From positions 1 to 63,364 of the IMG/VR virus record IMGVR_UViG_3300033978_000202: a stretch of 63,364 nt of DNA. One strand, 5' to 3'. Source of the stretch: a virus (taxonomy: Duplodnaviria > Caudoviricetes). The position numbers were made by a program, and so were the translations under genes. The notes under the pieces were generated by a model that worked only from the letters and a program-made list of their open reading frames with translations, did no database searches and had not been told where the DNA came from. This document shows, in pieces, positions 1 through 63,364 of the stretch (positions are counted from its first letter, which is position 1; every line of letters begins with the position of its first letter).

Positions 1-230
1 ATATACCGGTTTTGCGCAGATGGACCCGATCCGAAAACGACTTTGTTTTGAAGGGGTGGGGGTCTGAAATGGTCGGGCTCTTGCGGATTTTTTGCCTTTT
101 TCCCTCCTGCTCCTGCGCCCTGCTCCTGCTCCCTGTCTTGCGTCCGCTCCTCCTCCCCTCCGGTCCTCCGGTTACCGGTCACCGGCTGCCGGTCCTCCTC
201 CGGTTGCGCCCCTCCTCCCCTCCGCCCTGT
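1..230. repeat. Left copy of direct terminal repeat (or assembly overlap of a circular contig)
   Basis: 1-230 matches 63129-63364 except for one fewer CTGCTC hexamer; strongly C/T-skewed. Confidence 0.95.
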
Positions 231-244
231 GTCTTCAAAGACAC
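229..244 (+). repeat. 16-bp quasi-palindrome GTGTCTTCAAAGACAC, copy 1 of 8
   Basis: Exact motif; 7-bp inverted arms around CA. Confidence 0.9.
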
Positions 245-399
245 TAAAAAGAATTAAGAGAAGACGAGAGGAGCGAGGCTACCTCCCCTCCCCTGTCTGA
301 ATGTGCAAACAATTGACAGGGATTGAACACAGGTTAAACATCTGAAAAACAGAACGTGGAAAACGTGTGAAAAATAATTTTGAAAAAAAGTAAATAAAA

Positions 400-430
400 T
401 TTGGAATGAACGAGAATTGAACTATATTTG
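400..430 (+). promoter_or_regulatory. Bacteroidota primary-sigma promoter (early P1)
   Basis: TTTG(400-403)-N19-TATATTTG(423-430), 20 nt upstream of ATG 450. Confidence 0.8.
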
Positions 431-449
431 ATAAAATTTTATACACACT

Positions 450-1037
450 ATGAGCAATCTACTACGAATCGAGGCTGACTTTCTCCGCAGGTCGGAGGTC
501 GCTTCAGCCCTGCGCTTGCAGGAGGTGCGCACGATACAGCGCACCATCACCAACGCAAAGAAGAAAAAATTTGAGCAATCTCTCGCCCTGTCTCAGCACG
601 TAAGCGCAGCGTTCACGTGGTTCAAGTCTGACGAGGGTCAGGCAAAGTTCAGGGAGGAGGGCATCTCGTGGACGGCTGAAGACTTTGGGCTCAAGGTCTT
701 CGGATGGCAAAAGTCATTTTTTTACAAGATGGTCAAGGTCGCTGCTGTACCTGCTGAGGTAGTCGAGCGCTACAGCGCACAGGCTGACGAGAGTGGCGAA
801 GATGCTCAGCGCTCAGTCGAGGAGCTCCTCAGTTTTGCAAGGGCTGCGGAAAGTGGCACAGATGGCGGTGGAGAAGATGCTCAGCCACGTGCTGAGGTAG
901 TGCTCAGCCTGTCGTTCAATCATCCTGACGGAAAGGTCACCCTGAAAATTGATGATGCAGGGCAGGTGAAAATCAAAGGGGCTGAGAGTCTCGAGCAGGT
1001 GCGCAACGTATTAAACCAATTTCTAAACCAATTCTAA
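450..1037 (+). CDS. Early hypothetical protein, possible HTH DNA-binding protein (195 aa)
   Basis: First ORF after P1; segment AEDFGLKVFGWQKSFFYKMVKVA is HTH-like; leader ATACACACT-ATG shared with next gene. Confidence 0.6.
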   Translation: MSNLLRIEADFLRRSEVASALRLQEVRTIQRTITNAKKKKFEQSLALSQHVSAAFTWFKSDEGQAKFREEGISWTAEDFGLKVFGWQKSFFYKMVKVAAVPAEVVERYSAQADESGEDAQRSVEELLSFARAAESGTDGGGEDAQPRAEVVLSLSFNHPDGKVTLKIDDAGQVKIKGAESLEQVRNVLNQFLNQF

Positions 1038-1049
1038 ACCATACACACT

Positions 1050-1931
1050 ATGCAAACAGGTATCATCTACAGAAACACAGGAGAGCGTTCACGTGGTCAG
1101 ATAGCGCACTATCACGGAAAGCCATCACCCCTGCATCACGGCAAGACTCCGCACAGGGCTGACATCGCAGGGCTCAAGAAAGCCGAACAGCGCAACGTGC
1201 TGCATTTTGACGGCAGCGAGTACAGCAGCAGGTTCACCATCGGCTTCGAGATTGAGAAAAACAGCCTACACAGGGCAGCGGTGAAAGAGTATCCGCTCCT
1301 GTGCGGTTTCGAGCGTGACGGCTCGTGCGGTTACGAGGCGGTGACCCACATTTTGCCCCTCCTCCCTGCAGGTCAGTGGCGCAACAAGGTCTTCGACCTG
1401 TTCGTACAGGCTGAGAAGATTATTGATGACAGGTACAGCCCCTCAGACAAAAAATGTGGCGGTCACATCACAGTGGCTGTGCAAGGGCTGACAGGTGACG
1501 AGCTCAGGGAGAAAATCCGCAAGAACTGCGGTATCATCCTCGCCCTGTTCCGTAAGCGGCTCGATAACAGCTACTGCAATCACAACAGGAGGCTGCAGGG
1601 TAACAATGAGAGCAGCCACGCAGGTGGGTGGCATCACAAGTATCAGACAGCCCTCGTAAAGGGCAACACGCTTGAGTTTCGCCTCCCCTCACGTGTCGAG
1701 AGTGTCAAGCAAATGATTCGCAGGTACGAGCTGTTTTACGAGGTGGTGAACTTTTCAATCAACAGCCCGAGCGGTAGCCACGATGCACTGCTCAAGCGCA
1801 TCGACCCCATCATCCTGTCAATGTACAACGGAGACAGGGCTAAGGCTGACGAGGTGCTGCGCCTATCAAAGCATTTCCGCAAGTACATCATCACAGGGGA
1901 GAGACATCAGGACATCATCCCCTTTGTCTGA
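1050..1931 (+). CDS. Putative amidoligase (COOH-NH2 ligase, glutamine synthetase fold)
   Basis: Motifs TIGFEIE, DGSCGYE, CGGHITV, TLEFR. Confidence 0.75.
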   Translation: MQTGIIYRNTGERSRGQIAHYHGKPSPLHHGKTPHRADIAGLKKAEQRNVLHFDGSEYSSRFTIGFEIEKNSLHRAAVKEYPLLCGFERDGSCGYEAVTHILPLLPAGQWRNKVFDLFVQAEKIIDDRYSPSDKKCGGHITVAVQGLTGDELREKIRKNCGIILALFRKRLDNSYCNHNRRLQGNNESSHAGGWHHKYQTALVKGNTLEFRLPSRVESVKQMIRRYELFYEVVNFSINSPSGSHDALLKRIDPIILSMYNGDRAKADEVLRLSKHFRKYIITGERHQDIIPFV

Positions 1932-1944
1932 GGGGAGAGGGGCG

Positions 1945-1960
1945 GTGTCTTCAAAGACAC
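1945..1960 (+). repeat. 16-bp quasi-palindrome, copy 2
   Basis: Exact GTGTCTTCAAAGACAC, intergenic, 6 nt before hammerhead 1. Confidence 0.9.
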
Positions 1961-1966
1961 TGCTCC

Positions 1967-2019
1967 TGCTGTCTCAGCGTGTGTGCGCTGACTGACGAGC
2001 TCCAAAGAGCGAAACAGCA
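1967..2019 (+). ncRNA. Type III hammerhead ribozyme (predicted cleavage after C1973)
   Basis: Stem III TGCTGT/ACAGCA; GUC site; stem I TCAGCG/CGCTGA with loop TGTGTG; core CTGACGA 1992-1998; stem II GCTC-CAAA-GAGC; GAAA 2011-2014. Confidence 0.93.
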
Positions 2020-2040
2020 AACCATAAAAATCTAAACACA

Positions 2041-2274
2041 ATGACAAAGCAAACCATCCTCACCATCATCCTTGCCATCATCCCATCTTATCTGTCGCTG
2101 TTCTGTTCAGCGCAGGGGGCAACCATCCTGCTGTGCGCAACCACAATGATCGGGATTATCATCACAGGTGCGCTCAGTGACGAGCACAAACTGACGGACA
2201 AACTTCGCTTAGCGTGGATACTGCACTTGCTTAGTGTGTGCGGTGCGGTAGCCTTTCACAATATCGCAGGTTAA
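2041..2274 (+). CDS. Small hydrophobic membrane protein (77 aa) between two hammerheads
   Basis: 2-3 hydrophobic segments; A-rich leader like neighbouring genes; TAA stop lies in stem I of hammerhead 2. Confidence 0.7.
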   Translation: MTKQTILTIILAIIPSYLSLFCSAQGATILLCATTMIGIIITGALSDEHKLTDKLRLAWILHLLSVCGAVAFHNIAG

Positions 2275-2329
2275 CTGACGAGCTGTGAATCAGCGAAACG
2301 GGAGCTCGCTCCCGTCTTAACCAAATTGT
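2258..2329 (+). ncRNA. Type I hammerhead ribozyme (predicted cleavage after C2316)
   Basis: Stem I GGTTAA/TTAACC, extended by ACAAT/ATTGT past an internal loop; core CTGACGA 2275-2281; stem II GCTG-TGAAT-CAGC; GAAA; stem III ACGGGAG-CTCG-CTCCCGT; GUC site. Confidence 0.93.
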
Positions 2330-2336
2330 AAGCACT

Positions 2337-2882
2337 ATGCGCAAAATCACAGAGCAAATCGTGCGCTCTTTCCTGAGAGGAGAGAATCGCACCATCGGCA
2401 ACAGCCGGAGCGAGAACGGGTCGCTGTTCCTGTTCGACAATCGTATCGCTGAGTACAGAGGCAGCGAGTTATGGATAACCAACGCAGGGTGGACAAGCAA
2501 TACCACAAAGGAGCGGCTCAACGCCCTTCCCGGGGTTCGCATCCATCAGCGCAGAGGCGAGTGGTATCTGAACGACATTGCGTGGGATGGTGGATGGGTT
2601 CACGTGGGGTCGTACACAGGCAGCGTGGATGAGGAGGTGGAATTTGATATGACAAGCAGGTGGATGGACGCAGGGTACAGCAGACCAAATTATGCGGTGT
2701 TCCATACCCATAACGAAGCGGAGCTGAGCCAAATCGAGTTCATCCTGAACGAGGCAGGGATACCAAATCGCAGACACGAGACAGACACAGATGGTCGGTG
2801 GCTGCCCAACCACTTCATCGTGGTGCTGCCTCAAGATATTGACAATTCAGTCGCATTAATCACTAAAAATCTATACCAATGA
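2337..2882 (+). CDS. Phage hypothetical protein (181 aa)
   Basis: Long ORF in early operon; GWTSNTTKERLNAL resembles a common phage early-protein motif. Confidence 0.75.
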   Translation: MRKITEQIVRSFLRGENRTIGNSRSENGSLFLFDNRIAEYRGSELWITNAGWTSNTTKERLNALPGVRIHQRRGEWYLNDIAWDGGWVHVGSYTGSVDEEVEFDMTSRWMDAGYSRPNYAVFHTHNEAELSQIEFILNEAGIPNRRHETDTDGRWLPNHFIVVLPQDIDNSVALITKNLYQ

Positions 2883-3256
2883 TTAGAATCATCCGAGAGG
2901 CACGTATTGAGCATTGCACTGAGTACTCTCTCAACTTCGACACAGACAGAAACGGAGGCTATGCCTTCGACTGCAATCACAAAGGCGAGGTGTTTGATAT
3001 ATCACCCGAGGGTCAGCGCAACTATGAGCGCTGCCTGAGCGGTGAGGTCAAGACTATTCGCCCCCCATACATCAGAGAGCGCAACTACACAAAGCATACC
3101 TATGCGGTAGGTGAGTGCTACTGCGGTGCGCCTGTAGAGCTACAGCCCGACAGCGAAGGGCTGTGCTATTGTCACTGCGGACAGGGCTATAACACAGCAG
3201 GACAGAGCATACGCCCACGCTCAGAGTGGGAGGAGAGATATGAGGATGACTATTAA
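2879..3256 (+). CDS. Hypothetical Cys-rich, probably Zn-binding protein
   Basis: CYCG...CHCG pairs; ATGA overlap with upstream ORF. Confidence 0.7.
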   Translation: MIRIIREARIEHCTEYSLNFDTDRNGGYAFDCNHKGEVFDISPEGQRNYERCLSGEVKTIRPPYIRERNYTKHTYAVGECYCGAPVELQPDSEGLCYCHCGQGYNTAGQSIRPRSEWEERYEDDY

Positions 3257-3275
3257 TAAACCAAACCAAAGCAAT

Positions 3276-3434
3276 ATGGAGCGTGAGTTTTTATACAAAG
3301 TTTTCTATGGTAAGGTGCTCGTCAAAACTATAGTCGCCCACACAAGGTGGGAGGCAATTGAGTTAGTCTATAGCAGACTGATTGGCGAGTATCCTCACCT
3401 CATTCGGAGTCAGTTTAAGGCAAAAAGAATTTGA
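3276..3434 (+). CDS. Small hypothetical protein
   Basis: Start moved to MEREF after an A-rich leader. Confidence 0.55.
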   Translation: MEREFLYKVFYGKVLVKTIVAHTRWEAIELVYSRLIGEYPHLIRSQFKAKRI

Positions 3435-3460
3435 TATGTTCAGAAATTGTCGTATCTTTG
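3430..3460 (+). promoter_or_regulatory. Bacteroidota primary-sigma promoter (early P2)
   Basis: TTTG(3430-3433)-N19-TATCTTTG(3453-3460). Confidence 0.8.
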
Positions 3461-3488
3461 TCTATCTTTAGTTCATTAATCGGGTTCT

Positions 3489-3504
3489 GTGTCTTCAAAG
3501 ACAC
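3489..3504 (+). repeat. 16-bp quasi-palindrome, copy 3
   Basis: Exact motif in the leader between P2 and ATG 3525. Confidence 0.9.
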
Positions 3505-3524
3505 TGCCCACAAACCTAAACACT

Positions 3525-4625
3525 ATGTGCGTAATCATTATCAAGCAACAGGGTCAGCGCCTACCCAAAGAGGTCGCAAAGACATCAGGCAGGGTCAATC
3601 CTCACGGACTCGGGGTCATTTGGATGGACACGTTTGAGATAACTTATCACAAGTCGAAAGACTACAAGGTGCTCGACACAGAGCGCCCTTTCATTGCCCA
3701 CTTCAGGTACGCCACAGTGGGTGCAATCGGCATCGAGAACACGCACCCATTCCCCTGCGGTGCAAACAAAAATGAGTGGCTGATGATGAACGGCACAATC
3801 TATGGTAAGGGCAACAAGACTGAGTGTGACACGAAGGTGCTCGCTCGGGAGCTCGGCAACAAGCCACGCCACACGTGGAAGAAAGAGCTCGAGCAATACC
3901 CCTGCAGGTTCGTATCAGTCAACGTGCGTAATCGCAGCTACCAAATCTATAACAAAGAGCTGTGGGTTCAGAGGGATGGTATATGGTACAGCAAAGCCAA
4001 CGTGCTCGAGGAGCATCTCGTGGCTGTCTATGGGACGCTCAAGAAGGGTCACGGCAACTACTATCATCACCTGACTGAGAGCAAGTTCATCGGCAAGGGT
4101 GTAACCAAAGACAAGTATCCGCTCATCGTAGAGGGGCTGCCATATTTAATCGAGGAGAAGGGCAAGGGCTACAATGTAGAGGTCGAGGTGTTCAAGGTTG
4201 ACGATGACACGTTCAAAGACCTTGATGCGCTTGAGGGGCATCCAAATTGGTATCAGCGTAAGCAGATACCTGTCAAGCTAAAGGATGGCAAGGTTCTCAC
4301 CTGTTGGGTGTACTTCAATCCGACCAAGACAAGCAAAGGTCGCAAGATGCACAAGTCGTACACAGGTCAGAGCTACCGGCAAGAGCCTGCGAAATCGTGG
4401 CAGCCTGCGTTCACATTTTGGGAGCCACAGCGCACAATTGACGAGCCGATAGTTGACGAGCTGCAGCTACCTGACGACCAAGAGTTCACCGTAGCTGAGG
4501 AGTGCCCTGTCTGTATCAATTGTTTCAACGACCTTGAGCACGACTTCTATGGCAACTACTACTGCAAAGCCTGTGGTGAGTGGTTCAGTGAGAATGAAAT
4601 CATTAAATTCGGATGCGCAAACTAA
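3525..4625 (+). CDS. Class II glutamine amidotransferase fused to gamma-glutamylcyclotransferase-like domain and C-terminal Zn ribbon
   Basis: Start moved to Met-Cys (MCVII, Ntn nucleophile); NPHGLG, HFRYAT, NTHPF, MNG; VYGTLKKG and LDALEG (GGCT); CxxC motifs. Confidence 0.85.
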   Translation: MCVIIIKQQGQRLPKEVAKTSGRVNPHGLGVIWMDTFEITYHKSKDYKVLDTERPFIAHFRYATVGAIGIENTHPFPCGANKNEWLMMNGTIYGKGNKTECDTKVLARELGNKPRHTWKKELEQYPCRFVSVNVRNRSYQIYNKELWVQRDGIWYSKANVLEEHLVAVYGTLKKGHGNYYHHLTESKFIGKGVTKDKYPLIVEGLPYLIEEKGKGYNVEVEVFKVDDDTFKDLDALEGHPNWYQRKQIPVKLKDGKVLTCWVYFNPTKTSKGRKMHKSYTGQSYRQEPAKSWQPAFTFWEPQRTIDEPIVDELQLPDDQEFTVAEECPVCINCFNDLEHDFYGNYYCKACGEWFSENEIIKFGCAN

Positions 4626-4630
4626 ATACT

Positions 4631-4822
4631 ATGGCACACATAATAATCCAAGAACAAGAAAACAGAATGGTGAGAATCGACATCGAAGGAGAAGAGAAAG
4701 TACTTGCGTCTATCATAGCTTCGGCTATAATGAAAGACCCACACTTCGGTATCCTCGTGCTGTCGGCACTTGCTGTAATCGCTGAAGAGCAAACTAAATT
4801 CCCTGACATAAACCCAAATTAA
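4631..4822 (+). CDS. Small hypothetical protein
   Basis: Tightly packed ORF; AAATACT-ATG leader. Confidence 0.55.
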   Translation: MAHIIIQEQENRMVRIDIEGEEKVLASIIASAIMKDPHFGILVLSALAVIAEEQTKFPDINPN

Positions 4823-4827
4823 AAGCT

Positions 4828-5028
4828 ATGACACAGCCAATGGACGAACAAGAAAGACTGATGCTAATTCAGCATCTTATTGACAGACTTCTTTACCTTG
4901 AGGAAGAAAAGCGAAAGGAGTTCTTATCTTATCTCGATGCACTATACTGCGTGTATCCTATACCAAGAGAAATCAAATATGGTAAGGACGCTTTCATCGG
5001 TGCTGATAATTGTGACGAAAATTTTTAA
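4828..5028 (+). CDS. Small hypothetical protein
   Basis: Tightly packed ORF. Confidence 0.55.
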   Translation: MTQPMDEQERLMLIQHLIDRLLYLEEEKRKEFLSYLDALYCVYPIPREIKYGKDAFIGADNCDENF

Positions 5029-5031
5029 GCT

Positions 5032-5406
5032 ATGGAAAGACAATTACTTGAAGACATCTTTGTTACTGCCCTCGAAGGGGGCAGTAACTATTGGTATCAC
5101 ATCACCGCTGAGACCAATCAGAAAATCAGAAAGGCTGTGCCACGTAGTGAAGACCCTTACTTAGCAACAGCTATGCTCACCGCAATTCTTGATCACGGAG
5201 TGAGCGTAGAGATACACGATGCTGAGAATCCCGACGAGGTTCTCGGGGTGCTGAGCTACGAGAGAATCAAAGAGCAGCTCGAAGACATCGACAGACACCT
5301 TGACTACAGATGGGCGCTTGAGGCGCACCAAGATGAGGTCGGAGATGCAGAGAGCGCAGACATCGTATTCCAATACCTTGTAATGGGAGACGTATGGTTC
5401 TCGTAA
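5032..5406 (+). CDS. Acidic phage hypothetical protein (124 aa)
   Basis: ALEGGSNYW and DAESADIVFQ segments; operon packing. Confidence 0.7.
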   Translation: MERQLLEDIFVTALEGGSNYWYHITAETNQKIRKAVPRSEDPYLATAMLTAILDHGVSVEIHDAENPDEVLGVLSYERIKEQLEDIDRHLDYRWALEAHQDEVGDAESADIVFQYLVMGDVWFS

Positions 5407-5552
5407 CAGCCAAGTGGATACGCTGCATAGCGTGCAGACGTATGTTCACACAGACAATCTACAAGAGAAAGAAAAGTAAACCTGAGTGTCCACATTGTAA
5501 AAAGATTAATGATGATAGTTCAAACCATACACGAAATCCTAAATCCGTTTGA
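5394..5552 (+). CDS. Small Zn-ribbon protein (52 aa, below ORF-track cutoff)
   Basis: Manual translation MVLVTAKWIRCIACRRMFTQTIYKRKKSKPECPHCKK...; fills the apparent gap. Confidence 0.6.
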   Translation: MVLVTAKWIRCIACRRMFTQTIYKRKKSKPECPHCKKINDDSSNHTRNPKSV

Positions 5553-5739
5553 CGTGGAGACACCGCTCGGTACGGGCACAGCTCTGTTTCTGATAGCAGG
5601 TTCTATTCATTCCAATCCTCAGTTCATCGTACGACTTTACAATAGTGGAGCTGTACGGACTATTGACCAAACCGAAATCACTATCTACGGTAATCCAATG
5701 GACGGGCGTGGATGGGATATTAAATCAACCAATATATGA
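5509..5739 (+). CDS. Small hypothetical protein
   Basis: ORF in operon. Confidence 0.6.
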   Translation: MMIVQTIHEILNPFDVETPLGTGTALFLIAGSIHSNPQFIVRLYNSGAVRTIDQTEITIYGNPMDGRGWDIKSTNI

Positions 5740-5879
5740 AACAGAGAATCAAACTACTCGGGGAGCTTCTTTACTTCTTCTTTATCGCAACACCGGTATT
5801 CCTGCTGACCATAACAGCAATATACGTGGGGTTCTTTTTCTACGATACCTATAACCTGATAAAAAAAATTAGGAAATAG
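5736..5879 (+). CDS. Small single-pass membrane protein (47 aa, not in ORF track)
   Basis: Manual translation MKQRIKLLGELLYFFFIATPVFLLTITAIYVGFFFY...; ATGA overlap. Confidence 0.5.
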   Translation: MKQRIKLLGELLYFFFIATPVFLLTITAIYVGFFFYDTYNLIKKIRK

Positions 5880-5923
5880 AAAAGTTTTATACTAATTTTG
5901 TACCAAATCTAATCAAATTAACA

Positions 5924-6151
5924 ATGAAAAAAGAAACATTTATCAACAGCGGTCGCATCACAGACCTCAAGACATTCCTCAATTTAAGACCCAATGAAGC
6001 CCTGCAATTTGACTGCACAGATGTTGTGCTGTACGAGGATGGGCACTACATTCAGGTACTCAAGACCGGTCACTTCTTCTATGACGGTTTTGCTGACAAG
6101 AAATTGGATAATGTAGAAGAATTTATGTGGAAAAAAATTGACATTAATTAA
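5924..6151 (+). CDS. Small hypothetical protein
   Basis: Preceded by TAATTTTG (5893-5900), a possible -7 element. Confidence 0.6.
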   Translation: MKKETFINSGRITDLKTFLNLRPNEALQFDCTDVVLYEDGHYIQVLKTGHFFYDGFADKKLDNVEEFMWKKIDIN

Positions 6152-6189
6152 ACAAATTAACTTATCTTAGCAGACCTAAATCAAATCAA

Positions 6190-6492
6190 ATGAAAAGTGA
6201 CATCTTCTATCAGTACGTGGAGAGAATCACAGAGCTGTTCAGAATACAAAAAGAAGAGCTGTTCTCCAAATCAAAACGCAGAGACCTTGTCGATGCGAGA
6301 TACTTGCTTTACTACCTATGCTACAAACGCCCGATGAGCCTGAGCTATATCCAAAAGTATATGAGCGAGAACGGCTACTTCATCCGGCACTCTTCAGTTA
6401 TCTACGGTATCAACACCGTAATCGAAAGAGTGAAAGAGGACAGCGACTATATGCAAGTCGTTAAGGACATCGAGAAGGCTGTATTCATTTAA
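6190..6492 (+). CDS. Stand-alone DnaA C-terminal (domain IV)-like HTH protein
   Basis: SKSKRRDLVDARYLLYYL...SLSYI...RHSSVIYG. Confidence 0.75.
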   Translation: MKSDIFYQYVERITELFRIQKEELFSKSKRRDLVDARYLLYYLCYKRPMSLSYIQKYMSENGYFIRHSSVIYGINTVIERVKEDSDYMQVVKDIEKAVFI

Positions 6493-6513
6493 CCAACACA
6501 CATACCTAAAACT

Positions 6514-7134
6514 ATGGCAAACGAAAACAAATCCGTTTACGGTACGCTGTCGTCCATAAGCGTCAAGGACAAGATCGAAAGGAAAGGCAACCTCGACTAC
6601 CTGTCGTGGGCAAATGCTTGGTCAATGCTCAAGTCAAACTATCCTGATGCGCAGCGCATCGTGTACGAGAACTCAGATGGGATGAACTACTTTACAGATG
6701 GCACGAGCTGTTGGGTAAAGGTCGGCATCGTAGTGGGAGGCATCGAGCACATCGACTACCTGCCCATTATGGACTTCAAGAACAATTCAATTCCTCTCGC
6801 AAAGCTCACGTCAACTGACGTAACCAAAGCAATTCAGCGAAGCACAGCCAAAGCAATCGCAATGCACGGACTCGGACTTTCTTTGTGGACGGGTGAAGAC
6901 CTGCCTGAGATGGTGACTGAGTCTCCAAAGAAAGCTGCTGCTGAGAAATCCTCAGCTCCTGCTGTAGGCGCTGAGTTAATCGAACTCAAGAAGGGCACAG
7001 CCAATTGGGATGCGGTGGTGAAATATGTTGAGGCGAACAAGAAGCTCGGCATCGAGGCAATTGGGAAGCAGCTCATCCGCAAGTACAAAATTTCTCCTGC
7101 ACTTAAAAAAGAAATCGCTGAACTATGCAAGTAA
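6514..7134 (+). CDS. Sak3/DUF1071-like single-strand annealing protein
   Basis: LDYLSWANAW, YLPIMDFKN, IQRSTAKAIAMHGLGLSLWTGEDLP. Confidence 0.85.
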   Translation: MANENKSVYGTLSSISVKDKIERKGNLDYLSWANAWSMLKSNYPDAQRIVYENSDGMNYFTDGTSCWVKVGIVVGGIEHIDYLPIMDFKNNSIPLAKLTSTDVTKAIQRSTAKAIAMHGLGLSLWTGEDLPEMVTESPKKAAAEKSSAPAVGAELIELKKGTANWDAVVKYVEANKKLGIEAIGKQLIRKYKISPALKKEIAELCK

Positions 7135-7856
7135 TCAACCAACTAAGAGACGACCACGAGTACTATCGTGGCGTGGGTAAAAACTACTTATCCAACTCAG
7201 ACATCGGGGCGCTACTCACCAACCCTAAAGCGTTTCGTCAAGACAGAGAAGACAACAAGAGCTTTGCCGAAGGCAGGCTCTTTCATCAGCTCCTTCTTGA
7301 GCCTGAGAAGGTGGACAAGGTGACGAGCGTTGACGTGAGCAGTCGCAACACCAAAGAGTATAAGAAATTCGTTGAAGAGAATGGGCTTGACTTTGCACTA
7401 CTGACCAAGGAGGTGGAGGAAGTCCACAACCTTGTGGCTGTAATCAAATCGAACATTGCTTTCTACGATGACATCTATGCTGATGGTAACGTGTACGAGG
7501 AGCCGGCAATCGGTACAATCAAAGGCGTGGAATGGAAGGGAAAGGCTGACATCGTAACGGCTGACTGCATCATCGACCTGAAGACTACGAGCGACATCAA
7601 TAAGTTTAAGTGGAGCGCCAAGGCGTATCACTACGACTCTCAGTGCTACATCTATCAGCAGTTATTCGGTAAGCCTCTTGTCTTCTACGCAATCGACAAG
7701 GAGACAGCGCAGCTCGGAATCTTTAGACCCACTGAGAACTTCATCAGAGGTGGCGAACTCAAAGTTGATCGGGCTATCGAGGTCTATCACAAGTACTTCG
7801 GACCGAACGCAACCGAGGATATTGACAACCATTATATTGACGAAACATTAGATTAA
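7125..7856 (+). CDS. RecE/ExoVIII-like PD-(D/E)XK exonuclease (DUF3799-like)
   Basis: LSNS, GRLFHQLLLEP, KGKAD...IIDLKTT, YDSQCYIY. Confidence 0.85.
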   Translation: MQVINQLRDDHEYYRGVGKNYLSNSDIGALLTNPKAFRQDREDNKSFAEGRLFHQLLLEPEKVDKVTSVDVSSRNTKEYKKFVEENGLDFALLTKEVEEVHNLVAVIKSNIAFYDDIYADGNVYEEPAIGTIKGVEWKGKADIVTADCIIDLKTTSDINKFKWSAKAYHYDSQCYIYQQLFGKPLVFYAIDKETAQLGIFRPTENFIRGGELKVDRAIEVYHKYFGPNATEDIDNHYIDETLD

Positions 7857-7867
7857 ACCCTACAATT

Positions 7868-8164
7868 ATGTCTGAACAGCAACAAGAAAGAATCTTTGCC
7901 GATGGTTTTATCATCAAGCGCAGAGACAATGCACCTGAATTTGTAATCGCAAACATCAGTGTAAAAGTGGACGAGGCTATTGCCTTTCTCCGCAAGTACG
8001 AGAAGAACGGATGGGTAAACCTAAACGCTAAGACCGGAAGGTCAGGTAATCCCTACATCGAGCTCGACACCTTCGAGCCAAAGGGTAAGGGTAGTGCTAA
8101 GCCAAAAGCAGCAGCACCTGAGCCTGCCTCTGAGCCGGAGGAAGATGGAGACCTACCCTTCTAA
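7868..8164 (+). CDS. Putative single-stranded DNA-binding protein
   Basis: Small beta-rich protein with acidic EEDGDLPF tail, downstream of annealase and exonuclease. Confidence 0.7.
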   Translation: MSEQQQERIFADGFIIKRRDNAPEFVIANISVKVDEAIAFLRKYEKNGWVNLNAKTGRSGNPYIELDTFEPKGKGSAKPKAAAPEPASEPEEDGDLPF

Positions 8165-8172
8165 ACCAAACT

Positions 8173-8202
8173 AAAGAGGGGGTATCAGCCCCCTCTTTTT
8201 TT
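8173..8202 (+). terminator. Intrinsic terminator
   Basis: AAAGAGGGGG-TATCAG-CCCCCTCTTT followed by T-run. Confidence 0.85.
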
Positions 8203-8210
8203 CTCTAAGC

Positions 8211-8360
8211 TGTGTCAATTTAAGTCTCCCTCTATTCTCTATATATATCTCTATATATATATATTATTCTATAGAATACAGGTCAAAAAAAATATTAACA
8301 TAATCGACATCGGCTTCAGAGTCAGCAAGTTACACGACATTTTTTCGACACAACCTTAAC
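8211..8360. other. Putative replication origin A
   Basis: (TA)n tract 8230-8263, three CGACA repeats, IHF-like GTCAGCAAGTTA; directly upstream of primase-helicase. Confidence 0.55.
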
Positions 8361-8364
8361 ATTT

Positions 8365-10770
8365 ATGACATCACAAGTAACCATATTCCAAAACATCAAA
8401 GAGACAAGCACTCCCTTTCACAGGGAGGTGGGTGTAATCCTTGAGCGTATCAAGGATGGCGCAACCAAGGAGCTCGTCAAGAAGATACGTGCAGAGAAGC
8501 GCAAGGCTGAGCGTAATGAGCTGAAGAAGCAACTGCCTGCCATCTGTTTCAGTGGTACGTTTAACAAGCGTGCAGACACAGCCCTGATTGAACATAGCGG
8601 TCTCATCTGTCTTGACTTCGATGGGTACGACAAGCAGAAGGTATTACTCAACGACAAGGAGACCCTGAGCAAGAACAAGTATGTCTATTCTGTGTTCATT
8701 TCTCCGTCCGGCAATGGGCTGAAGGTACTCGTTAAGATACCTGCCGATGCAGAGAACCATCAGAATTACTTTAATAGCTTAGAAAAGTACTTTAATTCCC
8801 CTTATTTCGACAAGACGAGTAAGAACATCAGCCGAGTGTGTTACGAGTCCTATGACCCTCTAATCCACGTAAACGAGAACTCATCGGTATGGGATACCAT
8901 CGAAGAGCCTGAGTACACGGAGGTGAACAAGCTACGGGACACGGCAACCATCCCGATCACGGACGAGAATAAGATAGTGGAGATACTCGTCAAGTGGTGG
9001 CAGAAGAAGTACCCGATGACCGAGGGACAGCGTAATCAGAACTGCTACGTCCTTGCGATGGCGTTCAATGACTTCGGTATCAACAAGAGTCTTGCCGGAT
9101 ACGTACTAAACCAATACTCAACGGCTGACTTCCCACTCAAAGAGATTCAACGAACGATAGATTCGGCTTATCAGAATACAGCCAACTTCGGGACCAAGTA
9201 CTACGAGGATGAGGAGAGAGTAAACCAAATCAAAGCAAAGCTAAGGCGTGGTGTCTCAAAAAAAGAGGTGCGCCTCCAACTGCAGGACTCCAATTTGGAT
9301 GGCGACACGATCGAAGCGGTGCTTGCAAAGGTCGAGGAGGAGAACGCCAAGCAGACCTTTTGGACAAAGAACGACAAGGGGGTCATTAAGATAGTACATA
9401 TTCTCTTTAAGCAATTCCTCGAGGACTCAGGCTTCTACAAGTACTGCCCCGAGGGTGGGAAGAACTACGTGTTCGTGAAGGTGACCAATAACCTAATCGA
9501 CCACACATCAGAGAAGGAGATAAAAGACTTTATACTTAACCACTTGCTTGAGCTTGACGACATAATGGTGTATAACTATTTCGCTGATAACACACGCTTC
9601 TTTAAGGAAGAGTTCTTGTCAATGCTATCTACTATTGACATCTACTTTATTGAGGATACCAAGGAGGCAGCGTATTTATACTACAAGAACTGTGCAGTGA
9701 AGATAACAAGCGAAGGCATCACATCAATTGACTACCTTGACTTAGGCGGTTACGTTTGGAAAGACCACGTCATTGATCGGAACTTCAGTATGTGTAAGGT
9801 CACATCAAGGTGTGACTACCGGCAGTTCATCCGCAACATCTGCGGTAATGATGACAGCAGGGTGTCATCAATGGAGAGTACAATTGGATTCCTGCTGCAC
9901 GGATACAAGAACCTCAGCTTCTGCCCTGCGGTCATCCTGAATGATGAGGTCATCAGCGACAACCCCGAGGGTGGAACAGGGAAGGGATTATTTATGAACG
10001 CCCTCAGCAATATGAAGAAGGTGGTAACGATAGATGGTAAGAGCTTCACCTTTGAGCGGAGCTTCGCCTATCAATTGGTGTCTGCCGACACACAGATACT
10101 CGTGTTCGATGACGTGAAGAAACACTTTGACTTCGAGCGTCTGTTCAGTGTGGTAACAGAAGGACTAACGCTTGAGAAGAAGAACAAGGATGCGATTAAG
10201 ATTCCGTTCAGTAAGTCACCAAAGATTGCCATCACTACCAACTACGCCATCAAGGGTAGCGGTAATTCATTTGCTCGTAGGAAGTGGGAGCTTGAGCTGC
10301 ACCAATACTACTCCAAGGCGTACACGCCACTCGATGAGTTTGGTAAGCTGATGTTCGGGGATTGGAACGATGATGATTGGTGTGAGTTTGACAACTATAT
10401 GATCGGGTGCTTGAAGAGCTATCTTGATACAGGACTTGTGAAGAGTAAGTTCGTCAACCTTAAGATTCGTCAGCTATCAGCAGAGACAGCACACGACTTC
10501 ATCGAATGGTGCGGTCTTGTCGATGGGCAGCAGCGTAACACTGCGCTTGAGGTAGGTGTAAGACTATACAAGAATGACCTGTACCACGACTTCATTAACG
10601 AGTATCCTGACTACGGACCGAAGGCTAAGATGACCATCAGCAGAACCAAGTTCTATAAGTGGCTCGTGTCTTATGCTTTGTACAAGGAAGGTGTTACTCC
10701 GGAGGAAGGTCGTGACCTGAATGGCAGATGGATTATCATCAACAGAAAAAAGGAGGGAACAAATGAATGA
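8365..10770 (+). CDS. Primase-helicase (VirE-N/BT4734-like primase, PriCT-like domain, SF3-type helicase)
   Basis: KKQLPAICFSG, HSGLICLDFD, SPSGNGLK; EGQRNQ; Walker A GGTGKG, Walker B LVFDD, ITTN. Confidence 0.9.
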   Translation: MTSQVTIFQNIKETSTPFHREVGVILERIKDGATKELVKKIRAEKRKAERNELKKQLPAICFSGTFNKRADTALIEHSGLICLDFDGYDKQKVLLNDKETLSKNKYVYSVFISPSGNGLKVLVKIPADAENHQNYFNSLEKYFNSPYFDKTSKNISRVCYESYDPLIHVNENSSVWDTIEEPEYTEVNKLRDTATIPITDENKIVEILVKWWQKKYPMTEGQRNQNCYVLAMAFNDFGINKSLAGYVLNQYSTADFPLKEIQRTIDSAYQNTANFGTKYYEDEERVNQIKAKLRRGVSKKEVRLQLQDSNLDGDTIEAVLAKVEEENAKQTFWTKNDKGVIKIVHILFKQFLEDSGFYKYCPEGGKNYVFVKVTNNLIDHTSEKEIKDFILNHLLELDDIMVYNYFADNTRFFKEEFLSMLSTIDIYFIEDTKEAAYLYYKNCAVKITSEGITSIDYLDLGGYVWKDHVIDRNFSMCKVTSRCDYRQFIRNICGNDDSRVSSMESTIGFLLHGYKNLSFCPAVILNDEVISDNPEGGTGKGLFMNALSNMKKVVTIDGKSFTFERSFAYQLVSADTQILVFDDVKKHFDFERLFSVVTEGLTLEKKNKDAIKIPFSKSPKIAITTNYAIKGSGNSFARRKWELELHQYYSKAYTPLDEFGKLMFGDWNDDDWCEFDNYMIGCLKSYLDTGLVKSKFVNLKIRQLSAETAHDFIEWCGLVDGQQRNTALEVGVRLYKNDLYHDFINEYPDYGPKAKMTISRTKFYKWLVSYALYKEGVTPEEGRDLNGRWIIINRKKEGTNE

Positions 10771-12247
10771 GATAGTTGAGCGCACGCCCGGAGCTTCTGA
10801 CTACAATATGTTCAAGTACTGCGAAATACTTTGTAAGGTGATGAGTCAGACTAAGGAAGTGAAGATTGGAAGAGGGAAGACTATCGAAGTTCATCAAACG
10901 TACAAGTATAAAGACGCTCCGCAAATATTGCCACGGCTTGAGCGCAGCCGTGATTATTACAAGGAGCTTCACGAAAAAGGAGGTAGCCAAGTGCAATTCA
11001 GACAATACCAAAAAGACATCATCGCTTCAGGATTCACCATACTGCAGGAGCACCGCTTCTTATACCTTGCTATGGAGGTGAGAACAGGCAAGACATTAAC
11101 GAGTCTCGGCATTGCCAATGAGATGAGAGTTAAACACGTGCTGTTCGTCACCAAGAAGAAAGCAATGGGTAGTATCGAGGAAGACTATGCAATGTTCAAC
11201 CCATCATTTAAGATGACGGTCATCAACTACGAGAGCTTGCATCACGTAATGGATGACGAGATGTGGGACTTGATTATCCTTGATGAGGCGCACAGCTTAG
11301 GAGCATTTGCTAAACCAAGCGAGAGAGCAATAATGGTAAGAGACTTGATCGAAAAGTGTAGACCAATGGTGATACTGCTGAGCGGTACGCCAACACCGGA
11401 GAGTTACTCTCAGATGTATCATCAGGTCTATGGCATACCGAACAATCCGTTCAGGCATTACAAAAACTTTTACCGGTTTGCTGATGAGCATATCAAGATT
11501 AAGCAAAAGAAAATCAACGGGCTCTTTGTTAAAGACTACAGCCACGGGAAGGACAGCATTATCGAGGCAATGAAACCATACACCATCAACTACTCTCAGG
11601 AGGAGGCAGGCTTTGTTACGCAGGTAACCGAGGAGATACTTGAGGTGGAGCTAAAGGATAGCACCAAGACTTTGATCAAGAAACTGCAGAAGGATAAGGT
11701 GATTGAGGGTAAGAGCGAGGTAATACTTGCAGACACACCCGTGAAATTAATGATGAAGATACACCAACTTTGCAGTGGAACGATTAAGTTTGAGAGTGGC
11801 AACAGTATGGTGCTCGATACTACCAAAGCTGAATACATCAAGGATTACTTTGCCGGCTGCAAGATTGGAATCTTCTACAAGTTTAAGGAAGAATTGTCTG
11901 CGCTAAAGCAAGTGTTCAAGGATGACTTGACAACTGAGCTCAGTGTCTTTGAAGACACTGATAAGAACATCGCACTACAGATTGTTAGTGGACGTGAGGG
12001 AATCAGCTTGAAAAAGGCTGACTACTTAGTGTACTACAACATTGACTTTAGTGCGACAAGCTATTGGCAAAGCAAAGACAGGATGACAACCAAGGAGCGT
12101 GCGTTCAACCACGTGTATTGGATATTTAGTAAGGATGGAATCGAGCACGACATTTACAAAGCTGTAACCAAGAAGAAGGACTATACCGTAAATCATTTTA
12201 GGAAAGACTTTTATGACGGAGCAACAGGTACAATCGAAGCTGATTAA
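10763..12247 (+). CDS. SF2 (SNF2-like) helicase
   Basis: MEVRTGKT, LDEAH, LSGTP, GREGISL, QSKDR; start moved to MNEIV. Confidence 0.85.
   Translation: MNEIVERTPGASDYNMFKYCEILCKVMSQTKEVKIGRGKTIEVHQTYKYKDAPQILPRLERSRDYYKELHEKGGSQVQFRQYQKDIIASGFTILQEHRFLYLAMEVRTGKTLTSLGIANEMRVKHVLFVTKKKAMGSIEEDYAMFNPSFKMTVINYESLHHVMDDEMWDLIILDEAHSLGAFAKPSERAIMVRDLIEKCRPMVILLSGTPTPESYSQMYHQVYGIPNNPFRHYKNFYRFADEHIKIKQKKINGLFVKDYSHGKDSIIEAMKPYTINYSQEEAGFVTQVTEEILEVELKDSTKTLIKKLQKDKVIEGKSEVILADTPVKLMMKIHQLCSGTIKFESGNSMVLDTTKAEYIKDYFAGCKIGIFYKFKEELSALKQVFKDDLTTELSVFEDTDKNIALQIVSGREGISLKKADYLVYYNIDFSATSYWQSKDRMTTKERAFNHVYWIFSKDGIEHDIYKAVTKKKDYTVNHFRKDFYDGATGTIEAD
11943..11958 (-). repeat. 16-bp quasi-palindrome, copy 4 (inside helicase gene)
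   Basis: GTGTCTTTGAAGACAC on +; arms extend to CAG..CTG. Confidence 0.9.
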
Positions 12248-12467
12248 AGAGCTTGAAGACAAGGGATACTACGTGATCAAGTTGGTGAAGACCAACAAGA
12301 ATGGCATCCCTGACCTTATTGCTATCCCTAAAAATTCTGACGTGGAGTTCTTCGAGGTGAAGCGTGCAGATGGTAAAGTATCTAAACTACAAGAGTATCG
12401 AATTAAAGAACTAAAAAAATATGGAATTAAAGCAACAGTTTATTACGGTCCCAAGAAACCTGAGTGA
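12213..12467 (+). CDS. VRR-NUC domain nuclease
   Basis: TEQQVQ...GIPDL...FFEVK...SKLQ. Confidence 0.85.
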   Translation: MTEQQVQSKLIKELEDKGYYVIKLVKTNKNGIPDLIAIPKNSDVEFFEVKRADGKVSKLQEYRIKELKKYGIKATVYYGPKKPE

Positions 12468-12957
12468 GCAAGACCACGCACAACGGGTGGTTGAGATGGT
12501 GATGGGAGTGAGAGTTGGCGACAAGAACCGGAAGCGGCAGGTCGTGGAGGCGAGGATGATGTTCTCGTCTATGCTTAGAGATATGGGGTATTCTCTGAAG
12601 GAGATTGGTTCGGTGTTGAAGAAAGACCACACCACAATTATACACTACCTACGAAAGCTCAGAGAACTAACTGAAGTGGATAGGTCTCTGTTCAAAAAGT
12701 ATATAAAGTGTAGAGAGTTGTTGATGTTAAATGAAGAGCCCGTAAATTTAGAAGAAGAATTGGAACGCTTACGCAAACAGGTTGAGCTACTGAAGATGGA
12801 GAACTATATTCTTTCTGAAGAGAAGACTGAGTTGACAAAGCAATTGTCGAGCGATGAGAAGCGCCTACAAAAAATTTTCAAACTAATTGAAGAAAACACA
12901 CAGCACGGATATGAGGGAATTGTTGAACGCAAAATAAGAAAGATGTTCGATGAATGA
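12421..12957 (+). CDS. Second DnaA domain IV-like HTH protein with C-terminal coiled coil
   Basis: RKRQVVEARMMF...YSLKEIGSVLKKDHTTIIH. Confidence 0.75.
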   Translation: MELKQQFITVPRNLSEQDHAQRVVEMVMGVRVGDKNRKRQVVEARMMFSSMLRDMGYSLKEIGSVLKKDHTTIIHYLRKLRELTEVDRSLFKKYIKCRELLMLNEEPVNLEEELERLRKQVELLKMENYILSEEKTELTKQLSSDEKRLQKIFKLIEENTQHGYEGIVERKIRKMFDE

Positions 12958-13135
12958 GCAGGAAAACAATCGTGCCCAACGCATAGCGTATATGACTGAG
13001 GGCTTTCACGAAATCGTGACTTCCATCTACGAGAAATTGGTGGACAGGGAATACGACTCCGCTACTCAAGACATTAAAGAACTAATGCGTGACCTTCGTG
13101 CGACATTAAAACTTATAGAAGATGAAGACTTTTGA
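12950..13135 (+). CDS. Small hypothetical protein
   Basis: Overlapping operon ORF. Confidence 0.6.
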   Translation: MNEQENNRAQRIAYMTEGFHEIVTSIYEKLVDREYDSATQDIKELMRDLRATLKLIEDEDF

Positions 13136-13538
13136 AACAGAACAAGACAGGAAAAGAGAGCAGAAAGCCATCGAGACATTCGTCAAGATGTTCGGTGGCT
13201 CATTTCAAAAGCTCGGTCAACAAGATGTTGACTACAGAATATTTGACAAAGACAAGAACCTGATAGCTTATGCTGAGGTGAAGGGTAGGATACGACCGCT
13301 GAGGGATGCCTACCCTTTGCCGGTGGCACTTGCCAAGCTGAATAAACTGATCGAGAAAAGACACAACCCTGTATTGATATGGGCTTGCGAGGATGGCATC
13401 ATCTATGGCAAAGTATTCTCCCTTGTAGGCGAAGTAAAGTTAGGCGGTCGCCCTCCACGTGAGGAAGCCGTTAATGACATCGAGATGATGGTCTACTTTG
13501 AAAGACAGAAAGGTCTTAAGTACGTAAGGTTTAGTTAA
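13122..13538 (+). CDS. Putative PD-(D/E)XK nuclease
   Basis: VDY...YAEVKGR. Confidence 0.6.
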   Translation: MKTFETEQDRKREQKAIETFVKMFGGSFQKLGQQDVDYRIFDKDKNLIAYAEVKGRIRPLRDAYPLPVALAKLNKLIEKRHNPVLIWACEDGIIYGKVFSLVGEVKLGGRPPREEAVNDIEMMVYFERQKGLKYVRFS

Positions 13539-13797
13539 CCTCTTCTTCTTTCTTATCCTTGAAAGACTTTAGGATATGAGCCACTGACTCGATGGTGGTA
13601 AGACCAAGTGATACTGCAACAAGTACAGTTACGCTATACACCAATGAATCTGCAGGAGCAAAGTGAGATTCACTATGTGAGTTGTCCCACATCGTCCAAA
13701 ATAAAAACATTGCTCCGATTATTCCCACGAGCCTCTTGCTTGAGTTGTTACTCTCAGAGGAGAAGAATCCTCCCATCCATTTGAATAGTTGTTTCAT
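13531..13797 (-). CDS. Two-TM membrane protein, holin-like
   Basis: SSKRL followed by two hydrophobic helices and a charged tail. Confidence 0.55.
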   Translation of the reverse strand: MKQLFKWMGGFFSSESNNSSKRLVGIIGAMFLFWTMWDNSHSESHFAPADSLVYSVTVLVAVSLGLTTIESVAHILKSFKDKKEEEVN

Positions 13798-16700
13798 TTT
13801 TTTTGTTTTTCTTTTCCGTAAATAGTGTTTCCTCCTGATTGCTTAGGCACGTATTCATACATCTCATCTTTTATCTCACGCCTAATTCTTTCTTTTTCTT
13901 TTCTCATCTCGCTTTTCATCTTCTCAATATCATAAAGAACTCCACCCTCACCATACAAATCCTCATACATCTCAGGGTAGTAACGCTTCATATCTTCCTT
14001 GCCAATCTTATTCATCGGCTTGGTCACTTCTGCTTTCTCTAAATCCTTATAGAGTTCTTTGTTTACAATCTTACGGACATCTTTGTAAAGAGGAATGAGC
14101 CCAAGGTTACCCATTATCTCAAGAGGAATACGAATACCTACCTCTTTTTCACTACGCTGTATAGCATCAGCCTGTTTCTTAGGTTCCTCTGTAGCCTTAC
14201 GAATCATCAAATCTAATGTCTTAGCTGATGGACCAAACGGACCAAGCATATTCATAAGCAAGTCTCCCATATCCGTCTTCTTACCTTTCTTCTCAGCAGG
14301 GATAACGGTATACTGAAGAGCATCTTTGTATGGGTCATACTCTCCTTCACGAAGGAAGTCGAGATAGTTTTCATTTACTCTTTCTACCCCATATCCAATC
14401 AGATTCTTGGTTGCGTTACCAAAGTCACGACCTAATAGTAATGATGTAGCAGAAGACAACATACCCTGACCAATCTTTTGCTCGATTGACTTCTCGTCAT
14501 CCTCATCTTCATCAGGCACAAACAGACCAACTAAAGCTGAAGACAAAGCCTGAGTAATCAAAGTATAGGCTGTCATCCTTGTGGCAACCGCAGCGAGCAA
14601 AGCAACGCCTGTCTTTCTTGACAATGTTCCATTACCCATAGCCGCATTGATGCCGGTACGAGCAGTGATATATTCATAGATCAAGAAGCGAGTCATAAAG
14701 TTATTGAAGATGTTGAACCCTCTGATGAGTGCGCTTTGATTCTGCTTAGGCGTACCCTTTAGGATGCCCATAAAAGCATTGTCAGTTGCACCGGTAAGTA
14801 CAGTCTTCTCATCAGCATAGTTCTTAGCTGCGTCAAGAGCTTCTTTGTTTGAAGCCATATACCGCTCGTCATTCTCAGCTATCTTATCAAAGTCAGGCTC
14901 GGCTCCGGTAATCTTTTTGAACTCATTAGCAAAGGCTCCGAACCACATTGGACGCATCACCATCTTATCAGGAGTAGCAATCAACGCATCAGCCATTGTC
15001 TCTACAGCGTTCTGATACTTCTTCAAAGAGATATTATATATCTGCTGTATTTTATTTCTGACATCATTTTGAGCCCTACCACCTTTTACGCCACTTGCTT
15101 GGTTCATTATCGAAGCATCAATAAGTCTTCCACTAAGAGTATCGTGAGGGAATAAACGGTTAGTTTGTTTACTTCCTACGTTGCTCATAATAGTAGCAGC
15201 AGTTGGCGACAATACAACACCCCTATTTTTAAGACCGGCTTTGAAATCTTTTGGAGCAGCTATCATAGCAAACGCTATGTTAGATGATAACTCCCCAACA
15301 AACCTTGGCGCACTTGCAAGTACAGCACGGTAGCCTTGCTTAGACATAAAGTTTACAGCATCATCAAGTAAAGATGTAGATGTAAAGTTATCTGTCAGCA
15401 GGTTGTCAACAGCTTCCTCATAAACTCTTTCAATAGCATTGAAAATGTTTTGCTGTTGTTTGGTTGCGCCTTCCTGCTCCATCAGCTTTGACGTTTCATT
15501 AATGGTCTTACGCCCTGTGCGTATGGGTTCAGTAAGATAGTAATCCATTAATACAAACTTAGCACCACGATTTGCTGAAGCAAACACGTCAAAGTTCAAT
15601 GGAGCAACCTTACCTGTACGTGCAATCAAAGACTTTGCTTTGGTAGAGGGACGCATTGATTCGTTGTAGCTATCAATGAAAGCCACACCGGATATAGCTT
15701 CGTCAGGTCTATGCTCGTGAAGTGTATTCAAGTGTACGTAATTATTCAATGGAGTAATCTTGTCTCCACGGACAATAGCTGCAGTGTATACAGCTTTCTC
15801 ACGTAAGTCCTCATTTACTTTTTGAATAGTCTTGATCGCATTTCTTTCAGCCTCATTGAATGAATCATACAACTTTTGGTTATCTATATTACCATTTGCA
15901 TCTGTGTACTCATCGTAAATTTCCTGAAGCATATCAGCATCACGCTCGCCAAAACTTGACTTACCCTTTCTAATGTGGTCAATTGTTTTCTTCAAGTACT
16001 CTGCTGCCGGATTAACCTGTTTGCTATCAGGGTTTGAATCGTGCTCAAGCTGTACCATATAGGTCATCATCTTGAACTTAGACATCAATGTTTTATTAGC
16101 GTCATTCTTGAATGATTTAGCTACAGCTTCTTGAGCTCTATCTAATTTATTATTTAACTCAGTGACTGCCTTTTGGAATTTAGCCTGCGCATCAGCAGCT
16201 TGAGCAAACAGTGAATTGAATATCTCCTTCGTGTTATAGTTGCCAAACACTTGGTCAATGTAGTACAACGGGTTTCTTCTTATCAACTCAACAAGACCAT
16301 CCTTCTTTGTCAGCCATCCTTTTATCTTGGAATATATTGAACTAAGCTTCAGAGGCTTTGCTTTTTGAACTGCATCATTAAGTGTCTTTGATTTATTGAT
16401 GGCGTTCATACGCTCAACAATAAGCTGAGTATAATGTGGAAGGTATCCGTTGTTTATGTTGTCAATCAAACGCAGCAGGTTCTTTAACTGTGCGTTGTCA
16501 AGACCATATACTGCATCTGTCTTGAGAAGTTTCTTTAACTCACGAGCAAGGTTACGCTCGTCTGCAGTTGGCAATCCTTCAGGATTTAGATCAGCAAGCT
16601 GTGCTGCATCTGCCATCACTTGATTCTCTGCCTCAATCTCAGCCTCACTACGTGGGTCCTTCTGTGTCATTGGAAGAATGGATGACTTATACTTACGCAT

Positions 16701-19700
16701 AATCTCAGCCTCCTCTTCAGTAATCACTTCGTCCTTCACCATATCTCGTATGGTTCCGGCATAGTCAACCTTGCCCTCATCATCAACAAGCTTACCATCA
16801 TAAGAATTGAATCGCTCAGCAAGCTCAGCAGCAAGTGACACATCTGCATCTACTGCATTAAGAATGTCATTAACATCTTTGGTGACAGCATTAATCTCTT
16901 CAAGTTGCAACACAGCCCTACGCTCACCCATCATTGTGACAAGCTTTGTGTATTTTTCAAACACAGCGTCAGGGATTAGGGTTGGCTTGATGGCAAGAAG
17001 GCGTTGCATCAGTGGGCTCAAGCTCTCTGCTATACCTATCTTAGTCTGTGCGTTTCTGCGTGCAGTTGGTAAAGCTTTGTTGATGGTACCAATCTGATCG
17101 GCATAGTTGGCGTTCTTAAACACCTTAGCCATATAGTCTACGAACCTACCTATTGAGTTGGGGTCAAACATATTGACACCACTAAACTTGCTAATGATAG
17201 CTGCCGTTTGCTTGGCTGTAATGAATCCCTTGTCTGTCATAGTACGCAAATACTTAACAAGCTCTCCGCTTGTGCGCACCCATAGCTTAATAGCATCCTT
17301 GGCTCCCTTTGCTTGGTCAGCAAGCTGCTTTTTCAACAGCTCGTACTCTGACATTGTAATCTCATTCACGTCTTTAGTCTCGCCAAAAAGTTTCTGAGGC
17401 TTAGGAGCTGCCTTCTCACGCTTACCAAATCGTTTGCGTATATCACGCACCATCTTCTCACGCTGCGTATCTGAGGCTGTCTCATATACTCGTGAGCCTT
17501 GCAGGTAAGCAATGGCGTTTTGCATTGCTTCCTCATTTGTATTGCCACGCTGCAGAGATTTTCTTACCACACCCTCAAGCTCGGTCATCATCCTGTTGAA
17601 TCCGGGTAGCTCCATCTCCGTAGTATCCTCCGGTTGCGCTTGCGCATCACGTTGTTGAGCAAGGGCGCTGATGGAATCAATTACATCTTGCTCGCTCACA
17701 TTGTTCTGTGCGGCAGCTCTTGTGATAGCTTCTTGCAGTGTGATACCTGTAGCGACAAGAGCCTTCACTGTTTTGATAATGGCTTTCATAACCGGTATAG
17801 CTATGTTGATACCGGCAGTTTCTCTACCAAACTTGGTAAGGTCACCATCTACCTTATCCAAAAATTCTTTTACTCTTTCAAGAGTAGTAGCATCTTTAGT
17901 GTCTGCTGTCATCAGCTCCTCCGTTGTTGGAGCAGCACGTTCTATATCACCTGTATCTGTCTCGTTAATCTCGTAGAACTCTGCAGGTAGAAGACCAATC
18001 TTCTGATCAGCGAACTTAAACTTCTCATATATCTGCTCCTCAATCTTACGAGCCTGTGAGTTAAGTCCTTCTTCACGAAGGGCACGTGCTTGCTGACGCA
18101 GTTCTTTAAGCGCCTCATTCTCTCCTGAGAAGTTAACGTATGAGTTCTGACCACGTGTCTCTGTGGTCATAGCCGCACGTGCAAGTGGTGAGTACATACG
18201 TGCGTGTACGTTCCAAGCGTTCTCCTCGCCTTTAGGACCAAATGAATTGCCGAGCTCAGCGTGTCCAAAGAAATCGTGGATGGCACGGAACACGTCATTC
18301 ACGAGCATAGTCTGCCCGTTCACATCTTTGAATCCTGAATCTCTTAGTAATGGGTTCTCTGCACGCTGCTCTTCTGTAATGGCAGCATCACCAAATCCTG
18401 ACTCGGTAGAAAAGATTTTCATACGCTGATTGTTTCTCAGGTCGTCAATCATCTCCTGAGAATTGGCGTATGGTTCTTCGTTATTTATCTCAACAACATA
18501 ACCGGCATCGAGGAAATCTTGATACTGATCAAGGGTTTCCTTAGCCATCGCTTCGTATGCAGCTCTGACTTGGGGGTCAGTTGGGTTGTGCTGCATAGCA
18601 GCAAACGCATTAGCTATGCGTCTTGCTCTTGCTTCGTCTAACCTTTGCGATCCGTTGTACCTCGGTCTTTTCTTGCCGAAAACTCTTTGATAATATCTAT
18701 CCGCAATTTGCGCAACTCTCTCGAGGGGCTTATTGAAAAGTCTGTTGCCGGGGCTTGGCTTGAAATACTCTCCGCTATCAACGCCTTGGAACTCGGCATC
18801 CCTCCTGACTGCTTCTTCGACTGCTTGAAGAATGTTTTGCCCACTCGGTCCAAGTTCGGACCCTTTAGCTTTAATTCTTCCAAGAATTTTTTTCCTGCTT
18901 GCAACGCCAACTCTTCGGGAATCGACCGGACGGAAGTCTTGTTGTTCATAATTTATTCCTTTTGATTTAAGTAGTTCTACAAATGTACCAATGTTTTTCT
19001 GTAACTGTGGGTCAGCAAAGTCTAATACGTCAATGAATGATACCTCACCTGTCTTCTCGTTGATACTAAAGTCAGTGATACCTGCTTCCTTTAACGCATC
19101 TATTGCACCATCTACATCAGATACTTTAACGCTATACTCATTGGCGTTGTGCGTCTTACCACCCTGTTCGGTATACTGTGCAGCAATGGCTGCCTCCTGC
19201 ACCTGTGGAGCAAATGCACTTACGAGTGCAGCATATTCTTCAGCCTGCTCGATGGTAGCACCCTCAAGGTCTACAGCGTTTGATATTTCTACAATCCTTT
19301 CACCTTTATTATTCTCATACCCACCAATAAACTCAAGGACGTTGGTCTTGATACCAAGTAAACTGCCAATATCTGCAAGTGTTTGCAGGTATCCCTTATA
19401 CGCAGGAGACTCTCTTAATGCTGCAGCTTCTGAGGTAGACCCAACTTGTGTGTTAAAGAATGGAGCTACATTTACCCGTGTCTTTGAAGACACTTTTTGA
19501 AGAGCATCTAATTCGTTAAGAGCTTCATCCACTGCTATGGTTTGATCTCCAATAGTGATGGTCTCTTGATCATCTTCTACAGCAGCGAGCGCTTTGATTA
19601 GCGCATCTTTCCTTTCTTGTTGTTCGGGGCTGAGGACTTTTTCACCCTCTTGGGTAATGACTTCAAGTCCTGTTTTGGGTTCTCCTTGCGCCAACGCTTC

Positions 19701-22052
19701 GCTATCTCCGGGTGTTGGCTGAACAGATACTTGACCTGCTGCTTGCTTTTGAATGGCATCTTGTGATATTTTAGTTAGTTGTTCATTAATAGCTTTTACT
19801 CTTTCTCTTTGTGGTACGGTAAGCGCTTCGTCTTTCCCATCAATCTGACGCTCCAAGTCACGCTTCTCTTTAAGTAAGTTCATAGCCTCCTTCTTTCCCT
19901 GCAAATCAAGGTTGGGAGGAAGTGAATTGAATAAACCAACAGCATTGCGGTAATCGTTGAGTGTCTCTTTGGCTTCAGCCATAGTAAGCTCACCTGTATT
20001 CACCTTGTTCTGAAGGCTTATGATAAATGCTTTTTCAATCTTTGTATCGTTGGCTGCTGCTTCAAACAACTCAAACTGTGTGTCGCTCATACCCAAAAAT
20101 CCCTGCTTACGATAAGCAGCAGAAAATCCCGGCAGCGTTCCAATAATAGCACCACCTACTGCTTCCTGTGCACCGGCATACGCAGCGTTTCTAACGTAAT
20201 CCATAACACTCTCAGGGGTCTCAAACATCTGCTTACCCTTGACAGCATTGTATACATCTTTAAGTCCTGACTCAGCAAGTTCTTGTGCAGCACCGGTCTC
20301 TGCCTCAGCAAGAGCACCTCCTACAACAACAAGAGTTCCACGAGCAAGACCACTCTTTACTTCATTCTTTATTAGTTCATTAAAAGTTCTTGCAGATGTT
20401 GTACCACCTGCTTTACCTAATGCTTTTACAACAAGACCATTAAGTAAGCCTTTGTTTGCTAACACGTTTCTAAAACCTATAGCCTCGAGCGTACCAACAG
20501 CCGCACCAATTGGAAGAGTAACAGCAAGCTTTTCATTTTCAGATATGTTATCGAACTCAGGGTTGTTTGCCATCTCTTCGTTTAGATTGTCACTTACCTG
20601 AGCATACATCTGAGCCGTGCGTTGCGCCCATCCAACAGGACCTGAACCACCCATCATTGCAGGGACAGACTTAGCAAGACCCAATACTGCGCCTCCCCAA
20701 AATCCCTCATTCTTTAAGTCTTCCCACTGAGTAGTAGTGCTTGAGTCTCCATATACAATTCTGTTTCCTTTTCTTATTGGTTCAAGCCATCCACCTTCAC
20801 GCTTACCTGTTTTGGGGTTTACTTCTCCATACAGTACTGCTTTCTTCGCTTCATCCTCAACCTCGTCATCTATATCATCCATTACTCCGCTTGGTAATTT
20901 ATTTTTCCAAGCTTCAAATTCTTCTTGACTTTTTAATTCACCAAGAGAAAATCTTGGTGGCTGATACCCCATCCTCTTGGCTTTCTCAATAACAGCAGCC
21001 CGATACTCATCACGCCCCATCAACATTTCTTTTGGAAGCAACTCTGCTTCCAAATTTGTAATAAGCGAAAAGGCTGTAGATGATATTGATGCTGCCCCAT
21101 CTAAGAAGGCATTTGCTATACCACCATACCAAGTCCCCTGTTGAGCTTTTTGCTCTGTGTATTTGCCGACAGCTTGATTAAGCACTCCCATCCGATTCTT
21201 AATATCGGTTTCGGTAGCCATAGCACCGGTTACTTCTTTATTAAAATTTAGTTTGTTTTCATTAAGTTTTTGAAAACGCTCTTGAAAGGCAGGATTATTT
21301 CGCTGTGCTGATGGTGTAGAATTGATTGCGTTTTCTTCTGCCTCTATTTCTTTCTTTCTCTTTAATAACTCTTGCGTTCTTAATCTGAAAGCATACTCTT
21401 CCTCTTGCATCTTCTTGGTGACATCTTCAACCTCTTTCTCTGTAGTGTATTTTTTATTGGCAGTAGTATACTCTTTTTCAAGAGTCTGTAAGTTATTTAT
21501 GGTAGCAGAGTTCTCTCTTAAAAACTTTCTAAGAGCCTCAGACTCTTCCTTGTCTCCTGCTGTAGTCCAATTATCTAATGAGATTCTTGCTTTCTTTCCA
21601 TTGGGAGCAGTAACATCTACAAAATCTCTTCCGGGTACAGCTTCATCAAACTTGAAACCCATAGGTCCAAATTGATAGCGCAGTTGAGGGACGACATATT
21701 CCTCTCCCTTGTCAATTAAGTCAGGGCTGATAGCAGCGAGTTGCTCTTCGACAAAATTAGGAAGCTTCGTAGGTGATACCAATGAACCACCTGCCGAAGG
21801 TAATGCCGTAGTGACTTTTTTTTTAGAAGGGTCCTCTGCTGTTGCAGCTACTTGAGGAGTAGCCGGCATAGCAGATAAGTACTGCTTAGTAAAATCAGTC
21901 TTAGGTTTTGTGTATAAACCATCCCTATTAAGAACACCGTACACTTTCTCTTGATATGCAGCATCCTTGAACTTTGTCTTGAAAGCATCATAGTCCTGAG
22001 TAAAGTATCCTTTCTCTACAAGTAAGTCGTATAGTTTTTGTAACTCGTCCAT
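13794..22052 (-). CDS. Giant internal virion (ejection) protein, multi-domain (2752 aa)
   Basis: Helical, Ala/Gly-rich membrane-like stretch, last in podovirus ejection-gene position; embedded HDFFGH domain. Confidence 0.75.
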   Translation of the reverse strand: MDELQKLYDLLVEKGYFTQDYDAFKTKFKDAAYQEKVYGVLNRDGLYTKPKTDFTKQYLSAMPATPQVAATAEDPSKKKVTTALPSAGGSLVSPTKLPNFVEEQLAAISPDLIDKGEEYVVPQLRYQFGPMGFKFDEAVPGRDFVDVTAPNGKKARISLDNWTTAGDKEESEALRKFLRENSATINNLQTLEKEYTTANKKYTTEKEVEDVTKKMQEEEYAFRLRTQELLKRKKEIEAEENAINSTPSAQRNNPAFQERFQKLNENKLNFNKEVTGAMATETDIKNRMGVLNQAVGKYTEQKAQQGTWYGGIANAFLDGAASISSTAFSLITNLEAELLPKEMLMGRDEYRAAVIEKAKRMGYQPPRFSLGELKSQEEFEAWKNKLPSGVMDDIDDEVEDEAKKAVLYGEVNPKTGKREGGWLEPIRKGNRIVYGDSSTTTQWEDLKNEGFWGGAVLGLAKSVPAMMGGSGPVGWAQRTAQMYAQVSDNLNEEMANNPEFDNISENEKLAVTLPIGAAVGTLEAIGFRNVLANKGLLNGLVVKALGKAGGTTSARTFNELIKNEVKSGLARGTLVVVGGALAEAETGAAQELAESGLKDVYNAVKGKQMFETPESVMDYVRNAAYAGAQEAVGGAIIGTLPGFSAAYRKQGFLGMSDTQFELFEAAANDTKIEKAFIISLQNKVNTGELTMAEAKETLNDYRNAVGLFNSLPPNLDLQGKKEAMNLLKEKRDLERQIDGKDEALTVPQRERVKAINEQLTKISQDAIQKQAAGQVSVQPTPGDSEALAQGEPKTGLEVITQEGEKVLSPEQQERKDALIKALAAVEDDQETITIGDQTIAVDEALNELDALQKVSSKTRVNVAPFFNTQVGSTSEAAALRESPAYKGYLQTLADIGSLLGIKTNVLEFIGGYENNKGERIVEISNAVDLEGATIEQAEEYAALVSAFAPQVQEAAIAAQYTEQGGKTHNANEYSVKVSDVDGAIDALKEAGITDFSINEKTGEVSFIDVLDFADPQLQKNIGTFVELLKSKGINYEQQDFRPVDSRRVGVASRKKILGRIKAKGSELGPSGQNILQAVEEAVRRDAEFQGVDSGEYFKPSPGNRLFNKPLERVAQIADRYYQRVFGKKRPRYNGSQRLDEARARRIANAFAAMQHNPTDPQVRAAYEAMAKETLDQYQDFLDAGYVVEINNEEPYANSQEMIDDLRNNQRMKIFSTESGFGDAAITEEQRAENPLLRDSGFKDVNGQTMLVNDVFRAIHDFFGHAELGNSFGPKGEENAWNVHARMYSPLARAAMTTETRGQNSYVNFSGENEALKELRQQARALREEGLNSQARKIEEQIYEKFKFADQKIGLLPAEFYEINETDTGDIERAAPTTEELMTADTKDATTLERVKEFLDKVDGDLTKFGRETAGINIAIPVMKAIIKTVKALVATGITLQEAITRAAAQNNVSEQDVIDSISALAQQRDAQAQPEDTTEMELPGFNRMMTELEGVVRKSLQRGNTNEEAMQNAIAYLQGSRVYETASDTQREKMVRDIRKRFGKREKAAPKPQKLFGETKDVNEITMSEYELLKKQLADQAKGAKDAIKLWVRTSGELVKYLRTMTDKGFITAKQTAAIISKFSGVNMFDPNSIGRFVDYMAKVFKNANYADQIGTINKALPTARRNAQTKIGIAESLSPLMQRLLAIKPTLIPDAVFEKYTKLVTMMGERRAVLQLEEINAVTKDVNDILNAVDADVSLAAELAERFNSYDGKLVDDEGKVDYAGTIRDMVKDEVITEEEAEIMRKYKSSILPMTQKDPRSEAEIEAENQVMADAAQLADLNPEGLPTADERNLARELKKLLKTDAVYGLDNAQLKNLLRLIDNINNGYLPHYTQLIVERMNAINKSKTLNDAVQKAKPLKLSSIYSKIKGWLTKKDGLVELIRRNPLYYIDQVFGNYNTKEIFNSLFAQAADAQAKFQKAVTELNNKLDRAQEAVAKSFKNDANKTLMSKFKMMTYMVQLEHDSNPDSKQVNPAAEYLKKTIDHIRKGKSSFGERDADMLQEIYDEYTDANGNIDNQKLYDSFNEAERNAIKTIQKVNEDLREKAVYTAAIVRGDKITPLNNYVHLNTLHEHRPDEAISGVAFIDSYNESMRPSTKAKSLIARTGKVAPLNFDVFASANRGAKFVLMDYYLTEPIRTGRKTINETSKLMEQEGATKQQQNIFNAIERVYEEAVDNLLTDNFTSTSLLDDAVNFMSKQGYRAVLASAPRFVGELSSNIAFAMIAAPKDFKAGLKNRGVVLSPTAATIMSNVGSKQTNRLFPHDTLSGRLIDASIMNQASGVKGGRAQNDVRNKIQQIYNISLKKYQNAVETMADALIATPDKMVMRPMWFGAFANEFKKITGAEPDFDKIAENDERYMASNKEALDAAKNYADEKTVLTGATDNAFMGILKGTPKQNQSALIRGFNIFNNFMTRFLIYEYITARTGINAAMGNGTLSRKTGVALLAAVATRMTAYTLITQALSSALVGLFVPDEDEDDEKSIEQKIGQGMLSSATSLLLGRDFGNATKNLIGYGVERVNENYLDFLREGEYDPYKDALQYTVIPAEKKGKKTDMGDLLMNMLGPFGPSAKTLDLMIRKATEEPKKQADAIQRSEKEVGIRIPLEIMGNLGLIPLYKDVRKIVNKELYKDLEKAEVTKPMNKIGKEDMKRYYPEMYEDLYGEGGVLYDIEKMKSEMRKEKERIRREIKDEMYEYVPKQSGGNTIYGKEKQKK
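19478..19493 (-). repeat. 16-bp quasi-palindrome, copy 5 (inside giant ORF)
   Basis: Exact match. Confidence 0.9.
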
Positions 22053-22070
22053 TAGATTTTTTTTGTTCTG

Positions 22071-23900
22071 TTAATCCAATTCACCTTTTAAGATTCCCTT
22101 ACCCTCAAGACCTTTTAAGAATATAACTTGATCTTCTGCAGATGCGCCCGGAACATTTGAAAGCATAAATGCTCTTATTTTTTCGGCTGCCTTTGCAGGA
22201 TCACTTAAGTATATTGCAGAAGATGATTTGCCATCAGAATTTGTTAATACAATTGCATCAGACCCAATAACAGCTTCTCTAACGCTAAACCCAAGCTCAT
22301 TAAACTTCGCTTCGTTTGCAGAAATAAAATCAGTTTCATCTGTTGGTTGATTAGCACCTGAGAATACCGTTTTAAGGTGGTCTGCATACATCTTGTTAGG
22401 GTCACCTGTTTTCTTAGGACCTGTAGAAGTAGCCTTAGCTTCCCCTGCTTGGAATGTTGTAGTCTTAGTTTGAAGTGCACCCTTTACAACTTCGTTAACA
22501 TCAACTGTTCCTCCAAGAAGTAGAGGAGCTGCTGAACGAACAAAGTCTTGTTGAGTCATCATCTCTCCCGTGTTAGCGTTCTTGAATGGAATAGCTTTAG
22601 TCGAACCATCATTAAAGGTAATGCTAACTCCATCATTAGTTCTACTTACATCTTTTACATTTGGCATACCATAGAAGTGGTTGATAGCAGCTTGTTGTTC
22701 TGCAGGAGTACCACTATATAGTTTAGCCAACATATTACCTGATGTCTGAGCGCTTTTCTTTTGATCACCTCTTTCATAAACGTATTGAGGAGGATAGTAA
22801 GTAGGCTCTTTTCGTGGCTGACTGAACGGTTGCACTTCAGTTTTCTGCTCAAGCATACTACGAAACTTATTTTTAGTATACTCTTCAGCAGTCTTTAACT
22901 GATCCTTGCCATTCTGTGTGCTCTCAAAGTCAGGTTGAAATACACCATCCTTATGAGACCACAATATATAATGAGAGCTTGAATTTGCTACGTTAGGGTC
23001 CGTTGTAACCTGATAAGCTTTGCCTGATTTAGGGTCAATGCCTCCGGTCCAATCAAACAATATGGAAGATACGTGCGCAGGGTTAGATAGTTGCGCCTGT
23101 ACAATAAGTTTTTCGCTTTCAATATATTTGTCGACAGCTTGCTGTCCTTCTTGACTAAGACCAACACGTTTAGTTGGGTCTGTAACCTTGGTAAGGAAGC
23201 CTGTCTGAGTTGCACTACCTGTAGAAGTAACAACCTCCTTTACCACATCGCCTAATAATTTTGCCTCTTGACTTAGGTTTTCATTCAGAGCGTACTTGTC
23301 AATCTTTTCTTTGATACGGTTACGCAGTTGGTTTACCGTCATATAATTGTCGGGACCTTCAGCAAGAGTCTTAACACCATTTTTATCTACCATCTTACCA
23401 ATGCTGATAGCACCGGTAGTTGGATTAATCAAAGCTTTGGTTTGACCAAGGTTTGCAAATCCTTCAACCATTGCCATAAACTGAGTCTCAGCTTCTGAGC
23501 TTTCACCCTTCTGCCTACGCTCTGTCTTTACAGAAAACTCATCTTGATATTCTTTCGCAAGGTCAAACATTCTTTTAGTTCCATCCTTGCTATTCTGACG
23601 AATGAGCGCATAGTCTTTAGGTTTCATTTGACCCGACTTAAGAAGTCTGTCTGTAAGAAGTCTATACTGCTGCATATCACCGGCATAGTCTGTAATGTAC
23701 TTATTTACATCATCAGACAATCCTTGTGGTGCGTTCTCAAGTTCTTCACCAAACTGACGAGACGCATCATCAAGAGCCTTCTTTTTTGCTTCACGAAGTG
23801 ATGCCTCTTGCTTTAGAGTATTGGTTAATTGACTACCAACCTCCGACCAATCTATCTGATTCTTGGCTTCCCGTTCAGCGTATTTGTAATATGTTGCCAT
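22071..23900 (-). CDS. Putative internal virion protein (609 aa)
   Basis: Position and composition. Confidence 0.65.
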   Translation of the reverse strand: MATYYKYAEREAKNQIDWSEVGSQLTNTLKQEASLREAKKKALDDASRQFGEELENAPQGLSDDVNKYITDYAGDMQQYRLLTDRLLKSGQMKPKDYALIRQNSKDGTKRMFDLAKEYQDEFSVKTERRQKGESSEAETQFMAMVEGFANLGQTKALINPTTGAISIGKMVDKNGVKTLAEGPDNYMTVNQLRNRIKEKIDKYALNENLSQEAKLLGDVVKEVVTSTGSATQTGFLTKVTDPTKRVGLSQEGQQAVDKYIESEKLIVQAQLSNPAHVSSILFDWTGGIDPKSGKAYQVTTDPNVANSSSHYILWSHKDGVFQPDFESTQNGKDQLKTAEEYTKNKFRSMLEQKTEVQPFSQPRKEPTYYPPQYVYERGDQKKSAQTSGNMLAKLYSGTPAEQQAAINHFYGMPNVKDVSRTNDGVSITFNDGSTKAIPFKNANTGEMMTQQDFVRSAAPLLLGGTVDVNEVVKGALQTKTTTFQAGEAKATSTGPKKTGDPNKMYADHLKTVFSGANQPTDETDFISANEAKFNELGFSVREAVIGSDAIVLTNSDGKSSSAIYLSDPAKAAEKIRAFMLSNVPGASAEDQVIFLKGLEGKGILKGELD

Positions 23901-23903
23901 TTA

Positions 23904-24680
23904 TTAAAACTTGAATGATTTTCTTAAATCCTTTAAGTAATCGGGACTTAAGCCTCCCATAAAAGCTTGGAACTCGAGTGGGTTCATACCACCAACACCG
24001 GCTAAGTTCCCAAACGTAGGCGATGCTGCACCAAATTCAGCAAGCTTTTGTTGAAATTGATCTTGAGTAAGCCCTGCTTTTTCTGCACCTCCTGCTAATT
24101 TACCAAATTGTTTTGCACCTGCTGATTTAGAGTACAATGGAGCCATACTTGCTACCTGACCTGCCATACTTACTACACCTTCCAATGCTTGTTTGGTTGC
24201 TGCTTGAGACCTTGTCTCAGCTTCTCTCGCTTTTAACTGAGCACCCTCAACTTCTGCAAGATCAAGACCCATACCTACATCACGAAGTCTGCTATCTTCA
24301 GCGGCTTCAAGTTTATCAAGCGCCTGCATCTCACCACCCATTTGTGTAGCAATATCACGCTGTGCTTTTTCAGCACCCAAGAATACACGTCCTGCAGTAG
24401 CTGCTGAACCACGCTCGCTTTCTTGACCTGCCTCAATAGCTTGAGCTGCAGTAGAAGTAACGGCTTCACGAGCAAGCTCGTATGGTTCTTTTTGAATACC
24501 CAACTGCTCGTAGAAGTTTACGTCAAGTTTTTTACGAGCGTCAGCCATAAACTTAGCTGCATCTGCTTCAGCTTTTTTCTGAATTTTACGTTGCTTTGAT
24601 GCTTGCGAAAATGATGCCGCAGTAGTTCCTGCAGTAGCTGCTAAGCCTATACCTGCTGCAATGGTTGTGAAAGCTGCCAT
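23904..24680 (-). CDS. Putative small ejection protein (258 aa)
   Basis: Hydrophobic Ala/Gly N-terminus then Gln/Ala helices. Confidence 0.65.
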   Translation of the reverse strand: MAAFTTIAAGIGLAATAGTTAASFSQASKQRKIQKKAEADAAKFMADARKKLDVNFYEQLGIQKEPYELAREAVTSTAAQAIEAGQESERGSAATAGRVFLGAEKAQRDIATQMGGEMQALDKLEAAEDSRLRDVGMGLDLAEVEGAQLKAREAETRSQAATKQALEGVVSMAGQVASMAPLYSKSAGAKQFGKLAGGAEKAGLTQDQFQQKLAEFGAASPTFGNLAGVGGMNPLEFQAFMGGLSPDYLKDLRKSFKF

Positions 24681-24681
24681 A

Positions 24682-25092
24682 TTACAATACTTTTATTAGT
24701 TCACCTATATACCCATCGCCTAAGATATACCCTAATTCTTTATAGGTATCCTTTAGCCCCGGGTGTTTTATCAAAGCATAAGAATATTTATGCCCTGTAT
24801 TTCTACAAATATTAGTCAATGTTTCGACCAATAGTTTTATTGCCTCACTTCTCTCCGGTTTCTTTCTATACTCCTTGTTGGATATTATCCAATCAACCCA
24901 CGCAACCTTTGAGTTCGTGGTGTATATAAATCCTGCACACACCGGCTCATCTTCATCAAGCACCATTATGCCACCCTTACCATCATCAGGTAAGAAATCT
25001 CGTTGAGCAGGCTCCCATCCCCATTCCTTCCACCACCCTACTAACGTAGAATCATAATCATTTTCGTTCAATGGTCGTACAATAAATGCCAT
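24682..25092 (-). CDS. GNAT-fold protein (tail-assembly acetyltransferase-like)
   Basis: IVRPL...PVCAGFIY...YKELGY; sits between tail and ejection genes. Confidence 0.6.
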   Translation of the reverse strand: MAFIVRPLNENDYDSTLVGWWKEWGWEPAQRDFLPDDGKGGIMVLDEDEPVCAGFIYTTNSKVAWVDWIISNKEYRKKPERSEAIKLLVETLTNICRNTGHKYSYALIKHPGLKDTYKELGYILGDGYIGELIKVL

Positions 25093-25113
25093 CTATACAA
25101 AGATATTGAAAAA

Positions 25114-25920
25114 TTAAGGATAACTTTTCATCACTTCTGACTCTACGGCAAAGAGTTCTACCTGACTAACACTATTGTTTTCAAGGTTGAAAACGCAGTA
25201 GTGTCCGAGGACACCGTGCGATTCTGCCACAGCGTTTTTGATAAACATTATGTACGGGTTCTGTATAGCCGGGATGGTAGCTCCGGGTATGGTCGTATCC
25301 ACCGTAATCCTGTTAAGGTTGGATGGATAGTTCTGCTGAATATTGGTCACCCTCCCGAACAGCAAAGGCGTATTGTAAGTTGGGGGCAGGCTATAGTATA
25401 GCATATCCCCGATGCTTATGATACTACCTATTGATATAGGGCTTGCTCCGATCGCAAAATTGACCTGAACGGCTGACCCTGTACCGGTAATGGTAGTGCT
25501 CCTACCTATACCATTGGTAAGCCTAAGAGCGTACTCAGAAGGCTGTGCCGGTGTAGTACCTGCGTTACGGACAAAGGCAAAGAAAGAGGCTTCCTTCTTT
25601 TCAAAGTAGCTGCCTTGAATAAAGCCATCGTCCATTAAGTCGGTCACCATTGTTACGGACCAAGGAGCATCACCTTCTAAGTTGATGGTTTTGAATAGCT
25701 TATTCTCAAGCGGAGACTCATTGAATACGCTTTGTATACGTGATGGGTACTGCACTCCGTAAAAGTTATTACGGGTGTTGTTTACGTTGTGCCTATACAG
25801 GTTTCCACCCTTAAACGTATAGAAGTAGTTATTCATCCCGATCATCCAATCAGGCAAAAAGGAATAGAAGGATGCCCATCCTTCTACCCCTTCACTATAT
25901 GTTAGTGTATATGCTGCCAT
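25114..25920 (-). CDS. Tail stabilisation protein, C-terminal-like portion
   Basis: TLTYSE..GWASFYSFLP, KLFKTINLEG, FEKKEA resemble the C-terminus of crAss-type stabilisation proteins. Confidence 0.6.
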   Translation of the reverse strand: MAAYTLTYSEGVEGWASFYSFLPDWMIGMNNYFYTFKGGNLYRHNVNNTRNNFYGVQYPSRIQSVFNESPLENKLFKTINLEGDAPWSVTMVTDLMDDGFIQGSYFEKKEASFFAFVRNAGTTPAQPSEYALRLTNGIGRSTTITGTGSAVQVNFAIGASPISIGSIISIGDMLYYSLPPTYNTPLLFGRVTNIQQNYPSNLNRITVDTTIPGATIPAIQNPYIMFIKNAVAESHGVLGHYCVFNLENNSVSQVELFAVESEVMKSYP

Positions 25921-25923
25921 AGT

Positions 25924-27084
25924 TTAACATTGTACTGATGAATAAGCTGTTATCTCTCCCCCTCCGCTCATATCCCAATTTGCAGAAGCAAACACAAATA
26001 GCTCGAGAACAGGACTTGTCATTGCCGCATCCCAAAATAAGTTGCATCCTACATTAGGTGTTGGACAATCGCAGTATAGAATCTTAGGGTTTGTGCCTGC
26101 ATCAGAACAAGCTGCAGCGGCACTTACATTGCTTACTCCGCATCCTCCAATAGAATAAGACCCTCCACCTGAGCAAGGTCCAATTGCCACAATAACACCA
26201 TTGGCATCTACCTGAAACCAATCGTTAGTTGTTCCTGCAACAGCGGTATGATAGTATCCGGCAGTAAGCTTAAACTCACCGTTAGGGTCACTGAATACTA
26301 AATCGTATAGCCCAAGTGTCCCTGCACCGCCTGTAACATAAGCTACATAATATCCTACAGTAATTCCTAATGCACAAGCAGCGGTATTAGTTGCAGCCAT
26401 TGGAGATGCCTCAAAAACAGGTAAAGCTGCAGGGCAAGCAACTGACAAATCAAATGCTGTTCCTGAGCAGGGACCAATGAATGTCAAGTCAAGTATAGAT
26501 GGTGCAGCGGTTGTTTTTGGTATTACCATTACGCAATTACCGGGACCTCCTACTGTTAAATCCATTTGCCCTGACAAAACACTAACTGTTGTAGTCGTAC
26601 CTAATGAAGAAAAAGTTGTTCCGTTATACTCATATTCGTCAAGAGTATGAGGAGAACCTGAAACAATATTACAATCTGCAGATGTAGCTCCAATATACGT
26701 AGGAAGACCTGCGCTACCTTGTAACCATCCGTATGATGGAGAAGATAGACCATTGTAAGATATACTATTAAACACAGCTAATACGCCATCCGGCACGCTG
26801 TATGGATCAAACGTAACTACAACAGCGCCTGTGTCAGTTCCTAAGTCTATTCCTACATAGTATATACCCTGTTGTCCCGATGCTGCTATTGATCCCCCAC
26901 AAGGAGTAGCACAAGATGGGCAAGAGGTCTGAGGCAGTAATACACCCGACACTTGCTCACGCACAATTGTACCATCTGAGTAAAACCCATCAGGCGCAAC
27001 CGTGGTCAGATTAACATCGGTATAAATAATTGTAGCTGACGCAAGAGATGGCGCATCTACGTAAAAAGTTCCTTGTGTTGCCAT
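25924..27084 (-). CDS. Cys-rich virion appendage protein (386 aa)
   Basis: Beta-rich, many Cys; N-terminus paralogous to 27096-27341. Confidence 0.6.
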   Translation of the reverse strand: MATQGTFYVDAPSLASATIIYTDVNLTTVAPDGFYSDGTIVREQVSGVLLPQTSCPSCATPCGGSIAASGQQGIYYVGIDLGTDTGAVVVTFDPYSVPDGVLAVFNSISYNGLSSPSYGWLQGSAGLPTYIGATSADCNIVSGSPHTLDEYEYNGTTFSSLGTTTTVSVLSGQMDLTVGGPGNCVMVIPKTTAAPSILDLTFIGPCSGTAFDLSVACPAALPVFEASPMAATNTAACALGITVGYYVAYVTGGAGTLGLYDLVFSDPNGEFKLTAGYYHTAVAGTTNDWFQVDANGVIVAIGPCSGGGSYSIGGCGVSNVSAAAACSDAGTNPKILYCDCPTPNVGCNLFWDAAMTSPVLELFVFASANWDMSGGGEITAYSSVQC

Positions 27085-27095
27085 TTAATTTAAGT

Positions 27096-27341
27096 TTATG
27101 GTGCGATACAGTTACAACATACATCAAGTGCGCTTACAGTTGAATAACAAAGAGTAACCTCTGTACCACAACCGGGGCAAGCTGATTGAGCTTGTAGCAC
27201 CCCACTAACCTGTTGCCTAACAATACTATTATCTGAATAGTACCCATCAGGCGCAAGAGTTGTGAGTCCAACATTAGTGTAAACTGCAGTTGCCGTAGCA
27301 AGTGACGCAGCGTTTAAGTAATAAGTTCCTTGTGTTGCCAT
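27096..27341 (-). CDS. Small Cys-rich structural protein (81 aa)
   Basis: MATQGT..APDGYYSD..IVRQQVSG module plus LCYS..CC.C tail. Confidence 0.65.
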   Translation of the reverse strand: MATQGTYYLNAASLATATAVYTNVGLTTLAPDGYYSDNSIVRQQVSGVLQAQSACPGCGTEVTLCYSTVSALDVCCNCIAP

Positions 27342-27352
27342 TTTATTTTATT

Positions 27353-30300
27353 TTAATCATTACAACCGCAGCAAGCATCCAACAAACTTACGTTTGAGTA
27401 GCATAAATCAAATGCCGGTGGAGGTACATCGCATCCGCAACAAGCGTTGTTTGTGTCTGCATCAGAGTAACACAACTCAAGTGGCAGAGAGCTTCTGTAA
27501 TCCCATATCAAATATAAATATTGTCCGCTGCTTGGGACGGTAAAAGTTCCTGTATAATATCCTGCTGCTCCTGTTGGTGCAACTGTTGTAGCTGCTGCAA
27601 GTAAATTTGCAATGCCAACCTGAGTGTTAGGGTATAGTGTATTGCTTCTTAAATATCTAAACTTATTGTAAGAAGGATTGAAATCAAAAGTATCAAATCC
27701 TTGCTTGTTTGAAATCAACTCCATTGCTGCTCCTGAAGGAGGGAATCCACCTGTGCCTTGAGGACCAATGATAATATTGTACTCAGATACCACAGGACTT
27801 TGAGCAGATGAATCAAATGTTACAAGTGTAGACTGAAGAGGTGAAATAAATCCTGCATCCGTATACCTGTACTCATTATGGATAAACTTACCGGCATCGG
27901 CATTGCTTGTTAAGCAGATGTTGACAATACCTATCTCGTTTGCTTCTACGCAGTTTACAAGTACGCTTACATTGACGTTGTCAGTAGCAATAACATTAAC
28001 AATAAGTTCGTTAATAGCGTTACTGTTTTTGGCTATTGTAAGAGACCCTGATGTAGTTACTACCCCTGAAGAAACAGTAGTTAACCCATAAGTTACTACC
28101 ACTTCAAATTCAGCAGTTGATGATGGGTCTACCGTATAGTCAACGATACAGTCTCCAACAGAGGTGTCTTCAAATATCACCCCATACTGCCTGTTTGATC
28201 CTGCTTCAATAGTGAAGTCTTGCTCGATACCGCAACTATAAATAATAGGAGGAATAGGCACAGAGCTGTCGTTAGTGGTGAGCACATACTCATTCATATA
28301 TGGGTCAAACCCACCAAGCTTTTGAGTATTGAAGGATTGGATAAAGTTATCTCTAAACCAAGTCCGCATACCTTGCTCAGACACCACTCTTAATTGGTCT
28401 GTGCTATAAGAGTTTCCAATAAGTTGCAGTACAGCCCCACGCTTTACGTCTGTAAAGTATCTATAGTAACCCCATTGTACATAGCTTTCAGGATGGAAGC
28501 TGATACCATACTTCTCAACACGAGCAATTTGAGTACCCAATACTTCAGGCACGGAGGTAATAGCACCACCGGCTGCAGCATCTGAGAGTAAGTTCTTGCC
28601 TGCAAGTACGTATGAAATCTTATCTTCTTGTAGCGTAAGTACGTCAGTCTCTCGTCCATCTAACTTATAGATAGGACCGAATGATACCTCTAAATATTTG
28701 TAGTTAAGCAGTCCTAAATTGAACTCATTTAATTTATTAACATTTGACTCAAAGTTATACACACCACTGTATGTGATGTCAGCAAAGCGCCTTGTTCTCT
28801 TGTATTGCTGTACCGATATGGACGTTACACGGTTGCCAAGATTAAAGGTCTTGCCAATAATTGAGTCACGAATCTTATAGCTTTCAGCACCATTACCAAA
28901 ACAGAAACAGTTAAAGAACTCTGTGTCTATTATTGCCGGCAAAGATGCAGTTTGGTTCTGTATGTTACCCAAGTGTCTTCCGTTGGCATCAATACCAAAA
29001 GACAAATGATTCTCAAAGAATACATCAGGTAATGAGTCAACGGGTTGTGTCTCGAATATCAGGGTAGTCTCAGCTCTAAACACTTCAATGTTTACAATAA
29101 CAGTAGACCTACGCTTCTCTCTCGAAGCTACACCACCACATCTAAGAGTACCACTGACAATAAGAGTTAGCTGATTATTGGCAGGATTGCGATAGAACCT
29201 ATAATAGTTTTTACACAAATCAGTTGAAATGTCTGTGTTGTTTGATGCAAGTGTAGGTATAAATTCATTTTCAACAGGACATTCATTACCCCCAACCTCT
29301 TGATCTCCATCATCAAGTATCTGTTCTACGTTGTCTCCAATCCACCACTCCATCATATTATCATAATTGGCAGAAGAAACAAGCGTTTTCTCTAAAGTAT
29401 AAATACGCCTCTCACAAGCTCCATTACCTTGACCAACACCAAGACGCTGAAACTTAAAATATAATTTAATTCTACTACCGGCAGGTACAGTATAATCAAC
29501 CCAAGCACTTGTTGCGGTATCAAATCTGTTCATTGGGTAGTTCAAAATAGGATACTCTCCTGCATCGTTTTGATCTACCTGTTCGTTGCCCGGTGCAATA
29601 ATTGAAAGTTCATCCTGAACAACAGCAAAGCTGTTTGGATTAATCTTCATATATACCCCCGATGGAACAGGAATATTTACGGTAGGGTCAAGTTCACTTG
29701 GTATCTCAATGAATCCTGCTTGCTTAGCTTCTTTCTCAAGCACTGTTGCGTATACGCAATTATTTGTAGGTCCACTTGTGTCAGCCTTTACGATAAGCCT
29801 ATCACCCTGCTGTACCTTACGTGCGTTTTCTCCTTCAAGTAAAAAGTATGCGTTATTACTTAGAGGGTCGTCAAAGAAGATGCTACTATATATGGTATCG
29901 TAACTTTCTTCGTCAGGCTTAATAACAAACTTATATCTCTTAGCCCAAGCCGGAGCTATCTGAGTTGTAGGAATAGTTACCCTAATAGAGTTCTTGGTAT
30001 CAGATGCAGAGCAAGGAATGTGTACTGTATTTCTTGGACTAACCAAGGCTGTAGTAGAACGACCAAAGTCATCCATATACACGATACCAATCTCATACCC
30101 ACGATTGCTATGCAAGCTGCGTGGTGAATTTATTTTTTGATAGAAAGCTTCTGCAAAGTTTACTGAGTAATACTCATACACACTAATTGTTGGTGTAGTA
30201 GTATTGTCAACATATCTCATTGCAGGAAACTGTAGACCAATTATTTGACTTGCAGGTGTAGTAATAATGCTTATTGGCTGACCTGCAGCAGAAATACCAC

Positions 30301-31825
30301 TCTGAAACTTTATTAGTGCGTCTAAGTTGTTTGGTAGTGCACAGTTAAGCTGATCAGTAAATGTTGTCCCATTACAAGAGTTTGCTATAGGCTGAATATT
30401 TGCAATCGTTCCAATAACATCTTGAAACGCTACACTTGTAGCCATCTGATAAACAGAAGTATATGTAGTTGGAAGTGTAAACGTAAGCGTCAAATTAATG
30501 TTTTCGCTTGTCTCTGTAGGGAATGGGGTGCTCCCTGCAAACATATTGTGCGTAAGCCTTACATCTAATGTAATTGAAGAACCGGCAATAAGTTGTATAC
30601 CTGTTAGGTTAATATTTACAGTCGCATTTGGAATAGTTTGATTGCTACCAAAACTATATATACCAACAGATGTAGTGTCAGGTACACTTGTAGTACCAAC
30701 CAATTCAGAAACTGCAGAAGCAACGTACTCAAGTTTGGTTACGTTTCCATTCTTGTCAACTAAGTCGTATCCCTCAACATAGTTGCCATACATTAAACGA
30801 TTGCCCATAATAGTTTGGGCTCTTGCAAGAAGTGGTACGTTATCATACAACCTAAGTAACTCTGACTCAGGAAGTACTGTAAATATCTTACTATTTGTAA
30901 ACGTATATGTATAGTTGGTGTTGTTTGCAAGACCAAGCTCAGCCTTATCAAGATTCTCTATAACCTTTACAATACTTGTTCCTGCTTCTTTGAATAACAG
31001 GTCAACACCAACAACAAGCGGACCACCTGAGTTATATGTAATGATAGCAGTGTTGTTCAAGTTTACCATCCCCTCATTGAGGTAGCTATTAATACTGAAC
31101 TCAAATGGGTTGGGAGAAAACGCAGGGGCAGACCATTGAGATGTCGCAGAATATTCTCCATCTTGATAACGATAACGATATGCGAAACAGATAAACCTGT
31201 CTTCCATAAAGTTGTCTTGCTGACCTGTTCTTATCTCACGAATAGCAGGAGCTGCAATTGGTGGTTTCTTAATTACAAGTAGCGACTCTGCACTAAATTG
31301 ATCTATGTTACCAATAGGGTTGGCATAGTTTCTTGTTATATTAAATACCCTTGGAGGGTTGTAATTATCAGTAAAAAATATCAACTGATCAATAAGGTCA
31401 ACACCTGTAATTAAAAATTGAGGATTAAAGTTTAGCGTAGTGTTTACACCACCACCATCATTGATGCTAATTACGTGGTAGGTAAGAGCGTTTTGAATTG
31501 TGTTATACGACACAATCATATCAAGTTTCCCGGTAGCTCCAATAGGGAAGGTGGGGTCGTGTACAAACCAAAATATTCTTTCGTTTGCACTATCATCAAT
31601 TGCACCAATACATTTTGCGTTTGCGCTAAGTGGTGTATTATTAACATACCTAAGCTGAGTAAGAGCTACGTTACCTTTTGTATTTTCTATTACACCAATC
31701 TCAGCTTGCTCAGTAGAACCCATACGGACGTTGAGCGCATCAATATACTCTCCGTTTGGAACAAGTCGCTCGTCTACGACCTTGTTCATCCTACCTGCTA
31801 TGAAGTTCCTTGTTATGTTTGGCAT
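27353..31825 (-). CDS. Tail stabilisation/nozzle protein (1490 aa)
   Basis: F..GRMNK..DERLVPNGEYIDALN, FFTDNYNPPR, GNRLMYGNYVEG, YGISFHPES. Confidence 0.8.
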   Translation of the reverse strand: MPNITRNFIAGRMNKVVDERLVPNGEYIDALNVRMGSTEQAEIGVIENTKGNVALTQLRYVNNTPLSANAKCIGAIDDSANERIFWFVHDPTFPIGATGKLDMIVSYNTIQNALTYHVISINDGGGVNTTLNFNPQFLITGVDLIDQLIFFTDNYNPPRVFNITRNYANPIGNIDQFSAESLLVIKKPPIAAPAIREIRTGQQDNFMEDRFICFAYRYRYQDGEYSATSQWSAPAFSPNPFEFSINSYLNEGMVNLNNTAIITYNSGGPLVVGVDLLFKEAGTSIVKVIENLDKAELGLANNTNYTYTFTNSKIFTVLPESELLRLYDNVPLLARAQTIMGNRLMYGNYVEGYDLVDKNGNVTKLEYVASAVSELVGTTSVPDTTSVGIYSFGSNQTIPNATVNINLTGIQLIAGSSITLDVRLTHNMFAGSTPFPTETSENINLTLTFTLPTTYTSVYQMATSVAFQDVIGTIANIQPIANSCNGTTFTDQLNCALPNNLDALIKFQSGISAAGQPISIITTPASQIIGLQFPAMRYVDNTTTPTISVYEYYSVNFAEAFYQKINSPRSLHSNRGYEIGIVYMDDFGRSTTALVSPRNTVHIPCSASDTKNSIRVTIPTTQIAPAWAKRYKFVIKPDEESYDTIYSSIFFDDPLSNNAYFLLEGENARKVQQGDRLIVKADTSGPTNNCVYATVLEKEAKQAGFIEIPSELDPTVNIPVPSGVYMKINPNSFAVVQDELSIIAPGNEQVDQNDAGEYPILNYPMNRFDTATSAWVDYTVPAGSRIKLYFKFQRLGVGQGNGACERRIYTLEKTLVSSANYDNMMEWWIGDNVEQILDDGDQEVGGNECPVENEFIPTLASNNTDISTDLCKNYYRFYRNPANNQLTLIVSGTLRCGGVASREKRRSTVIVNIEVFRAETTLIFETQPVDSLPDVFFENHLSFGIDANGRHLGNIQNQTASLPAIIDTEFFNCFCFGNGAESYKIRDSIIGKTFNLGNRVTSISVQQYKRTRRFADITYSGVYNFESNVNKLNEFNLGLLNYKYLEVSFGPIYKLDGRETDVLTLQEDKISYVLAGKNLLSDAAAGGAITSVPEVLGTQIARVEKYGISFHPESYVQWGYYRYFTDVKRGAVLQLIGNSYSTDQLRVVSEQGMRTWFRDNFIQSFNTQKLGGFDPYMNEYVLTTNDSSVPIPPIIYSCGIEQDFTIEAGSNRQYGVIFEDTSVGDCIVDYTVDPSSTAEFEVVVTYGLTTVSSGVVTTSGSLTIAKNSNAINELIVNVIATDNVNVSVLVNCVEANEIGIVNICLTSNADAGKFIHNEYRYTDAGFISPLQSTLVTFDSSAQSPVVSEYNIIIGPQGTGGFPPSGAAMELISNKQGFDTFDFNPSYNKFRYLRSNTLYPNTQVGIANLLAAATTVAPTGAAGYYTGTFTVPSSGQYLYLIWDYRSSLPLELCYSDADTNNACCGCDVPPPAFDLCYSNVSLLDACCGCND

Positions 31826-31826
31826 A

Positions 31827-32750
31827 TTATTTCAACCACTTGTCCATACCACGCAGATTCATAAGAAGTCTGCCCGGATGAATGTTACTCATTCTAATTT
31901 TTGCGTTGCGAAGTAAAGCCGCTTTTTCTTTACGAGCACGAGCAATAATGTACTCTTGTACACCAAGCTTAGCGTTCAGTATCTCGTATTGAATATATGC
32001 GTAAATATACTTCTCAAATAATTTATTAACGCTGACAATTGAATCATCACCATTCTCCATACCATCAGAGATGTATTCGAGAATGACAGACTGATTATAC
32101 ATATCAGAGTTAAAGTTGATAACCCCCATTCTCTGATCAATAGCAAATGTTGGGTTGAAGTTTGCAGTCTCTGTATTAAGACCGTAGCGCTCTCCAAGGC
32201 TATAATCAAAATACCAAACGCCATCAATATTCCATCCAAGTTGCCCATTGTAGGTGCTCTGTGGATTCAAATAAATACTCTTTTTTATGCCTGCCAAACG
32301 CTGTAAGTCTATCTCAGAAAATTGAGGAGATAGCGCATTGCCAAATTGGTCAAACAATATCTTTCCGGTTTGGTCTTGCAAGTATGCAAGAGATGAAAGA
32401 ATTTGAATATTCTCTGTGAGTGGTCTTAGGTATCCATCTTTGTAAAGATTTACTCTTACCCAATTCACATAGTCCGATGGAAGTATATATCGAAGCGTAT
32501 CATCAACTGTAAGCTGTAAAACTTTTAGCTGTTTGAACGCATCGTAGTTTAGTTCCTGTATGGCACGCTTTGCGTGGAACAATATTTTGTAACGCTCTTC
32601 ATTGTTTACAAGAGAATGGTTACCTGCATACATCAACATAAAGTTGTTGACAATATCGAACAGGCTTACGTATTGGTACGAACCCCAATTGACATCTGTT
32701 GGTGGTACACCATTATTCTCGTAATATTTATATTGAGTAATGTATGCCAT
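31827..32750 (-). CDS. Tail tubular/ring protein
   Basis: FHAKRAIQELNYD, LPSDYVNWVR. Confidence 0.7.
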   Translation of the reverse strand: MAYITQYKYYENNGVPPTDVNWGSYQYVSLFDIVNNFMLMYAGNHSLVNNEERYKILFHAKRAIQELNYDAFKQLKVLQLTVDDTLRYILPSDYVNWVRVNLYKDGYLRPLTENIQILSSLAYLQDQTGKILFDQFGNALSPQFSEIDLQRLAGIKKSIYLNPQSTYNGQLGWNIDGVWYFDYSLGERYGLNTETANFNPTFAIDQRMGVINFNSDMYNQSVILEYISDGMENGDDSIVSVNKLFEKYIYAYIQYEILNAKLGVQEYIIARARKEKAALLRNAKIRMSNIHPGRLLMNLRGMDKWLK

Positions 32751-32752
32751 AA

Positions 32753-33493
32753 TTATTGCGATTGTTTTTGTTCTTCAGCAGCACCGAATTGAACAGCCAT
32801 TATCTCACGAATAGACATACCTGCGTATTGAAGAATCTTTGTTACAAGCTTGAACTCATCTTCTGCAGGAACCTCAAAGTCTTGATAGTCGGGCTGCGAT
32901 TGGTCAAATACCGGCTCGCCACCTGTTAAAGAAACGAATGTCCATTTAGGGTCTTTCGGATACCTAAAATAATTTGCATCAACTTCATTCGGAAGGTTGA
33001 TGGTAGATGGATATACTGTAAGTACGCCACCCTCCTGCGTATATGCAGGATACTGTTCTGTTGGAGCCGTAAGATTTGACGTAGTAAGCATTGTGATTTT
33101 ATTATGCGTTACCTTCTCTGCCTCTCCCTTGAATACACGTGGAGATACAGATGCGTCATAGCACATAATCTTATTAATCATAAAATAGTCAAATCCTGTA
33201 GTAGTAATAGACGGAAGAAAAAATCTGTTTGTTGCAGGCGCAACTTGCGTAAGCGTTGAGGTTAAAGCAAAAACTTCCATCGCCTCTTCTATAGGCTTTC
33301 TTTGATCAGCGTAATCTATACCGGACTTTCTTAGGTTCTCTAAATTAACTACGTTGTTGTATTCAGAAAAGTATTCTTCAAATACTTCAAGCTGAGACTG
33401 CTTGGCAAACAGGTTAAAGTCTGCCGGTGATATATAGCCGTAGTTATTTTTATTGAGAATGGAAAGTACCGTATTTCTGACGGAATTTATCAT
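32753..33493 (-). CDS. Tail tubular/adaptor protein
   Basis: LNKNNYGYISPADFN, YFRYPKDPKW, ILQYAG. Confidence 0.7.
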   Translation of the reverse strand: MINSVRNTVLSILNKNNYGYISPADFNLFAKQSQLEVFEEYFSEYNNVVNLENLRKSGIDYADQRKPIEEAMEVFALTSTLTQVAPATNRFFLPSITTTGFDYFMINKIMCYDASVSPRVFKGEAEKVTHNKITMLTTSNLTAPTEQYPAYTQEGGVLTVYPSTINLPNEVDANYFRYPKDPKWTFVSLTGGEPVFDQSQPDYQDFEVPAEDEFKLVTKILQYAGMSIREIMAVQFGAAEEQKQSQ

Positions 33494-33517
33494 TATAGTC
33501 TTTTTACAAATATAAAC

Positions 33518-33545
33518 AAAAAAAGAGGGTATAGAAATACCCTCT
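33518..33545 (-). terminator. Intrinsic terminator
   Basis: AGAGGGTAT-AGAA-ATACCCTCT with adjacent A-run on +. Confidence 0.85.
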
Positions 33546-33572
33546 CTACCTAAACACTATGAAACCATTAAC

Positions 33573-34319
33573 CTATGCTAAGTTACTTTCAAGCATCTTA
33601 AGGGCATCAATTCCTTCATCGGTCTTCAGAAACTCCGCAACGGTAAAGTAGGGGTCTTGAGCATACGGAACGGTCAACATCTTCTTCTTATTGGACCCCG
33701 TATTAAACCATACTTCCTTCTGTCCGTTCCTGAATGTCAATAATTTATTCTCAAAGAACACGTGTACGTTTGACTGTAGCTTCAGCATTGGGTCCCCAAG
33801 TACATTTAAGAATCCTTTGGGGTCTCGCTTGGCATAAATCAGTACATCTCTTTTAAGCTCAGAACTTGTAAATCTCGATGGGTCTTTGCCAAAGAGAACT
33901 CTTGACACACTCTCGAGCTGCTCCAAAGAGAGCTGACGAGCTTGAATCAAGGCATCCACCTCCACAGTTAAACTCTCTACCTCTTTTGCAGCATCTTTTT
34001 CATTGTCTACCTCAATAAAAGTCCTACCATTTAGGGGGTGGTAGTACAAGAACTCTTGTAAAACAGGGTTATTTTTAGGAACGCTAAGAAACCCGTTCTC
34101 GAATATAACAGGTTCGACAATGGCATTACCGTCTTGCTCGTCCTCAAAAGGAGTCTTTTGGTTGACAGCGTATCGCAAGGGTCGGTTAATATTGTTTTCT
34201 TCATCGAACCAAAGTAATGGATAACGTCTTGTATTTCTTGAAGGTAGCGTATATGAAAGGGGGGCTACGTCCCCTTTAAGCTTGTAAATCCTGTCAGCAG
34301 GAACCAATTTCTTTTTCAT
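33573..34319 (-). CDS. Conserved virion-module protein downstream of capsid
   Basis: 248-aa ORF; position. Confidence 0.65.
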   Translation of the reverse strand: MKKKLVPADRIYKLKGDVAPLSYTLPSRNTRRYPLLWFDEENNINRPLRYAVNQKTPFEDEQDGNAIVEPVIFENGFLSVPKNNPVLQEFLYYHPLNGRTFIEVDNEKDAAKEVESLTVEVDALIQARQLSLEQLESVSRVLFGKDPSRFTSSELKRDVLIYAKRDPKGFLNVLGDPMLKLQSNVHVFFENKLLTFRNGQKEVWFNTGSNKKKMLTVPYAQDPYFTVAEFLKTDEGIDALKMLESNLA

Positions 34320-34341
34320 TAGATTTTAATTTGATTAGATT

Positions 34342-34383
34342 AAAAATAAGGGGGAGTGTCTTTGAAGACACCCCACCCTTTAT
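34342..34383 (-). terminator. Terminator-like hairpin after capsid gene, built around 16-bp motif copy 6 (34356-34371)
   Basis: AAGGGGGAGTGTC-TTTGAA-GACACCCCACCCTT, then T-rich run on - strand. Confidence 0.7.
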
Positions 34384-34396
34384 GGTTTTTCTTCGA

Positions 34397-35818
34397 TTAA
34401 GAACCGTAACGGAACAATACGAAGTTGTTAGCACCCAAGGTACAAACGCAACGCTCAGAGAGGAAGTTTACCTCCATTGCATCGAGGTCGCTTGTTTGAG
34501 CACCACCGGCAGAACCTGTGATCCAAGTCTTGTATCTACGGTCTTCTGTTTCAGAAGCACGGTAGCGTACGTGTAAGAATGGACGCTTAGCGTTCTTGCC
34601 AAGGATTTGGTCGTACACGGTAGTAGAACCGGCAGGAACCAATAGACCTGTTACAGTGCCTGCTGCTTGAGCACCTGTAGGAAGACCACCACGCATAGTA
34701 GGATCGTTCAGGTACTTCCAATCAGACTTGTAGAAGTCATAACCTCTGCGGAAACCGCTGAAGCCAAGGTTCAAAGCCATATCCTTGTCGTTGTCAAACA
34801 AACCGTAAGATGTACCGTTTGCTCCGTAGCTGTTCTGAGCAGCGAGCATATCGTCAATGTCAAAGCTGAAGGCACGGTTAACGAAGATTACGTTCTCTTC
34901 GATAGAACCTTGCTTGTCAAGACGAGAGATGATGCTGTCGAAATCAGCAAGTGTGGTTGGGTTTCCACCGCCCCATACGTTACCACGGCTGTTTACTACG
35001 TAGAAGATTCCCTCAGAACCTTTGTTACCGTAGATTGGGTTCAAAGAAGCGTTAGCAACACCTGAACCTGTCTCAGCAGGAACAGCCTCAATCATTGCAG
35101 TCTCAAGGTAGTCCTCAAAACGCAGACGAGTTTCGTGCTCGCTCTTCAAATACCAAAGGTATCCGGTAGCACCGTTCTCAGTGGTTACTTCAACCCATCC
35201 AATCTGAGCCATATCAGAACCGCTTACAGCGTATTTGTCCTTGATGATGATTGGAGAGTTATCGAAGATTTCATCTTCAGCTTCCAAAGAACCGATCATT
35301 CCAACAGTTCCTTTCTTGAACTCAGAACCGTAAATCCATACAGAAAGAACGGCTGTGCCTGAGAAAGTTTGACCACCGGCTTCGTAGTAAGCAACATCGA
35401 AAGTACCTGCAGTGGTGTTCACAGCAGTAACGATACCCTTGTTAGAAAGACCTGTAGCGTTGTCAGAAATAAATACAGTCTGACCGGCACGGATAGCAAT
35501 ACCACTTACGTTAGCATCGCTTACAGTGATGGTTGCAGAATCTGCAGCAGCAGCCGCAGAAGAGTCGCAGTTTACATACTTAGTATGCAAACGTCCTTGT
35601 TCAGCCCACTTAATCATATCAGAGTTAGAGGGCATTTCAGCTCCTACCAAACGAAGGAAAGAAGCTACAGTACGATTACCGTAACGCTCAAACTCCTTCT
35701 CATAAGTATCAGGAAGATACTGATTCAAGAAGTTGAAGTTGGTAATGTAGTTAGTCGAAAGGGGCACTTGCTCCGCACTTGGCTGAAGCTGATACCCGGG
35801 TGATGGTAATACTGCCAT
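34397..35818 (-). CDS. Major capsid protein
   Basis: 473 aa after portal and scaffold; IKWAEQGRLH, N.PIIIKDKYAVSGSD, FLSERC; crAss-related type. Confidence 0.85.
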   Translation of the reverse strand: MAVLPSPGYQLQPSAEQVPLSTNYITNFNFLNQYLPDTYEKEFERYGNRTVASFLRLVGAEMPSNSDMIKWAEQGRLHTKYVNCDSSAAAAADSATITVSDANVSGIAIRAGQTVFISDNATGLSNKGIVTAVNTTAGTFDVAYYEAGGQTFSGTAVLSVWIYGSEFKKGTVGMIGSLEAEDEIFDNSPIIIKDKYAVSGSDMAQIGWVEVTTENGATGYLWYLKSEHETRLRFEDYLETAMIEAVPAETGSGVANASLNPIYGNKGSEGIFYVVNSRGNVWGGGNPTTLADFDSIISRLDKQGSIEENVIFVNRAFSFDIDDMLAAQNSYGANGTSYGLFDNDKDMALNLGFSGFRRGYDFYKSDWKYLNDPTMRGGLPTGAQAAGTVTGLLVPAGSTTVYDQILGKNAKRPFLHVRYRASETEDRRYKTWITGSAGGAQTSDLDAMEVNFLSERCVCTLGANNFVLFRYGS

Positions 35819-35835
35819 TGTTGTAAATTTTTAAT

Positions 35836-36948
35836 TTATATTTTTTTAATGCTGCGGATTTTTAGACTCCTTCCGGAATCCGGTGCAACCGCCTTCACCT
35901 GCATCCCCCCTTTATTTACAACTTCAGGCGCTCTACGCTCTGACATATTTATGTTTTTAGTCTTACGCATTACGTCCTCTGTTGCGTCTGCCTGTCCTTG
36001 TTCATAGAAGTACTTGGCAAACCTATCAGGGTTCATCGCTATGGCTAAAGCCTTATGGTATCCTGCAGCGTCTTTAATCAGTCCGCTCTCATCCAAATAC
36101 TTGTTGATAAAGTTTAGTGGAGTCGATTGAGACTTCTTTAACTCTGCAGCAGACCCGGGAGAAAACACAATCTTCTTGTCGTCAATGGCGAACTCAAAAC
36201 CTTTGAAGTCTTTACTAAAGACCTCCTCGGACTTTTGGTCAAACCATTTGCGCTTACGCTCGCTTTCCTCCTGCAAGGTTTTTGCCTGTTGTGTATACTG
36301 ACGGTACGCCTCAAACTCTTCATTATCCTCGGGAGATAAGCCATTTGCTCTTGACTCAAGAGGCAGCTTGTATTTCTCCTTCTGATCATTGAAGAAGCTC
36401 TTGGCTTCCGCAATAGCCTTTTTACGTGCAATCTTTACCTTCTTAATCTTGGACTCATCATCAATGTCTTCATCGTATTTGTAGTCCTCCATTAACACAT
36501 CAATGTCTTCTTTATCAAGACCCTTCTGTGTGGTGGCAAGATATTCACGAAGAACTTGATCAGGGTCCATTGAATCGTAGTCCTTGTTAACCTTAACAAA
36601 GTCATCGAATCCACGCCCTGTCTCCTTCTTAAATTTCATATAAGCAGCCACATCTTCGGGAAGGGGCTCAGACTCTTGGCGTTCTGATACCAAATCATCG
36701 AAGGAGTTAATCTGCTTATTGTAGCGTTTTCCAATATATGAAAGAACTTGCTCCTCTGTTAGTTCAGGCTCCTGTGCCGGAGGCTCTTCTGTTTTATCAG
36801 CAGGAGGCTCTATGTTTGATGTGTCAATCTTGACATCATCTACAACCTCACCATTCAACTGCTTCTCGTGTTTCTCAAGAAGTTCTTTTTCAACTTCCTG
36901 TACACTTTTGCCCTCTGTCGCATCAAGTGCTCTTACTTTAATTTCCAT
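35836..36948 (-). CDS. Putative scaffolding protein
   Basis: Acidic, helical; between portal and capsid. Confidence 0.65.
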   Translation of the reverse strand: MEIKVRALDATEGKSVQEVEKELLEKHEKQLNGEVVDDVKIDTSNIEPPADKTEEPPAQEPELTEEQVLSYIGKRYNKQINSFDDLVSERQESEPLPEDVAAYMKFKKETGRGFDDFVKVNKDYDSMDPDQVLREYLATTQKGLDKEDIDVLMEDYKYDEDIDDESKIKKVKIARKKAIAEAKSFFNDQKEKYKLPLESRANGLSPEDNEEFEAYRQYTQQAKTLQEESERKRKWFDQKSEEVFSKDFKGFEFAIDDKKIVFSPGSAAELKKSQSTPLNFINKYLDESGLIKDAAGYHKALAIAMNPDRFAKYFYEQGQADATEDVMRKTKNINMSERRAPEVVNKGGMQVKAVAPDSGRSLKIRSIKKI

Positions 36949-36996
36949 TAGATTAGATTTAATTTGTTACAAATTTATACAAAAATTGCGAAAGTT

Positions 36997-39432
36997 TTAG
37001 CGAGGTTCAAACTCCGCTAAGTCAAACCCATCAAGGCTGTCCTCATTGGACTCAAAGTCCATAGGGGGCAGATTGTTCTTCCTTTGGTTTATGAGCTTAG
37101 ACTGTTCGCTATTCTGTTGACTTATACGTCTTGCCTTCTCCTTTTCCTTCATATCCTCCCTGCTCATTAAAGCGGACTCCTTAAGACCACCTAACTGCAT
37201 TTGGTATTGGAACTCCTCATTCATCAGCATCCGCTTCATATCAGCCTCAGCTTTAAGTCTCTCAATGTCAAATGCCACCTCAGCCTGCTTGATCTGCATC
37301 TTAGACTGAGCCTCAAGCTGTATCTTTTGCATAGCTGTTTGAGCTGCAATCTGTTGAGCTTGAAGCTGTTGTTGAGCCATCATTGCCTGCTTCTGCATTT
37401 CCATCTTTTCCTCACGCTCCTGCTTCTTCATTCTCTTGACCTTTAGGAGTTGGTTTGCAAGCTTGATATTCTTAAGCTCACGTATGTCGATGGCATCCTC
37501 AAGATTGATGTCTCCCTTAGAAAGAGCCATTTGAATGTTAGCCTCGAGCTGAGCTTTCTGCTCTTCATCAGGAGACACTTCAATAAATACACCAAAGTCG
37601 TATATATACAGGTCACTGATTTCGTGGAGTATAGATACGTTGTACTTTCCAATCTTGTTGGCAAAGTCATCTTTGAAGTCAGCATATTGTAAGATGTCTG
37701 CAACACGGTAGGTAAGGGCTTCAGCAAGCGACCTATAGATGAATAAACCTCCTTCAAGAATGTGGCGTGTAGCCGTATTGGAGTTAAGTGCAGCGAGCTT
37801 TTGGACCCCTACCAATGCGTTAGGGTCAGGCGTAGAGCCATCCCTCGCTTCATTCAGACCGGTTACCGATCTGATCATATCAAGGTAGTGATTGTAGTTT
37901 GCTATCAGCATCTGTGTCTTAGCAGCTCCTGAGTTGGAGGTAAGTTGCTGAATAGGAACCCGAGCGTTATTAAAGTCACCTTCTTGGGTATAGCTACGTC
38001 CAATGACGCTACCCGTTTGGAAGTATAACCTTAAAGCATCCTCCGGGTTGTAAGCCTGTCCTGTTCCAAGGTCAACCTCATTGAGACCATCGGCATCAAT
38101 GAATACACCATCGGGGACAGTACGAGCAATAACTTGTTGCAGCTTAAGGTGAGTAAGCTGAATCAGGTCAGCGAATGGTATCATTCTGCGGACGAGTGAT
38201 TCAATCACACCCTTATACATACGAGGTGCTACTGCTACATAATTAGGTAGTGCGTGTTGAGAAGTTGATTTAGGACGAACCATATTTTCAGCCATCTGCC
38301 ACTTGAGCAAGATGTTGGTTCCCATCACCATCACACCCTCATACCACACATCAATAGTCTTTTCAATTTTTTCAAACTTTCCTTCCTCCATCATTTCAAC
38401 AGGAGGATTAAACTGATCATCCTTCTCAATTACACGAGAGCCACCTGTCTCAAGAATCTTTTTCTTGTAGACCATTTTCTTTGTGGTCTTGTAATTGAAG
38501 TAAAGGATAGTTGCAGTATCACGATAGAACAAACTGTTCTCATAGAAACGTGCTACGTTGTAGTAGTCATACCAACTCTGAGAATACATTGAGATTTCTT
38601 GCAACTGCTCACGTGTGAGTGTTGGGTCAATCTTTACAAGCTCAGTAATTGGAAGCGTTTTAATTTCTCCCCAATAAAAACAATCTTGGAAGAATGGGTC
38701 TTCGGTATAGCTGTATACTATATTCGCAGGGTCAACGTATGAAACTTGCACTCCTGCACCGGGAAGAAACTCGTGCTTAGCAACACCAATACCAAGAACA
38801 GCCAAGTCATAATCTATGCGCTTGCGTGTATCTTGATAGTGGTTTTCGTCAAATATTGTATTGATAGCTTCTTCTTCAGCAATCTCAATTGCAGGTTTGT
38901 AATTGAGTTGCATATAAAGTGAAAGCTCTTCGTCAGTTTCGGGGAGCTCATCAGGGTCCATTGTAAATGGGTCGACACCTGTTGACTCTTGTATTTGCAT
39001 TAGCACATCTTTGGCAGCCATCTGCCCCTCAATCATATCTTGATACTTGCTGCGCTTTGCTTGAGACATTGCGTCTTGTGCGTATGCCTTTACTTTGAAA
39101 AGTCTGTCAGACATTCCGTTCACAACAATGTCTACAAACTTTGGAAGAATAGGTACGGGGGTCCAATCTAAATTCAAATAAGACAAGTCACCATCTATAG
39201 CAAGTTCATTCTTATACTTCTGAACAGACTGCTCTCCACGAGCGTATAATCTTAATCTATGAAAATCACGCCATTGACTGTAATACCTGCATTGATTGCC
39301 ATCTTTGCGGAACCACTCGTATTGGATGGCTTGACCTACCTGTAGACCAAACGCATCAGAAGCTTTCTCTGCGTCAGAAACAAACTGACCCGGAAAGCCT
39401 GTTGCGGATATATTAACTTTTACATCTTTCAT
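36997..39432 (-). CDS. Portal protein
   Basis: 811 aa after terminase; VPILPKFVDIVVNG, TGLNEARDG, Gln-rich C-terminal barrel. Confidence 0.85.
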   Translation of the reverse strand: MKDVKVNISATGFPGQFVSDAEKASDAFGLQVGQAIQYEWFRKDGNQCRYYSQWRDFHRLRLYARGEQSVQKYKNELAIDGDLSYLNLDWTPVPILPKFVDIVVNGMSDRLFKVKAYAQDAMSQAKRSKYQDMIEGQMAAKDVLMQIQESTGVDPFTMDPDELPETDEELSLYMQLNYKPAIEIAEEEAINTIFDENHYQDTRKRIDYDLAVLGIGVAKHEFLPGAGVQVSYVDPANIVYSYTEDPFFQDCFYWGEIKTLPITELVKIDPTLTREQLQEISMYSQSWYDYYNVARFYENSLFYRDTATILYFNYKTTKKMVYKKKILETGGSRVIEKDDQFNPPVEMMEEGKFEKIEKTIDVWYEGVMVMGTNILLKWQMAENMVRPKSTSQHALPNYVAVAPRMYKGVIESLVRRMIPFADLIQLTHLKLQQVIARTVPDGVFIDADGLNEVDLGTGQAYNPEDALRLYFQTGSVIGRSYTQEGDFNNARVPIQQLTSNSGAAKTQMLIANYNHYLDMIRSVTGLNEARDGSTPDPNALVGVQKLAALNSNTATRHILEGGLFIYRSLAEALTYRVADILQYADFKDDFANKIGKYNVSILHEISDLYIYDFGVFIEVSPDEEQKAQLEANIQMALSKGDINLEDAIDIRELKNIKLANQLLKVKRMKKQEREEKMEMQKQAMMAQQQLQAQQIAAQTAMQKIQLEAQSKMQIKQAEVAFDIERLKAEADMKRMLMNEEFQYQMQLGGLKESALMSREDMKEKEKARRISQQNSEQSKLINQRKNNLPPMDFESNEDSLDGFDLAEFEPR

Positions 39433-41666
39433 TTAATAAGTTCACTTAGTGTTCCACTATTAGTGTACCTTGCGAAATTAATACTAATTTTCGACTCTTT
39501 TTTGTCAGGTAAATATACATTTTTTTGGTTTGCCATTATCGCTAAACCTGAACTAATTGTTGCGTCAAACTTAGTTCTGTCACTTATATCAAATCTCGCC
39601 CAATCTTCAAGCGTTCTTGTGAATGGCATTGTCCCTATCTCATCAGCCGGTCTATAGGTACTCGTTAGGTCAAAACCTATAAACTTCTCAATATATGTCT
39701 CAATAGCTGAAGCGTGTGCCTGCTTAACCTCTTCGGATGAGTTTGGTATACCACCAAGCTCTCTTTCGGTTTTGCTCAGCTTGTTGAGTGTACGATCAGG
39801 GCGGTTCATACAGAAGTGTCTATACCCCCTGTTCTTGAAATGGTATAGAAGTCTTGGCTTATTGTTCTCCGCAAGCATAGGCATACCATAAAACACGCAA
39901 GCCATTAGCACCTCCTCAAAGAATATCTCAGCCGTCTGAGGACGAGCTATGTATTCCAAGAAGAACTGATTGGTAGGAGCATCGTCCAAATGATACTTGG
40001 TCATACCGTGCAAGGAACCGTTTGACCCCCTCCCACCAACTACCGCTGAGATGTCATACGGGTCACAGCCAAAGGATCCGAGGTGTTCATTGCCGGGGTA
40101 CTTGGCTCCGCTCCTATTGATGACATTATTCTGCATATTAGTAGGTGGAACCCAACTGATTAAGAACCTTCCCCTTGGGTCAGGACTCCATATCACTCGG
40201 CTATCTTTCTCGCCATCCTTCCAATGGAATGTTCCACGTGAAACATTATGCGCCTGAATCTGTGAATCATTGTAGTCAATCTGATGATATATCTTGGTCA
40301 GGTTAAATAGCGCCTGCTTACTCTCATCCCTGAAGGCGTGACTTTCGGTACGAGGGAATTGCCGGTAGAACTCATTGAGCGCATCAGCATCGTTTTTAAG
40401 CGACTCAACCTCAGCCTCCCAATAGTCAATGGCTCCGTTACGAATAGTCCCTCCATCTACTCCTCTTATAGGATCAGTAGGCTTACGTAGCACAGGCATC
40501 CCATAGATGTCGATGAACCCTTCCATATTCCATTCCATAGGAATAAACAAAGAATAGAGTCCGCTTTTGGTTTGCCCGTTAGCGTTTCGACTATCCAATG
40601 CCGAATCTTCGTACAATTTCTTATAGTTATCGCCACCCTTGCTTAGTGCATTGGAGGTGGACCCCATCATACACTTGCCAATAATCTTGCTACCCACCCT
40701 AAGACAGGTTTTGGTTACCCTCCAATTGTTCAGGATATTATTCGGCTTTACCCACTTTGCGCTCTCATCGTGCGCAAGAAACAGCAGCTTTTCACCGTCA
40801 TAAGAGTTCTCCTCAGTGTTCTTCCAATCTATCGTGGTGTCAAGACCATCTACAGTCTGAGCATCAGACTGCGACATATTCTTCTTTGTAATCTTAGAAG
40901 CCGGTACACGGTAGGCAAGCTCAGTCTTTGGCTTGTCCATCCCATCCATTACCGGACGGAAGAAGAATGGCAGCCTGCTGTTAATGGGTACAACCTTATC
41001 GGTAAACATCTTCTTGGCATCAGCACCCGTCTTAGACAGGATACCAACCCTTGAATCCCTTGCAAGCGTGGCTATGTTTACGCACTCTGAGGATGCCATA
41101 AATGAGAATCCTGAACGCCTGATCTTGAGGTATATCATCCCAAAGCACCGGTGGTCAGCCTTACAAGCCTCCCAAAATATAAAGAAGATACGGTTGGCTT
41201 CCCTGAAGTCAGGATAGCCTACGTCAATACTTGACCATTGTAAGTACATATAGTGAGCCCCCGTGATGTAGGTAGGTGTGCCGTTATTCATAAACCACAT
41301 ACCCCCTTCCCGGTAATCAAACTCCTGTTCAATGTAATCTACCCACCGGTTCTTAAACTCGGTAGGCATATCGTTCCATTGGAATATAGACTGAATCTTG
41401 GCGAGCTCCTTGGGTAAATCTCTGCGCTCCCAATACTGCTCAGCCTTAGAGTTGTGTCTTTGAAGACACTCTTTAGGCGTTGCCGGTAGGGCAATAACTA
41501 ACCCTGCGATATTGATAATCTCCCCAATCTGTCCCGTCTTGGAGATGACCACCATATCGTACTGCTCATTGTAACCATACTTCCAAGACCGAACTCCGTT
41601 CTTTTTGGATATGGCGTTCTGAGGCACATAGTCATTAACGACCCGATATAGACCTTCGTTCTGCAA
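39429..41666 (-). CDS. Terminase large subunit
   Basis: LKIRRSGFS (variant Walker A), HDESAKW, GCDPYD nuclease motif, FDATISSG. Confidence 0.9.
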   Translation of the reverse strand: MQNEGLYRVVNDYVPQNAISKKNGVRSWKYGYNEQYDMVVISKTGQIGEIINIAGLVIALPATPKECLQRHNSKAEQYWERRDLPKELAKIQSIFQWNDMPTEFKNRWVDYIEQEFDYREGGMWFMNNGTPTYITGAHYMYLQWSSIDVGYPDFREANRIFFIFWEACKADHRCFGMIYLKIRRSGFSFMASSECVNIATLARDSRVGILSKTGADAKKMFTDKVVPINSRLPFFFRPVMDGMDKPKTELAYRVPASKITKKNMSQSDAQTVDGLDTTIDWKNTEENSYDGEKLLFLAHDESAKWVKPNNILNNWRVTKTCLRVGSKIIGKCMMGSTSNALSKGGDNYKKLYEDSALDSRNANGQTKSGLYSLFIPMEWNMEGFIDIYGMPVLRKPTDPIRGVDGGTIRNGAIDYWEAEVESLKNDADALNEFYRQFPRTESHAFRDESKQALFNLTKIYHQIDYNDSQIQAHNVSRGTFHWKDGEKDSRVIWSPDPRGRFLISWVPPTNMQNNVINRSGAKYPGNEHLGSFGCDPYDISAVVGGRGSNGSLHGMTKYHLDDAPTNQFFLEYIARPQTAEIFFEEVLMACVFYGMPMLAENNKPRLLYHFKNRGYRHFCMNRPDRTLNKLSKTERELGGIPNSSEEVKQAHASAIETYIEKFIGFDLTSTYRPADEIGTMPFTRTLEDWARFDISDRTKFDATISSGLAIMANQKNVYLPDKKESKISINFARYTNSGTLSELIK
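40230..40245. promoter_or_regulatory. parS-consensus site inside terminase gene
   Basis: TGTTCCACGTGAAACA fits bacterial parS consensus TGTTNCACGTGAAACA. Confidence 0.65.
41454..41469 (-). repeat. 16-bp quasi-palindrome, copy 7 (inside terminase gene)
   Basis: Exact match. Confidence 0.9.
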
Positions 41667-41919
41667 ATCCTTGTTTTGTATCTACTCTATTTGTTCCACT
41701 CTCAAGCATCTCAAGTGCCTCCCTCTCTGCCTCGATTCGGTTAAGAATCTCAAAGGCATCAAAGATGGCAAGCTTCTTGGTAGCGGCTGCGTTCTTTAGC
41801 CTGTCTGCCGCAAGCTCATCATCAGGATCAGGCTTGATAATATCTTCCTTAGCCACTTTGATGAGCTGCTCTACGGCTTGATGACCGGCTTCAATAATTT
41901 TTAATTTAATGTCCTTCAT
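41635..41919 (-). CDS. Small helical protein, possible terminase small subunit
   Basis: Overlaps terminase large subunit start. Confidence 0.5.
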   Translation of the reverse strand: MKDIKLKIIEAGHQAVEQLIKVAKEDIIKPDPDDELAADRLKNAAATKKLAIFDAFEILNRIEAEREALEMLESGTNRVDTKQGFAERRSISGR

Positions 41920-42395
41920 TACTTCTCTCTTAAAAATGCGACCTGAATTAGACGAGAATTATCGTCTTGCCCAAAGTTCTCAAAAATATTTCTACTATGC
42001 GGAACCTTTGACTCAAATACAACCATACGGTTAAACTTTGAGTACATCACGCAAACCTTACGACCATCATCGTCATAGATGGTAGTGCCATCATCGTCAG
42101 GATGCGTATGGCTCAAATACAGGATAGCTGTAATGTCGCCCATCATCTCATCCGTATGGATGAAGTTTGGCTCCTCCTGACCTTCAGGAGACTTGCGTAC
42201 AAAGTTCCAAGCTACTTCATAGGTTGGTCCAACAAAGTCAATTACTGTTTGCGCAAACTCATCATCGTGGTCACGAGGCTGAATATTTTGAAACACATTG
42301 ACACCATCGTATATGTCTACGAAATCGTTATCGAGTATGTCAGACACGTAGCCAATAGGTTCGTGGATAACATTATCCATTATGATCAGGTTCAT
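41919..42395 (-). CDS. 2OG-Fe(II) oxygenase-like protein
   Basis: HTD...ILYL...GTTIY...NRMVVF...H...R. Confidence 0.7.
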   Translation of the reverse strand: MNLIIMDNVIHEPIGYVSDILDNDFVDIYDGVNVFQNIQPRDHDDEFAQTVIDFVGPTYEVAWNFVRKSPEGQEEPNFIHTDEMMGDITAILYLSHTHPDDDGTTIYDDDGRKVCVMYSKFNRMVVFESKVPHSRNIFENFGQDDNSRLIQVAFLREK

Positions 42396-42955
42396 AGTAC
42401 TATGGTTATTTGGTGGTCATACATTCTATATAGCTTCTCTCCGTCTACCTCAAATTCATATTCGCTATCAGGCTTAAAGCAGACCTTGTCTCCCTGACGC
42501 ACACCCTGTTCTATAAGGTAAGCGTTAGGGTAGACCATCTCACCCATAAGGGGCTCGTTGGTAAACGGCTTTTTGATATAAGACTCAGTAGCCGGTATGG
42601 GCTTGACAAAGCAATACCTGTCGTAAGTATGCCACTTACCATCTTGCTTGTACAGAAAGAACTGATCTTCGTCTATCAAGAATACGTCATCACGAAAAAA
42701 TGATCGACCGCTTTTTTGGCGACCTCTCATATCATTATAGAACTTAAAGACGTTGTGATGCACGAGAAGTGTATCACCTTTTCTGATTGGACCATCGTAC
42801 TTATAGGGGACCTCCTCAACAATGGCATACCGGTTAGAGAACTTGTGGTCCTCCTCCGATGTGTTGACGATAAGGTCAATACCACCTACTTGCTTGGTAT
42901 TAGAATACCTTGTCCCTGCCTGTGGCTTTACAATGAAGTTAAATGGGGATTGCAT
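42392..42955 (-). CDS. GroES-like protein (tandem Cpn10-type domains)
   Basis: FIVKP..IRKGDTLLVHH; CFVKPI..GVRQGDKVCF..EFEVDGEKLY. Confidence 0.55.
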   Translation of the reverse strand: MQSPFNFIVKPQAGTRYSNTKQVGGIDLIVNTSEEDHKFSNRYAIVEEVPYKYDGPIRKGDTLLVHHNVFKFYNDMRGRQKSGRSFFRDDVFLIDEDQFFLYKQDGKWHTYDRYCFVKPIPATESYIKKPFTNEPLMGEMVYPNAYLIEQGVRQGDKVCFKPDSEYEFEVDGEKLYRMYDHQITIVL

Positions 42956-43182
42956 TAGTAGTGAATATTGTACTCAATGGATACAGGAATAGTGTGGCTA
43001 AACTCTTTCCACAACATCACCTCACTCTTATCGTTGATGATATATATTTTTATTGAACCTGTTTGAGGCTCAAACTTTATGAGGTGTATCTTATGCGTAT
43101 TATCAAGTATGTCTTGTCCTACAAGGTAGTGCATAGCTCCATTCTTGTAGTCGGGACCTATTGATATTTTCCTTATATCCAT
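42955..43182 (-). CDS. Small hypothetical protein
   Basis: IRKISIGPDYKNGAMHY; operon packing. Confidence 0.65.
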   Translation of the reverse strand: MDIRKISIGPDYKNGAMHYLVGQDILDNTHKIHLIKFEPQTGSIKIYIINDKSEVMLWKEFSHTIPVSIEYNIHY

Positions 43183-43215
43183 ATTTAATTAAATTTAATT
43201 TCATTAGAAGAACTA

Positions 43216-43452
43216 TTAGTACACTACTCCCAACTGCCCCGTGCCGGTAATACGGTACACTCGCCCTACAACCAAGCCACCTGCAATAGCAGCAGCATTG
43301 TTTGGATATACAGGCACATTAGGAAGAGGAAGGCGCAAGATGTCGCCTACTGTAAAGTTCTTTGTTTTGTTTTGATCTTCAGCGTCAGTGCCAATGAGCT
43401 TATCATTGTACGTTACGTTGTTGTCTGTTGCGTAGGAATTAATGTTTGGCAT
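43216..43452 (-). CDS. Small structural protein
   Basis: Start moved to MPNINSY; DKLIGTD..TKNFT shared with N-terminus of the 2013-aa fibre. Confidence 0.6.
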   Translation of the reverse strand: MPNINSYATDNNVTYNDKLIGTDAEDQNKTKNFTVGDILRLPLPNVPVYPNNAAAIAGGLVVGRVYRITGTGQLGVVY

Positions 43453-43522
43453 ATTACAAATTTGAAATGAATGTGTTAAATGTTGATTCGTCTTAGGCAA
43501 TAATTTATCATTTGATTTAATT

Positions 43523-44773
43523 TTAGCAAGCTAATATATCACCACCTACTACATATTGTGTTATTCCAATATCAGTGTTATTGCTTACAACAGTGCTAAA
43601 TTTATTGCCATTACCGCAATAGGCTGCGCTGTTAAAAGGACAATTGCCTCCCATCTGTGCATTATAGTAGTAAGTTGTTGAATTTGGGTCTCCAATACTA
43701 ACATAGACTGTATCTCCACTATTCACCGCAATAACATCAATTACACCGCAGTTATAACTAAAACTTGCTGCAATTGGATTCCAAGTGCTATTGTCTGTTG
43801 AGTAATAAAGTACTCCAAAACTATTTGATAAGTCACCCATCACGCCATAAAAAGTAACATAAACAGTAAAAGTACAAGTATCAATAGCCACTACATCAAA
43901 ATCATATTCAGGAGCTGCCTGAGTTACAAGTATCCATTTGTTCAAGTAGTTAGAAAACAAATATGGATAGGTTGAACATATTGGAGGAGCAGCCCCACCT
44001 GTAGAAGAGCCATATAATTTTGATCCGGCTACGATAGGATTATCAGACGACCACAAACTCCAAGAAACAGTACCCCAATAAGTACAAGCATCTTGAGAAT
44101 TTGCCCAACCTGCATAACTAAAGCACGCCTTGTTGTGAGAAAGGAATCCATTAGCATAATACTGATGAGTTCCTTCTACAGTAATATCAATAACTTCTCC
44201 GACAATTGGCTCACCTATAGAGGTTATCTCTTCAATACCTTCATCGGTATTAACAAGAGACCCAATGGTCAATTCTGAAGCCAATACGATATTACCTTCT
44301 CCATCAATAAACTGATGGGTATCAGAAACAAGTGCAATACGATTAGCTGTTGCGACAAAGAACTTAGGCTGCTGTTTGTACTCAATATATGATACAATGC
44401 CATATCCCAAGTCTGACTCAACTTCATCTCCAATCTTTAGGTCGCCTGCTCTTATATATCCATTCTTTCCTTGTAATCTTACTTCAGGATCAATACAACC
44501 TGAGCAACACCCTTGATACCAAAATGTCCATTCGTACGGAGCACTTATGCCTGACTGCAAATCAGACTTAACCACAAGCTGATTGCTTGCCTTATTTGCA
44601 TAAGGCGCATACCCTGTGTTTATATTCACATAGGTATTCGCATCAGCTTTTGTTATCTGTTCATTGCTCTCAGCAGGGATTGATGCTTTTTGTTGAAACA
44701 CCCCCGTGTTGATAGCATTTTGCAGATTAGCAAACGATATAGTCTGATTGTTAGCTAATGTACTCCAAGGCAT
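43523..44773 (-). CDS. Cys-rich tail-associated protein containing a Hint domain
   Basis: CIDPEV...LKIGDEV...SDTHQF...VIDITVEGTHQYYANGFLSHN (44132-44497). Confidence 0.75.
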   Translation of the reverse strand: MPWSTLANNQTISFANLQNAINTGVFQQKASIPAESNEQITKADANTYVNINTGYAPYANKASNQLVVKSDLQSGISAPYEWTFWYQGCCSGCIDPEVRLQGKNGYIRAGDLKIGDEVESDLGYGIVSYIEYKQQPKFFVATANRIALVSDTHQFIDGEGNIVLASELTIGSLVNTDEGIEEITSIGEPIVGEVIDITVEGTHQYYANGFLSHNKACFSYAGWANSQDACTYWGTVSWSLWSSDNPIVAGSKLYGSSTGGAAPPICSTYPYLFSNYLNKWILVTQAAPEYDFDVVAIDTCTFTVYVTFYGVMGDLSNSFGVLYYSTDNSTWNPIAASFSYNCGVIDVIAVNSGDTVYVSIGDPNSTTYYYNAQMGGNCPFNSAAYCGNGNKFSTVVSNNTDIGITQYVVGGDILAC

Positions 44774-44776
44774 ATA

Positions 44777-45127
44777 TTACACTTCAGGATTTGGTGCTGT
44801 TGGTGGTGTAGGAGGAATAGGGGGGAGTGGTGGTGTAGGAGGAACGTACTCACCTGTAATGGTAAGATTCAATTGCTCAGCAACCCAATCATAGGCGTAG
44901 TCATTTGTGTCCCAAGCCTGATAAGCGTCACCATCCATTATTAAATAATTCGTAACTAAAGTTTGAGTATAAGAATATTCCATACCGGGCATAGTAACTT
45001 CTCTCAACAACTGATACTGAAAAGTAGCAGAACTTTGCAAGTTGTCATTTTGTGCAATAGCACTAAGTATGGTAGCTTGGACCTCTTGTCCGCTAAACCA
45101 AACCGTTACAGGACTAATTGTTTTCAT
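44777..45127 (-). CDS. Tail-fibre-associated small protein, Pro-rich tail
   Basis: Follows fibre gene. Confidence 0.6.
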   Translation of the reverse strand: MKTISPVTVWFSGQEVQATILSAIAQNDNLQSSATFQYQLLREVTMPGMEYSYTQTLVTNYLIMDGDAYQAWDTNDYAYDWVAEQLNLTITGEYVPPTPPLPPIPPTPPTAPNPEV

Positions 45128-48100
45128 TTGTTTTGTTTTTTAATTGTTGTTCTAAATATAAAATTTTTGCTTTGATTTCTTCTATTGAATCCTCAAGATA
45201 TGCAATTTTCATTGTATGCACTTGAGTGTACGAAAGGTTTAAATATCCATTCAATTCTTTTGCTATTGCTGTAGGTAGAATCTCTTCAAAATCTTGGGCA
45301 TAGTAACCAACTTCAGTTACGCCATTCTTTTTGTAAAGCTTAGGCTTAATAAGCTCAATCCCTGAAACACTATAGTCGTCTTCAACAAGTTCCTTTAATC
45401 TTTTATCTGATGTTTCAAAGAAAGCTGCTGCGTACATATTATTGTATGCTCTCGTATGGTTGTCTCCTTCAGCAATAGAAAAAACTTTTGAACCTGCATA
45501 AGGTGCATTGTTATAAAACCTTGTTCCTCCATAAGAAGAAGAGGCTCCTATTTTTAATCCGGTATGCCATCCAATAATAAGTTTTGTATAGTTGCCATTA
45601 ATGTTTTCAAGCTTGGTATATATTCTATATGCTCCTTCGTTAGCTTCGTTTCCACCAAATGTTAAACCTGAAAGAAACTCTGTTAAATATGGAGTTGCGG
45701 TTTCAGGCCCAAGATTTACCCTTTCTCTCCAATTAAATGTTCCATTTGCATACCATACACCATCTTGATTCCAACTACCACCATTTGAAGCTCTTCTATA
45801 AAAGTTCATATTCTCAGAAGAAGTGTGCATCATGTACCACCAAGTTTGGTTTGATGGTTGCCATCCTACAGTACAAGCAGTTCCTTTTAAGTTTATACCT
45901 CCACCCCAATCAGAAGAACTATTATCGTACCAATTCTGCTGAGTTTGTAATCTCTGAATGTTAGATAAACTATTCAAGTCAGCATAGAAAGAAGTGTTCT
46001 TTGAATCGTAGAATATTGGAGCACGAACATCACTTTCTGATTCTATAAATCCATCGCATTTAGTTTCACTCCATCCTTTAAACCACTTGCCTAAACTACT
46101 CACACTATTTGTTGTTGTAGGAGTATAGGTTACGTTTCCACTAAATGTAACATAGTTACCACCTGCAGCGTTATCAAAATTTAATGTCCATCCACCCTCA
46201 ACATCAAGCCATCTATATGCTTGACCTCCACGAAGCCATACAATAAGTTGGCTTGTTTGGTTCTGCTGAGTAAATTCAGCAAGCATAGGAATGGTATAAG
46301 CATTTTGTTCCAACTGAACATACGATGCTCCATATCCCCAACCATCAGCTTTTGCTCTAATTCTACAATGGAATGTTCCGAATCCTGTTGAAGAATACCC
46401 CGGCTCATCATAACCACCTCTTTCAATTTGAAGAACAGATATACCTTGTTCACTTGTAGCACTTGAACCTATTTGAAAAGCAACAGGATAAAAAGTACTT
46501 GTATTGCCTCCAACTACAAAAGTCCCTCTTTGTCTTCCAACAACAGTACCTGCAGAAGAAGCAGAAGAAGCAGAAGAAGCAGAGCCTGTAATACTAATAC
46601 CCCAAGTGCCACTTGCTCCCCCACCTGTTAAGGTTGGAGAATAGCTGTTGTAGTTTGAAGAATGCAATAATGTTGCTCTCCAAGATATAATGTTGCCATA
46701 TCCCCCACCTATTTGAGCATTAGCAGTAATATAATCTGTAGCAATAAACCCTTGCGTATCAGAATCTCCTGACCAAGCAATCATTGTACCATACAAATTC
46801 ATTCCTGATAAGGCAGAAGGGACATTGTTCCATCTTGCTGCAGACAAAGCAGCACCGTTAGCACTTGTTCCAAAAACAGTAGACCTGAAGTTAGTTGTAG
46901 TTAATCCATCAATAAATGCAGTTGGGGTTAATCTATTAGTCATCAAGCCTGTAATATTCGTAATGCTTGATACTGTAGCAGAATTGCCCGTAATATTAAT
47001 CCCCCATGTGCCACTCGCTCCACCACCGGTTAAAGTAGGAGCGTATGAGTTGTAGTTACCTGCGTGTAACACCTGATTGCCGTCTTGTTGTAAAGCAACT
47101 TGAGAGTTAACTGCAGAACTACTAAACCTAATCCATGTATTATTATAGTCTATTCCTATAAAAGAATAAGACAAAGAGCTACCACCACCACCATAGCCTC
47201 CAAAAGCAGCTAAAGTAGTATTAGCTGAATCTGTTATAACATGAGTGTTTCTTGCCCATCCACCCCATGATGTAGATGTTCTAAATGTAAAACCTTGACC
47301 TGCTTGATCTATATAAATAGTAGAACCTGTACTATTTCCCCTTCCTGTAACCGTTGACAATGTTTCAGATGCGGCAGTTCCTGTTACATTTATTGACCAT
47401 GTCCCCGAAGCGCCTCCTCCTGTTAAAGTTGGAGAATAGGAGTTGTAGTTATTGGTTGTCAATATTGTAACCCAAGAATACGGATTAGCCCCATCCCATC
47501 CTCTAAAGAGTAAATCATTACTTCCAAACCCATTTGCTAATTGAAAACCATATTGGTTAACAGAGTTTCCGTGTCTAAGCGATATATAACTATGCCATCC
47601 ACCCCCCGGGGCTCCGGTACCTCCGGGCTGATCATAATATTGAAGTTTACCGGGAGGTCTATCTGTGTTTAAATTAGATACAGATGTAGCATTTAATTCA
47701 TTAGCAGATGCAGAACTTCCTGTTATATTAATTGACCATGTTCCTGAAGCACCACCACCTGTCAGTGTTGGAGAATAGTTATTGTAGTTAGATGAAGAAA
47801 GCATTGTTAGCCAAGTTCCCCAACTACCATTATATCCTTGCCTAAAATAAAGCACTCCACTACCCGAAGACCCATAGGTCCCTTGAATCTGCCACATTGT
47901 ATCACCACCACCAAGATGTAATAAAGGGGCATACGCTACTGCAGCACCTAATCCATTTTCGTTTCTGTATACAGCAGTATTTGGGTTATTTACATTTACT
48001 GTACCATTACCTAATCCTGTAAGAAGAAGTGTGCCTGTCGATCCTGAAGAACCTGTTACGTTGATACCCCAAGTTCCACTTGCACCACCACCGGTCAAAG

Positions 48101-49787
48101 TTGGTGCGTATGAATTATAGTTTCCTGATCCAATAATAGTACCTACTCCTGCCCCAAGAACAGGAGTCCCTGCGTTCATATTAAACTTCAACTCATTGGA
48201 TGAATCGTGATATATTCCTACGTGAGAAAATCCATTTCTATGTAATGCTATACCTGCAGTCCCGGAAGTCGCACGAACCTCTAATTGTAGACCCGTGTAG
48301 TAATTTGCAGGAGCAGCTATATTTCTGTCTACTGTAAGGTTTGGCGTAGTACTCGACCCTCCTGTCATATACACAGGTCCCGTTACTGTTCCACCTGACA
48401 ACGCAAGATATGGTCCACCTGTAACAAATCCTTGAGAGTTTACCCAAGATTGTGTGGCAACTGCTGCGCTATTTATAGTAAGAGCAGTAAAGTTTGTTTG
48501 AGATGTAGTAGCTGAATTACCTGAAGTATTATCAGATACTCTTGCACTATCTACACGAACCCCATAAGTTTGAGACCCATTCCAACCCATCAATGTTGGA
48601 TAAGTTCCTGTCCAAGCATTTTGAGCATTTGTATTACTGATTGAAACTCCGCTTGGAGAAGTACTTGCAGAAGCGTCAAATATAACGTGGTTGCCTCCAT
48701 AATTTTTCCAACCCAACATTCCAATGACATAATTCAAAACAGTACCATCATTCCAATTTGTCACTCCTCTTATGGGAACAGCATAAGACCCAAAGTTGCT
48801 ACTGTCTAAGATAGTTCTCCAAGTTGACCCTGCGTAAGTACTTCCAACTGATTTCCTCCAATAAAAGTCTCCATTATATGTAGCCCAAAACTGAACAGAA
48901 ATATCACTGTTCCATATTCCAAATAGGGTTCCATATAAATCCCCTGCAGGTCCATTAGTATATCCTGCTCCTATGTTGTATATTCCCGAAGTAGATGCAA
49001 GTCCAAGAGTGTTTAAGTCTGCTTGAAATCTTGAAGTTACTCCATTGAAGTTAAGTCCATTAAACTGAGTGGCACTTCCTGTAATGTTTATTCCCCACGT
49101 ACCACTTGCTCCACCGCCTGTTAATGTTGGAGAGTATAAATTGTAGTTGCTTGTAGTTATGATACCTGTTACAGCACCGGTACTCCCATTTATAGAAAGT
49201 ACCCCTGTATTTGTAACAGTAACCGCACCGGTAGTTGAGTTAACAGATATGCCTGTCCCGGCATTAACTGAAGTGACAGGAGCTGTATCATAGTCAGTCC
49301 AAGATGCTGTAAGCGTACTTCCATCTTGCTGAGTAAGAGTAAGAGTTTTGGTAGTTGTCCCTGTTACTGAAGCTGCAGTTAAACTTCTACTGTAAGCAAT
49401 ATTCCAAACACCTTGTGTCGAATTTGACGGAAGTGAATAACCTGCAGCAAAAGTAAGTGCTAACGTACCGCTTGAAGTAATTGGTCTACCTGATATTGCA
49501 AAACCGGTAGGAACAGTCATATCAACAGATGTAACTGTACCTACGCTCCACGATCTATTAGCTGATAAGTCTTGAGCAGTACCATTAATGGTAATTGTTC
49601 TAATTGCAGGCACGGCATCAGTGATGCCATACCCACTAAGAGTGGTCGGTGTACTTGAAATCTTTGACCAAGACAGCCCGGTTATCCACGCAGGATTATT
49701 ATACGAACCGGTTGTGACAACTACGTTAATGTCGTCTATACCACTGTCTGCCAATATGTTGTTTACTATCGTTGCTAAATTCGACAT
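45114..49787 (-). CDS. Tail fibre/receptor-binding protein with C-terminal S74-type intramolecular chaperone (1557 aa)
   Basis: Gly/Ser/Thr-rich; TSDKRLK, GYYAQD..EILP, terminal coiled coil; six repeated linkers. Confidence 0.85.
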   Translation of the reverse strand: MSNLATIVNNILADSGIDDINVVVTTGSYNNPAWITGLSWSKISSTPTTLSGYGITDAVPAIRTITINGTAQDLSANRSWSVGTVTSVDMTVPTGFAISGRPITSSGTLALTFAAGYSLPSNSTQGVWNIAYSRSLTAASVTGTTTKTLTLTQQDGSTLTASWTDYDTAPVTSVNAGTGISVNSTTGAVTVTNTGVLSINGSTGAVTGIITTSNYNLYSPTLTGGGASGTWGINITGSATQFNGLNFNGVTSRFQADLNTLGLASTSGIYNIGAGYTNGPAGDLYGTLFGIWNSDISVQFWATYNGDFYWRKSVGSTYAGSTWRTILDSSNFGSYAVPIRGVTNWNDGTVLNYVIGMLGWKNYGGNHVIFDASASTSPSGVSISNTNAQNAWTGTYPTLMGWNGSQTYGVRVDSARVSDNTSGNSATTSQTNFTALTINSAAVATQSWVNSQGFVTGGPYLALSGGTVTGPVYMTGGSSTTPNLTVDRNIAAPANYYTGLQLEVRATSGTAGIALHRNGFSHVGIYHDSSNELKFNMNAGTPVLGAGVGTIIGSGNYNSYAPTLTGGGASGTWGINVTGSSGSTGTLLLTGLGNGTVNVNNPNTAVYRNENGLGAAVAYAPLLHLGGGDTMWQIQGTYGSSGSGVLYFRQGYNGSWGTWLTMLSSSNYNNYSPTLTGGGASGTWSINITGSSASANELNATSVSNLNTDRPPGKLQYYDQPGGTGAPGGGWHSYISLRHGNSVNQYGFQLANGFGSNDLLFRGWDGANPYSWVTILTTNNYNSYSPTLTGGGASGTWSINVTGTAASETLSTVTGRGNSTGSTIYIDQAGQGFTFRTSTSWGGWARNTHVITDSANTTLAAFGGYGGGGSSLSYSFIGIDYNNTWIRFSSSAVNSQVALQQDGNQVLHAGNYNSYAPTLTGGGASGTWGINITGNSATVSSITNITGLMTNRLTPTAFIDGLTTTNFRSTVFGTSANGAALSAARWNNVPSALSGMNLYGTMIAWSGDSDTQGFIATDYITANAQIGGGYGNIISWRATLLHSSNYNSYSPTLTGGGASGTWGISITGSASSASSASSAGTVVGRQRGTFVVGGNTSTFYPVAFQIGSSATSEQGISVLQIERGGYDEPGYSSTGFGTFHCRIRAKADGWGYGASYVQLEQNAYTIPMLAEFTQQNQTSQLIVWLRGGQAYRWLDVEGGWTLNFDNAAGGNYVTFSGNVTYTPTTTNSVSSLGKWFKGWSETKCDGFIESESDVRAPIFYDSKNTSFYADLNSLSNIQRLQTQQNWYDNSSSDWGGGINLKGTACTVGWQPSNQTWWYMMHTSSENMNFYRRASNGGSWNQDGVWYANGTFNWRERVNLGPETATPYLTEFLSGLTFGGNEANEGAYRIYTKLENINGNYTKLIIGWHTGLKIGASSSYGGTRFYNNAPYAGSKVFSIAEGDNHTRAYNNMYAAAFFETSDKRLKELVEDDYSVSGIELIKPKLYKKNGVTEVGYYAQDFEEILPTAIAKELNGYLNLSYTQVHTMKIAYLEDSIEEIKAKILYLEQQLKNKTNENN

Positions 49788-49790
49788 ATC

Positions 49791-52700
49791 TTATACCATT
49801 GTTAGTGACCGCCAAGTTCCGTTAGCGTAAATATACAAACCAATTACCGCATCTGTTTGGAAAACTACTAAGCCTTCAGCAGGAGTAGAGATAGCTGTAC
49901 GCTGTGCTGATGTCATCCGTGGAGGCAAGAAGCCCTTAGTCGTACTATCCAATTGGAACAACGCTGAAGCATTAATGCTTGTTGTTCCCATTGCCAAAGC
50001 CGACCCGTTGTCATAAAGCAAGCTATTGCCTATCGCACTTGTACCTGTAAACTTTGACAAGTATCCTGCTGTTCCGGTTCCGGTTACAGGGTTTGTAAGT
50101 ACTGACTGATAAACAGGAATATTAAGAGTAGCTCCCACCAAGGTAGCAGCACCTGAAGTACCTGAAGTAGTCAATGTAAGTGCGTTCTGCTTATTATTGA
50201 AAGTAGTCCAATCGGTAGAACTCAAGTATCCGCTTGCGGAACCGCTTGCCTGAGTAATACCCACTGTACCTGATCCTGTAATTGTGCCACCCGTAAGAGG
50301 ACCCGTAAATGTTATTGAAGTAACAGTACCTACTGACCAAGTCCTGTTTACAGACAAGTCATAGCTTGTGCCGTTAATAGTCAGCGTTCTTGAGTCGGGT
50401 ACACCGCCAAGCCCCGATAAAGTATAGCTTGGTATATTAAGTGTAGCACCAACTAAAGTCGCTGAGCCATTATTACCTGTAGTAGTAAGGGTAATGGCAT
50501 TTTGCTTATTATTAAATGTATTCCAATCGGTTGAACTAAGGTATCCATTTGTAGAAATTGTAGCTTGAGTAATTCCAATTGTGCCGCTACCTGTAATGGT
50601 TCCACCTGTGATAGGACCTGATGTCGCAATGCTTGTTACAGTACCTACAGACCACGTGCGATTCGCACTTAGATCATAAGCCGTACCGTTTATAGTAAGC
50701 AAACGAGTGTCAGGGACACCGCCAAGTCCTGCAATACTATACTGAGGAATATTAAGAACTCCTGTAAGATTGCTATAAGTAGCTGCTCCACTATTTCCTG
50801 TTGTTGTCAAACTAATAGCAGCACGAGCTCTTGAATCCAAGTAGTACAAGTTTGTACCCTCAGAAATATTTGTGGTTGTTAAAGTAACAGCACCGGTAAA
50901 TCCGTTTACCGAAGTAACAGAGTCGGTGTTATCCACTTTCTGCCAAGCAGTACCATCAAACACAATCCAATCCCCTACTTGCCATCCTGATACACCATCA
51001 ATTGTAGTATTACCGGCTACGTTTACAATGTAGAAGTACCCTTCAGTACCAACGCCTGATGTGATGGTTGGACTATTTGTATTAGCGTTCCAAGTACCTT
51101 GATACTGAAGACCGCCAACTAATGAGTTGATTTGCCCTTGCAACTTACCGAAAGCGGTAAGGATGCTATCTGTTGCAGCTATTGTAGTTCCTGTAACAGT
51201 AAGACCTGTAAGAACCTTACCTATAACAGCAGAGTTACTGAGCGTGACACTTGCTGCGCCCGGACCACTTGCTGTAGCTTCACCTGTAAGTGAAGTAATA
51301 TAACTACCCTGAGCCTGATATATTGGTATGTTCAGCACATTTGAAGTCAGCGTAGCTGCTCCACTTGTACCGGTTGTTGTAAGAGATGTAATTCTATTAT
51401 CGTATGCAGTATCCCAATTTGCTTGCTTAGCATTTGTTGGAAGGCTGTACCCTGATGCAAATGTGAGAGCAAGTGTTCCATTGGTAGTAATCGGATTACC
51501 TCCAATTGCAAAACCTGTAGGCACACTCATATTAACAGAGGTAACTGTACCAACACTCCAAGTGCGATCAGCACTCAAGTCGTAAGCAGTACCGTTAATA
51601 GTAAGTGTTCTGCTCTGAGGAGTATATGCTGTAGTATCTACTACAAGTGTACCATTTGAAGATGATGTCCTTAAAATGCCATTGGTAGTATAACCAATAA
51701 ACTGAATACTTAGATCAGAATTAAACGAAGCAGTATAGTTACCACCATTAACCTCAATCATTACCTTACCACCTACGTTGTAGTTAGCAAGAGTAAGTCT
51801 GCTCTCTCCTGTATTATAGTATAACGCTCCACTTCCTGCACCCATTGCGGTCAGATAAACAGATGGCGTTGTTATACTGCTTGTAAATGTTTTTGCTCCT
51901 CCAATGGTCTGAGCTCCTGTAGACAAAAATCCACGAGCAGAGCCTGACGCATCAGGGATATTGAATGTATGTACAGTTCCTGCACTTACAATATTGAAGT
52001 CTGTACCGGTTGTGCCGGTAGCAAAAGTTTGGTTTGAAGAAAGCGCAAGACCATTCAGTGTTCTTGTAAGGGGTACGTATCGTCCATCAAGGTCGATGCT
52101 TGCAAGACCGGTAACGTGACCAAATGTATCAAGCGTTACGTCTTGAATAACTATACCTCCGCTATTGTCAACACTTGCTTGAGAAGACGTATCAGCGTGG
52201 CTTATTGTACCCGATACAGTAATTGTGCCACCATCAAGACCTGCTCCTGCAGTTATTGAAGTGACAGTACCAACTGACCAAGTGCGGTTTGCACTCAGGT
52301 CATACGTAGTACCATTAATGGTAAGAGTTGTAGCCTGATTAGCCGGAGTATATCCAAGAAGTGTAGCAATAGTAGCACTCTTCCAAAGATTTGTAGTTGT
52401 ATCACGGTAAAGCACTCCGTTGTTTATGTATGGAGTTGGAGCTACATCGTGGAGCTCCTCGAGCTCATAACCATTATCAATCTTAACATATATCTTACCA
52501 TTATTAGCGTGAGCATACTCTACGTACCCAACAATTACAGTATGCTGAGGTGCTGTTGGTTTAATATTAGTAATAGCACCTGCAGTAGTTGGACTTAAAT
52601 AAAGTACATCACCATCACTCCAAGTTTCACCTTGAAGATTACCCGTTGTATTTACATTGATAATCTGACCAATGTTTACAATAAACCCTTCCTGATTGGT

Positions 52701-55700
52701 TGATATGTCTTCACATACTAATCCAAGTGTAGATGCACTATTAGGGTCATTGTTAGCCTGAGCTAATGCAACAGCAAGTCTTTGCCCCTGCGCACCTGCA
52801 ACCCTTACAGCTTGATAAGCTGTTCTTGATAGATTACCTCCTGTGCTATTACGGACTCTTGCCACAATAGTCTCTCCAATTGGAAGATTGTAGGTGTTGC
52901 CCTTAAGAGAAAGACGAATAGTTCCTTCGGTATTATCCCACCACATAACTCCTTCAGCAGAAGGAATATTACTGCTCGATGGATTGAATCTAACAAAGTC
53001 AGTAATCAATCCATACGTTCCGAGGTTAACATCTTGCGTTGCGCCTGTGTACGGAACATATCCCGTAAGTACAGAACCGTAGTCAGGAATGTTCAATACC
53101 CCCGTTAAGGTGGTATATGTTGCAGGTCCTGATGTTCCTATAGTAGTAAGACTGATAGCTGCACGAGCTCTCGAATCTAAGTAGTATAAATTAGTGCCCT
53201 CAGTAACAAGGGTCGTTGAATAATCACCTGACTGAGCTATAACAGCCCCTGTTCTTCCGAACACACTTGTCACCGGGGCGGTATCGTAATCACTCCAAGT
53301 AGCAGTGATGGTTCCACCATCCTGCTGATTAAGTGTCAATGTCTTTGTTTGTACCCCTGTAACTGCAGCGGATACAATCATATTGTTGTAAGCAGAGTCC
53401 CAAGTCAACTGACTTGCATCTGTCGGAATAGAATAACCTGAAGTCAAACTAAATACACCTGTTAGAGTAGTATAAGTTAAACCTGTTGCAGATGAACTTA
53501 TAGCAGCCCTTGCTCTTGAATCTAAATAATAAAGATTGGTCCCTTCTGTTACAAGAGTTGTACTATAGTCTCCGCTTTGAGCAATAATAGCCCCTGTTCT
53601 ACCGAATACGGAAGTAACAGGTGCTGTATCAAAGTCGCTCCAAGATGCAGTAATAGTACCGCCATCCTGCTGAGTAAGTGTTAAAGTCTTTGTTTGTACA
53701 CCGGTTACGGCAGCAGATACAATTGAATCATTATATGCCGTAGTCCAAGTAGCCTGAGTTGCGTTTGTAGGTAACGAATAGCCTGCAGCAAATGTCAAAG
53801 CAAGCGTGCCTGTTGTAGTTATGGGATTGCCTCCTATTGCAAAACCTGCAGGCACACTCATATCTACTGAAGTTACTGTACCTACTGACCAAGTACGGTT
53901 AGCGGACAAATCGTAGGAGGTTCCGTTGATAGTTAATTCGCGTGTTATAGGAACGCCATCAATATCATCGAGCACCTCACTACCTGTCCTGTACTCAATA
54001 ACCCCATTATTTGAAACGATGAATTTATCTGTGTCGACTGTTGCATTACCAATTGCATCTACAAATAAATCTCCATAAACCTGAAGCTTTATGCCATTAC
54101 TTACAGTACTTAACCCTATTACAGTTGATCCATCAGAGAATATTCTTGATACTTGTACACCTGATATATATTGAGCTACCTCACCATCACTATAGTCGTG
54201 AACAGTAGACCTTGGAGACCCAAAGTTGTTCATCTGTATGGTGTAGCCATAAGGAGTAAGCCCCGTATTTATGAAAGCTACAGTAGCTCCTGAGTTTGAA
54301 TTGTAGTTTACAGATAGTACATCTCCTTGGTACGAGATAGGACTGTCAATAAGAGTGGTAAGCCCACTCCACATTGGTATATTATACGCTGTACCTGTGC
54401 CTGTAACAGGGTTAGTAAGCGCATCTTGCTTGTCATTAAAGGTATTCCAATCGGTACTCGACAAATAGCCATCTGTTGAGACCCCTGATTGTGTAATACC
54501 AATGACATCATTTGAATAAGTTATAGGAGCAGTTGCGCTAAGGTCTGCAAGCTTGGTATTAAACTCGTTCCAATCAGCAGCACTTAGGTAACCATCAGAA
54601 GTTGGACCTGATTGTGTGATACCGATCGTACCTGAAGTGGTAATTGTGCCTCCTGTAAGTGGTCCTGTGGTAGCAATGCTTGTAATTGTACCTACATTCC
54701 ACGCTCTATTCGCAGAAAGGTCATAGGCAATTCCATTAATCGTCAGTGTTGTGCTATCCTCTACCGCATCTGTAATACCATACCCTGATAAAGTAGTAGG
54801 AGTATTGATAATCTTAGACCAATCAAGTGATTCAATCCACGAAGGATTAGAATAAATCTGATCTGTACGCACATCACCTACTGTCCAAGACCTATCTGCA
54901 CTCAAATCATACCCAACACCGTTAATTGTAAGAGTTCTTGTAGCCGGAGGCGCACCAACATCGCTATAAGTAAGCACAACCGCACCTGTATAGCCATTAA
55001 CACTTACAACTGCGTCAGTATTGTCAACCTTACTCCACTCAGCACCATCAAATATTGCCCAATCACCAAGGTTCCACGAGGTGATTCCGTTCAAATTGGT
55101 ATTACCCGGTACATTTACCACATAGTATTCGCCCTTTACACCAACAGAACTCTGCAAAAAGGGTGTGTTAGTAGCTGCGTTCCACGTACCCTTGTACATT
55201 ACGCCACCAACTAACGCATTTATTTGGTTTTGAACCTTACCAAAGGCAGTAACGATACTATCAGTTGACACTACAGTACCACCTGTGATGTTCAAACCGT
55301 TCAAAACCTTAGCAATAACAGCGTCATTGGTAAGTGTAACGGTAGCATTGCCCGGTCCCGAAGCAGTTGCCTCGCCTGAAAGCTGTGTTATGTAGTCTCC
55401 CTGTGATTGATACACAGGAATATTGAGCACTTTTGCTGAATAGGTAGCCGGACCACCGGTCCCATCAGTAGTAAATGAGTTTATTGTAGGCAAATCCCAA
55501 GACCTATCAGCAGATAGATCATAGGTTACAGTGTTGATAGTGATGGTTCGTGCAAATGGAACGTAAGATGTACCATCTAAAGAGCCATCAGCCTTCACAA
55601 ATTCTGATGCAAGACCGCCCGGAACAATAAATGCAGCAGCCTCAATGCTATGTGTACCTAAGTTTACATTACCCGTAGCGCCAACATAAGGCACATAGAA

Positions 55701-55832
55701 CTGCCCGATGACGTTACCAATCTCACTTAAGGTAAAATTCTTGGTATTATTAAAATTCTCTACGTCTGTACCGATCAATAAATCGTTCAGCGTAGGAGTA
55801 GATATTATCGGGTATGTACTTATCCGTGCCAT
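49791..55832 (-). CDS. Long repetitive fibre protein (2013 aa)
   Basis: Repeats RTLTINGTxYDLSAxRxWSVGTVTS, GYLSSTDW.TFNNKQ, VTSVFGRTGA, YxGTWNA. Confidence 0.85.
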   Translation of the reverse strand: MARISTYPIISTPTLNDLLIGTDVENFNNTKNFTLSEIGNVIGQFYVPYVGATGNVNLGTHSIEAAAFIVPGGLASEFVKADGSLDGTSYVPFARTITINTVTYDLSADRSWDLPTINSFTTDGTGGPATYSAKVLNIPVYQSQGDYITQLSGEATASGPGNATVTLTNDAVIAKVLNGLNITGGTVVSTDSIVTAFGKVQNQINALVGGVMYKGTWNAATNTPFLQSSVGVKGEYYVVNVPGNTNLNGITSWNLGDWAIFDGAEWSKVDNTDAVVSVNGYTGAVVLTYSDVGAPPATRTLTINGVGYDLSADRSWTVGDVRTDQIYSNPSWIESLDWSKIINTPTTLSGYGITDAVEDSTTLTINGIAYDLSANRAWNVGTITSIATTGPLTGGTITTSGTIGITQSGPTSDGYLSAADWNEFNTKLADLSATAPITYSNDVIGITQSGVSTDGYLSSTDWNTFNDKQDALTNPVTGTGTAYNIPMWSGLTTLIDSPISYQGDVLSVNYNSNSGATVAFINTGLTPYGYTIQMNNFGSPRSTVHDYSDGEVAQYISGVQVSRIFSDGSTVIGLSTVSNGIKLQVYGDLFVDAIGNATVDTDKFIVSNNGVIEYRTGSEVLDDIDGVPITRELTINGTSYDLSANRTWSVGTVTSVDMSVPAGFAIGGNPITTTGTLALTFAAGYSLPTNATQATWTTAYNDSIVSAAVTGVQTKTLTLTQQDGGTITASWSDFDTAPVTSVFGRTGAIIAQSGDYSTTLVTEGTNLYYLDSRARAAISSSATGLTYTTLTGVFSLTSGYSIPTDASQLTWDSAYNNMIVSAAVTGVQTKTLTLNQQDGGTITATWSDYDTAPVTSVFGRTGAVIAQSGDYSTTLVTEGTNLYYLDSRARAAISLTTIGTSGPATYTTLTGVLNIPDYGSVLTGYVPYTGATQDVNLGTYGLITDFVRFNPSSSNIPSAEGVMWWDNTEGTIRLSLKGNTYNLPIGETIVARVRNSTGGNLSRTAYQAVRVAGAQGQRLAVALAQANNDPNSASTLGLVCEDISTNQEGFIVNIGQIINVNTTGNLQGETWSDGDVLYLSPTTAGAITNIKPTAPQHTVIVGYVEYAHANNGKIYVKIDNGYELEELHDVAPTPYINNGVLYRDTTTNLWKSATIATLLGYTPANQATTLTINGTTYDLSANRTWSVGTVTSITAGAGLDGGTITVSGTISHADTSSQASVDNSGGIVIQDVTLDTFGHVTGLASIDLDGRYVPLTRTLNGLALSSNQTFATGTTGTDFNIVSAGTVHTFNIPDASGSARGFLSTGAQTIGGAKTFTSSITTPSVYLTAMGAGSGALYYNTGESRLTLANYNVGGKVMIEVNGGNYTASFNSDLSIQFIGYTTNGILRTSSSNGTLVVDTTAYTPQSRTLTINGTAYDLSADRTWSVGTVTSVNMSVPTGFAIGGNPITTNGTLALTFASGYSLPTNAKQANWDTAYDNRITSLTTTGTSGAATLTSNVLNIPIYQAQGSYITSLTGEATASGPGAASVTLSNSAVIGKVLTGLTVTGTTIAATDSILTAFGKLQGQINSLVGGLQYQGTWNANTNSPTITSGVGTEGYFYIVNVAGNTTIDGVSGWQVGDWIVFDGTAWQKVDNTDSVTSVNGFTGAVTLTTTNISEGTNLYYLDSRARAAISLTTTGNSGAATYSNLTGVLNIPQYSIAGLGGVPDTRLLTINGTAYDLSANRTWSVGTVTSIATSGPITGGTITGSGTIGITQATISTNGYLSSTDWNTFNNKQNAITLTTTGNNGSATLVGATLNIPSYTLSGLGGVPDSRTLTINGTSYDLSVNRTWSVGTVTSITFTGPLTGGTITGSGTVGITQASGSASGYLSSTDWTTFNNKQNALTLTTSGTSGAATLVGATLNIPVYQSVLTNPVTGTGTAGYLSKFTGTSAIGNSLLYDNGSALAMGTTSINASALFQLDSTTKGFLPPRMTSAQRTAISTPAEGLVVFQTDAVIGLYIYANGTWRSLTMV

Positions 55833-56290
55833 TAATTAAGATTTTTCTTCACTGCACTACCGAAATAATAACCAAAGATGGAAAGTACAACACCCTCTGC
55901 TATCCCTATCAGATGTATGAATAGCTCTTTATTTTCTTTTGGCACTTCAAGATAGACAATGACGTATACAATGAAAACAAAAACGCCTAACCCAATAAGC
56001 CCCGTCAGGTTAAACATAAAGTCAAACTTACCGGTCTTTGCTACCTCTACCTCACGTAGACGTGCTGACTCACGGTCCTTCACCTCCAATTCATACAACT
56101 CCTTCATTTGACTGTGAGCCATATCTTTGTCCGCAGGACTCAGCTCAGGAGATTTGTCTATTAGATTCTTTACAACCCCAAGAACACCTGAGTCAGGAAG
56201 TAAGTCACCAACCTTATCCAAAATATTGGGGGCTTTGGTCTTGAGAAACTGACCAACCTTGGTGTCCTTAAACTTCTTTTTTTCAGGCAT
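55832..56290 (-). CDS. Holin-like membrane protein
   Basis: DRESARLRE followed by two TM helices, GYYFGS; next to endolysin. Confidence 0.7.
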   Translation of the reverse strand: MPEKKKFKDTKVGQFLKTKAPNILDKVGDLLPDSGVLGVVKNLIDKSPELSPADKDMAHSQMKELYELEVKDRESARLREVEVAKTGKFDFMFNLTGLIGLGVFVFIVYVIVYLEVPKENKELFIHLIGIAEGVVLSIFGYYFGSAVKKNLN

Positions 56291-56294
56291 CTCA

Positions 56295-56804
56295 TTAAAT
56301 TAATACATAGTTATTCTCATCAACTTTCTTTTTCTCATATAGATCAAGAAGTTGTCTTACCGAATTGCCCATTGGCTTCTCGAAGTGTGGAGCATCATAA
56401 AATTTCCAATCGCCACCCCACGTCCAACCATATTGCTTGAAAATGGTTACCACTTCCTGCCAATCAGATTTGCCATCACCATCAAAGTCGGCTTTTACGT
56501 CCCAAGATGCAGACTCAAATTTACCATCTCCATCTTTGTCAACAATAAGTACGATGTCAATAGCCAACCCATAGTTGTGCATTGATAGACCCGCTTTTGC
56601 TTTAGTCACAACAGGACCGGGAGCCGTTCTTCCTTTTGCAAAAAGAGCATCTTGCTCTTTGAATGTTCTTAACGTATAAGAAAAGCGACACATTGCCTTG
56701 CCGGTTAATGCTTCGCATATCTCAGTATAAATCTGATCAGCCTCCTCACGCAACTTTGGGTGGAGTAGCTTAATTCTTTCTAAAGTAACTGCGTCTTTTC
56801 TCAT
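56295..56804 (-). CDS. Endolysin, M15-family (L-Ala-D-Glu type) peptidase
   Basis: RTFKEQDALFAKGR, SMHNYGLAID, WGGDW, DAPHFE; DxDGDG inserts. Confidence 0.9.
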   Translation of the reverse strand: MRKDAVTLERIKLLHPKLREEADQIYTEICEALTGKAMCRFSYTLRTFKEQDALFAKGRTAPGPVVTKAKAGLSMHNYGLAIDIVLIVDKDGDGKFESASWDVKADFDGDGKSDWQEVVTIFKQYGWTWGGDWKFYDAPHFEKPMGNSVRQLLDLYEKKKVDENNYVLI

Positions 56805-57091
56805 AACATTTTTAATAATTCAATAATAAACTTAAGCGCTCCGAGACCGAGTAAAGTAACAAGAGCATAGAAATATGTCTTATACTTTTTGATGTCAGCC
56901 TTGAGTGCGTAAAACTCTTTCTTTACTTGTCTAAAGTCGCCAATTAGTCCGCTCGCATCTTTGTCAATTGGATTGCCGGTAAGAAGCGTGTGCATATCTT
57001 TTACCAATTGCTTTACCTCAGCCACGTCATTCTTGAGCGTGTCTAATTCTGCCGCCATAATATCTAATCTATGGTTTTCTTGGATATTCAT
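56801..57091 (-). CDS. Coiled-coil protein with C-terminal TM helix (lysis-associated)
   Basis: Heptad pattern and hydrophobic C-terminus. Confidence 0.6.
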   Translation of the reverse strand: MNIQENHRLDIMAAELDTLKNDVAEVKQLVKDMHTLLTGNPIDKDASGLIGDFRQVKKEFYALKADIKKYKTYFYALVTLLGLGALKFIIELLKML

Positions 57092-57113
57092 TTAACTTGT
57101 ATTGTGATTGCGA

Positions 57114-57371
57114 TTACCATAATGCAATAATATTATTTGCGTTTGTGGTTGAGGCAAACACACGAATTACCTGTACAGGCAAGAAGGTTCCGTTTGGTAC
57201 GTTTGTGAAAGTGATGTCATCACCTCCGGCAGTAAGTACACGAAGTGTGCCACCTGTGCCAACATACAATACGCATCCCTCAACCTCACCGTTACCGGGA
57301 TTTGGAATGTCTACTGTGTCACTCTTAGTAACCACAGAAGCACGAGCAGGTTGGAGTTTTTGATATGCCAT
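57114..57371 (-). CDS. Head spike base-like protein (RcGTA Rcc01079-like)
   Basis: Start moved to MAYQK; LYVGTGGTLRV...TFTNVPNGTFLPVQVIRV. Confidence 0.65.
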   Translation of the reverse strand: MAYQKLQPARASVVTKSDTVDIPNPGNGEVEGCVLYVGTGGTLRVLTAGGDDITFTNVPNGTFLPVQVIRVFASTTNANNIIALW

Positions 57372-57372
57372 T

Positions 57373-57561
57373 TTAATTTGTTTTTTGTTGTTGTTCGTTG
57401 TTATTGTTCTGATAAGGGAATACACGATTAAGTGTATCACGTCTTTTTGCGCAGCCACAGTCTTTACCTGTAGCCTTTGCAACAGTCTCTACTACCTTCT
57501 TAATGCCGGTAGCAGTTGTGATCTTCTCGATAGTGTCCCCAAGTCCTTTACTTTTTTCCAT
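57373..57561 (-). CDS. Small hypothetical protein
   Basis: GLGDTIEKIT...DCGCAKRR. Confidence 0.65.
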   Translation of the reverse strand: MEKSKGLGDTIEKITTATGIKKVVETVAKATGKDCGCAKRRDTLNRVFPYQNNNNEQQQKTN

Positions 57562-57644
57562 ATTCTAAAATTTGCCCCAACCCGATTTCTCCATACACTT
57601 CAACCGATACTCTTCAATCAGCCTGAGAAGTTCAATTATCTTTT

Positions 57645-57797
57645 TCATTTCTTTTTCTTACCGGCTACTGCCATCTGCTGAAACTTCTTTTTGCCGTATT
57701 TATTACGACCTATAGAAGCAACAATGGCATCAGCCCTTTTGGGACTGATGCCTTGCTTCTTCTGAATCTTATTTGACAGCGTACTAAACTTGCTCAT
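57645..57797 (-). CDS. Small basic protein (50 aa, not in ORF track)
   Basis: Manual translation MSKFSTLSNKIQKKQG...GRNKYGKKKFQQMAVAGKKKK. Confidence 0.6.
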   Translation of the reverse strand: MSKFSTLSNKIQKKQGISPKRADAIVASIGRNKYGKKKFQQMAVAGKKKK

Positions 57798-58191
57798 CTT
57801 CCTCGGACGGTTTTTCAGGCTCTATGCCTTCAACCCATCCTGCGAGGAATTTGAAGTCTTCGATGCCTTCAGTTGAAAAAGTAAATTGATAAAAGTCAAA
57901 CGCTTCATCGAGTAGCTTCTTCATATCCTTCGCCATTGCCTTGATGCCATCCTTAGTGAATTTGTATTCACCTTTGTCATTCAATTCCAATACACCATTT
58001 GATGTAGTGAAAGCGTGGTCAAGACGAATGTCCTCTCTCTTTTCGTTGTAACTCTCAAAAAGAGGTTTGATTTTCTCAGCGATCTTTTTAAGCTTCGCTT
58101 CTGCTTTGCTACCTTTTTCAGCAGGAGTCATATTTAGTGCACGCACTAAGTCTAATAACTCCGCATTTGATTTGCTAACTTTTGTTGCCAT
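57784..58191 (-). CDS. Hypothetical protein
   Basis: Start moved to MATKV after AAATCAAATCAA leader; upstream TATATTTG (58213-58220). Confidence 0.65.
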   Translation of the reverse strand: MATKVSKSNAELLDLVRALNMTPAEKGSKAEAKLKKIAEKIKPLFESYNEKREDIRLDHAFTTSNGVLELNDKGEYKFTKDGIKAMAKDMKKLLDEAFDFYQFTFSTEGIEDFKFLAGWVEGIEPEKPSEEDEQV

Positions 58192-58220
58192 TTGATTTGA
58201 TTTTAATTTGAACAAATATA

Positions 58221-58556
58221 CTAAACTTTAGAAACTCTTTTACCCATTCCAACCCTGCTCTTCTCAGCTTTTTTTGCAGCAAGTTTGGAAGGTGATATTT
58301 CACTCTTTGTTTTCGGTGTCTTTGAAGACACTCGCTTGGTTGGTCGGCAGTATTCATTACCACCTCCTGCACCACAGGCTTTGCCTGTTCGGGTATCCAC
58401 CCACTTCTCGCTTTGCCATCTTTTCAAGCTCGTACCTGTCTCTGTCCTTCGGACAGTTCCGGATGCCTTCCTGCATTTTGCAATAGCTTGTGAAGCTCTT
58501 GCAGATGGAAAGACATCATACGATGCTTTGACTTTTCTATAACAAGCGTCTTTCAT
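58221..58556 (-). CDS. Basic Cys-containing protein; carries 16-bp motif copy 8 (58316-58331)
   Basis: DACYRKVK..FPSARAS, LKRWQSEKWVD, YCRP. Confidence 0.7.
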   Translation of the reverse strand: MKDACYRKVKASYDVFPSARASQAIAKCRKASGTVRRTETGTSLKRWQSEKWVDTRTGKACGAGGGNEYCRPTKRVSSKTPKTKSEISPSKLAAKKAEKSRVGMGKRVSKV

Positions 58557-58738
58557 TACTTCTTTTCAGACATTCTGATTTTACGGTCTTCAACTCGTGC
58601 AGCTCTTCCAAGAATCCTGTCGGCTTTTTTCTCACGACCCTCATCTACAGCTTTGTTGCCTTTAGCCACAAGCTTGTCTTCTCTTTTCTGCAAACGATCA
58701 ATTACGTTATTCCTAAATGGTATGCTATTGTAATCCAT
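58556..58738 (-). CDS. Small basic protein
   Basis: Operon packing. Confidence 0.55.
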   Translation of the reverse strand: MDYNSIPFRNNVIDRLQKREDKLVAKGNKAVDEGREKKADRILGRAARVEDRKIRMSEKK

Positions 58739-59028
58739 TAGTATTTCCCTTTACGTGATTTAGGAGATGATTGCGTTGAGCCACCGGGACCTGCCCATAA
58801 GTTTTTACACGCCCAATACTTTGCGCTTAACTTGTTGTTGGCTTCACTGCAACCGTGTCTTGCTCGAAATGAAGACCGTGCCGCTGCTGAATAGTTATGA
58901 CCATAACCCTTTGCACCGAAGTGAATAAGCTTCTCTTGCCCATTTGCACAGGCTTTCACCATTCGCTTCTTGCCGGGTCGATCTGAAGCAACGACACGGT
59001 TACATTTCATTTTCGATTTAGTTGCCAT
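58738..59028 (-). CDS. Small basic protein
   Basis: KLIHFG, SFRARHGC, AKYWAC. Confidence 0.7.
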   Translation of the reverse strand: MATKSKMKCNRVVASDRPGKKRMVKACANGQEKLIHFGAKGYGHNYSAAARSSFRARHGCSEANNKLSAKYWACKNLWAGPGGSTQSSPKSRKGKY

Positions 59029-59603
59029 TACTTCTTTTTCTTTGCAGCTTTCTTAACGAGAGCTTTAGCAACTTTCTTAGCAGCAGCTTTCTTTACCATT
59101 CCTTTACCGGAAGATACAGGAGCTTGAAGCATAGAAGAAGCAGGCAAGTTTGGTTTTGCTTTTTTCATCGCTTTTGTTTTTGTGGGGTTAGTAATTATTT
59201 TTTGGGCTTTTTTGGTTTTGGCATTGTCGCTGCCTTCACCTTTTGTGTGCAAGGAGTCATCTTCTTTTATTTTATTAGTGATAATATCTTTACCTTTTGT
59301 AACGGTAACCTTTCCGTCTGACACATCAACCTTCATTGATTCTGTTTTATCTTTCGATACTTCAGTGATCAACTCTTTGATGATGGTTATCTCAGGCTTA
59401 TCTTCTTTTTCTTTTGCTCCAACAATGTGTTGCAGTATTCCAATCAGCGCCATTGAACTCGTAGCAACAAGTCCAATTACTGCCGGCAGTACACTACTAT
59501 CTAAGAACATAGAGCTCCCTACACCAATCAACACAAGAAGTGTGATATAGTTGATGGCGTTTTTACCCAAATGCTTAGAAGCTATTTCTCTTGCCGATTC
59601 CAT
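59028..59603 (-). CDS. Two-TM protein with Lys/Ala-rich histone-H1-like tail
   Basis: N-terminal TM pair; C-terminal KKAAAKKVAKALVKKAAKKKK; internal MKKAK could be a second start. Confidence 0.6.
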   Translation of the reverse strand: MESAREIASKHLGKNAINYITLLVLIGVGSSMFLDSSVLPAVIGLVATSSMALIGILQHIVGAKEKEDKPEITIIKELITEVSKDKTESMKVDVSDGKVTVTKGKDIITNKIKEDDSLHTKGEGSDNAKTKKAQKIITNPTKTKAMKKAKPNLPASSMLQAPVSSGKGMVKKAAAKKVAKALVKKAAKKKK

Positions 59604-59632
59604 TATCTATCTTTGTTCACAAATATAATAAA

Positions 59633-60094
59633 ATGAAATCAAATTTTGACGATTACTTAAAATATTGGAGGGTCATTCGCCAATACATAAAGGCGAGGTA
59701 CGAGCTCTCTCAGGCAGACCTTGATATGCTGCTGTTTCTCTACTCGGAAGGATACTTCGGAAAGGATAAGTTTAGGGAGTTCGCCCAACTCGTTTCGTGG
59801 GACGTGAACAGGTTTGACCGGCTACTCACTCAGGGATGGATAGAAAACTTCAGAGCCGGCAGGCGTGGGGTGAAAGGGTTATACTGTTTGTCTTACAAAG
59901 CCAAGCGGATGATCGGCTCCATCTACAAGAAGCTGTCGGGTCAGGAGATACCGATGAACGATGTCAACAACCCTATGTTTGCCCGGAATGTAAAGTTCAC
60001 CGACAAGGTGTACCGCAACTTCATCATACAGATGAACGAGGACACCCGTAAGGCTAAGGCTACAGGACAACTACCACATCACGTTCCTGAATGA
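59633..60094 (+). CDS. Winged-helix (MarR-like) regulator
   Basis: LSQADLDMLLFL...RLLTQGWI...YCLSYKAK; only + strand gene in the late block; start moved to MKSNF. Confidence 0.65.
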   Translation: MKSNFDDYLKYWRVIRQYIKARYELSQADLDMLLFLYSEGYFGKDKFREFAQLVSWDVNRFDRLLTQGWIENFRAGRRGVKGLYCLSYKAKRMIGSIYKKLSGQEIPMNDVNNPMFARNVKFTDKVYRNFIIQMNEDTRKAKATGQLPHHVPE

Positions 60095-60317
60095 TCGTGA
60101 AGGGCTCGTCCCCGATAATCATCGTATAGCTCTGCGCCTTGTCGTAGTAGATCTCATCTCCTTCGGAGATAGAGTGGACCTCAGTGCCGGGGGTTACCAC
60201 CTTGCCACGCTTGTAGCGTAGCTGATTGGTATCCTCACCCGACAGGACAAGTCCTGACGAGGTCTTTACCTCTTCGTCTACTTGTCTGATTACTATGTTC
60301 TTACCTATAGCTTTCAT
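60060..60317 (-). CDS. groES: Co-chaperonin GroES
   Basis: MKAIGKNIVI, KTSSGLVL, GKVVTPG, GDEI, ERDV. Confidence 0.85.
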   Translation of the reverse strand: MKAIGKNIVIRQVDEEVKTSSGLVLSGEDTNQLRYKRGKVVTPGTEVHSISEGDEIYYDKAQSYTMIIGDEPFTIIQERDVVVVL

Positions 60318-60495
60318 CGTCTCGTTTTATTTCAGTCCAATGTCCACACTTAGGACACTCTAATAAATCACCGTGGTGTAGTTCCACGTGGAACTCTGAC
60401 CACTCAATCTTGCTTGCCTCCACAAGGGCAAGCCATTTGAAGTTGCATTGGTCGCACTCCATCGGGTATGCTACGTTCTCTTGCCCTACGTTCAT
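60301..60495 (-). CDS. Zn-ribbon protein
   Basis: CDQC...CPKC. Confidence 0.6.
   Translation of the reverse strand: MNVGQENVAYPMECDQCNFKWLALVEASKIEWSEFHVELHHGDLLECPKCGHWTEIKRDDESYR
60380..60395. promoter_or_regulatory. Second parS-like site
   Basis: Perfect palindrome AGTTCCACGTGGAACT. Confidence 0.55.
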
Positions 60496-60944
60496 ATACC
60501 CAAAAGATCTATTCGTTCATCCAAACAGGTCAGGTAGGTCTTCATGGCCATAAGCTGAATGCTCAAGAGCGCACGGTTGTTCTTGTCCAACTCATAAAAC
60601 TTAGAGGACTCAACAAAGGATTTGAGCTTATTAAACTTCTCCTCTAACTGATCGTGCTCGTCTTTCAGACGTGTTTTGAAATCCCCCTCCTCAGCTTTAT
60701 CGTAGGTTACATCAAAGATGTAAGGCTTGCATGGATAGTATTCACCTTTTACCCCACGAATGATATAATCTCCGGTAGAGGCAGTCATATTACCCTCAAG
60801 AGTTGGAACAGATAGTTTAATCTCATCTCCGATTAGGTCAATCTTTACTTTATGACTTGACCATTTATTTATTAGTTCTGCATTGTCAAGGCTACCGTTA
60901 AACTGAATAGCTTCGATGATTACGGGTTTCTTTTTGTATCTCAT
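60492..60944 (-). CDS. Two-domain protein; candidate anti-defence sponge fusion
   Basis: N-term KKPVIIEA..TLEG..GDYII..YPCKP domain; C-term RLKDEHDQL..KL..F..LL..Q..AM..Y..CL..RI helical hairpin. Confidence 0.6.
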   Translation of the reverse strand: MRYKKKPVIIEAIQFNGSLDNAELINKWSSHKVKIDLIGDEIKLSVPTLEGNMTASTGDYIIRGVKGEYYPCKPYIFDVTYDKAEEGDFKTRLKDEHDQLEEKFNKLKSFVESSKFYELDKNNRALLSIQLMAMKTYLTCLDERIDLLGI

Positions 60945-62539
60945 TTGGTTTCGTATGAGCGTGCCATTGTTATGATGGCATTGGTGGATAATATGGTGGT
61001 CGCTACGCTGATGGCGTTCTGTAGTGCTGAGCGTGTCACCTTCAGTGGGTCAATCACACCCATCTTGATTAGATCGCCCATCTGCTTGGTCTTTACATTG
61101 AGACCCACTCCCTCTTGAATGTCATGGGTATAATGGTCTTCAGCCTTCAGTCCTGCGTTCTCAAGGATCTGCTCAAGGGGCGCTTTAAGTGCTGTCTGCA
61201 GTATCTGTGCTGCTATGTCCTGCTCCTCTTGGGTGATCTCACCCAAAAGGTCGAAGACCTCAACTTCGTACAAGGCCTTACCACCACCGGGCAGGATACC
61301 CTCCTCAAGTGCGGAACGCACAGCATGCACCGCATCGTCAACCCTGTCGTACAACTCTTTCTGCTCAAGGTCAGTGTTTCCACCTACGTAGATCACTCCA
61401 ATGCCTCCCGTCAGGGAGGCAATGCGAGACAATATGTGATCCTTGTCAGCCTTCTTCTTAGCCACAGCATGCGCCTCCCAAAGCTGAGCCACACGCTCGT
61501 CAACCTTTTCAGGTTGGAGCTTGAGGTCAGATTTGATGATGATCGTGCTGTCTCTACCAACTATCACCTTGGCGGCATGGCCCAAGTCAGCGTAGCTGAT
61601 TTGACTCAGGTCATCACCCGTTTTCTCGCTGAAGTATGTCGCCCCTACTGACACCGCTAAGTCCTGCATCAGCTCATGCTGCTTGTACCCAAAGCTCGGA
61701 GGCTGTATCGCACAAAGCTTAAGGTTGTTCTTCATTACGTTAGCCGCAAGGGTGTTCACCACGTTTACGTGGCAGTTCGATACTATCAACAACTTCTTAC
61801 CCTCTTGGATAATTGGTTTCAATACCCCCTCGATCTGAAGAATGTTCCCAATCTCAATGTCAGCCACGAGCACCATCACGTCCTCAAACACACACTCGTC
61901 CCGACTCTGATCGTTAATGAACAGTGGGCTCATATACCCCCTGTCAATCTTTAGACCCTTGGTGGTCTCGGCATACGTCTCAGCCGTCTGACTCCGCTCC
62001 ACGGTAACAATCCCACTACGCCCCACGTCCTTATACACCTCGGCAATAATCCTACCTATCTCACGGTCATTGTTCGCAGAGATGGAGGCAATGTCCACAA
62101 GCATTGAGCTCGAGACTTTCTTGGCACGCCTGCGCAGCTTGTCCACCACCTTGCCACTTATGTCCACCATATTGCGTAGCACCTCGGTGCGGTTATGGTG
62201 TGGTTTAATGTGGCTGATGCCACCCTCCACAAGCGCCTCAGTCAAGACAATGGCTGTAGTCGTACCATCACCGGCAAGTGTTGCCGTACGATCCGCTGCC
62301 TCCTTCATCATCTTAACCGCAAGGTTCTCGACAGGGTCAATTAAGTCGACTGCTTTAGCCACGGTCACACCGTCTTTAGTGACGGTGATTCCGTGGGTAT
62401 GTTGGGGGGATTCTATAAGTACTGTATTACCGGAAGGTCCTAACGTGCTTTTTACCGCACCTGAAATCTTTTTGATACCGGAAACCAATTTAGCCTGCCC
62501 TTCTTCTGAAAAGAACAGTTCTTTAGGAGAGTATTCCAT
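60941..62539 (-). CDS. groEL: Chaperonin GroEL
   Basis: TLGP, VTKDGVTVA, GDGTTTA, GILPGGG, IDPLKV; no GGM tail. Confidence 0.95.
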   Translation of the reverse strand: MEYSPKELFFSEEGQAKLVSGIKKISGAVKSTLGPSGNTVLIESPQHTHGITVTKDGVTVAKAVDLIDPVENLAVKMMKEAADRTATLAGDGTTTAIVLTEALVEGGISHIKPHHNRTEVLRNMVDISGKVVDKLRRRAKKVSSSMLVDIASISANNDREIGRIIAEVYKDVGRSGIVTVERSQTAETYAETTKGLKIDRGYMSPLFINDQSRDECVFEDVMVLVADIEIGNILQIEGVLKPIIQEGKKLLIVSNCHVNVVNTLAANVMKNNLKLCAIQPPSFGYKQHELMQDLAVSVGATYFSEKTGDDLSQISYADLGHAAKVIVGRDSTIIIKSDLKLQPEKVDERVAQLWEAHAVAKKKADKDHILSRIASLTGGIGVIYVGGNTDLEQKELYDRVDDAVHAVRSALEEGILPGGGKALYEVEVFDLLGEITQEEQDIAAQILQTALKAPLEQILENAGLKAEDHYTHDIQEGVGLNVKTKQMGDLIKMGVIDPLKVTRSALQNAISVATTILSTNAIITMARSYETK

Positions 62540-62560
62540 TTGATTTGATTTGAATGTTCA

Positions 62561-62591
62561 CAAAAATAATAATCTCGGTTCATTTGACAAA
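62561..62591 (-). promoter_or_regulatory. Bacteroidota primary-sigma promoter for groEL operon
   Basis: On - strand TTTG-N19-TATTTTTG. Confidence 0.8.
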
Positions 62592-62636
62592 GCTTATAGC
62601 AATAAATATTCAGAGAATAAAACTATTGCTATAAGT

Positions 62637-62790
62637 ATGTCACAATCTTCCTCCCCTATTATATATATATATTTACCTCCTTTTATTAAGAAATTTATGA
62701 TTAGAGTTCATTTTCAAAATCGACATAATTGACAGTATATTAATAATCAATTAGTTAGACGACATAAAAACAACATAGTATTGATAGATA
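62637..62790. other. Putative replication origin B, homologous to 8211-8360
   Basis: CTCCCCTATT-(TA)n, GACA repeats, IHF consensus AATCAATTAGTTA. Confidence 0.5.
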
Positions 62791-62810
62791 ATCAGGTAAT
62801 ATATAAAAAC

Positions 62811-62842
62811 AAAAAGAGGGACCATAGAAATAGCCCCTCTTC
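62811..62842 (-). terminator. Imperfect intrinsic terminator
   Basis: AAGAGGG...CCCTCTT with A-run on +. Confidence 0.6.
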
Positions 62843-62862
62843 AAATCAACGATTGCTTGCCA

Positions 62863-63072
62863 TTAGTCATCGTCTTTCATACGAGACTCTCTTAAAGACT
62901 CTACCAAATCAGCTTTCATCTCAGCCTGAAACATTGCCTCACTCATAGTGGCAATCTTCTCAGCACGCTTCAACTCCTTCTTAATTTGTACAGCCTGTTG
63001 GATACCGGTAACATCGTTAGGACGGGTGTTAATCAACCTCCCGTTCTTAACTGTAAGATCATTGTATTTCAT
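62863..63072 (-). CDS. Small hypothetical protein
   Basis: Upstream TATATTTG (63089-63096) and downstream terminator. Confidence 0.6.
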   Translation of the reverse strand: MKYNDLTVKNGRLINTRPNDVTGIQQAVQIKKELKRAEKIATMSEAMFQAEMKADLVESLRESRMKDDD

Positions 63073-63128
63073 AACTACGTAGTTTCCTCAAATATAAAAA
63101 AAATTTAGATACCCGTAGTGCGGAGGTA

Positions 63129-63364
63129 ATATACCGGTTTTGCGCAGATGGACCCGATCCGAAAACGACTTTGTTTTGAAGGGGTGGGGGTCTGAAATGG
63201 TCGGGCTCTTGCGGATTTTTTGCCTTTTTCCCTCCTGCTCCTGCTCCTGCGCCCTGCTCCTGCTCCCTGTCTTGCGTCCGCTCCTCCTCCCCTCCGGTCC
63301 TCCGGTTACCGGTCACCGGCTGCCGGTCCTCCTCCGGTTGCGCCCCTCCTCCCCTCCGCCCTGT
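63129..63364. repeat. Right copy of direct terminal repeat
   Basis: Matches 1-230 with one extra CTGCTC unit. Confidence 0.95.

Follow-up and report, generated by a model that had tools for sequence, protein, structure and literature searches.

A dispersed 16-base palindromic word in a 63-kb phage and its relatives, a candidate site for a dimeric DNA-binding protein

The self-complementary 16-base word GTGTCTTCAAAGACAC occurs in eight exact copies in a 63-kb phage, and it is a real signal that is read by some factor. The reader is most likely a phage-encoded, sequence-specific protein that recognises DNA; we infer its nature, its substrate and its action alike. The interpretation that we tentatively prefer, at somewhat less than even confidence, is that a dimeric phage protein binds the word on double-stranded DNA, the copies standing where a palindrome can be tolerated. 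The first-pass annotation had offered either a site for a dimeric protein or an RNA hairpin tag. The dispersed and palindromic nature of the word was confirmed, and both interpretations stay in the lead. Throughout, the window is the whole stretch of 63,364 nucleotides that was analysed (IMG/VR record IMGVR_UViG_3300033978_000202).

The word is a clade-wide element with uniform variants in each genome

An exact motif scan of the window returned the eight copies of the first-pass annotation at the same places and on the same strands (Table 1), and none of 100 dinucleotide-preserving shuffles contained an exact word. The degenerate scan, in which the centre was left free and up to two mismatches were allowed, gave the same eight copies and zero near-copies, with a shuffle mean of 0.22.

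Table 1. Positions of the word copies and of the neighbouring features in the window
Feature	Position	Strand	Context
Copy 1	229-244	+	~520-nt non-coding stretch, between a divergent - strand promoter-like site (~63085) and P1
P1, host-type promoter-like site	400-430	+	TTTG-N19-TATATTTG, 20 nt before ORF 450; regex scan
ORF 450-1037	450-1037	+	First early gene, directly after P1; weak candidate binder
Copy 2	1945-1960	+	Tip of a 13-pair hairpin (1938-1967); fold -22.2 kcal/mol, z -5.85
Type III hammerhead ribozyme	1966-2020	+	Rfam RF00008, E 4.2e-7, 44.4 bits (gathering score 48.5, slightly above)
P2, host-type promoter-like site	3430-3460	+	TTTG-N19-TATCTTTG; regex scan
Leader element	3482-3509	+	Before gamma-glutamyl cyclotransferase/amidotransferase gene (ATG 3525); fold -13.4 kcal/mol
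Copy 3	3489-3504	+	Inner helix of the leader element, downstream of P2
DnaA domain IV-like HTH protein, 100 aa	6190-6492	+	Pfam Bac_DnaA_C, E 7.3e-9; candidate binder
Copy 4	11943-11958	-	In SNF2-type helicase gene (10721-12247, +); gene strand GTGTCTTTGAAGACAC, read as SVFEDT
Second DnaA domain IV-like protein, 178 aa	12421-12957	+	Pfam Bac_DnaA_C, E 3.5e-10; candidate binder
Copy 5	19478-19493	-	In 2752-aa virion-type gene (13794-22052, -); read as VSSKT
Terminator-like hairpin	34353-34374	-	After capsid-like gene (34397-35818), then T run; -22.1 kcal/mol
Copy 6	34356-34371	-	Tip of the capsid terminator-like hairpin
Copy 7	41454-41469	-	In terminase large subunit gene (39429-41666, -); TGT CTT CAA AGA CAC, read as CLQRH
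Copy 8	58316-58331	-	In DUF5872 gene (58221-58556, -); read as VSSKT
Possible winged-helix regulator	59591-60094	+	Sole + strand gene in late block; PHROG 'transcriptional regulator', E 0.0037 only

Of the 119 IMG/VR stretches with the exact 16-mer, 115 belong to relatives of this phage, across which the sites show synteny; the word is a clade-wide element. MW202828.1, the closest named relative, carries GTGTCGTTAACGACAC 14 times, all within 11.4 kb of the early region, and six of its intergenic copies end 16-23 nt ahead of a start codon. This confinement is a misfit with the genome-wide, matS/parS/Noc-like organising role suggested earlier, and the suggestion of packaging or injection control found no support. 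In G004, a class D genome, GTGTACACATGTACAC occupies the early cluster and also the capsid terminator. Such symmetric variants are uniform within one genome and different among genomes, a pattern that, at the level of sequence, points to a co-evolving reader. The elemo phage is without the motif. In relatives, 142 distinct sites share these arms, and their centre was CA/TG in 116, TA in 23, CG in 2 and GA in 1, a pyrimidine-purine step in 141 of them; the two central bases, previously described as never varying, are thus invariant within the window and not in the relatives.

Copies inside genes are conserved at the nucleotide level

Four copies lie in genes and are read in the differing ways that the first-pass annotation gave (Table 1). 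The terminase copy is the most informative about selection, which had been placed on the nucleic acid. Exactly the same word was found in 40 of 80 orthologues, always with identical codons; one further orthologue had a synonymous variant and the others encoded other peptides. The proposed check of synonymous sites gave a third-position conservation of 1.00 (100%) within the word versus 0.57 (57%) outside, and the exact copies stood in 36 distinct sequence backgrounds with flanks 64% identical. At the helicase gene, 12 of 21 orthologous sites were exact, and at the DUF5872 gene 6 of the 7 that could be mapped. The coding copies are substitutions and not insertions. In the terminase the word keeps its codons although it sits in a variable linker of the protein. 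As judged from these alignments, what is selected at the coding copies is the nucleic acid, not the protein, in agreement with the earlier claim.

The VSSKT reading in the 2752-aa gene was worked by hand from the coordinates, with a start on a codon boundary (22052-19493 = 2559 = 3 x 853). When this region was compared in five complete relatives, the copy of G002 mapped within the gene, G001, G003 and G005 had one or two copies lying 484-2191 nt away from the closest aligned segment of the homologue, and G004 had no copy at the homologue.

Three copies lie in RNA hairpins that also occur without the word

The other non-coding contexts named earlier, beside a hammerhead, in the P2 leader and in the capsid terminator stem, were as described. 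What had been missed is that larger RNA hairpins, which persist without the word, have it at their tip. The hairpin of copy 2 starts 14 nt past the ORF 1050-1931 stop codon and closes immediately ahead of the type III hammerhead. The word itself ends 5 nt before the ribozyme, whose cleavage site in the Rfam alignment follows GUC at 1971-1973. This hairpin-then-hammerhead module recurs in relatives: 29 of 35 type III hammerheads were preceded by the word in a hairpin, with a gap of 0-6 nt (mostly 4-5), and six had a different hairpin in front. The exact TG-centred word was seen in none of the 29 linked copies, and a GTGA centre in two. In the leader, an outer helix (GGG/CCC) and an internal loop (UUCU/UG) enclose the inner helix formed by copy 3. 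In its alignment (A2), 97.3% of the cells were paired, 9/9 pairs had double-sided changes and 14 cells were G.U, which none of 500 shuffles equalled; in many relatives the helix has other sequences in place of the word. The capsid terminator retained its hairpin and T run in all 27 usable relatives. The exact word was present in 10 of them, and about 10 were without the word, several of these being near-variants. At this site the flanks add on average 5.6 pairs to the stem on the sense strand and 2.2 on the antisense strand, which places the G.U pairs on the RNA strand. No stem extension by flanks was observed at the coding copies. Since all three word-bearing hairpins also occur without the word, the RNA job of the hairpin is separable from the job of the word.

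The main alternative, possible and yet doubtful, is an RNA function: in the transcript the word would form a 6-pair stem closed by a UYRA loop, to which an RNA-binding factor of phage or host origin would attach. The factor would mark or protect mRNA ends, defining 3' ends together with hammerheads and terminator and standing near 5' ends in leaders, or it would control translation or antitermination, like boxB/nut. The folds are in its favour (-5.6 kcal/mol for the bare word, with the extended forms in Table 1), as are the sense-strand stem extension at the capsid site, the leader covariation, the near-constant distance to hammerheads and the six copies ahead of start codons in MW202828.1. 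The sense strand also mostly carries the CA reading: when intergenic sites were counted by hand in five complete genomes of class A (the window, G001, G002, G003 and G005), ~20 were CA and 4 TG. According to PMC3088659, hammerheads flanking genes of phages are believed to cleave long transcripts down to mRNAs of gene length, which suits the same role.

However, the loop is the least conserved part of the word. Among one-sided changes on the sense strand, G.U was not favoured over A.C (9 vs 6), and 19 were other mismatches, including a recurrent A.G in mid-stem; the recurrent non-complementary variant GTATCTTTAAAGAGAC appeared five times in L152, L156 and L158. Many relatives have working hairpins that lack the word, and the coding copies, which have no extended stem, would be melted by ribosomes. 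Copy 1 and its orthologues lie outside any promoter-defined transcript found, and among the ORFs searched none showed a recognisable RNA-binding domain.

Other explanations of the palindrome

In the window, G001 and G002, the five dispersed copies (DUF5872, terminase, capsid terminator, giant gene and helicase) are co-oriented over ~46 kb and opposite to the early cluster, and the polarity switches between 3.5 and 11.9 kb, amid the replication genes, not at the 13.5-kb transcription switch. This arrangement would suit a strand-specific DNA hairpin or cruciform in replication or recombination, for instance as a signal that primes or loads the primase-helicase or as a junction resolvase target, and the phage encodes a primase-helicase, a Sak annealing protein, nucleases and a VRR-NUC/Hjc-like resolvase. 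We consider such a role unlikely. Orientation at the coding sites is forced by the protein, as TG in the terminase frame makes a stop codon and CA in the helicase changes E to K; MW202828.1 has no dispersed copies; and both orientations, 4 and 5, are mixed in one co-directional gene block of L026. Moreover, arms of 7 bp extrude poorly.

Still less probable is that nothing reads the word, which would then be either a palindromic repeat that spreads itself or is homogenised, as REP elements are, or a cassette duplicated with the hammerhead. Some intergenic copies do share longer flanks (e.g., ...taatca[word]acaaaacca...), as if cassettes had been duplicated, and the hammerhead-linked copies have a single orientation. 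Against this stand the coding copies, which arose by substitution and are exact in 36 dissimilar backgrounds, as well as the class D genome, with its own variant at an unrelated site. No transposase-like gene was found among the ORFs searched.

Bacterial regulators typically recognise a palindromic dyad split by a spacer, and a host transcription factor site borrowed by the phage, such as that of the Bacteroidota SOS repressor, might be proposed; we regard this as very improbable. The word differs from the Bacteroidota SOS motifs GGA-N5-TCC and CTAA-N5-TTAG given in PMC8565304, and close relatives of the phage carry different variants. Among the 120 genome_contigs matches listed, nine were phage relatives, the others were single matches in many phyla, and no host regulon for the word was seen. 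The multi-copy contigs among the matches listed, of 56 kb (Cytophagales bin) and 32 kb (Flavobacteriaceae bin), were both phage relatives.

An N4-like hairpin promoter for a virion RNA polymerase in the giant 2752-aa protein, the least probable of all, was rejected despite an N4-resembling layout (early block at one end and on one strand, late block on the other strand, giant virion gene), three copies in the first 3.5 kb and the 5-7 bp hairpins with a 3-nt loop that PMC4496689 describes for N4 early promoters: the conserved core of the protein (residues 1350-2350; 1001/2752 residues folded) is predicted to be all-alpha, with no PDB fold match at E <= 1e-3 (weak top rows were podovirus ejection proteins) and no phmmer match to PDB, its T7-like motif matches are not conserved in 23 homologues, DFDxD is absent from every large ORF, and host-type promoter-like sites precede the early genes.

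A possible double-stranded DNA site for a dimeric protein

Several observations count for the double-stranded DNA site. The arms appear constrained while the centre is apparently not read, as L160 carries GTGTCG-N4-CGACAC with four different centres and in L137 the inner six bases vary; proteins that read RNA hairpins usually read the loop. The one-sided changes described above, GTATCTTTAAAGAGAC included, seem to be without an RNA-strand signature. Half of the copies are genic, which would be in keeping with chromosomal protein-binding palindromes such as parS, where a genic location is common.

A further argument, again from sequence comparison, is the copy kept between divergent promoter-like sites in the window, G001, G002 and G003. 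Copy 1 is ~155 nt upstream of P1, and in these three relatives a copy occupies the same non-coding region upstream of a P1-like promoter, the distance to P1 being ~150-190 nt across the window and the relatives. P1 is kept in G002 and G003 and weaker in G001, and the -7-like box of P2 is kept in relatives; both promoter calls use what we take to be the Bacteroidota-type consensus. Copy 1 also stands at the end of a terminal overlap, in which 1-230 matches 63129-63364. This overlap probably stems from assembly rather than marking a biological end: its final 127 nt are duplicated exactly (104-230 = 63238-63364), and the record is classed in IMG/VR as linear and 100% complete. The 'repeat boundary' previously assigned to copy 1 would thus hold as a position and not as a biological repeat.

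The predicted dimer encoded directly after P1 would also fit a DNA site. For ORF 450-1037, AF2 gave a model (pLDDT 84) with a helical N-terminal part and a helix-turn-helix-like stretch at ~76-98. The predicted homodimer had an ipSAE of 0.69 versus 0.00 for the best control. Of 30 known homodimers 20 attained that mark, as did 1 of 23 monomers. The runs shared at least 89% of contacts at a pLDDT of at least 80. Its VIA fold matches to the DNA-binding domains of Spo0J (Z 5.4) and KorB (Z 5.1) were weak and in the noise range, with no Foldseek match at E <= 1e-3 and no Pfam match. Homologues were present in all 25 relatives with loci covering the region and in MW202828.1, and absent from the elemo phage. 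The possible winged-helix regulator has a homologue annotated 'repressor protein' in MW202828.1 and a 27% homologue in the motif-free elemo phage. The first-pass annotation had named these two proteins and the two DnaA domain IV proteins as candidate binders. A dimer is indeed predicted for the first, and Pfam confirmed the domain in both DnaA-like proteins; however, the HSS(I/V)IHGI helix of the 100-aa protein is identical in motif classes A, B and D, and its recognition-helix region showed no change with motif class. Covariation with motif class was not seen for any protein with a recognised specific DNA-binding fold.

Other points count against a DNA site. The word before 29/35 hammerheads at a near-fixed gap looks like an RNA module. 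CA lies mostly on the gene-sense strand, though a symmetric DNA dimer would be indifferent to orientation; this bias could come from descent by duplication of co-oriented cassettes. The copies ahead of start codons in MW202828.1 could indicate a role on mRNA, and a roadblock in the terminase or helicase gene would be without obvious use. The phage also looks virulent, with no integrase among the subset of ORFs annotated, and the known multi-operator silencers come from temperate phages and plasmids.

If the word is nevertheless a DNA site, each monomer of a symmetric dimer would read one GTGTCTT arm, and the central pyrimidine-purine step would be uncontacted and bendable. Copies of the word cluster in the early region, where they stand ahead of P1, within the P2 leader and between early cistrons, and a few more are scattered over the late block. 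A palindrome would be cheap to keep where the transcript needs a hairpin, as at the pre-hammerhead hairpin tip, the capsid terminator and the inner helix of the cyclotransferase leader, and where such places are absent the word would be written into variable protein linkers. The protein may act as a multi-site regulator of transcription of the phage by the host RNA polymerase; near P1 and P2 the word would be its operator, and between cistrons it would form a roadblock. Such a regulator would resemble the multi-operator systems of other phages and plasmids.

Distribution of the palindrome and layout of the genome

The first-pass annotation had counted eight exact copies of the 16-base palindrome GTGTCTTCAAAGACAC (hereafter, the word), and a whole-window exact scan confirmed them, three on the plus strand and five on the minus strand; none of 100 shuffled windows contained any exact match. 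When the central two bases were left free and up to two mismatches were allowed, the identical eight sites were returned and nothing further, indicating that there is no halo of imperfect copies. The word is thus a 7+2+7 palindrome of ~16 bp present in eight copies per replicon, four of which are intergenic and the remaining half within genes.

The record, a whole virus of 63,364 bases, is classified in IMG/VR as linear and 100% complete. Its two ends overlap, and the final 127 nt of that overlap are duplicated exactly, a pattern resembling what is left when a circle is assembled. The copy at 229 had been placed at a "repeat boundary", which is therefore probably no biological landmark. This copy and a purine-rich stretch come after a C/T-rich tract (~150 nt, ~70% G+C with CCTCC-type repeats, in a genome of ~42% G+C), all between divergent promoter-like sites. 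Relatives preserve this arrangement, not the sequence, and the C/T-rich end region could be an origin or packaging region.

The plus-strand block consists of early and replication genes, encoding an amidoligase-like protein, a gamma-glutamyl cyclotransferase/amidotransferase fusion, two DnaA domain IV proteins, a Sak annealing protein, nucleases, a primase-helicase, and an SNF2-type helicase. The minus-strand block carries GroEL/GroES-like genes, lysis, structural, terminase, portal, and capsid genes, and the gene of a 2752-aa protein. The amidoligase-like ORF was recognized through an Atlas lead only (PF12224 in 12% of a neighbouring cluster's members), and the fusion joins a class II glutamine amidotransferase-like part to the cyclotransferase (Pfam GGACT, E 1.5e-24); these two early genes look like a peptide-modification set. 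On the minus strand, five late-gene starts have a common ~40-nt upstream block (…TAnnTTTG…AAATCAAATCAAATGG; repeat family D8), which looks like a host-type -7 box with a common A-rich leader. The large genes of 1557 and 2013 aa contain internal repeats of ~70-290 nt with 60-80% identity (families D1-D5 and D9-D11), and probably encode fibre or adhesin-like proteins. A core predicted to be all-alpha is conserved in the 2752-aa protein; its homologues range from 1,600 to 3,800 aa, with variable N-terminal parts bearing differing Pfam domains (GNAT acetyltransferase, PF23802, PF18760, PF18838), and it looks like a polyvalent ejected protein. GroEL (Pfam Cpn60_TCP1, E 2.6e-55) is accompanied by an ORF whose homologue in MW202828.1, the closest named relative, is annotated as chaperonin 10, GroES; GroEL/GroES genes also occur in elemo phages, which are Flavobacterium phages.

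Positions of the copies of the word and of other features in the window
Feature	Position	Strand	Remark
Copy of the word	229	+
Copy of the word (copy 2)	1945	+	beside the hammerhead
Copy of the word (copy 3)	3489	+	in the cyclotransferase leader
Copy of the word	11943	-
Copy of the word	19478	-
Copy of the word	34356	-	in the capsid terminator
Copy of the word	41454	-
Copy of the word	58316	-
Overlapping ends	1-230 and 63129-63364
C/T-rich tract	within 90-300 and 63215-63364
Promoter-like site P1	400-430	+	host type
Promoter-like site P2	3430-3460	+	host type
Early and replication gene block	~450 to 13,540	+
Late gene block	63,070 back to 13,530	-
First early ORF	450-1037
Amidoligase-like ORF	1050-1931
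Type III hammerhead	1966-2020	+
Cyclotransferase leader element	3482-3509	+
Amidotransferase/cyclotransferase ORF	3525-4625
DnaA-like ORF	6190-6492
SSB-like ORF	7868-8164
Gene of 2752-aa protein	13794-22052	-
Gene of 1557-aa protein	45114-49787	-	internal repeats
Gene of 2013-aa protein	49791-55832	-	internal repeats
GroES-like ORF	60060-60317	-
GroEL homologue	60941-62539	-
Late upstream block	27338-27377	-	family D8
Late upstream block	34311-34350	-	family D8
Late upstream block	36945-36984	-	family D8
Late upstream block	58188-58227	-	family D8
Late upstream block	62536-62575	-	family D8

The word among related phages

The exact 16-mer was matched in at least 119 IMG/VR stretches, and among the matches listed, 115 of 119 encode relatives of this phage's proteins. 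The spread of the word is much broader than is visible from the window alone, and these matches mark it as a clade-wide element. The clade itself is large, with a terminase query matching at least 599 IMG/VR stretches. The word is syntenic in these phages: its placement across the 163 occurrences in the listed stretches is that of the window, namely in the terminase gene (42), directly after the capsid-like gene (33), in the DUF5872 gene (17), in the helicase gene (10), and in early intergenic spaces (~45). The five complete relatives (G001-G005) have 8-11 sites per genome in a conserved order.

A scan of bacterial chromosomes had also been proposed, and it revealed no host regulon, a reading that was rejected. 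The 185,579 species' genomes scanned gave at least 120 stretches with the exact 16-mer from many phyla; among those listed, only 9 of 120 are relatives, all of them phage contigs within bins, and the rest are single matches scattered across phyla. Binned relatives include a 56-kb contig (L254/L283) in a Cytophagales bin and a 32-kb contig (L306) in a Flavobacteriaceae bin, giving a weak hint of the host range. The window sequence was found in public lake-water and wastewater runs, and no cultured clade member appears to exist above 44% terminase identity. The four public runs compared with the window are contigs, probably of DNA, and gave no RNA evidence, as neither starts nor ends appear in them and the sites themselves yielded nothing of use. 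A literature search for the 16-mers as text gave no match.

MW202828.1, with a terminase 77% identical, has none of the window-type sites. Instead, it carries GTGTCGTTAACGACAC 14 times, all within 11.4 kb of its early region (43745-55154); 8-9 of the 14 copies are directly before early genes, and six intergenic copies have a spacing of 16-23 nt to a start codon. The elemo-type phages (44% terminase identity) contain neither the word nor any other dominant palindrome.

Variants of the word were surveyed in 30 relatives picked via the cyclotransferase gene, among which GTGTCTT-YR-AAGACAC was the commonest form. One relative (L160) has GTGTCG-N4-CGACAC with four different centres, and another (L137) has GTGTC-N6-GACAC with the inner six bases variable; GTGTACACATGTACAC is found in L153 and L155 (the latter being genome G004), and the imperfect GTATCTTTAAAGAGAC in L152, L156, and L158. 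Symmetry is common to the variants, which agree within each genome and differ from one genome to another. In G004, the variant termed class D is found in the early cluster and, in addition, tips the capsid terminator, an unrelated site, indicating that this site followed the genome's own class. The centre differs both within and between genomes, and in 141 of 142 distinct sites its two bases form a pyrimidine-purine step. Forms that agree within genomes and differ between them call for a reader whose specificity evolves with its sites. Alternatively, some homogenising process may keep the copies alike, though we saw no mechanism by which it would reach the coding sites.

Selection on the nucleic acid at coding sites

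The first-pass annotation had claimed that selection acts on the nucleic acid, and the coding copies were compared at synonymous positions. Eighty terminase orthologues were picked by protein similarity only, and the site was then mapped. Forty of the 80 had the exact word, with codons that were invariably ..G TGT CTT CAA AGA CAC (CLQRH), and a single one had a synonymous variant; the others had different peptides, such as CFSRS, VYKRS, and CIKRS, at what is a variable linker. In the 36 distinct motif-bearing terminase sequences, third codon positions were 100% conserved within the word (n=6) versus 57% outside it (n=30), and the mean identity of the flanking 93 nt was 64%. Given the peptide, the probability of the five codons is 0.024 under the codon usage of the window. 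The exact word was also present at the helicase site in 12 of 21 orthologues and at the DUF5872 site in 6 of 7. These results bear out the claim: the word is clearly selected, and selection acts on the nucleic acid.

RNA structures that carry the word

The word is linked to structures at RNA boundaries. The end of copy 2 lies 5 nt upstream of a putative type III hammerhead (RF00008, 44.4 bits against a gathering threshold of 48.5, E 4.2e-7, full model 1-54), and relatives carry the same module with compensating stem changes. A simple type III pattern applied to the window and 30 relatives found 35 hammerheads. A GTGT-N8-ACAC hairpin precedes 29 of the 35, with a gap of 0-6 nt (mostly 4-5), and a different strong hairpin abuts stem III in the remaining six. 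Since all 35 ribozymes have a hairpin in front, the hairpin belongs to the RNA module, with the word occupying it in 29 cases. After the predicted hammerhead cleavage, the upstream mRNA would end in this hairpin. Type III hammerheads lie between early genes, several per relative genome, for example at 2153-2207, 2462-2516, and 4087-4141 of L094. Each of these has a strong hairpin immediately before stem III, and like the one in the window they score just under the Rfam gathering threshold (44-45 bits against 48.5). In another relative (L080), tRNA-like 3' ends (GGTTCGAATCC…CCA; 9968-10040 and 11060-11103) adjoin early-region copies of the word; no tRNA genes were seen in the window.

A hairpin with a T run after it stands at the capsid terminator of every one of the 27 usable relatives. 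The exact word occupies it in 10 of the 27, a TA-centred form in 5, and near-variants in a few; by regex, ~10 lack the word and are a mix of near-variants and unrelated hairpins. The flanks of this site lengthen the stem on average by 5.6 pairs when read on the sense strand and by 2.2 on the other strand. Only the copy at 34356 has the form of an intrinsic terminator, a G+C-rich hairpin and then a T run; the other seven are without a T run.

The leader of the cyclotransferase gene was aligned in 25 relatives (alignment A2). It consists of an outer 3-pair helix, a conserved internal loop UUCU/UG, and an inner 6-pair helix, with 97.3% of cells paired and two-sided changes in 9 of 9 pairs. The covariation score was 0.612, a value that none of 500 shuffles reached, versus 0.309 in shuffles; slid controls were at most 59% paired, and the sense strand has 14 G.U cells. 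Copy 3 forms the inner helix in the window, whereas in many relatives the helix is another sequence, such as ATGCCTTCATAGGTAT or CCGCCTTGTTAGGTGG. The internal loop looks invariant, and a conserved CACAAA follows the element. Independently of the 16-mer, this leader may itself be a regulatory RNA. Coding copies and "bare" intergenic copies show no stem extension. Some copies are thus the tips of RNA structures, yet these structures do not need the word.

A possible site on DNA or tag on RNA

In phages and plasmids, palindromes that recur unchanged at dispersed positions mostly serve as DNA sites for proteins. We place first, at slightly less than an even chance, the reading that the word is a duplex-DNA site; that it is an RNA tag we regard as possible but less likely, and what remains falls to the other rivals. 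Several features speak for DNA. The arms are the most constrained part of the word and the loop or centre the least, with its bases held to the pyrimidine-purine step; one-sided changes on the sense strand are about as often A.C (6) as G.U (9), a non-complementary mid-arm variant recurs, and the carrier hairpins also occur without the word. Moreover, half of the copies are within genes, and in four genomes one copy lies ~150-190 nt upstream of P1, between divergent promoter-like sites. A tag is nevertheless favoured by the tight coupling of the word to the hammerhead, by the short spacing to start codons in MW202828.1, and by orientation: at intergenic sites the CA reading is favoured on the sense strand (~20 versus 4; manual count in five genomes), and none of the 29 hammerhead-linked copies is the exact TG-centred word. 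Orientation is a weak test, since palindromic arms form the same RNA stem either way and the protein dictates it at coding sites.

A more elaborate form of the tag, which we consider less likely than not, makes the word a phage-wide RNA punctuation mark. A hairpin-binding factor would recognize the GUGUCU/AGACAC stem where it tips boundary hairpins and, with type III hammerheads 4-5 nt downstream and the capsid terminator, would define and protect phage mRNA ends, in a host phylum without Shine-Dalgarno-led translation. Copies in the terminase, helicase, and virion genes would serve as internal stops for RNA decay. In a bolder form, one dimeric early protein would read the word on both DNA and RNA.

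Two further readings were rejected: a host SOS regulator, as the motifs of the Bacteroidota SOS system differ from the word, and an N4-like hairpin promoter, as the regex hits for motifs B and C of T7 type within the 2752-aa protein are unconserved in 23 homologues, its folded part (residues 1350-2350) is all-alpha without a polymerase match, and the large ORFs contain no DFDxD.

Candidate readers

Four ORFs are present wherever the word is and absent from the elemo phage: the first early ORF, the amidoligase-like ORF, the DnaA-like ORF, and an ORF with an acidic tail ending in DLPF, which we interpret as SSB-like. The first early ORF (450-1037) had been among the proposed binders, together with the DnaA domain IV and winged-helix proteins. 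Its predicted fold (pLDDT 84) weakly matches Spo0J (VIA Z 5.4) and the KorB DNA-binding domain (5.1), values in the noise range for helical proteins. Foldseek gave no match at E <= 1e-3, a Pfam scan of 22 members found no family, a profile comparison with PDB sequences found nothing meaningful, and a profile search of a large protein set retrieved close relatives only, none annotated; a weak Atlas lead was DUF3102 (rank 19, score 0.93). The protein is predicted to form a homodimer (ipSAE 0.69 versus 0.00 for the best control; runs share at least 89% of contacts, pLDDT at least 80). Of known homodimers, 20 of 30 attain this ipSAE mark, as does 1 of 23 monomers; these counts apply only approximately, as the prediction used our own alignment.

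None of the candidates checked has residues tracking the motif class. The DnaA-like protein has an identical helix in classes A, B, and D of the word, and the winged-helix-like protein has no pattern by class. In the first early protein, the columns separating class A, that of the window, from the others (35, 39, 83, 121) are scattered and outside the putative recognition helix.

Significance and comparison with known systems

A word kept exact through coding sequence offers a handle on the gene-control logic of Bacteroidota-type phages, as it marks sites to probe and a few early proteins to test. A DNA-binding dimer as its reader would mean that a phage which appears virulent carries a multi-operator system; as an RNA tag, the word would represent a new, ribozyme-coupled means of setting the ends of mRNAs. 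In both cases, the module of hairpin and hammerhead constitutes a natural insulator part, possibly useful in Bacteroidota genetics.

The parS (16-bp) and KorB (13-bp) sites are palindromes with a central pyrimidine-purine step, occur in ~10 copies per replicon, often within genes, and are read by a dimeric helix-turn-helix protein. The word is likewise palindromic, ~16 bp long, and multi-copy, and the first early protein is the predicted dimer with the weak Spo0J/KorB match. However, neither a ParB N-terminal domain nor ParA was seen in this phage, and unlike parS, the copies in MW202828.1 are not replicon-wide but all before or within early genes; this confinement fits regulation better than segregation. 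Streptomyces phage phiC31, a temperate phage, has highly conserved inverted repeats of ~17 bp in intergenic positions across its genome, bound by the phage repressor. They resemble the word as a conserved inverted repeat dispersed over a phage genome, and are not known to be linked to ribozymes or to coding copies. The boxB/nut element of lambdoid phages is a short, phage-specific hairpin of early leaders that co-evolves with a small phage protein. A genome has two such elements, whose loop is what the protein reads, whereas here the loop is least conserved and there are 8-14 copies, some in genes.

In N4, the promoters of the virion polymerase are short hairpins at three sites toward the early end of a podovirus genome; their stems are 5-7 bp long and contain conserved bases, and the 3-nt loop has conserved purines (PMC4496689). 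The word differs in having a 6-7 bp stem and a 4- or 2-nt centre of YR type; the N4 system also needs a virion T7-like polymerase, and the folded region 1350-2350 and motif and PDB searches gave no evidence for one here. Several hammerheads flank single phage genes or short blocks and are thought to cut long transcripts, according to the available text of PMC3088659, in which a fixed hairpin with a genome-wide word directly before stem III is not described for phage-gene hammerheads.

The best-documented multi-site case that we found is the stoperators of Cluster A mycobacteriophages (L5 gp71 type), more than 20 near-identical sites throughout the genome. They are located in promoter regions and short intergenic spaces of early and late operons and correlate with the direction of transcription, and one phage protein reads them and stops host RNA polymerase (PMC9283540). 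The word is similar in that its near-identical sites are numerous and occupy promoters as well as short gaps between genes in both early and late operons, four of the eight in the window being intergenic. Stoperators belong to temperate phages, and each is a 13-mer without symmetry to which a monomeric protein with a pair of DNA-binding domains binds (PMC9283540); here the site is a 16-bp palindrome, the phage looks virulent, half of the copies are intragenic, and several are RNA hairpin tips. No homologue of a stoperator-type two-domain repressor was recognized among the window proteins searched. In this company, the word is a dispersed recognition palindrome of a mobile replicon, a known kind in a new variant form.

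Follow-up and report, generated by a model that had tools for sequence, protein, structure and literature searches.

Two hammerhead ribozyme motifs of different topology as probable punctuation units in the early region of a freshwater phage genome

The window, by which we mean the whole stretch of viral DNA that was analysed (63,364 nucleotides), carries two hammerhead ribozyme motifs in its early region, one of type III and one of type I, and ORF77 is the sole ORF that lies between them. The features of this region are given here with the evidence on which each is placed.

400 to 430, plus strand: P1, candidate bipartite promoter of the Bacteroidota type, upstream of the first ORF of the early region (at 450) (pattern search)
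1050 to 1931, plus strand: ORF293, the gene upstream of the type III hammerhead (ORF list)
1938 to 1967, plus strand: 13-bp hairpin that directly abuts the type III hammerhead (MFE fold)
1967 to 2019, plus strand: type III hammerhead ribozyme, predicted cut after C1973 (GUC) (sequence, scanner, covariance model, fold)
2020 to 2040, plus strand: A-rich, unstructured leader without a Shine-Dalgarno motif, from the type III ribozyme to the ORF77 start codon
2041 to 2274, plus strand: ORF77, a small hydrophobic protein of 77 aa (ORF list)
2269 to 2322, plus strand: type I hammerhead ribozyme, predicted cut after C2316 (GUC) (sequence, scanner, covariance model)
2317 to 2336, plus strand: 20-nt leader, the would-be 5'-OH end of the downstream mRNA (sequence)
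2337 to 2882, plus strand: ORF181, with a Kyano_Gp96-like N-terminal domain (Pfam PF23790, E 4.8e-10; phrog_554)
3430 to 3460, plus strand: candidate promoter P2, which bounds the transcription unit holding the hammerheads (pattern search)

Read directly from the sequence, the type III element has a stem III of 6 bp that includes the A15.1-U16.1 pair, the triplet GUC, a stem I of 6-7 bp with a 6-nt loop, an intact CUGACGA core, and a stem II of 4 bp followed by GAAA. The type I element has a stem I of 6 bp (2269-2274 with 2317-2322), again an intact CUGACGA core, a stem II of 4 bp with a 5-nt loop and then GAAA, and a stem III of 7 bp with a 4-nt loop and then GUC. The G10.1-C11.1 pair is present in both. 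Both also conform to the general hammerhead core, namely, C3-U4-G5-A6-N7-G8-A9, G12-A13-A14, the A15.1-U16.1 pair and an H17 that is not G, and in both three helices surround this core, each element being one of the three circular permutations. A scanner that requires the canonical core and checks the topology gave exactly two hits on both strands of the 63-kb genome, and these are the two elements; in 100 dinucleotide-preserving shuffles of the window it gave no hits. The first-pass annotation had described two canonical hammerheads with intact cores on the coding strand, and both direct reading and the scanner confirm this. As it had also held, the two are not duplicates of one another. The type III element stands as it was annotated, a full hammerhead at 1967-2019 with intact core and stems that is cut after 1973, and for the type I element the cut after C2316 was correctly placed but the span of 2258-2329 was slightly too wide.

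The local MFE fold of 1936-2022 (z = -4.53) consists of the 13-bp hairpin and the three-way junction of the hammerhead. In the type I element, stem I is weak, with 2 G-C and 4 A-U pairs, and is absent from the local MFE fold. Beyond the core, positions T14, T18, A38 and A40 in loops 1 and 2 of the type III hammerheads are invariant or nearly so, a sequence pattern that is compatible with a loop-loop tertiary contact. Hammerheads need a contact between the peripheries of stems I and II to be active at low Mg2+; when one was sought for the type I element none was identified. Comparison with Rfam, a check that had been proposed at the outset, came out differently for the two elements. There were no matches in the whole window at the gathering threshold. 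In E-value mode, in a 601-nt search (1850-2450), Hammerhead_3 (RF00008) matched the type III element at 1966-2020 with 44.4 bits (E 1.8e-8), which does not reach its curated gathering threshold of 48.5 bits. The type I element was not seen by Rfam, as no model matched at 2269-2322 and RF00163 (Hammerhead_1) and RF02275 (HH9) were without a match at E <= 10. The Rfam type I models appear not to cover the form with a long helix III. Covariance models that we built from relatives, run with filters off, scored 69.8 bits for the type III element and 73.4 bits for the type I element, and their next-best scores in the window were 12.8 and 18.5 bits, respectively.

The gene between the two ribozymes had been described as a hydrophobic ORF of 77 aa and the only one that they flank, and the ORF list agrees (2041-2274, GRAVY 1.07, about three predicted membrane helices). 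The TAA stop of ORF77 sits within stem I of the type I hammerhead. Neither ORF77 nor ORF293 has a hit in Pfam or PHROG, and ORF77 has just one 95%-identical cluster in a set of 5.8 billion proteins (proteins of 42-135 aa). The bipartite consensus used for P1 and P2, which we take to be the Bacteroidota-type promoter, is matched 8 times in the window, where 2.28 matches would be expected; none of 100 shuffles had as many as 8. The polycistronic RNA with both hammerheads probably begins at P1, and in the plus-strand pattern search of the early region no promoter-like match lies just before either ribozyme. The PHROG hits of the large virion proteins include no RNA polymerase annotation. The hairpin at 1938-1967 holds one of eight exact copies of a 16-nt motif (this copy at 1945-1960), and another copy, at 3489-3504, follows P2 without a ribozyme. 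We considered whether this motif is a hairpin promoter like those of N4, and this was set aside as less probable because copies are also found inside ORFs and one copy, with a T-run, follows a late gene.

Related phages were chosen by protein homology, either to ORF181 or to the primase, and not by ribozyme. One relative picked by ORF181 homology, L001, carries 5 hammerheads in 3 kb. The primase has at least 597 relatives. In 80 loci picked via the primase the strict scanner found 46 motifs in 25 loci, all on the gene strand, and the covariance models, run on both strands of 84 sources (1.48 Mb), gave 65 type III and 13 type I matches, all of them on the early-gene strand and 27 of them outside the training sets. 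Beyond the window's pair, there are 76 hammerheads in the primase-related phages, and all are co-oriented with the early genes. Among the 46 loci that have at least 7 kb upstream of the primase, 30 carry 1-4 hammerheads; the 69 hammerheads in these loci are all placed upstream of the primase, at distances of 3445-9883 nt, with none inside the gene or beyond it. The hammerheads are dispensable because 16 of the 46 well-covered relatives do not have one, nor is there one, by scanner or by model, in the early region of MW202828.1 (L005), the closest relative in GenBank. A megablast search of positions 1-6000 against GenBank phages gave no match. The carriers are a large family of freshwater phages, probably podophages of Bacteroidota. 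A natural class of hammerheads with variant cores also exists in this phage family, and one variant has a U-U pair at 10.1/11.1.

The positions of the hammerheads in the relatives follow rules. They are nearly always intergenic, a long ORF spanning only 4 of the 76, and 66 of the 76 are at most 60 nt before the next ORF that begins with ATG. Family-wide, the leaders that follow them are 52% A and 5% G, and a pentamer resembling a Shine-Dalgarno motif is present in 2 of 76. In the primase family the ATG comes 13-17 nt after the type I module in 12 of 12 cases and the upstream stop codon is inside type I stem I in 8 of 12, while in a wider set from other phages the ATG comes 12-18 nt after the module in 81 of 104. 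The stop codon in stem I was tried as a general rule and rejected, since of the 104 modules in the wider set, 26 have an upstream frame, open for at least 30 codons, that ends at the TAA, and in 28 such a frame ends at the core TGA, which shows only that the upstream ORF enters the module.

The type III element had been taken to belong with ORF77, but it is instead tied to the preceding gene. Homologues of ORF293 are present in 22 sources, and in 18 of these a type III hammerhead follows at about 30-135 nt; the homologues that retain it have 46-69% protein identity. In the relatives, 53 of 64 type III hammerheads are preceded by a hairpin of at least 8 bp, versus 28 of 640 random windows. The downstream boundary may be type I, type III or absent in the relatives. 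For instance, ORF181 homologues were found in 18 sources, and the junction before them holds a type I element in the window and in L011 and a type III element in L001 and L075. The blocks between ribozymes contain 1 to about 10 ORFs (251-3802 nt) and the identity of the genes varies; the paired hammerheads with variable cargo that the first-pass annotation had suggested looking for in related phages are there. The type III stems covary, with double-sided changes in 14 of 16 pairs (42 sequences, 171 cells), a level reached by none of 500 shuffles. In the type I element, double-sided changes are seen in 8 of 15 pairs (9 members), in stems II and III, and stem I is invariant. The sequences in both sets had been preselected by the scanner for pairing, so that their 100% pairing is partly by construction, but this does not apply to the 27 matches that were found by the covariance models alone.

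Because the relatives carry co-oriented intergenic hammerheads, a type III element that is tied to ORF293 and variable blocks between ribozymes, we read the pair in the window as punctuation. It is likely, judging from sequence comparison, that the two elements are self-cleaving units of a modular ribozyme punctuation system that cuts the early polycistronic RNA. Under this proposal host RNA polymerase probably starts near 400-430 and ORF195, ORF293, ORF77 and ORF181 onward would be transcribed as one RNA, which would be cut after C1973 and after C2316, during or after transcription, to give three mRNAs. The first mRNA would contain ORF195 and ORF293 and would end in the 13-bp hairpin, 6 nt and a 2',3'-cyclic phosphate; the cut at C1973 would leave only these 6 nt between the hairpin and the new 3' terminus. 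The second would be the ORF77 RNA, with the folded type III body at its 5'-OH end and the folded type I body at its 3' end. The size of 343 nt (1974-2316) that had been given for this monocistronic RNA holds. The third would have a 5'-OH end and then a 20-nt A-rich leader, immediately followed by ORF181 as its first gene. The likely benefit is that neighbouring cistrons would be uncoupled in stability and folding and their ends protected, and a second likely benefit is that each downstream gene would get a standard short A-rich leader without a Shine-Dalgarno motif. In the early transcript of T7, RNase III cuts between cistrons, and the mRNAs upstream of the cuts keep stable 3' hairpins. The resemblance lies in the intercistronic cuts in an early polycistronic RNA and in the 3' hairpins upstream; the difference is that in T7 a host protein enzyme makes the cuts and leaves 5'-phosphate and 3'-OH, whereas here the RNA would cut itself and leave 5'-OH and 2',3'-cyclic phosphate. 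A protein-free analogue of RNase III processing was the second option that the first-pass annotation had offered, and it is the one favoured by the comparative data.

It can also be argued that the main role is at the 5' ends of transcripts, where the ribozyme would remove a triphosphate leader and leave a 5'-OH mRNA with a defined leader that serves translation initiation or escapes 5'-end-dependent decay or sensing; the hairpin motif would then be part of a promoter or start signal. We regard this as rather unlikely for the pair, even though some observations fit it well. In the cultured relative Flavobacterium phage elemoF (NC_055853.1; host Flavobacterium sp. BAL314), a type III hammerhead is found at the head of the early operon, in a divergent region of 145 nt where there is no cistron upstream, and the distance from cut to ATG is tightly constrained. 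Ribozymes beside start codons in RNA viruses are reported, in the passages cited here, to promote translation (PMC13725137), and a hammerhead in a halovirus is described as lying 13 nt before the start codon of a helicase (PMC3088659, in the part cited). In the window, on the other hand, neither ribozyme is preceded by a promoter-like match, and the stop codon of ORF77 is part of type I stem I, so that this element must share its transcript with the upstream gene. The hairpin motif is found within ORFs as well, and beyond a late gene together with a T-run, which is unlike a role in promoters only.

Less likely still is that the hammerheads are mainly selfish or mobile modules that settle in intergenic gaps and cleave with no benefit to the phage. 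At least 119 stretches of viral contigs contain the type I module with its invariant stem I, as many as 5 copies can occur in 1.7 kb, the copy number ranges from 0 to 5 among close relatives, and the same junction holds different topologies in different relatives, all of which would be expected of such modules. Settlement of this kind does not account for the strict co-orientation with genes of all 76 elements in the family loci, for the fixed geometry relative to stop and start codons, or for the retention after ORF293 in 18 of 22 sources at 46-69% protein identity with compensatory changes in the stems. Co-orientation, fixed geometry and syntenic retention therefore argue for purifying selection on a function in place.

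Hammerhead cleavage products have 5'-OH and 2',3'-cyclic-phosphate ends, which is the chemistry of RtcB substrates, and two proposals build on it. The broader one is that the modules do more than cut and that re-ligation, catalysed by the hammerhead itself or by RtcB, leads to circular mRNAs or to the skipping of cassettes at the RNA level. Stem I is identical in every type I module of this phage and of many others, and therefore an RNA freed between two such modules has a 5' end that could pair again with a ribozyme body, either the one at its own 3' end or that of another fragment. We consider such re-ligation highly improbable; if it were true, the early genes of phages would have a system of alternative processing based on ribozymes. 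The mixed type III/type I bracket of the window would need a host ligase to form a circle. The narrower proposal, that a host RtcB-type ligase closes the 343-nt RNA into a long-lived circular mRNA, would turn the message for the small membrane protein ORF77 into a circle that exonucleases cannot attack, and we give it very little credence indeed. The ends left by cleavage would suit such a ligase, the fragment 1974-2316 has the complete ORF and its leader, RtcB is present in Bacteroidota (there is a match in the control genome, Bacteroides thetaiotaomicron), and single small ORFs between two hammerheads recur in L036, L084, L062 and L019. Against this, the 5' end of the fragment, a type III stem I hairpin, and its 3' end, a type I stem III hairpin plus UC, are not complementary and cannot rebuild either ribozyme, as had been held originally of stem III of the first and stem I of the second at a ligated junction. 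Searches of the phage for RtcB and RNA_ligase (Rnl2-type) families gave no match. Homologues of ORF77 were found in only 3 of the 84 sources; at 35-41% identity, the copy in L009 is unflanked and that in L001 shares its block with another gene. The blocks between ribozymes, moreover, reach 3.8 kb with about ten ORFs. According to the passages cited from Perreault et al. 2011, circular or spliced products were sought from the analogous clusters of prophage hammerheads and were not detected (PMC3088659). Of the sequencing runs with the phage, none was listed as RNA; four labelled RNA-Seq were rated as probably DNA, and no joint from 2316 to 1974 was listed in their short contigs, which have no bearing on cleavage, ends or junctions. 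The dedicated circularising cassette for ORF77 that had been proposed is thus not supported, as the ends are non-complementary, the phage has no ligase match and the bracket is not conserved. Finally, that the motifs are chance look-alikes or decayed relics that do not cleave is hardly tenable, for the gathering thresholds of Rfam were not reached but none of the 100 shuffles gave any hit, every core position is canonical, and 78 related elements have compensatory changes and obey strict rules of context.

We return to the reading of the pair as punctuation units and to the systems with which it can be compared. Taken alone, the pair is an ordinary case of an arrangement that was already described in 2011. 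The passages cited from Perreault et al. 2011 describe clusters of prophage hammerheads in Clostridium scindens, Azorhizobium caulinodans and the ardA locus of Agrobacterium tumefaciens that flank variable genes and that cleave in vitro and in E. coli (PMC3088659). As in the window and its relatives, several co-oriented, intergenic hammerheads of mixed type lie close together on the coding strand and flank varied genes or short blocks. It was proposed there that long phage transcripts are cut into mRNAs of gene or operon length, and circular and spliced products were considered. As far as those passages go, the present case is different in that it concerns a lytic-looking 63-kb freshwater phage family with Bacteroidota-type signals, in that the type III units are coupled to a strong upstream hairpin, and in that the type I unit has an invariant stem I that carries the upstream stop and lies 12-18 nt from the next ATG. 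Cleavage by those clusters was demonstrated in vitro and in E. coli, whereas the pair in the window is known from its sequence. HHphage of the haloviruses HF1 and HF2 is likewise an early-region hammerhead of a lytic virus and lies 13 nt before a start codon, but it is described in the part cited as a single copy with an atypical core insertion (PMC3088659), unlike the canonical cores and the multi-copy arrays found here. The ribozymes of RNA viruses that are linked to translation are also of type I with a long helix III and, in 5' or intergenic UTRs, cut a few nt before the start codon; their carriers in the passages cited are eukaryotic RNA viruses (PMC13725137), whereas here it is a DNA phage with bacterial translation.

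The proposed system also resembles synthetic insulators of the RiboJ type, which place a hammerhead and a hairpin before a coding sequence and so give it a 5' leader that is independent of context. These insulators are engineered from a plant satellite RNA and have the hairpin after the ribozyme, whereas the arrangement here is natural and has the hairpin before it. In viroids and retrozymes, hammerheads bound unit-length RNAs with ligatable ends that are mostly non-coding and that replicate or retrotranspose. Two hammerhead cuts would release a unit-length RNA with ligatable ends here too, but in those elements the ribozymes are alike and their halves re-pair at the junction, while in the window the topologies differ, the termini are unable to pair again and what they enclose is an ordinary phage gene.

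A review from 2019 describes the purpose of self-cleaving ribozymes in bacteria and phages, in the part cited here, as undefined (PMC6765202). The phage family is an unusually clean data set in this respect, as it offers dozens of genomes with 0-5 hammerheads at rule-bound early intergenic sites, two types of module with distinct geometries, the core-variant class and a cultured Flavobacterium phage that has a hammerhead. Hypotheses on processing, stability and translation are therefore directly testable in this family, and in hosts that work without Shine-Dalgarno motifs the modules could be used as natural insulators between cistrons.

Direct reading of positions 1800-2500 and a scanner of our own for the type I and type III topologies, run on both strands of the whole window, gave exactly two hammerhead motifs, and the scanner found no match in 100 dinucleotide-preserving shuffles of the window. 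The two motifs and the gene between them are:

1967-2019, plus strand, type III hammerhead
2041-2274, plus strand, ORF77 (77 aa), the sole ORF enclosed by the hammerhead pair
2269-2322, plus strand, type I hammerhead

The type III hammerhead has a closing stem III of 6 bp, a GUC preceding the predicted cut after C1973, a stem I hairpin of 6-7 bp, a complete CUGACGA core, and a stem II of 4 bp whose first pair is G-C, followed by GAAA. The type I hammerhead has an open stem I of 6 bp, the same core, a 4-bp stem II, GAAA, a stem III hairpin of 7 bp and then GUC, with the cut predicted after C2316. This confirmed the two hammerheads of different topology that the first-pass annotation had placed on the coding strand, with cuts after 1973 and 2316, and the arithmetic and the ORF list agreed with its 343-nt fragment holding a single 77-aa ORF; its type I span, 2258-2329, was slightly wide. 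The Rfam check that it called for was only partly favorable, as a gathering-mode scan of the window gave no matches, the type III element scoring 44.4 bits against RF00008, below the 48.5-bit cut-off, and the type I element being matched by none of Rfam's models. Our own covariance models, run on the window with filters off, each recovered its own element alone, the type III element at 69.8 bits and the type I element at 73.4 bits, with next-best matches of 12.8 and 18.5 bits, respectively. When 1936-2022 is folded, the local minimum free energy (MFE) structure combines a 13-bp hairpin with the hammerhead three-way junction downstream of it (z = -4.53), and the local MFE fold of the type I element contains stems II and III and lacks the A-U-rich stem I. 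Inside ORF77, 2099-2112 is a near-repeat of the type III substrate strand, and this repeat could give the same core an alternative closing (model R2 match at 1986-2112, 18.5 bits, E 0.013), probably by chance.

The window covers a complete virus record, 63,364 bases long. Plus-strand genes from 450 to about 12,950 include those for a Sak-type annealing protein, an exonuclease, a primase and a helicase, and the minus strand carries long structural genes. A 2752-aa protein (13794-22052, minus strand) matches solely PHROG families without known function. The primase shares 81% identity with its counterpart in MW202828.1, an uncultured podovirus from a spring; the Elemovirus (Flavobacterium phages) primase is 43% identical over the N-terminal third only, and the remaining matches are Bacteroidota phages. 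The DNA runs containing this phage are lake-water metagenomes. A primase search gave at least 597 related viral contigs, from which 80 loci were retained, and locus L001, retrieved with the protein of ORF181, the gene after the type I hammerhead (55% identity), has five hammerheads inside 3 kb of its early region.

With the strict scanner, 25 of the 80 primase loci yielded 46 motifs, every one on the gene strand. Covariance models built from alignments of 42 type III and 9 type I sequences gave, at E <= 0.01 in 84 sources (1.48 Mb, both strands), 65 type III and 13 type I matches, all on the early-gene strand and 27 of them outside the training alignments. Primase has 7 kb or more of upstream sequence in 46 loci, of which 30 have one to four hammerheads and 16 have none; all 69 of these hammerheads lie 3,445-9,883 nt ahead of the primase start, and none was found within or downstream of primase. 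All 613 cells of the type III alignment pair. The pairing percentage of both alignments is partly circular because their sequences were preselected with a scanner requiring paired stems; strand bias, location and the model-only matches are free of that circularity. Double-sided changes occur in 14 of the 16 type III pairs, the covariation score was reached by none of 500 shuffles, and pairing falls to 37-47% when the partner columns are slid by 1-3. Of the 15 type I pairs, 8 have double-sided changes, in stems II and III, and five of the six stem I pairs are invariant. A U-U mismatch at the 10.1/11.1 pair, usually G-C, is present in 17 of 64 type III hammerheads of the relatives, accompanied by a GUA cleavage triplet in the examples listed, and in many loci the variant lies downstream of a ~365-aa gene related to gamma-glutamyl cyclotransferase. 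This recurrent natural variant next to the core may cleave more slowly or conditionally. Its occurrences include, besides others:

L001, 2929-2979
L018, 3789 and 6556
L024, 5517
L026, 5248
L036, 5548
L061, 5358
L064, 5148

ORF77 is not a special cargo of the hammerhead bracket. Homologues of ORF77 could be detected in 3 of the 84 sources; the one in L009 has no flanking hammerhead, and the one in L001 shares its block with a RadC-like gene. The upstream type III unit is tied to ORF293, the gene before the type III hammerhead: in 18 of 22 sources such a unit lies downstream of the ORF293 homologue (protein identity 46-69%). What lies between the homologues of ORF293 and ORF181 varies and often starts with some small hydrophobic ORF (GRAVY about 0.9-1.4). 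The next ribozyme after the ORF293-linked unit is type I in the window and L011, type III in L001, L036 and L084, and found only past ORF181 in L045, L061 and L064. Blocks between consecutive ribozymes measure 251-3,802 nt and hold 1 to about 10 ORFs. Brackets around just one ORF are seen repeatedly, with a hydrophobic protein inside them in L036, L084 and the window and a hydrophilic one in L062 and L019. The search of relatives for paired hammerheads with variable cargo, suggested in the first-pass annotation, did give varying blocks, but not a conserved bracket around ORF77. A wastewater contig (run X17) matches the window to 2058 and then diverges inside ORF77, which hints at strain variants with another gene in this slot.

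The 45 nt upstream of 53 of 64 type III units contain a hairpin with 8 or more uninterrupted pairs, compared to 28 of 640 random windows, and in 48 of the 64 this hairpin shares the inner motif of the window's hairpin. This 16-nt motif, an inverted repeat of 7 bp around a 2-nt centre, has eight exact copies in the window (first base given for the minus strand):

229-244, plus strand
1945-1960, plus strand
3489-3504, plus strand
58331, minus strand
41469, minus strand
34371, minus strand
19493, minus strand
11958, minus strand

Intergenic copies have longer, covarying stems, and one copy lies downstream of a 473-aa late gene and is followed by a T-run. Among the copies compared with the ORF list by position, those at 19493, 41469 and 11958 are within long ORFs, the last being antisense to the helicase gene. 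The motif occurs in 82 related sources as 75 plus-strand and 51 minus-strand copies, and 30 of the 75 directly precede a hammerhead or lie inside one. The hairpin may serve to protect RNA ends, to terminate transcription or to bind a protein.

Among the 76 hammerheads of the window, L001 and the primase loci, 66 have the next ATG-ORF no more than 60 nt past their end and only 4 are spanned by an ORF of at least 80 aa. Type III units begin about 23-40 nt past the upstream stop, and the ATG follows about 20-30 nt on, or about 45-55 nt where an extra hairpin intervenes. In type I units the upstream stop codon is within stem I in 8 of 12, and the ATG is 13-17 nt past the module in all 12. A makes up 52% and G 5% of the leaders after the hammerheads, and an SD-like word is present in just 2 of 76, which fits hosts not using Shine-Dalgarno pairing, and Bacteroidota do not use it. 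The type I module with the window's invariant stem I was found in at least 119 viral-contig stretches, including those of the IMG/VR contigs L087-L166, for example:

L126, 1258-2955, type I module array
L147, 5217-5627, type I module array

Among the stretches listed, arrays reach five copies per 1.7 kb and three in about 410 nt; among the matches listed, successive modules are 122-3334 nt apart and the ATG is 12-18 nt past the module in 81 of 104.

A bipartite, promoter-like pattern has 8 matches in the window compared to 2.3 expected, two of them on the plus strand of the early region:

400-430, plus strand, promoter-like match ahead of the first early ORF
3430-3460, plus strand, promoter-like match in the early region

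Upstream of the candidate early promoter, 60-300 is non-coding and C/T-rich with CCGGT-like words and one hairpin-motif copy. The pattern search of the window gave no match directly upstream of either ribozyme, and the ORF77 stop codon is inside the type I stem I, so that this stem has to be co-transcribed with ORF77. From these two observations we infer that a single RNA runs from about 437 to at least 3430 and is cleaved at 1973 and 2316. The first product would end in the 13-bp hairpin, 6 nt and a cyclic phosphate, the second would be an ORF77 mRNA with folded ribozyme bodies capping both ends, and the third would have a 5'-OH end and carry an A-rich leader of 20 nt ahead of ORF181. Self-excision of the ORF77 RNA is likely. 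A plausible payoff is that neighbouring cistrons would be independent in stability and folding and each downstream gene would get a standard leader. The cultured Flavobacterium phage vB_FspP_elemoF_6-3D (L006, NC_055853.1) has:

17867-17919, minus strand, unannotated type III hammerhead in the 145-nt divergent region heading the early operon
16045-16102, minus strand, weaker type I-like motif (30.7 bits), overlapped by a 35-aa ORF annotated on the other strand

Since this type III unit is at the head of the operon, trimming of primary leaders would also be in the repertoire of these elements.

It is highly improbable that the 343-nt ORF77 RNA is ligated into a circle, because its termini are unable to pair or to rebuild a hammerhead, neither an RtcB nor an Rnl2-type match was found in the phage and the bracket is unconserved; Perreault et al. 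(2011), who had the same idea for prophage clusters, report detecting neither spliced nor circular products (PMC3088659). A bolder, improbable variant concerns the type I arrays: because stem I is invariant, a fragment released between two modules could rebuild a hammerhead from its ends. A dedicated circular cassette is unlikely, and the first-pass reading of the pair as a self-excising, possibly circularising cassette for a membrane protein was half right.

A hammerhead arrangement of this kind is already known. [quoted passage not shown] A 2019 review holds that the purpose of such bacterial and phage ribozymes is still to be defined (PMC6765202), and a 2026 paper reports RNA-virus ribozymes adjoining start codons and puts aside DNA-phage matches as previously described (PMC13725137). 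In the literature searched, neither this phage family nor its hairpin-plus-type-III and invariant-stem-I type I modules were found to be described. The interest of these elements, which is moderate, rests not on the window's pair itself but on the regularities across the family and on a cultured relative in which they are testable.
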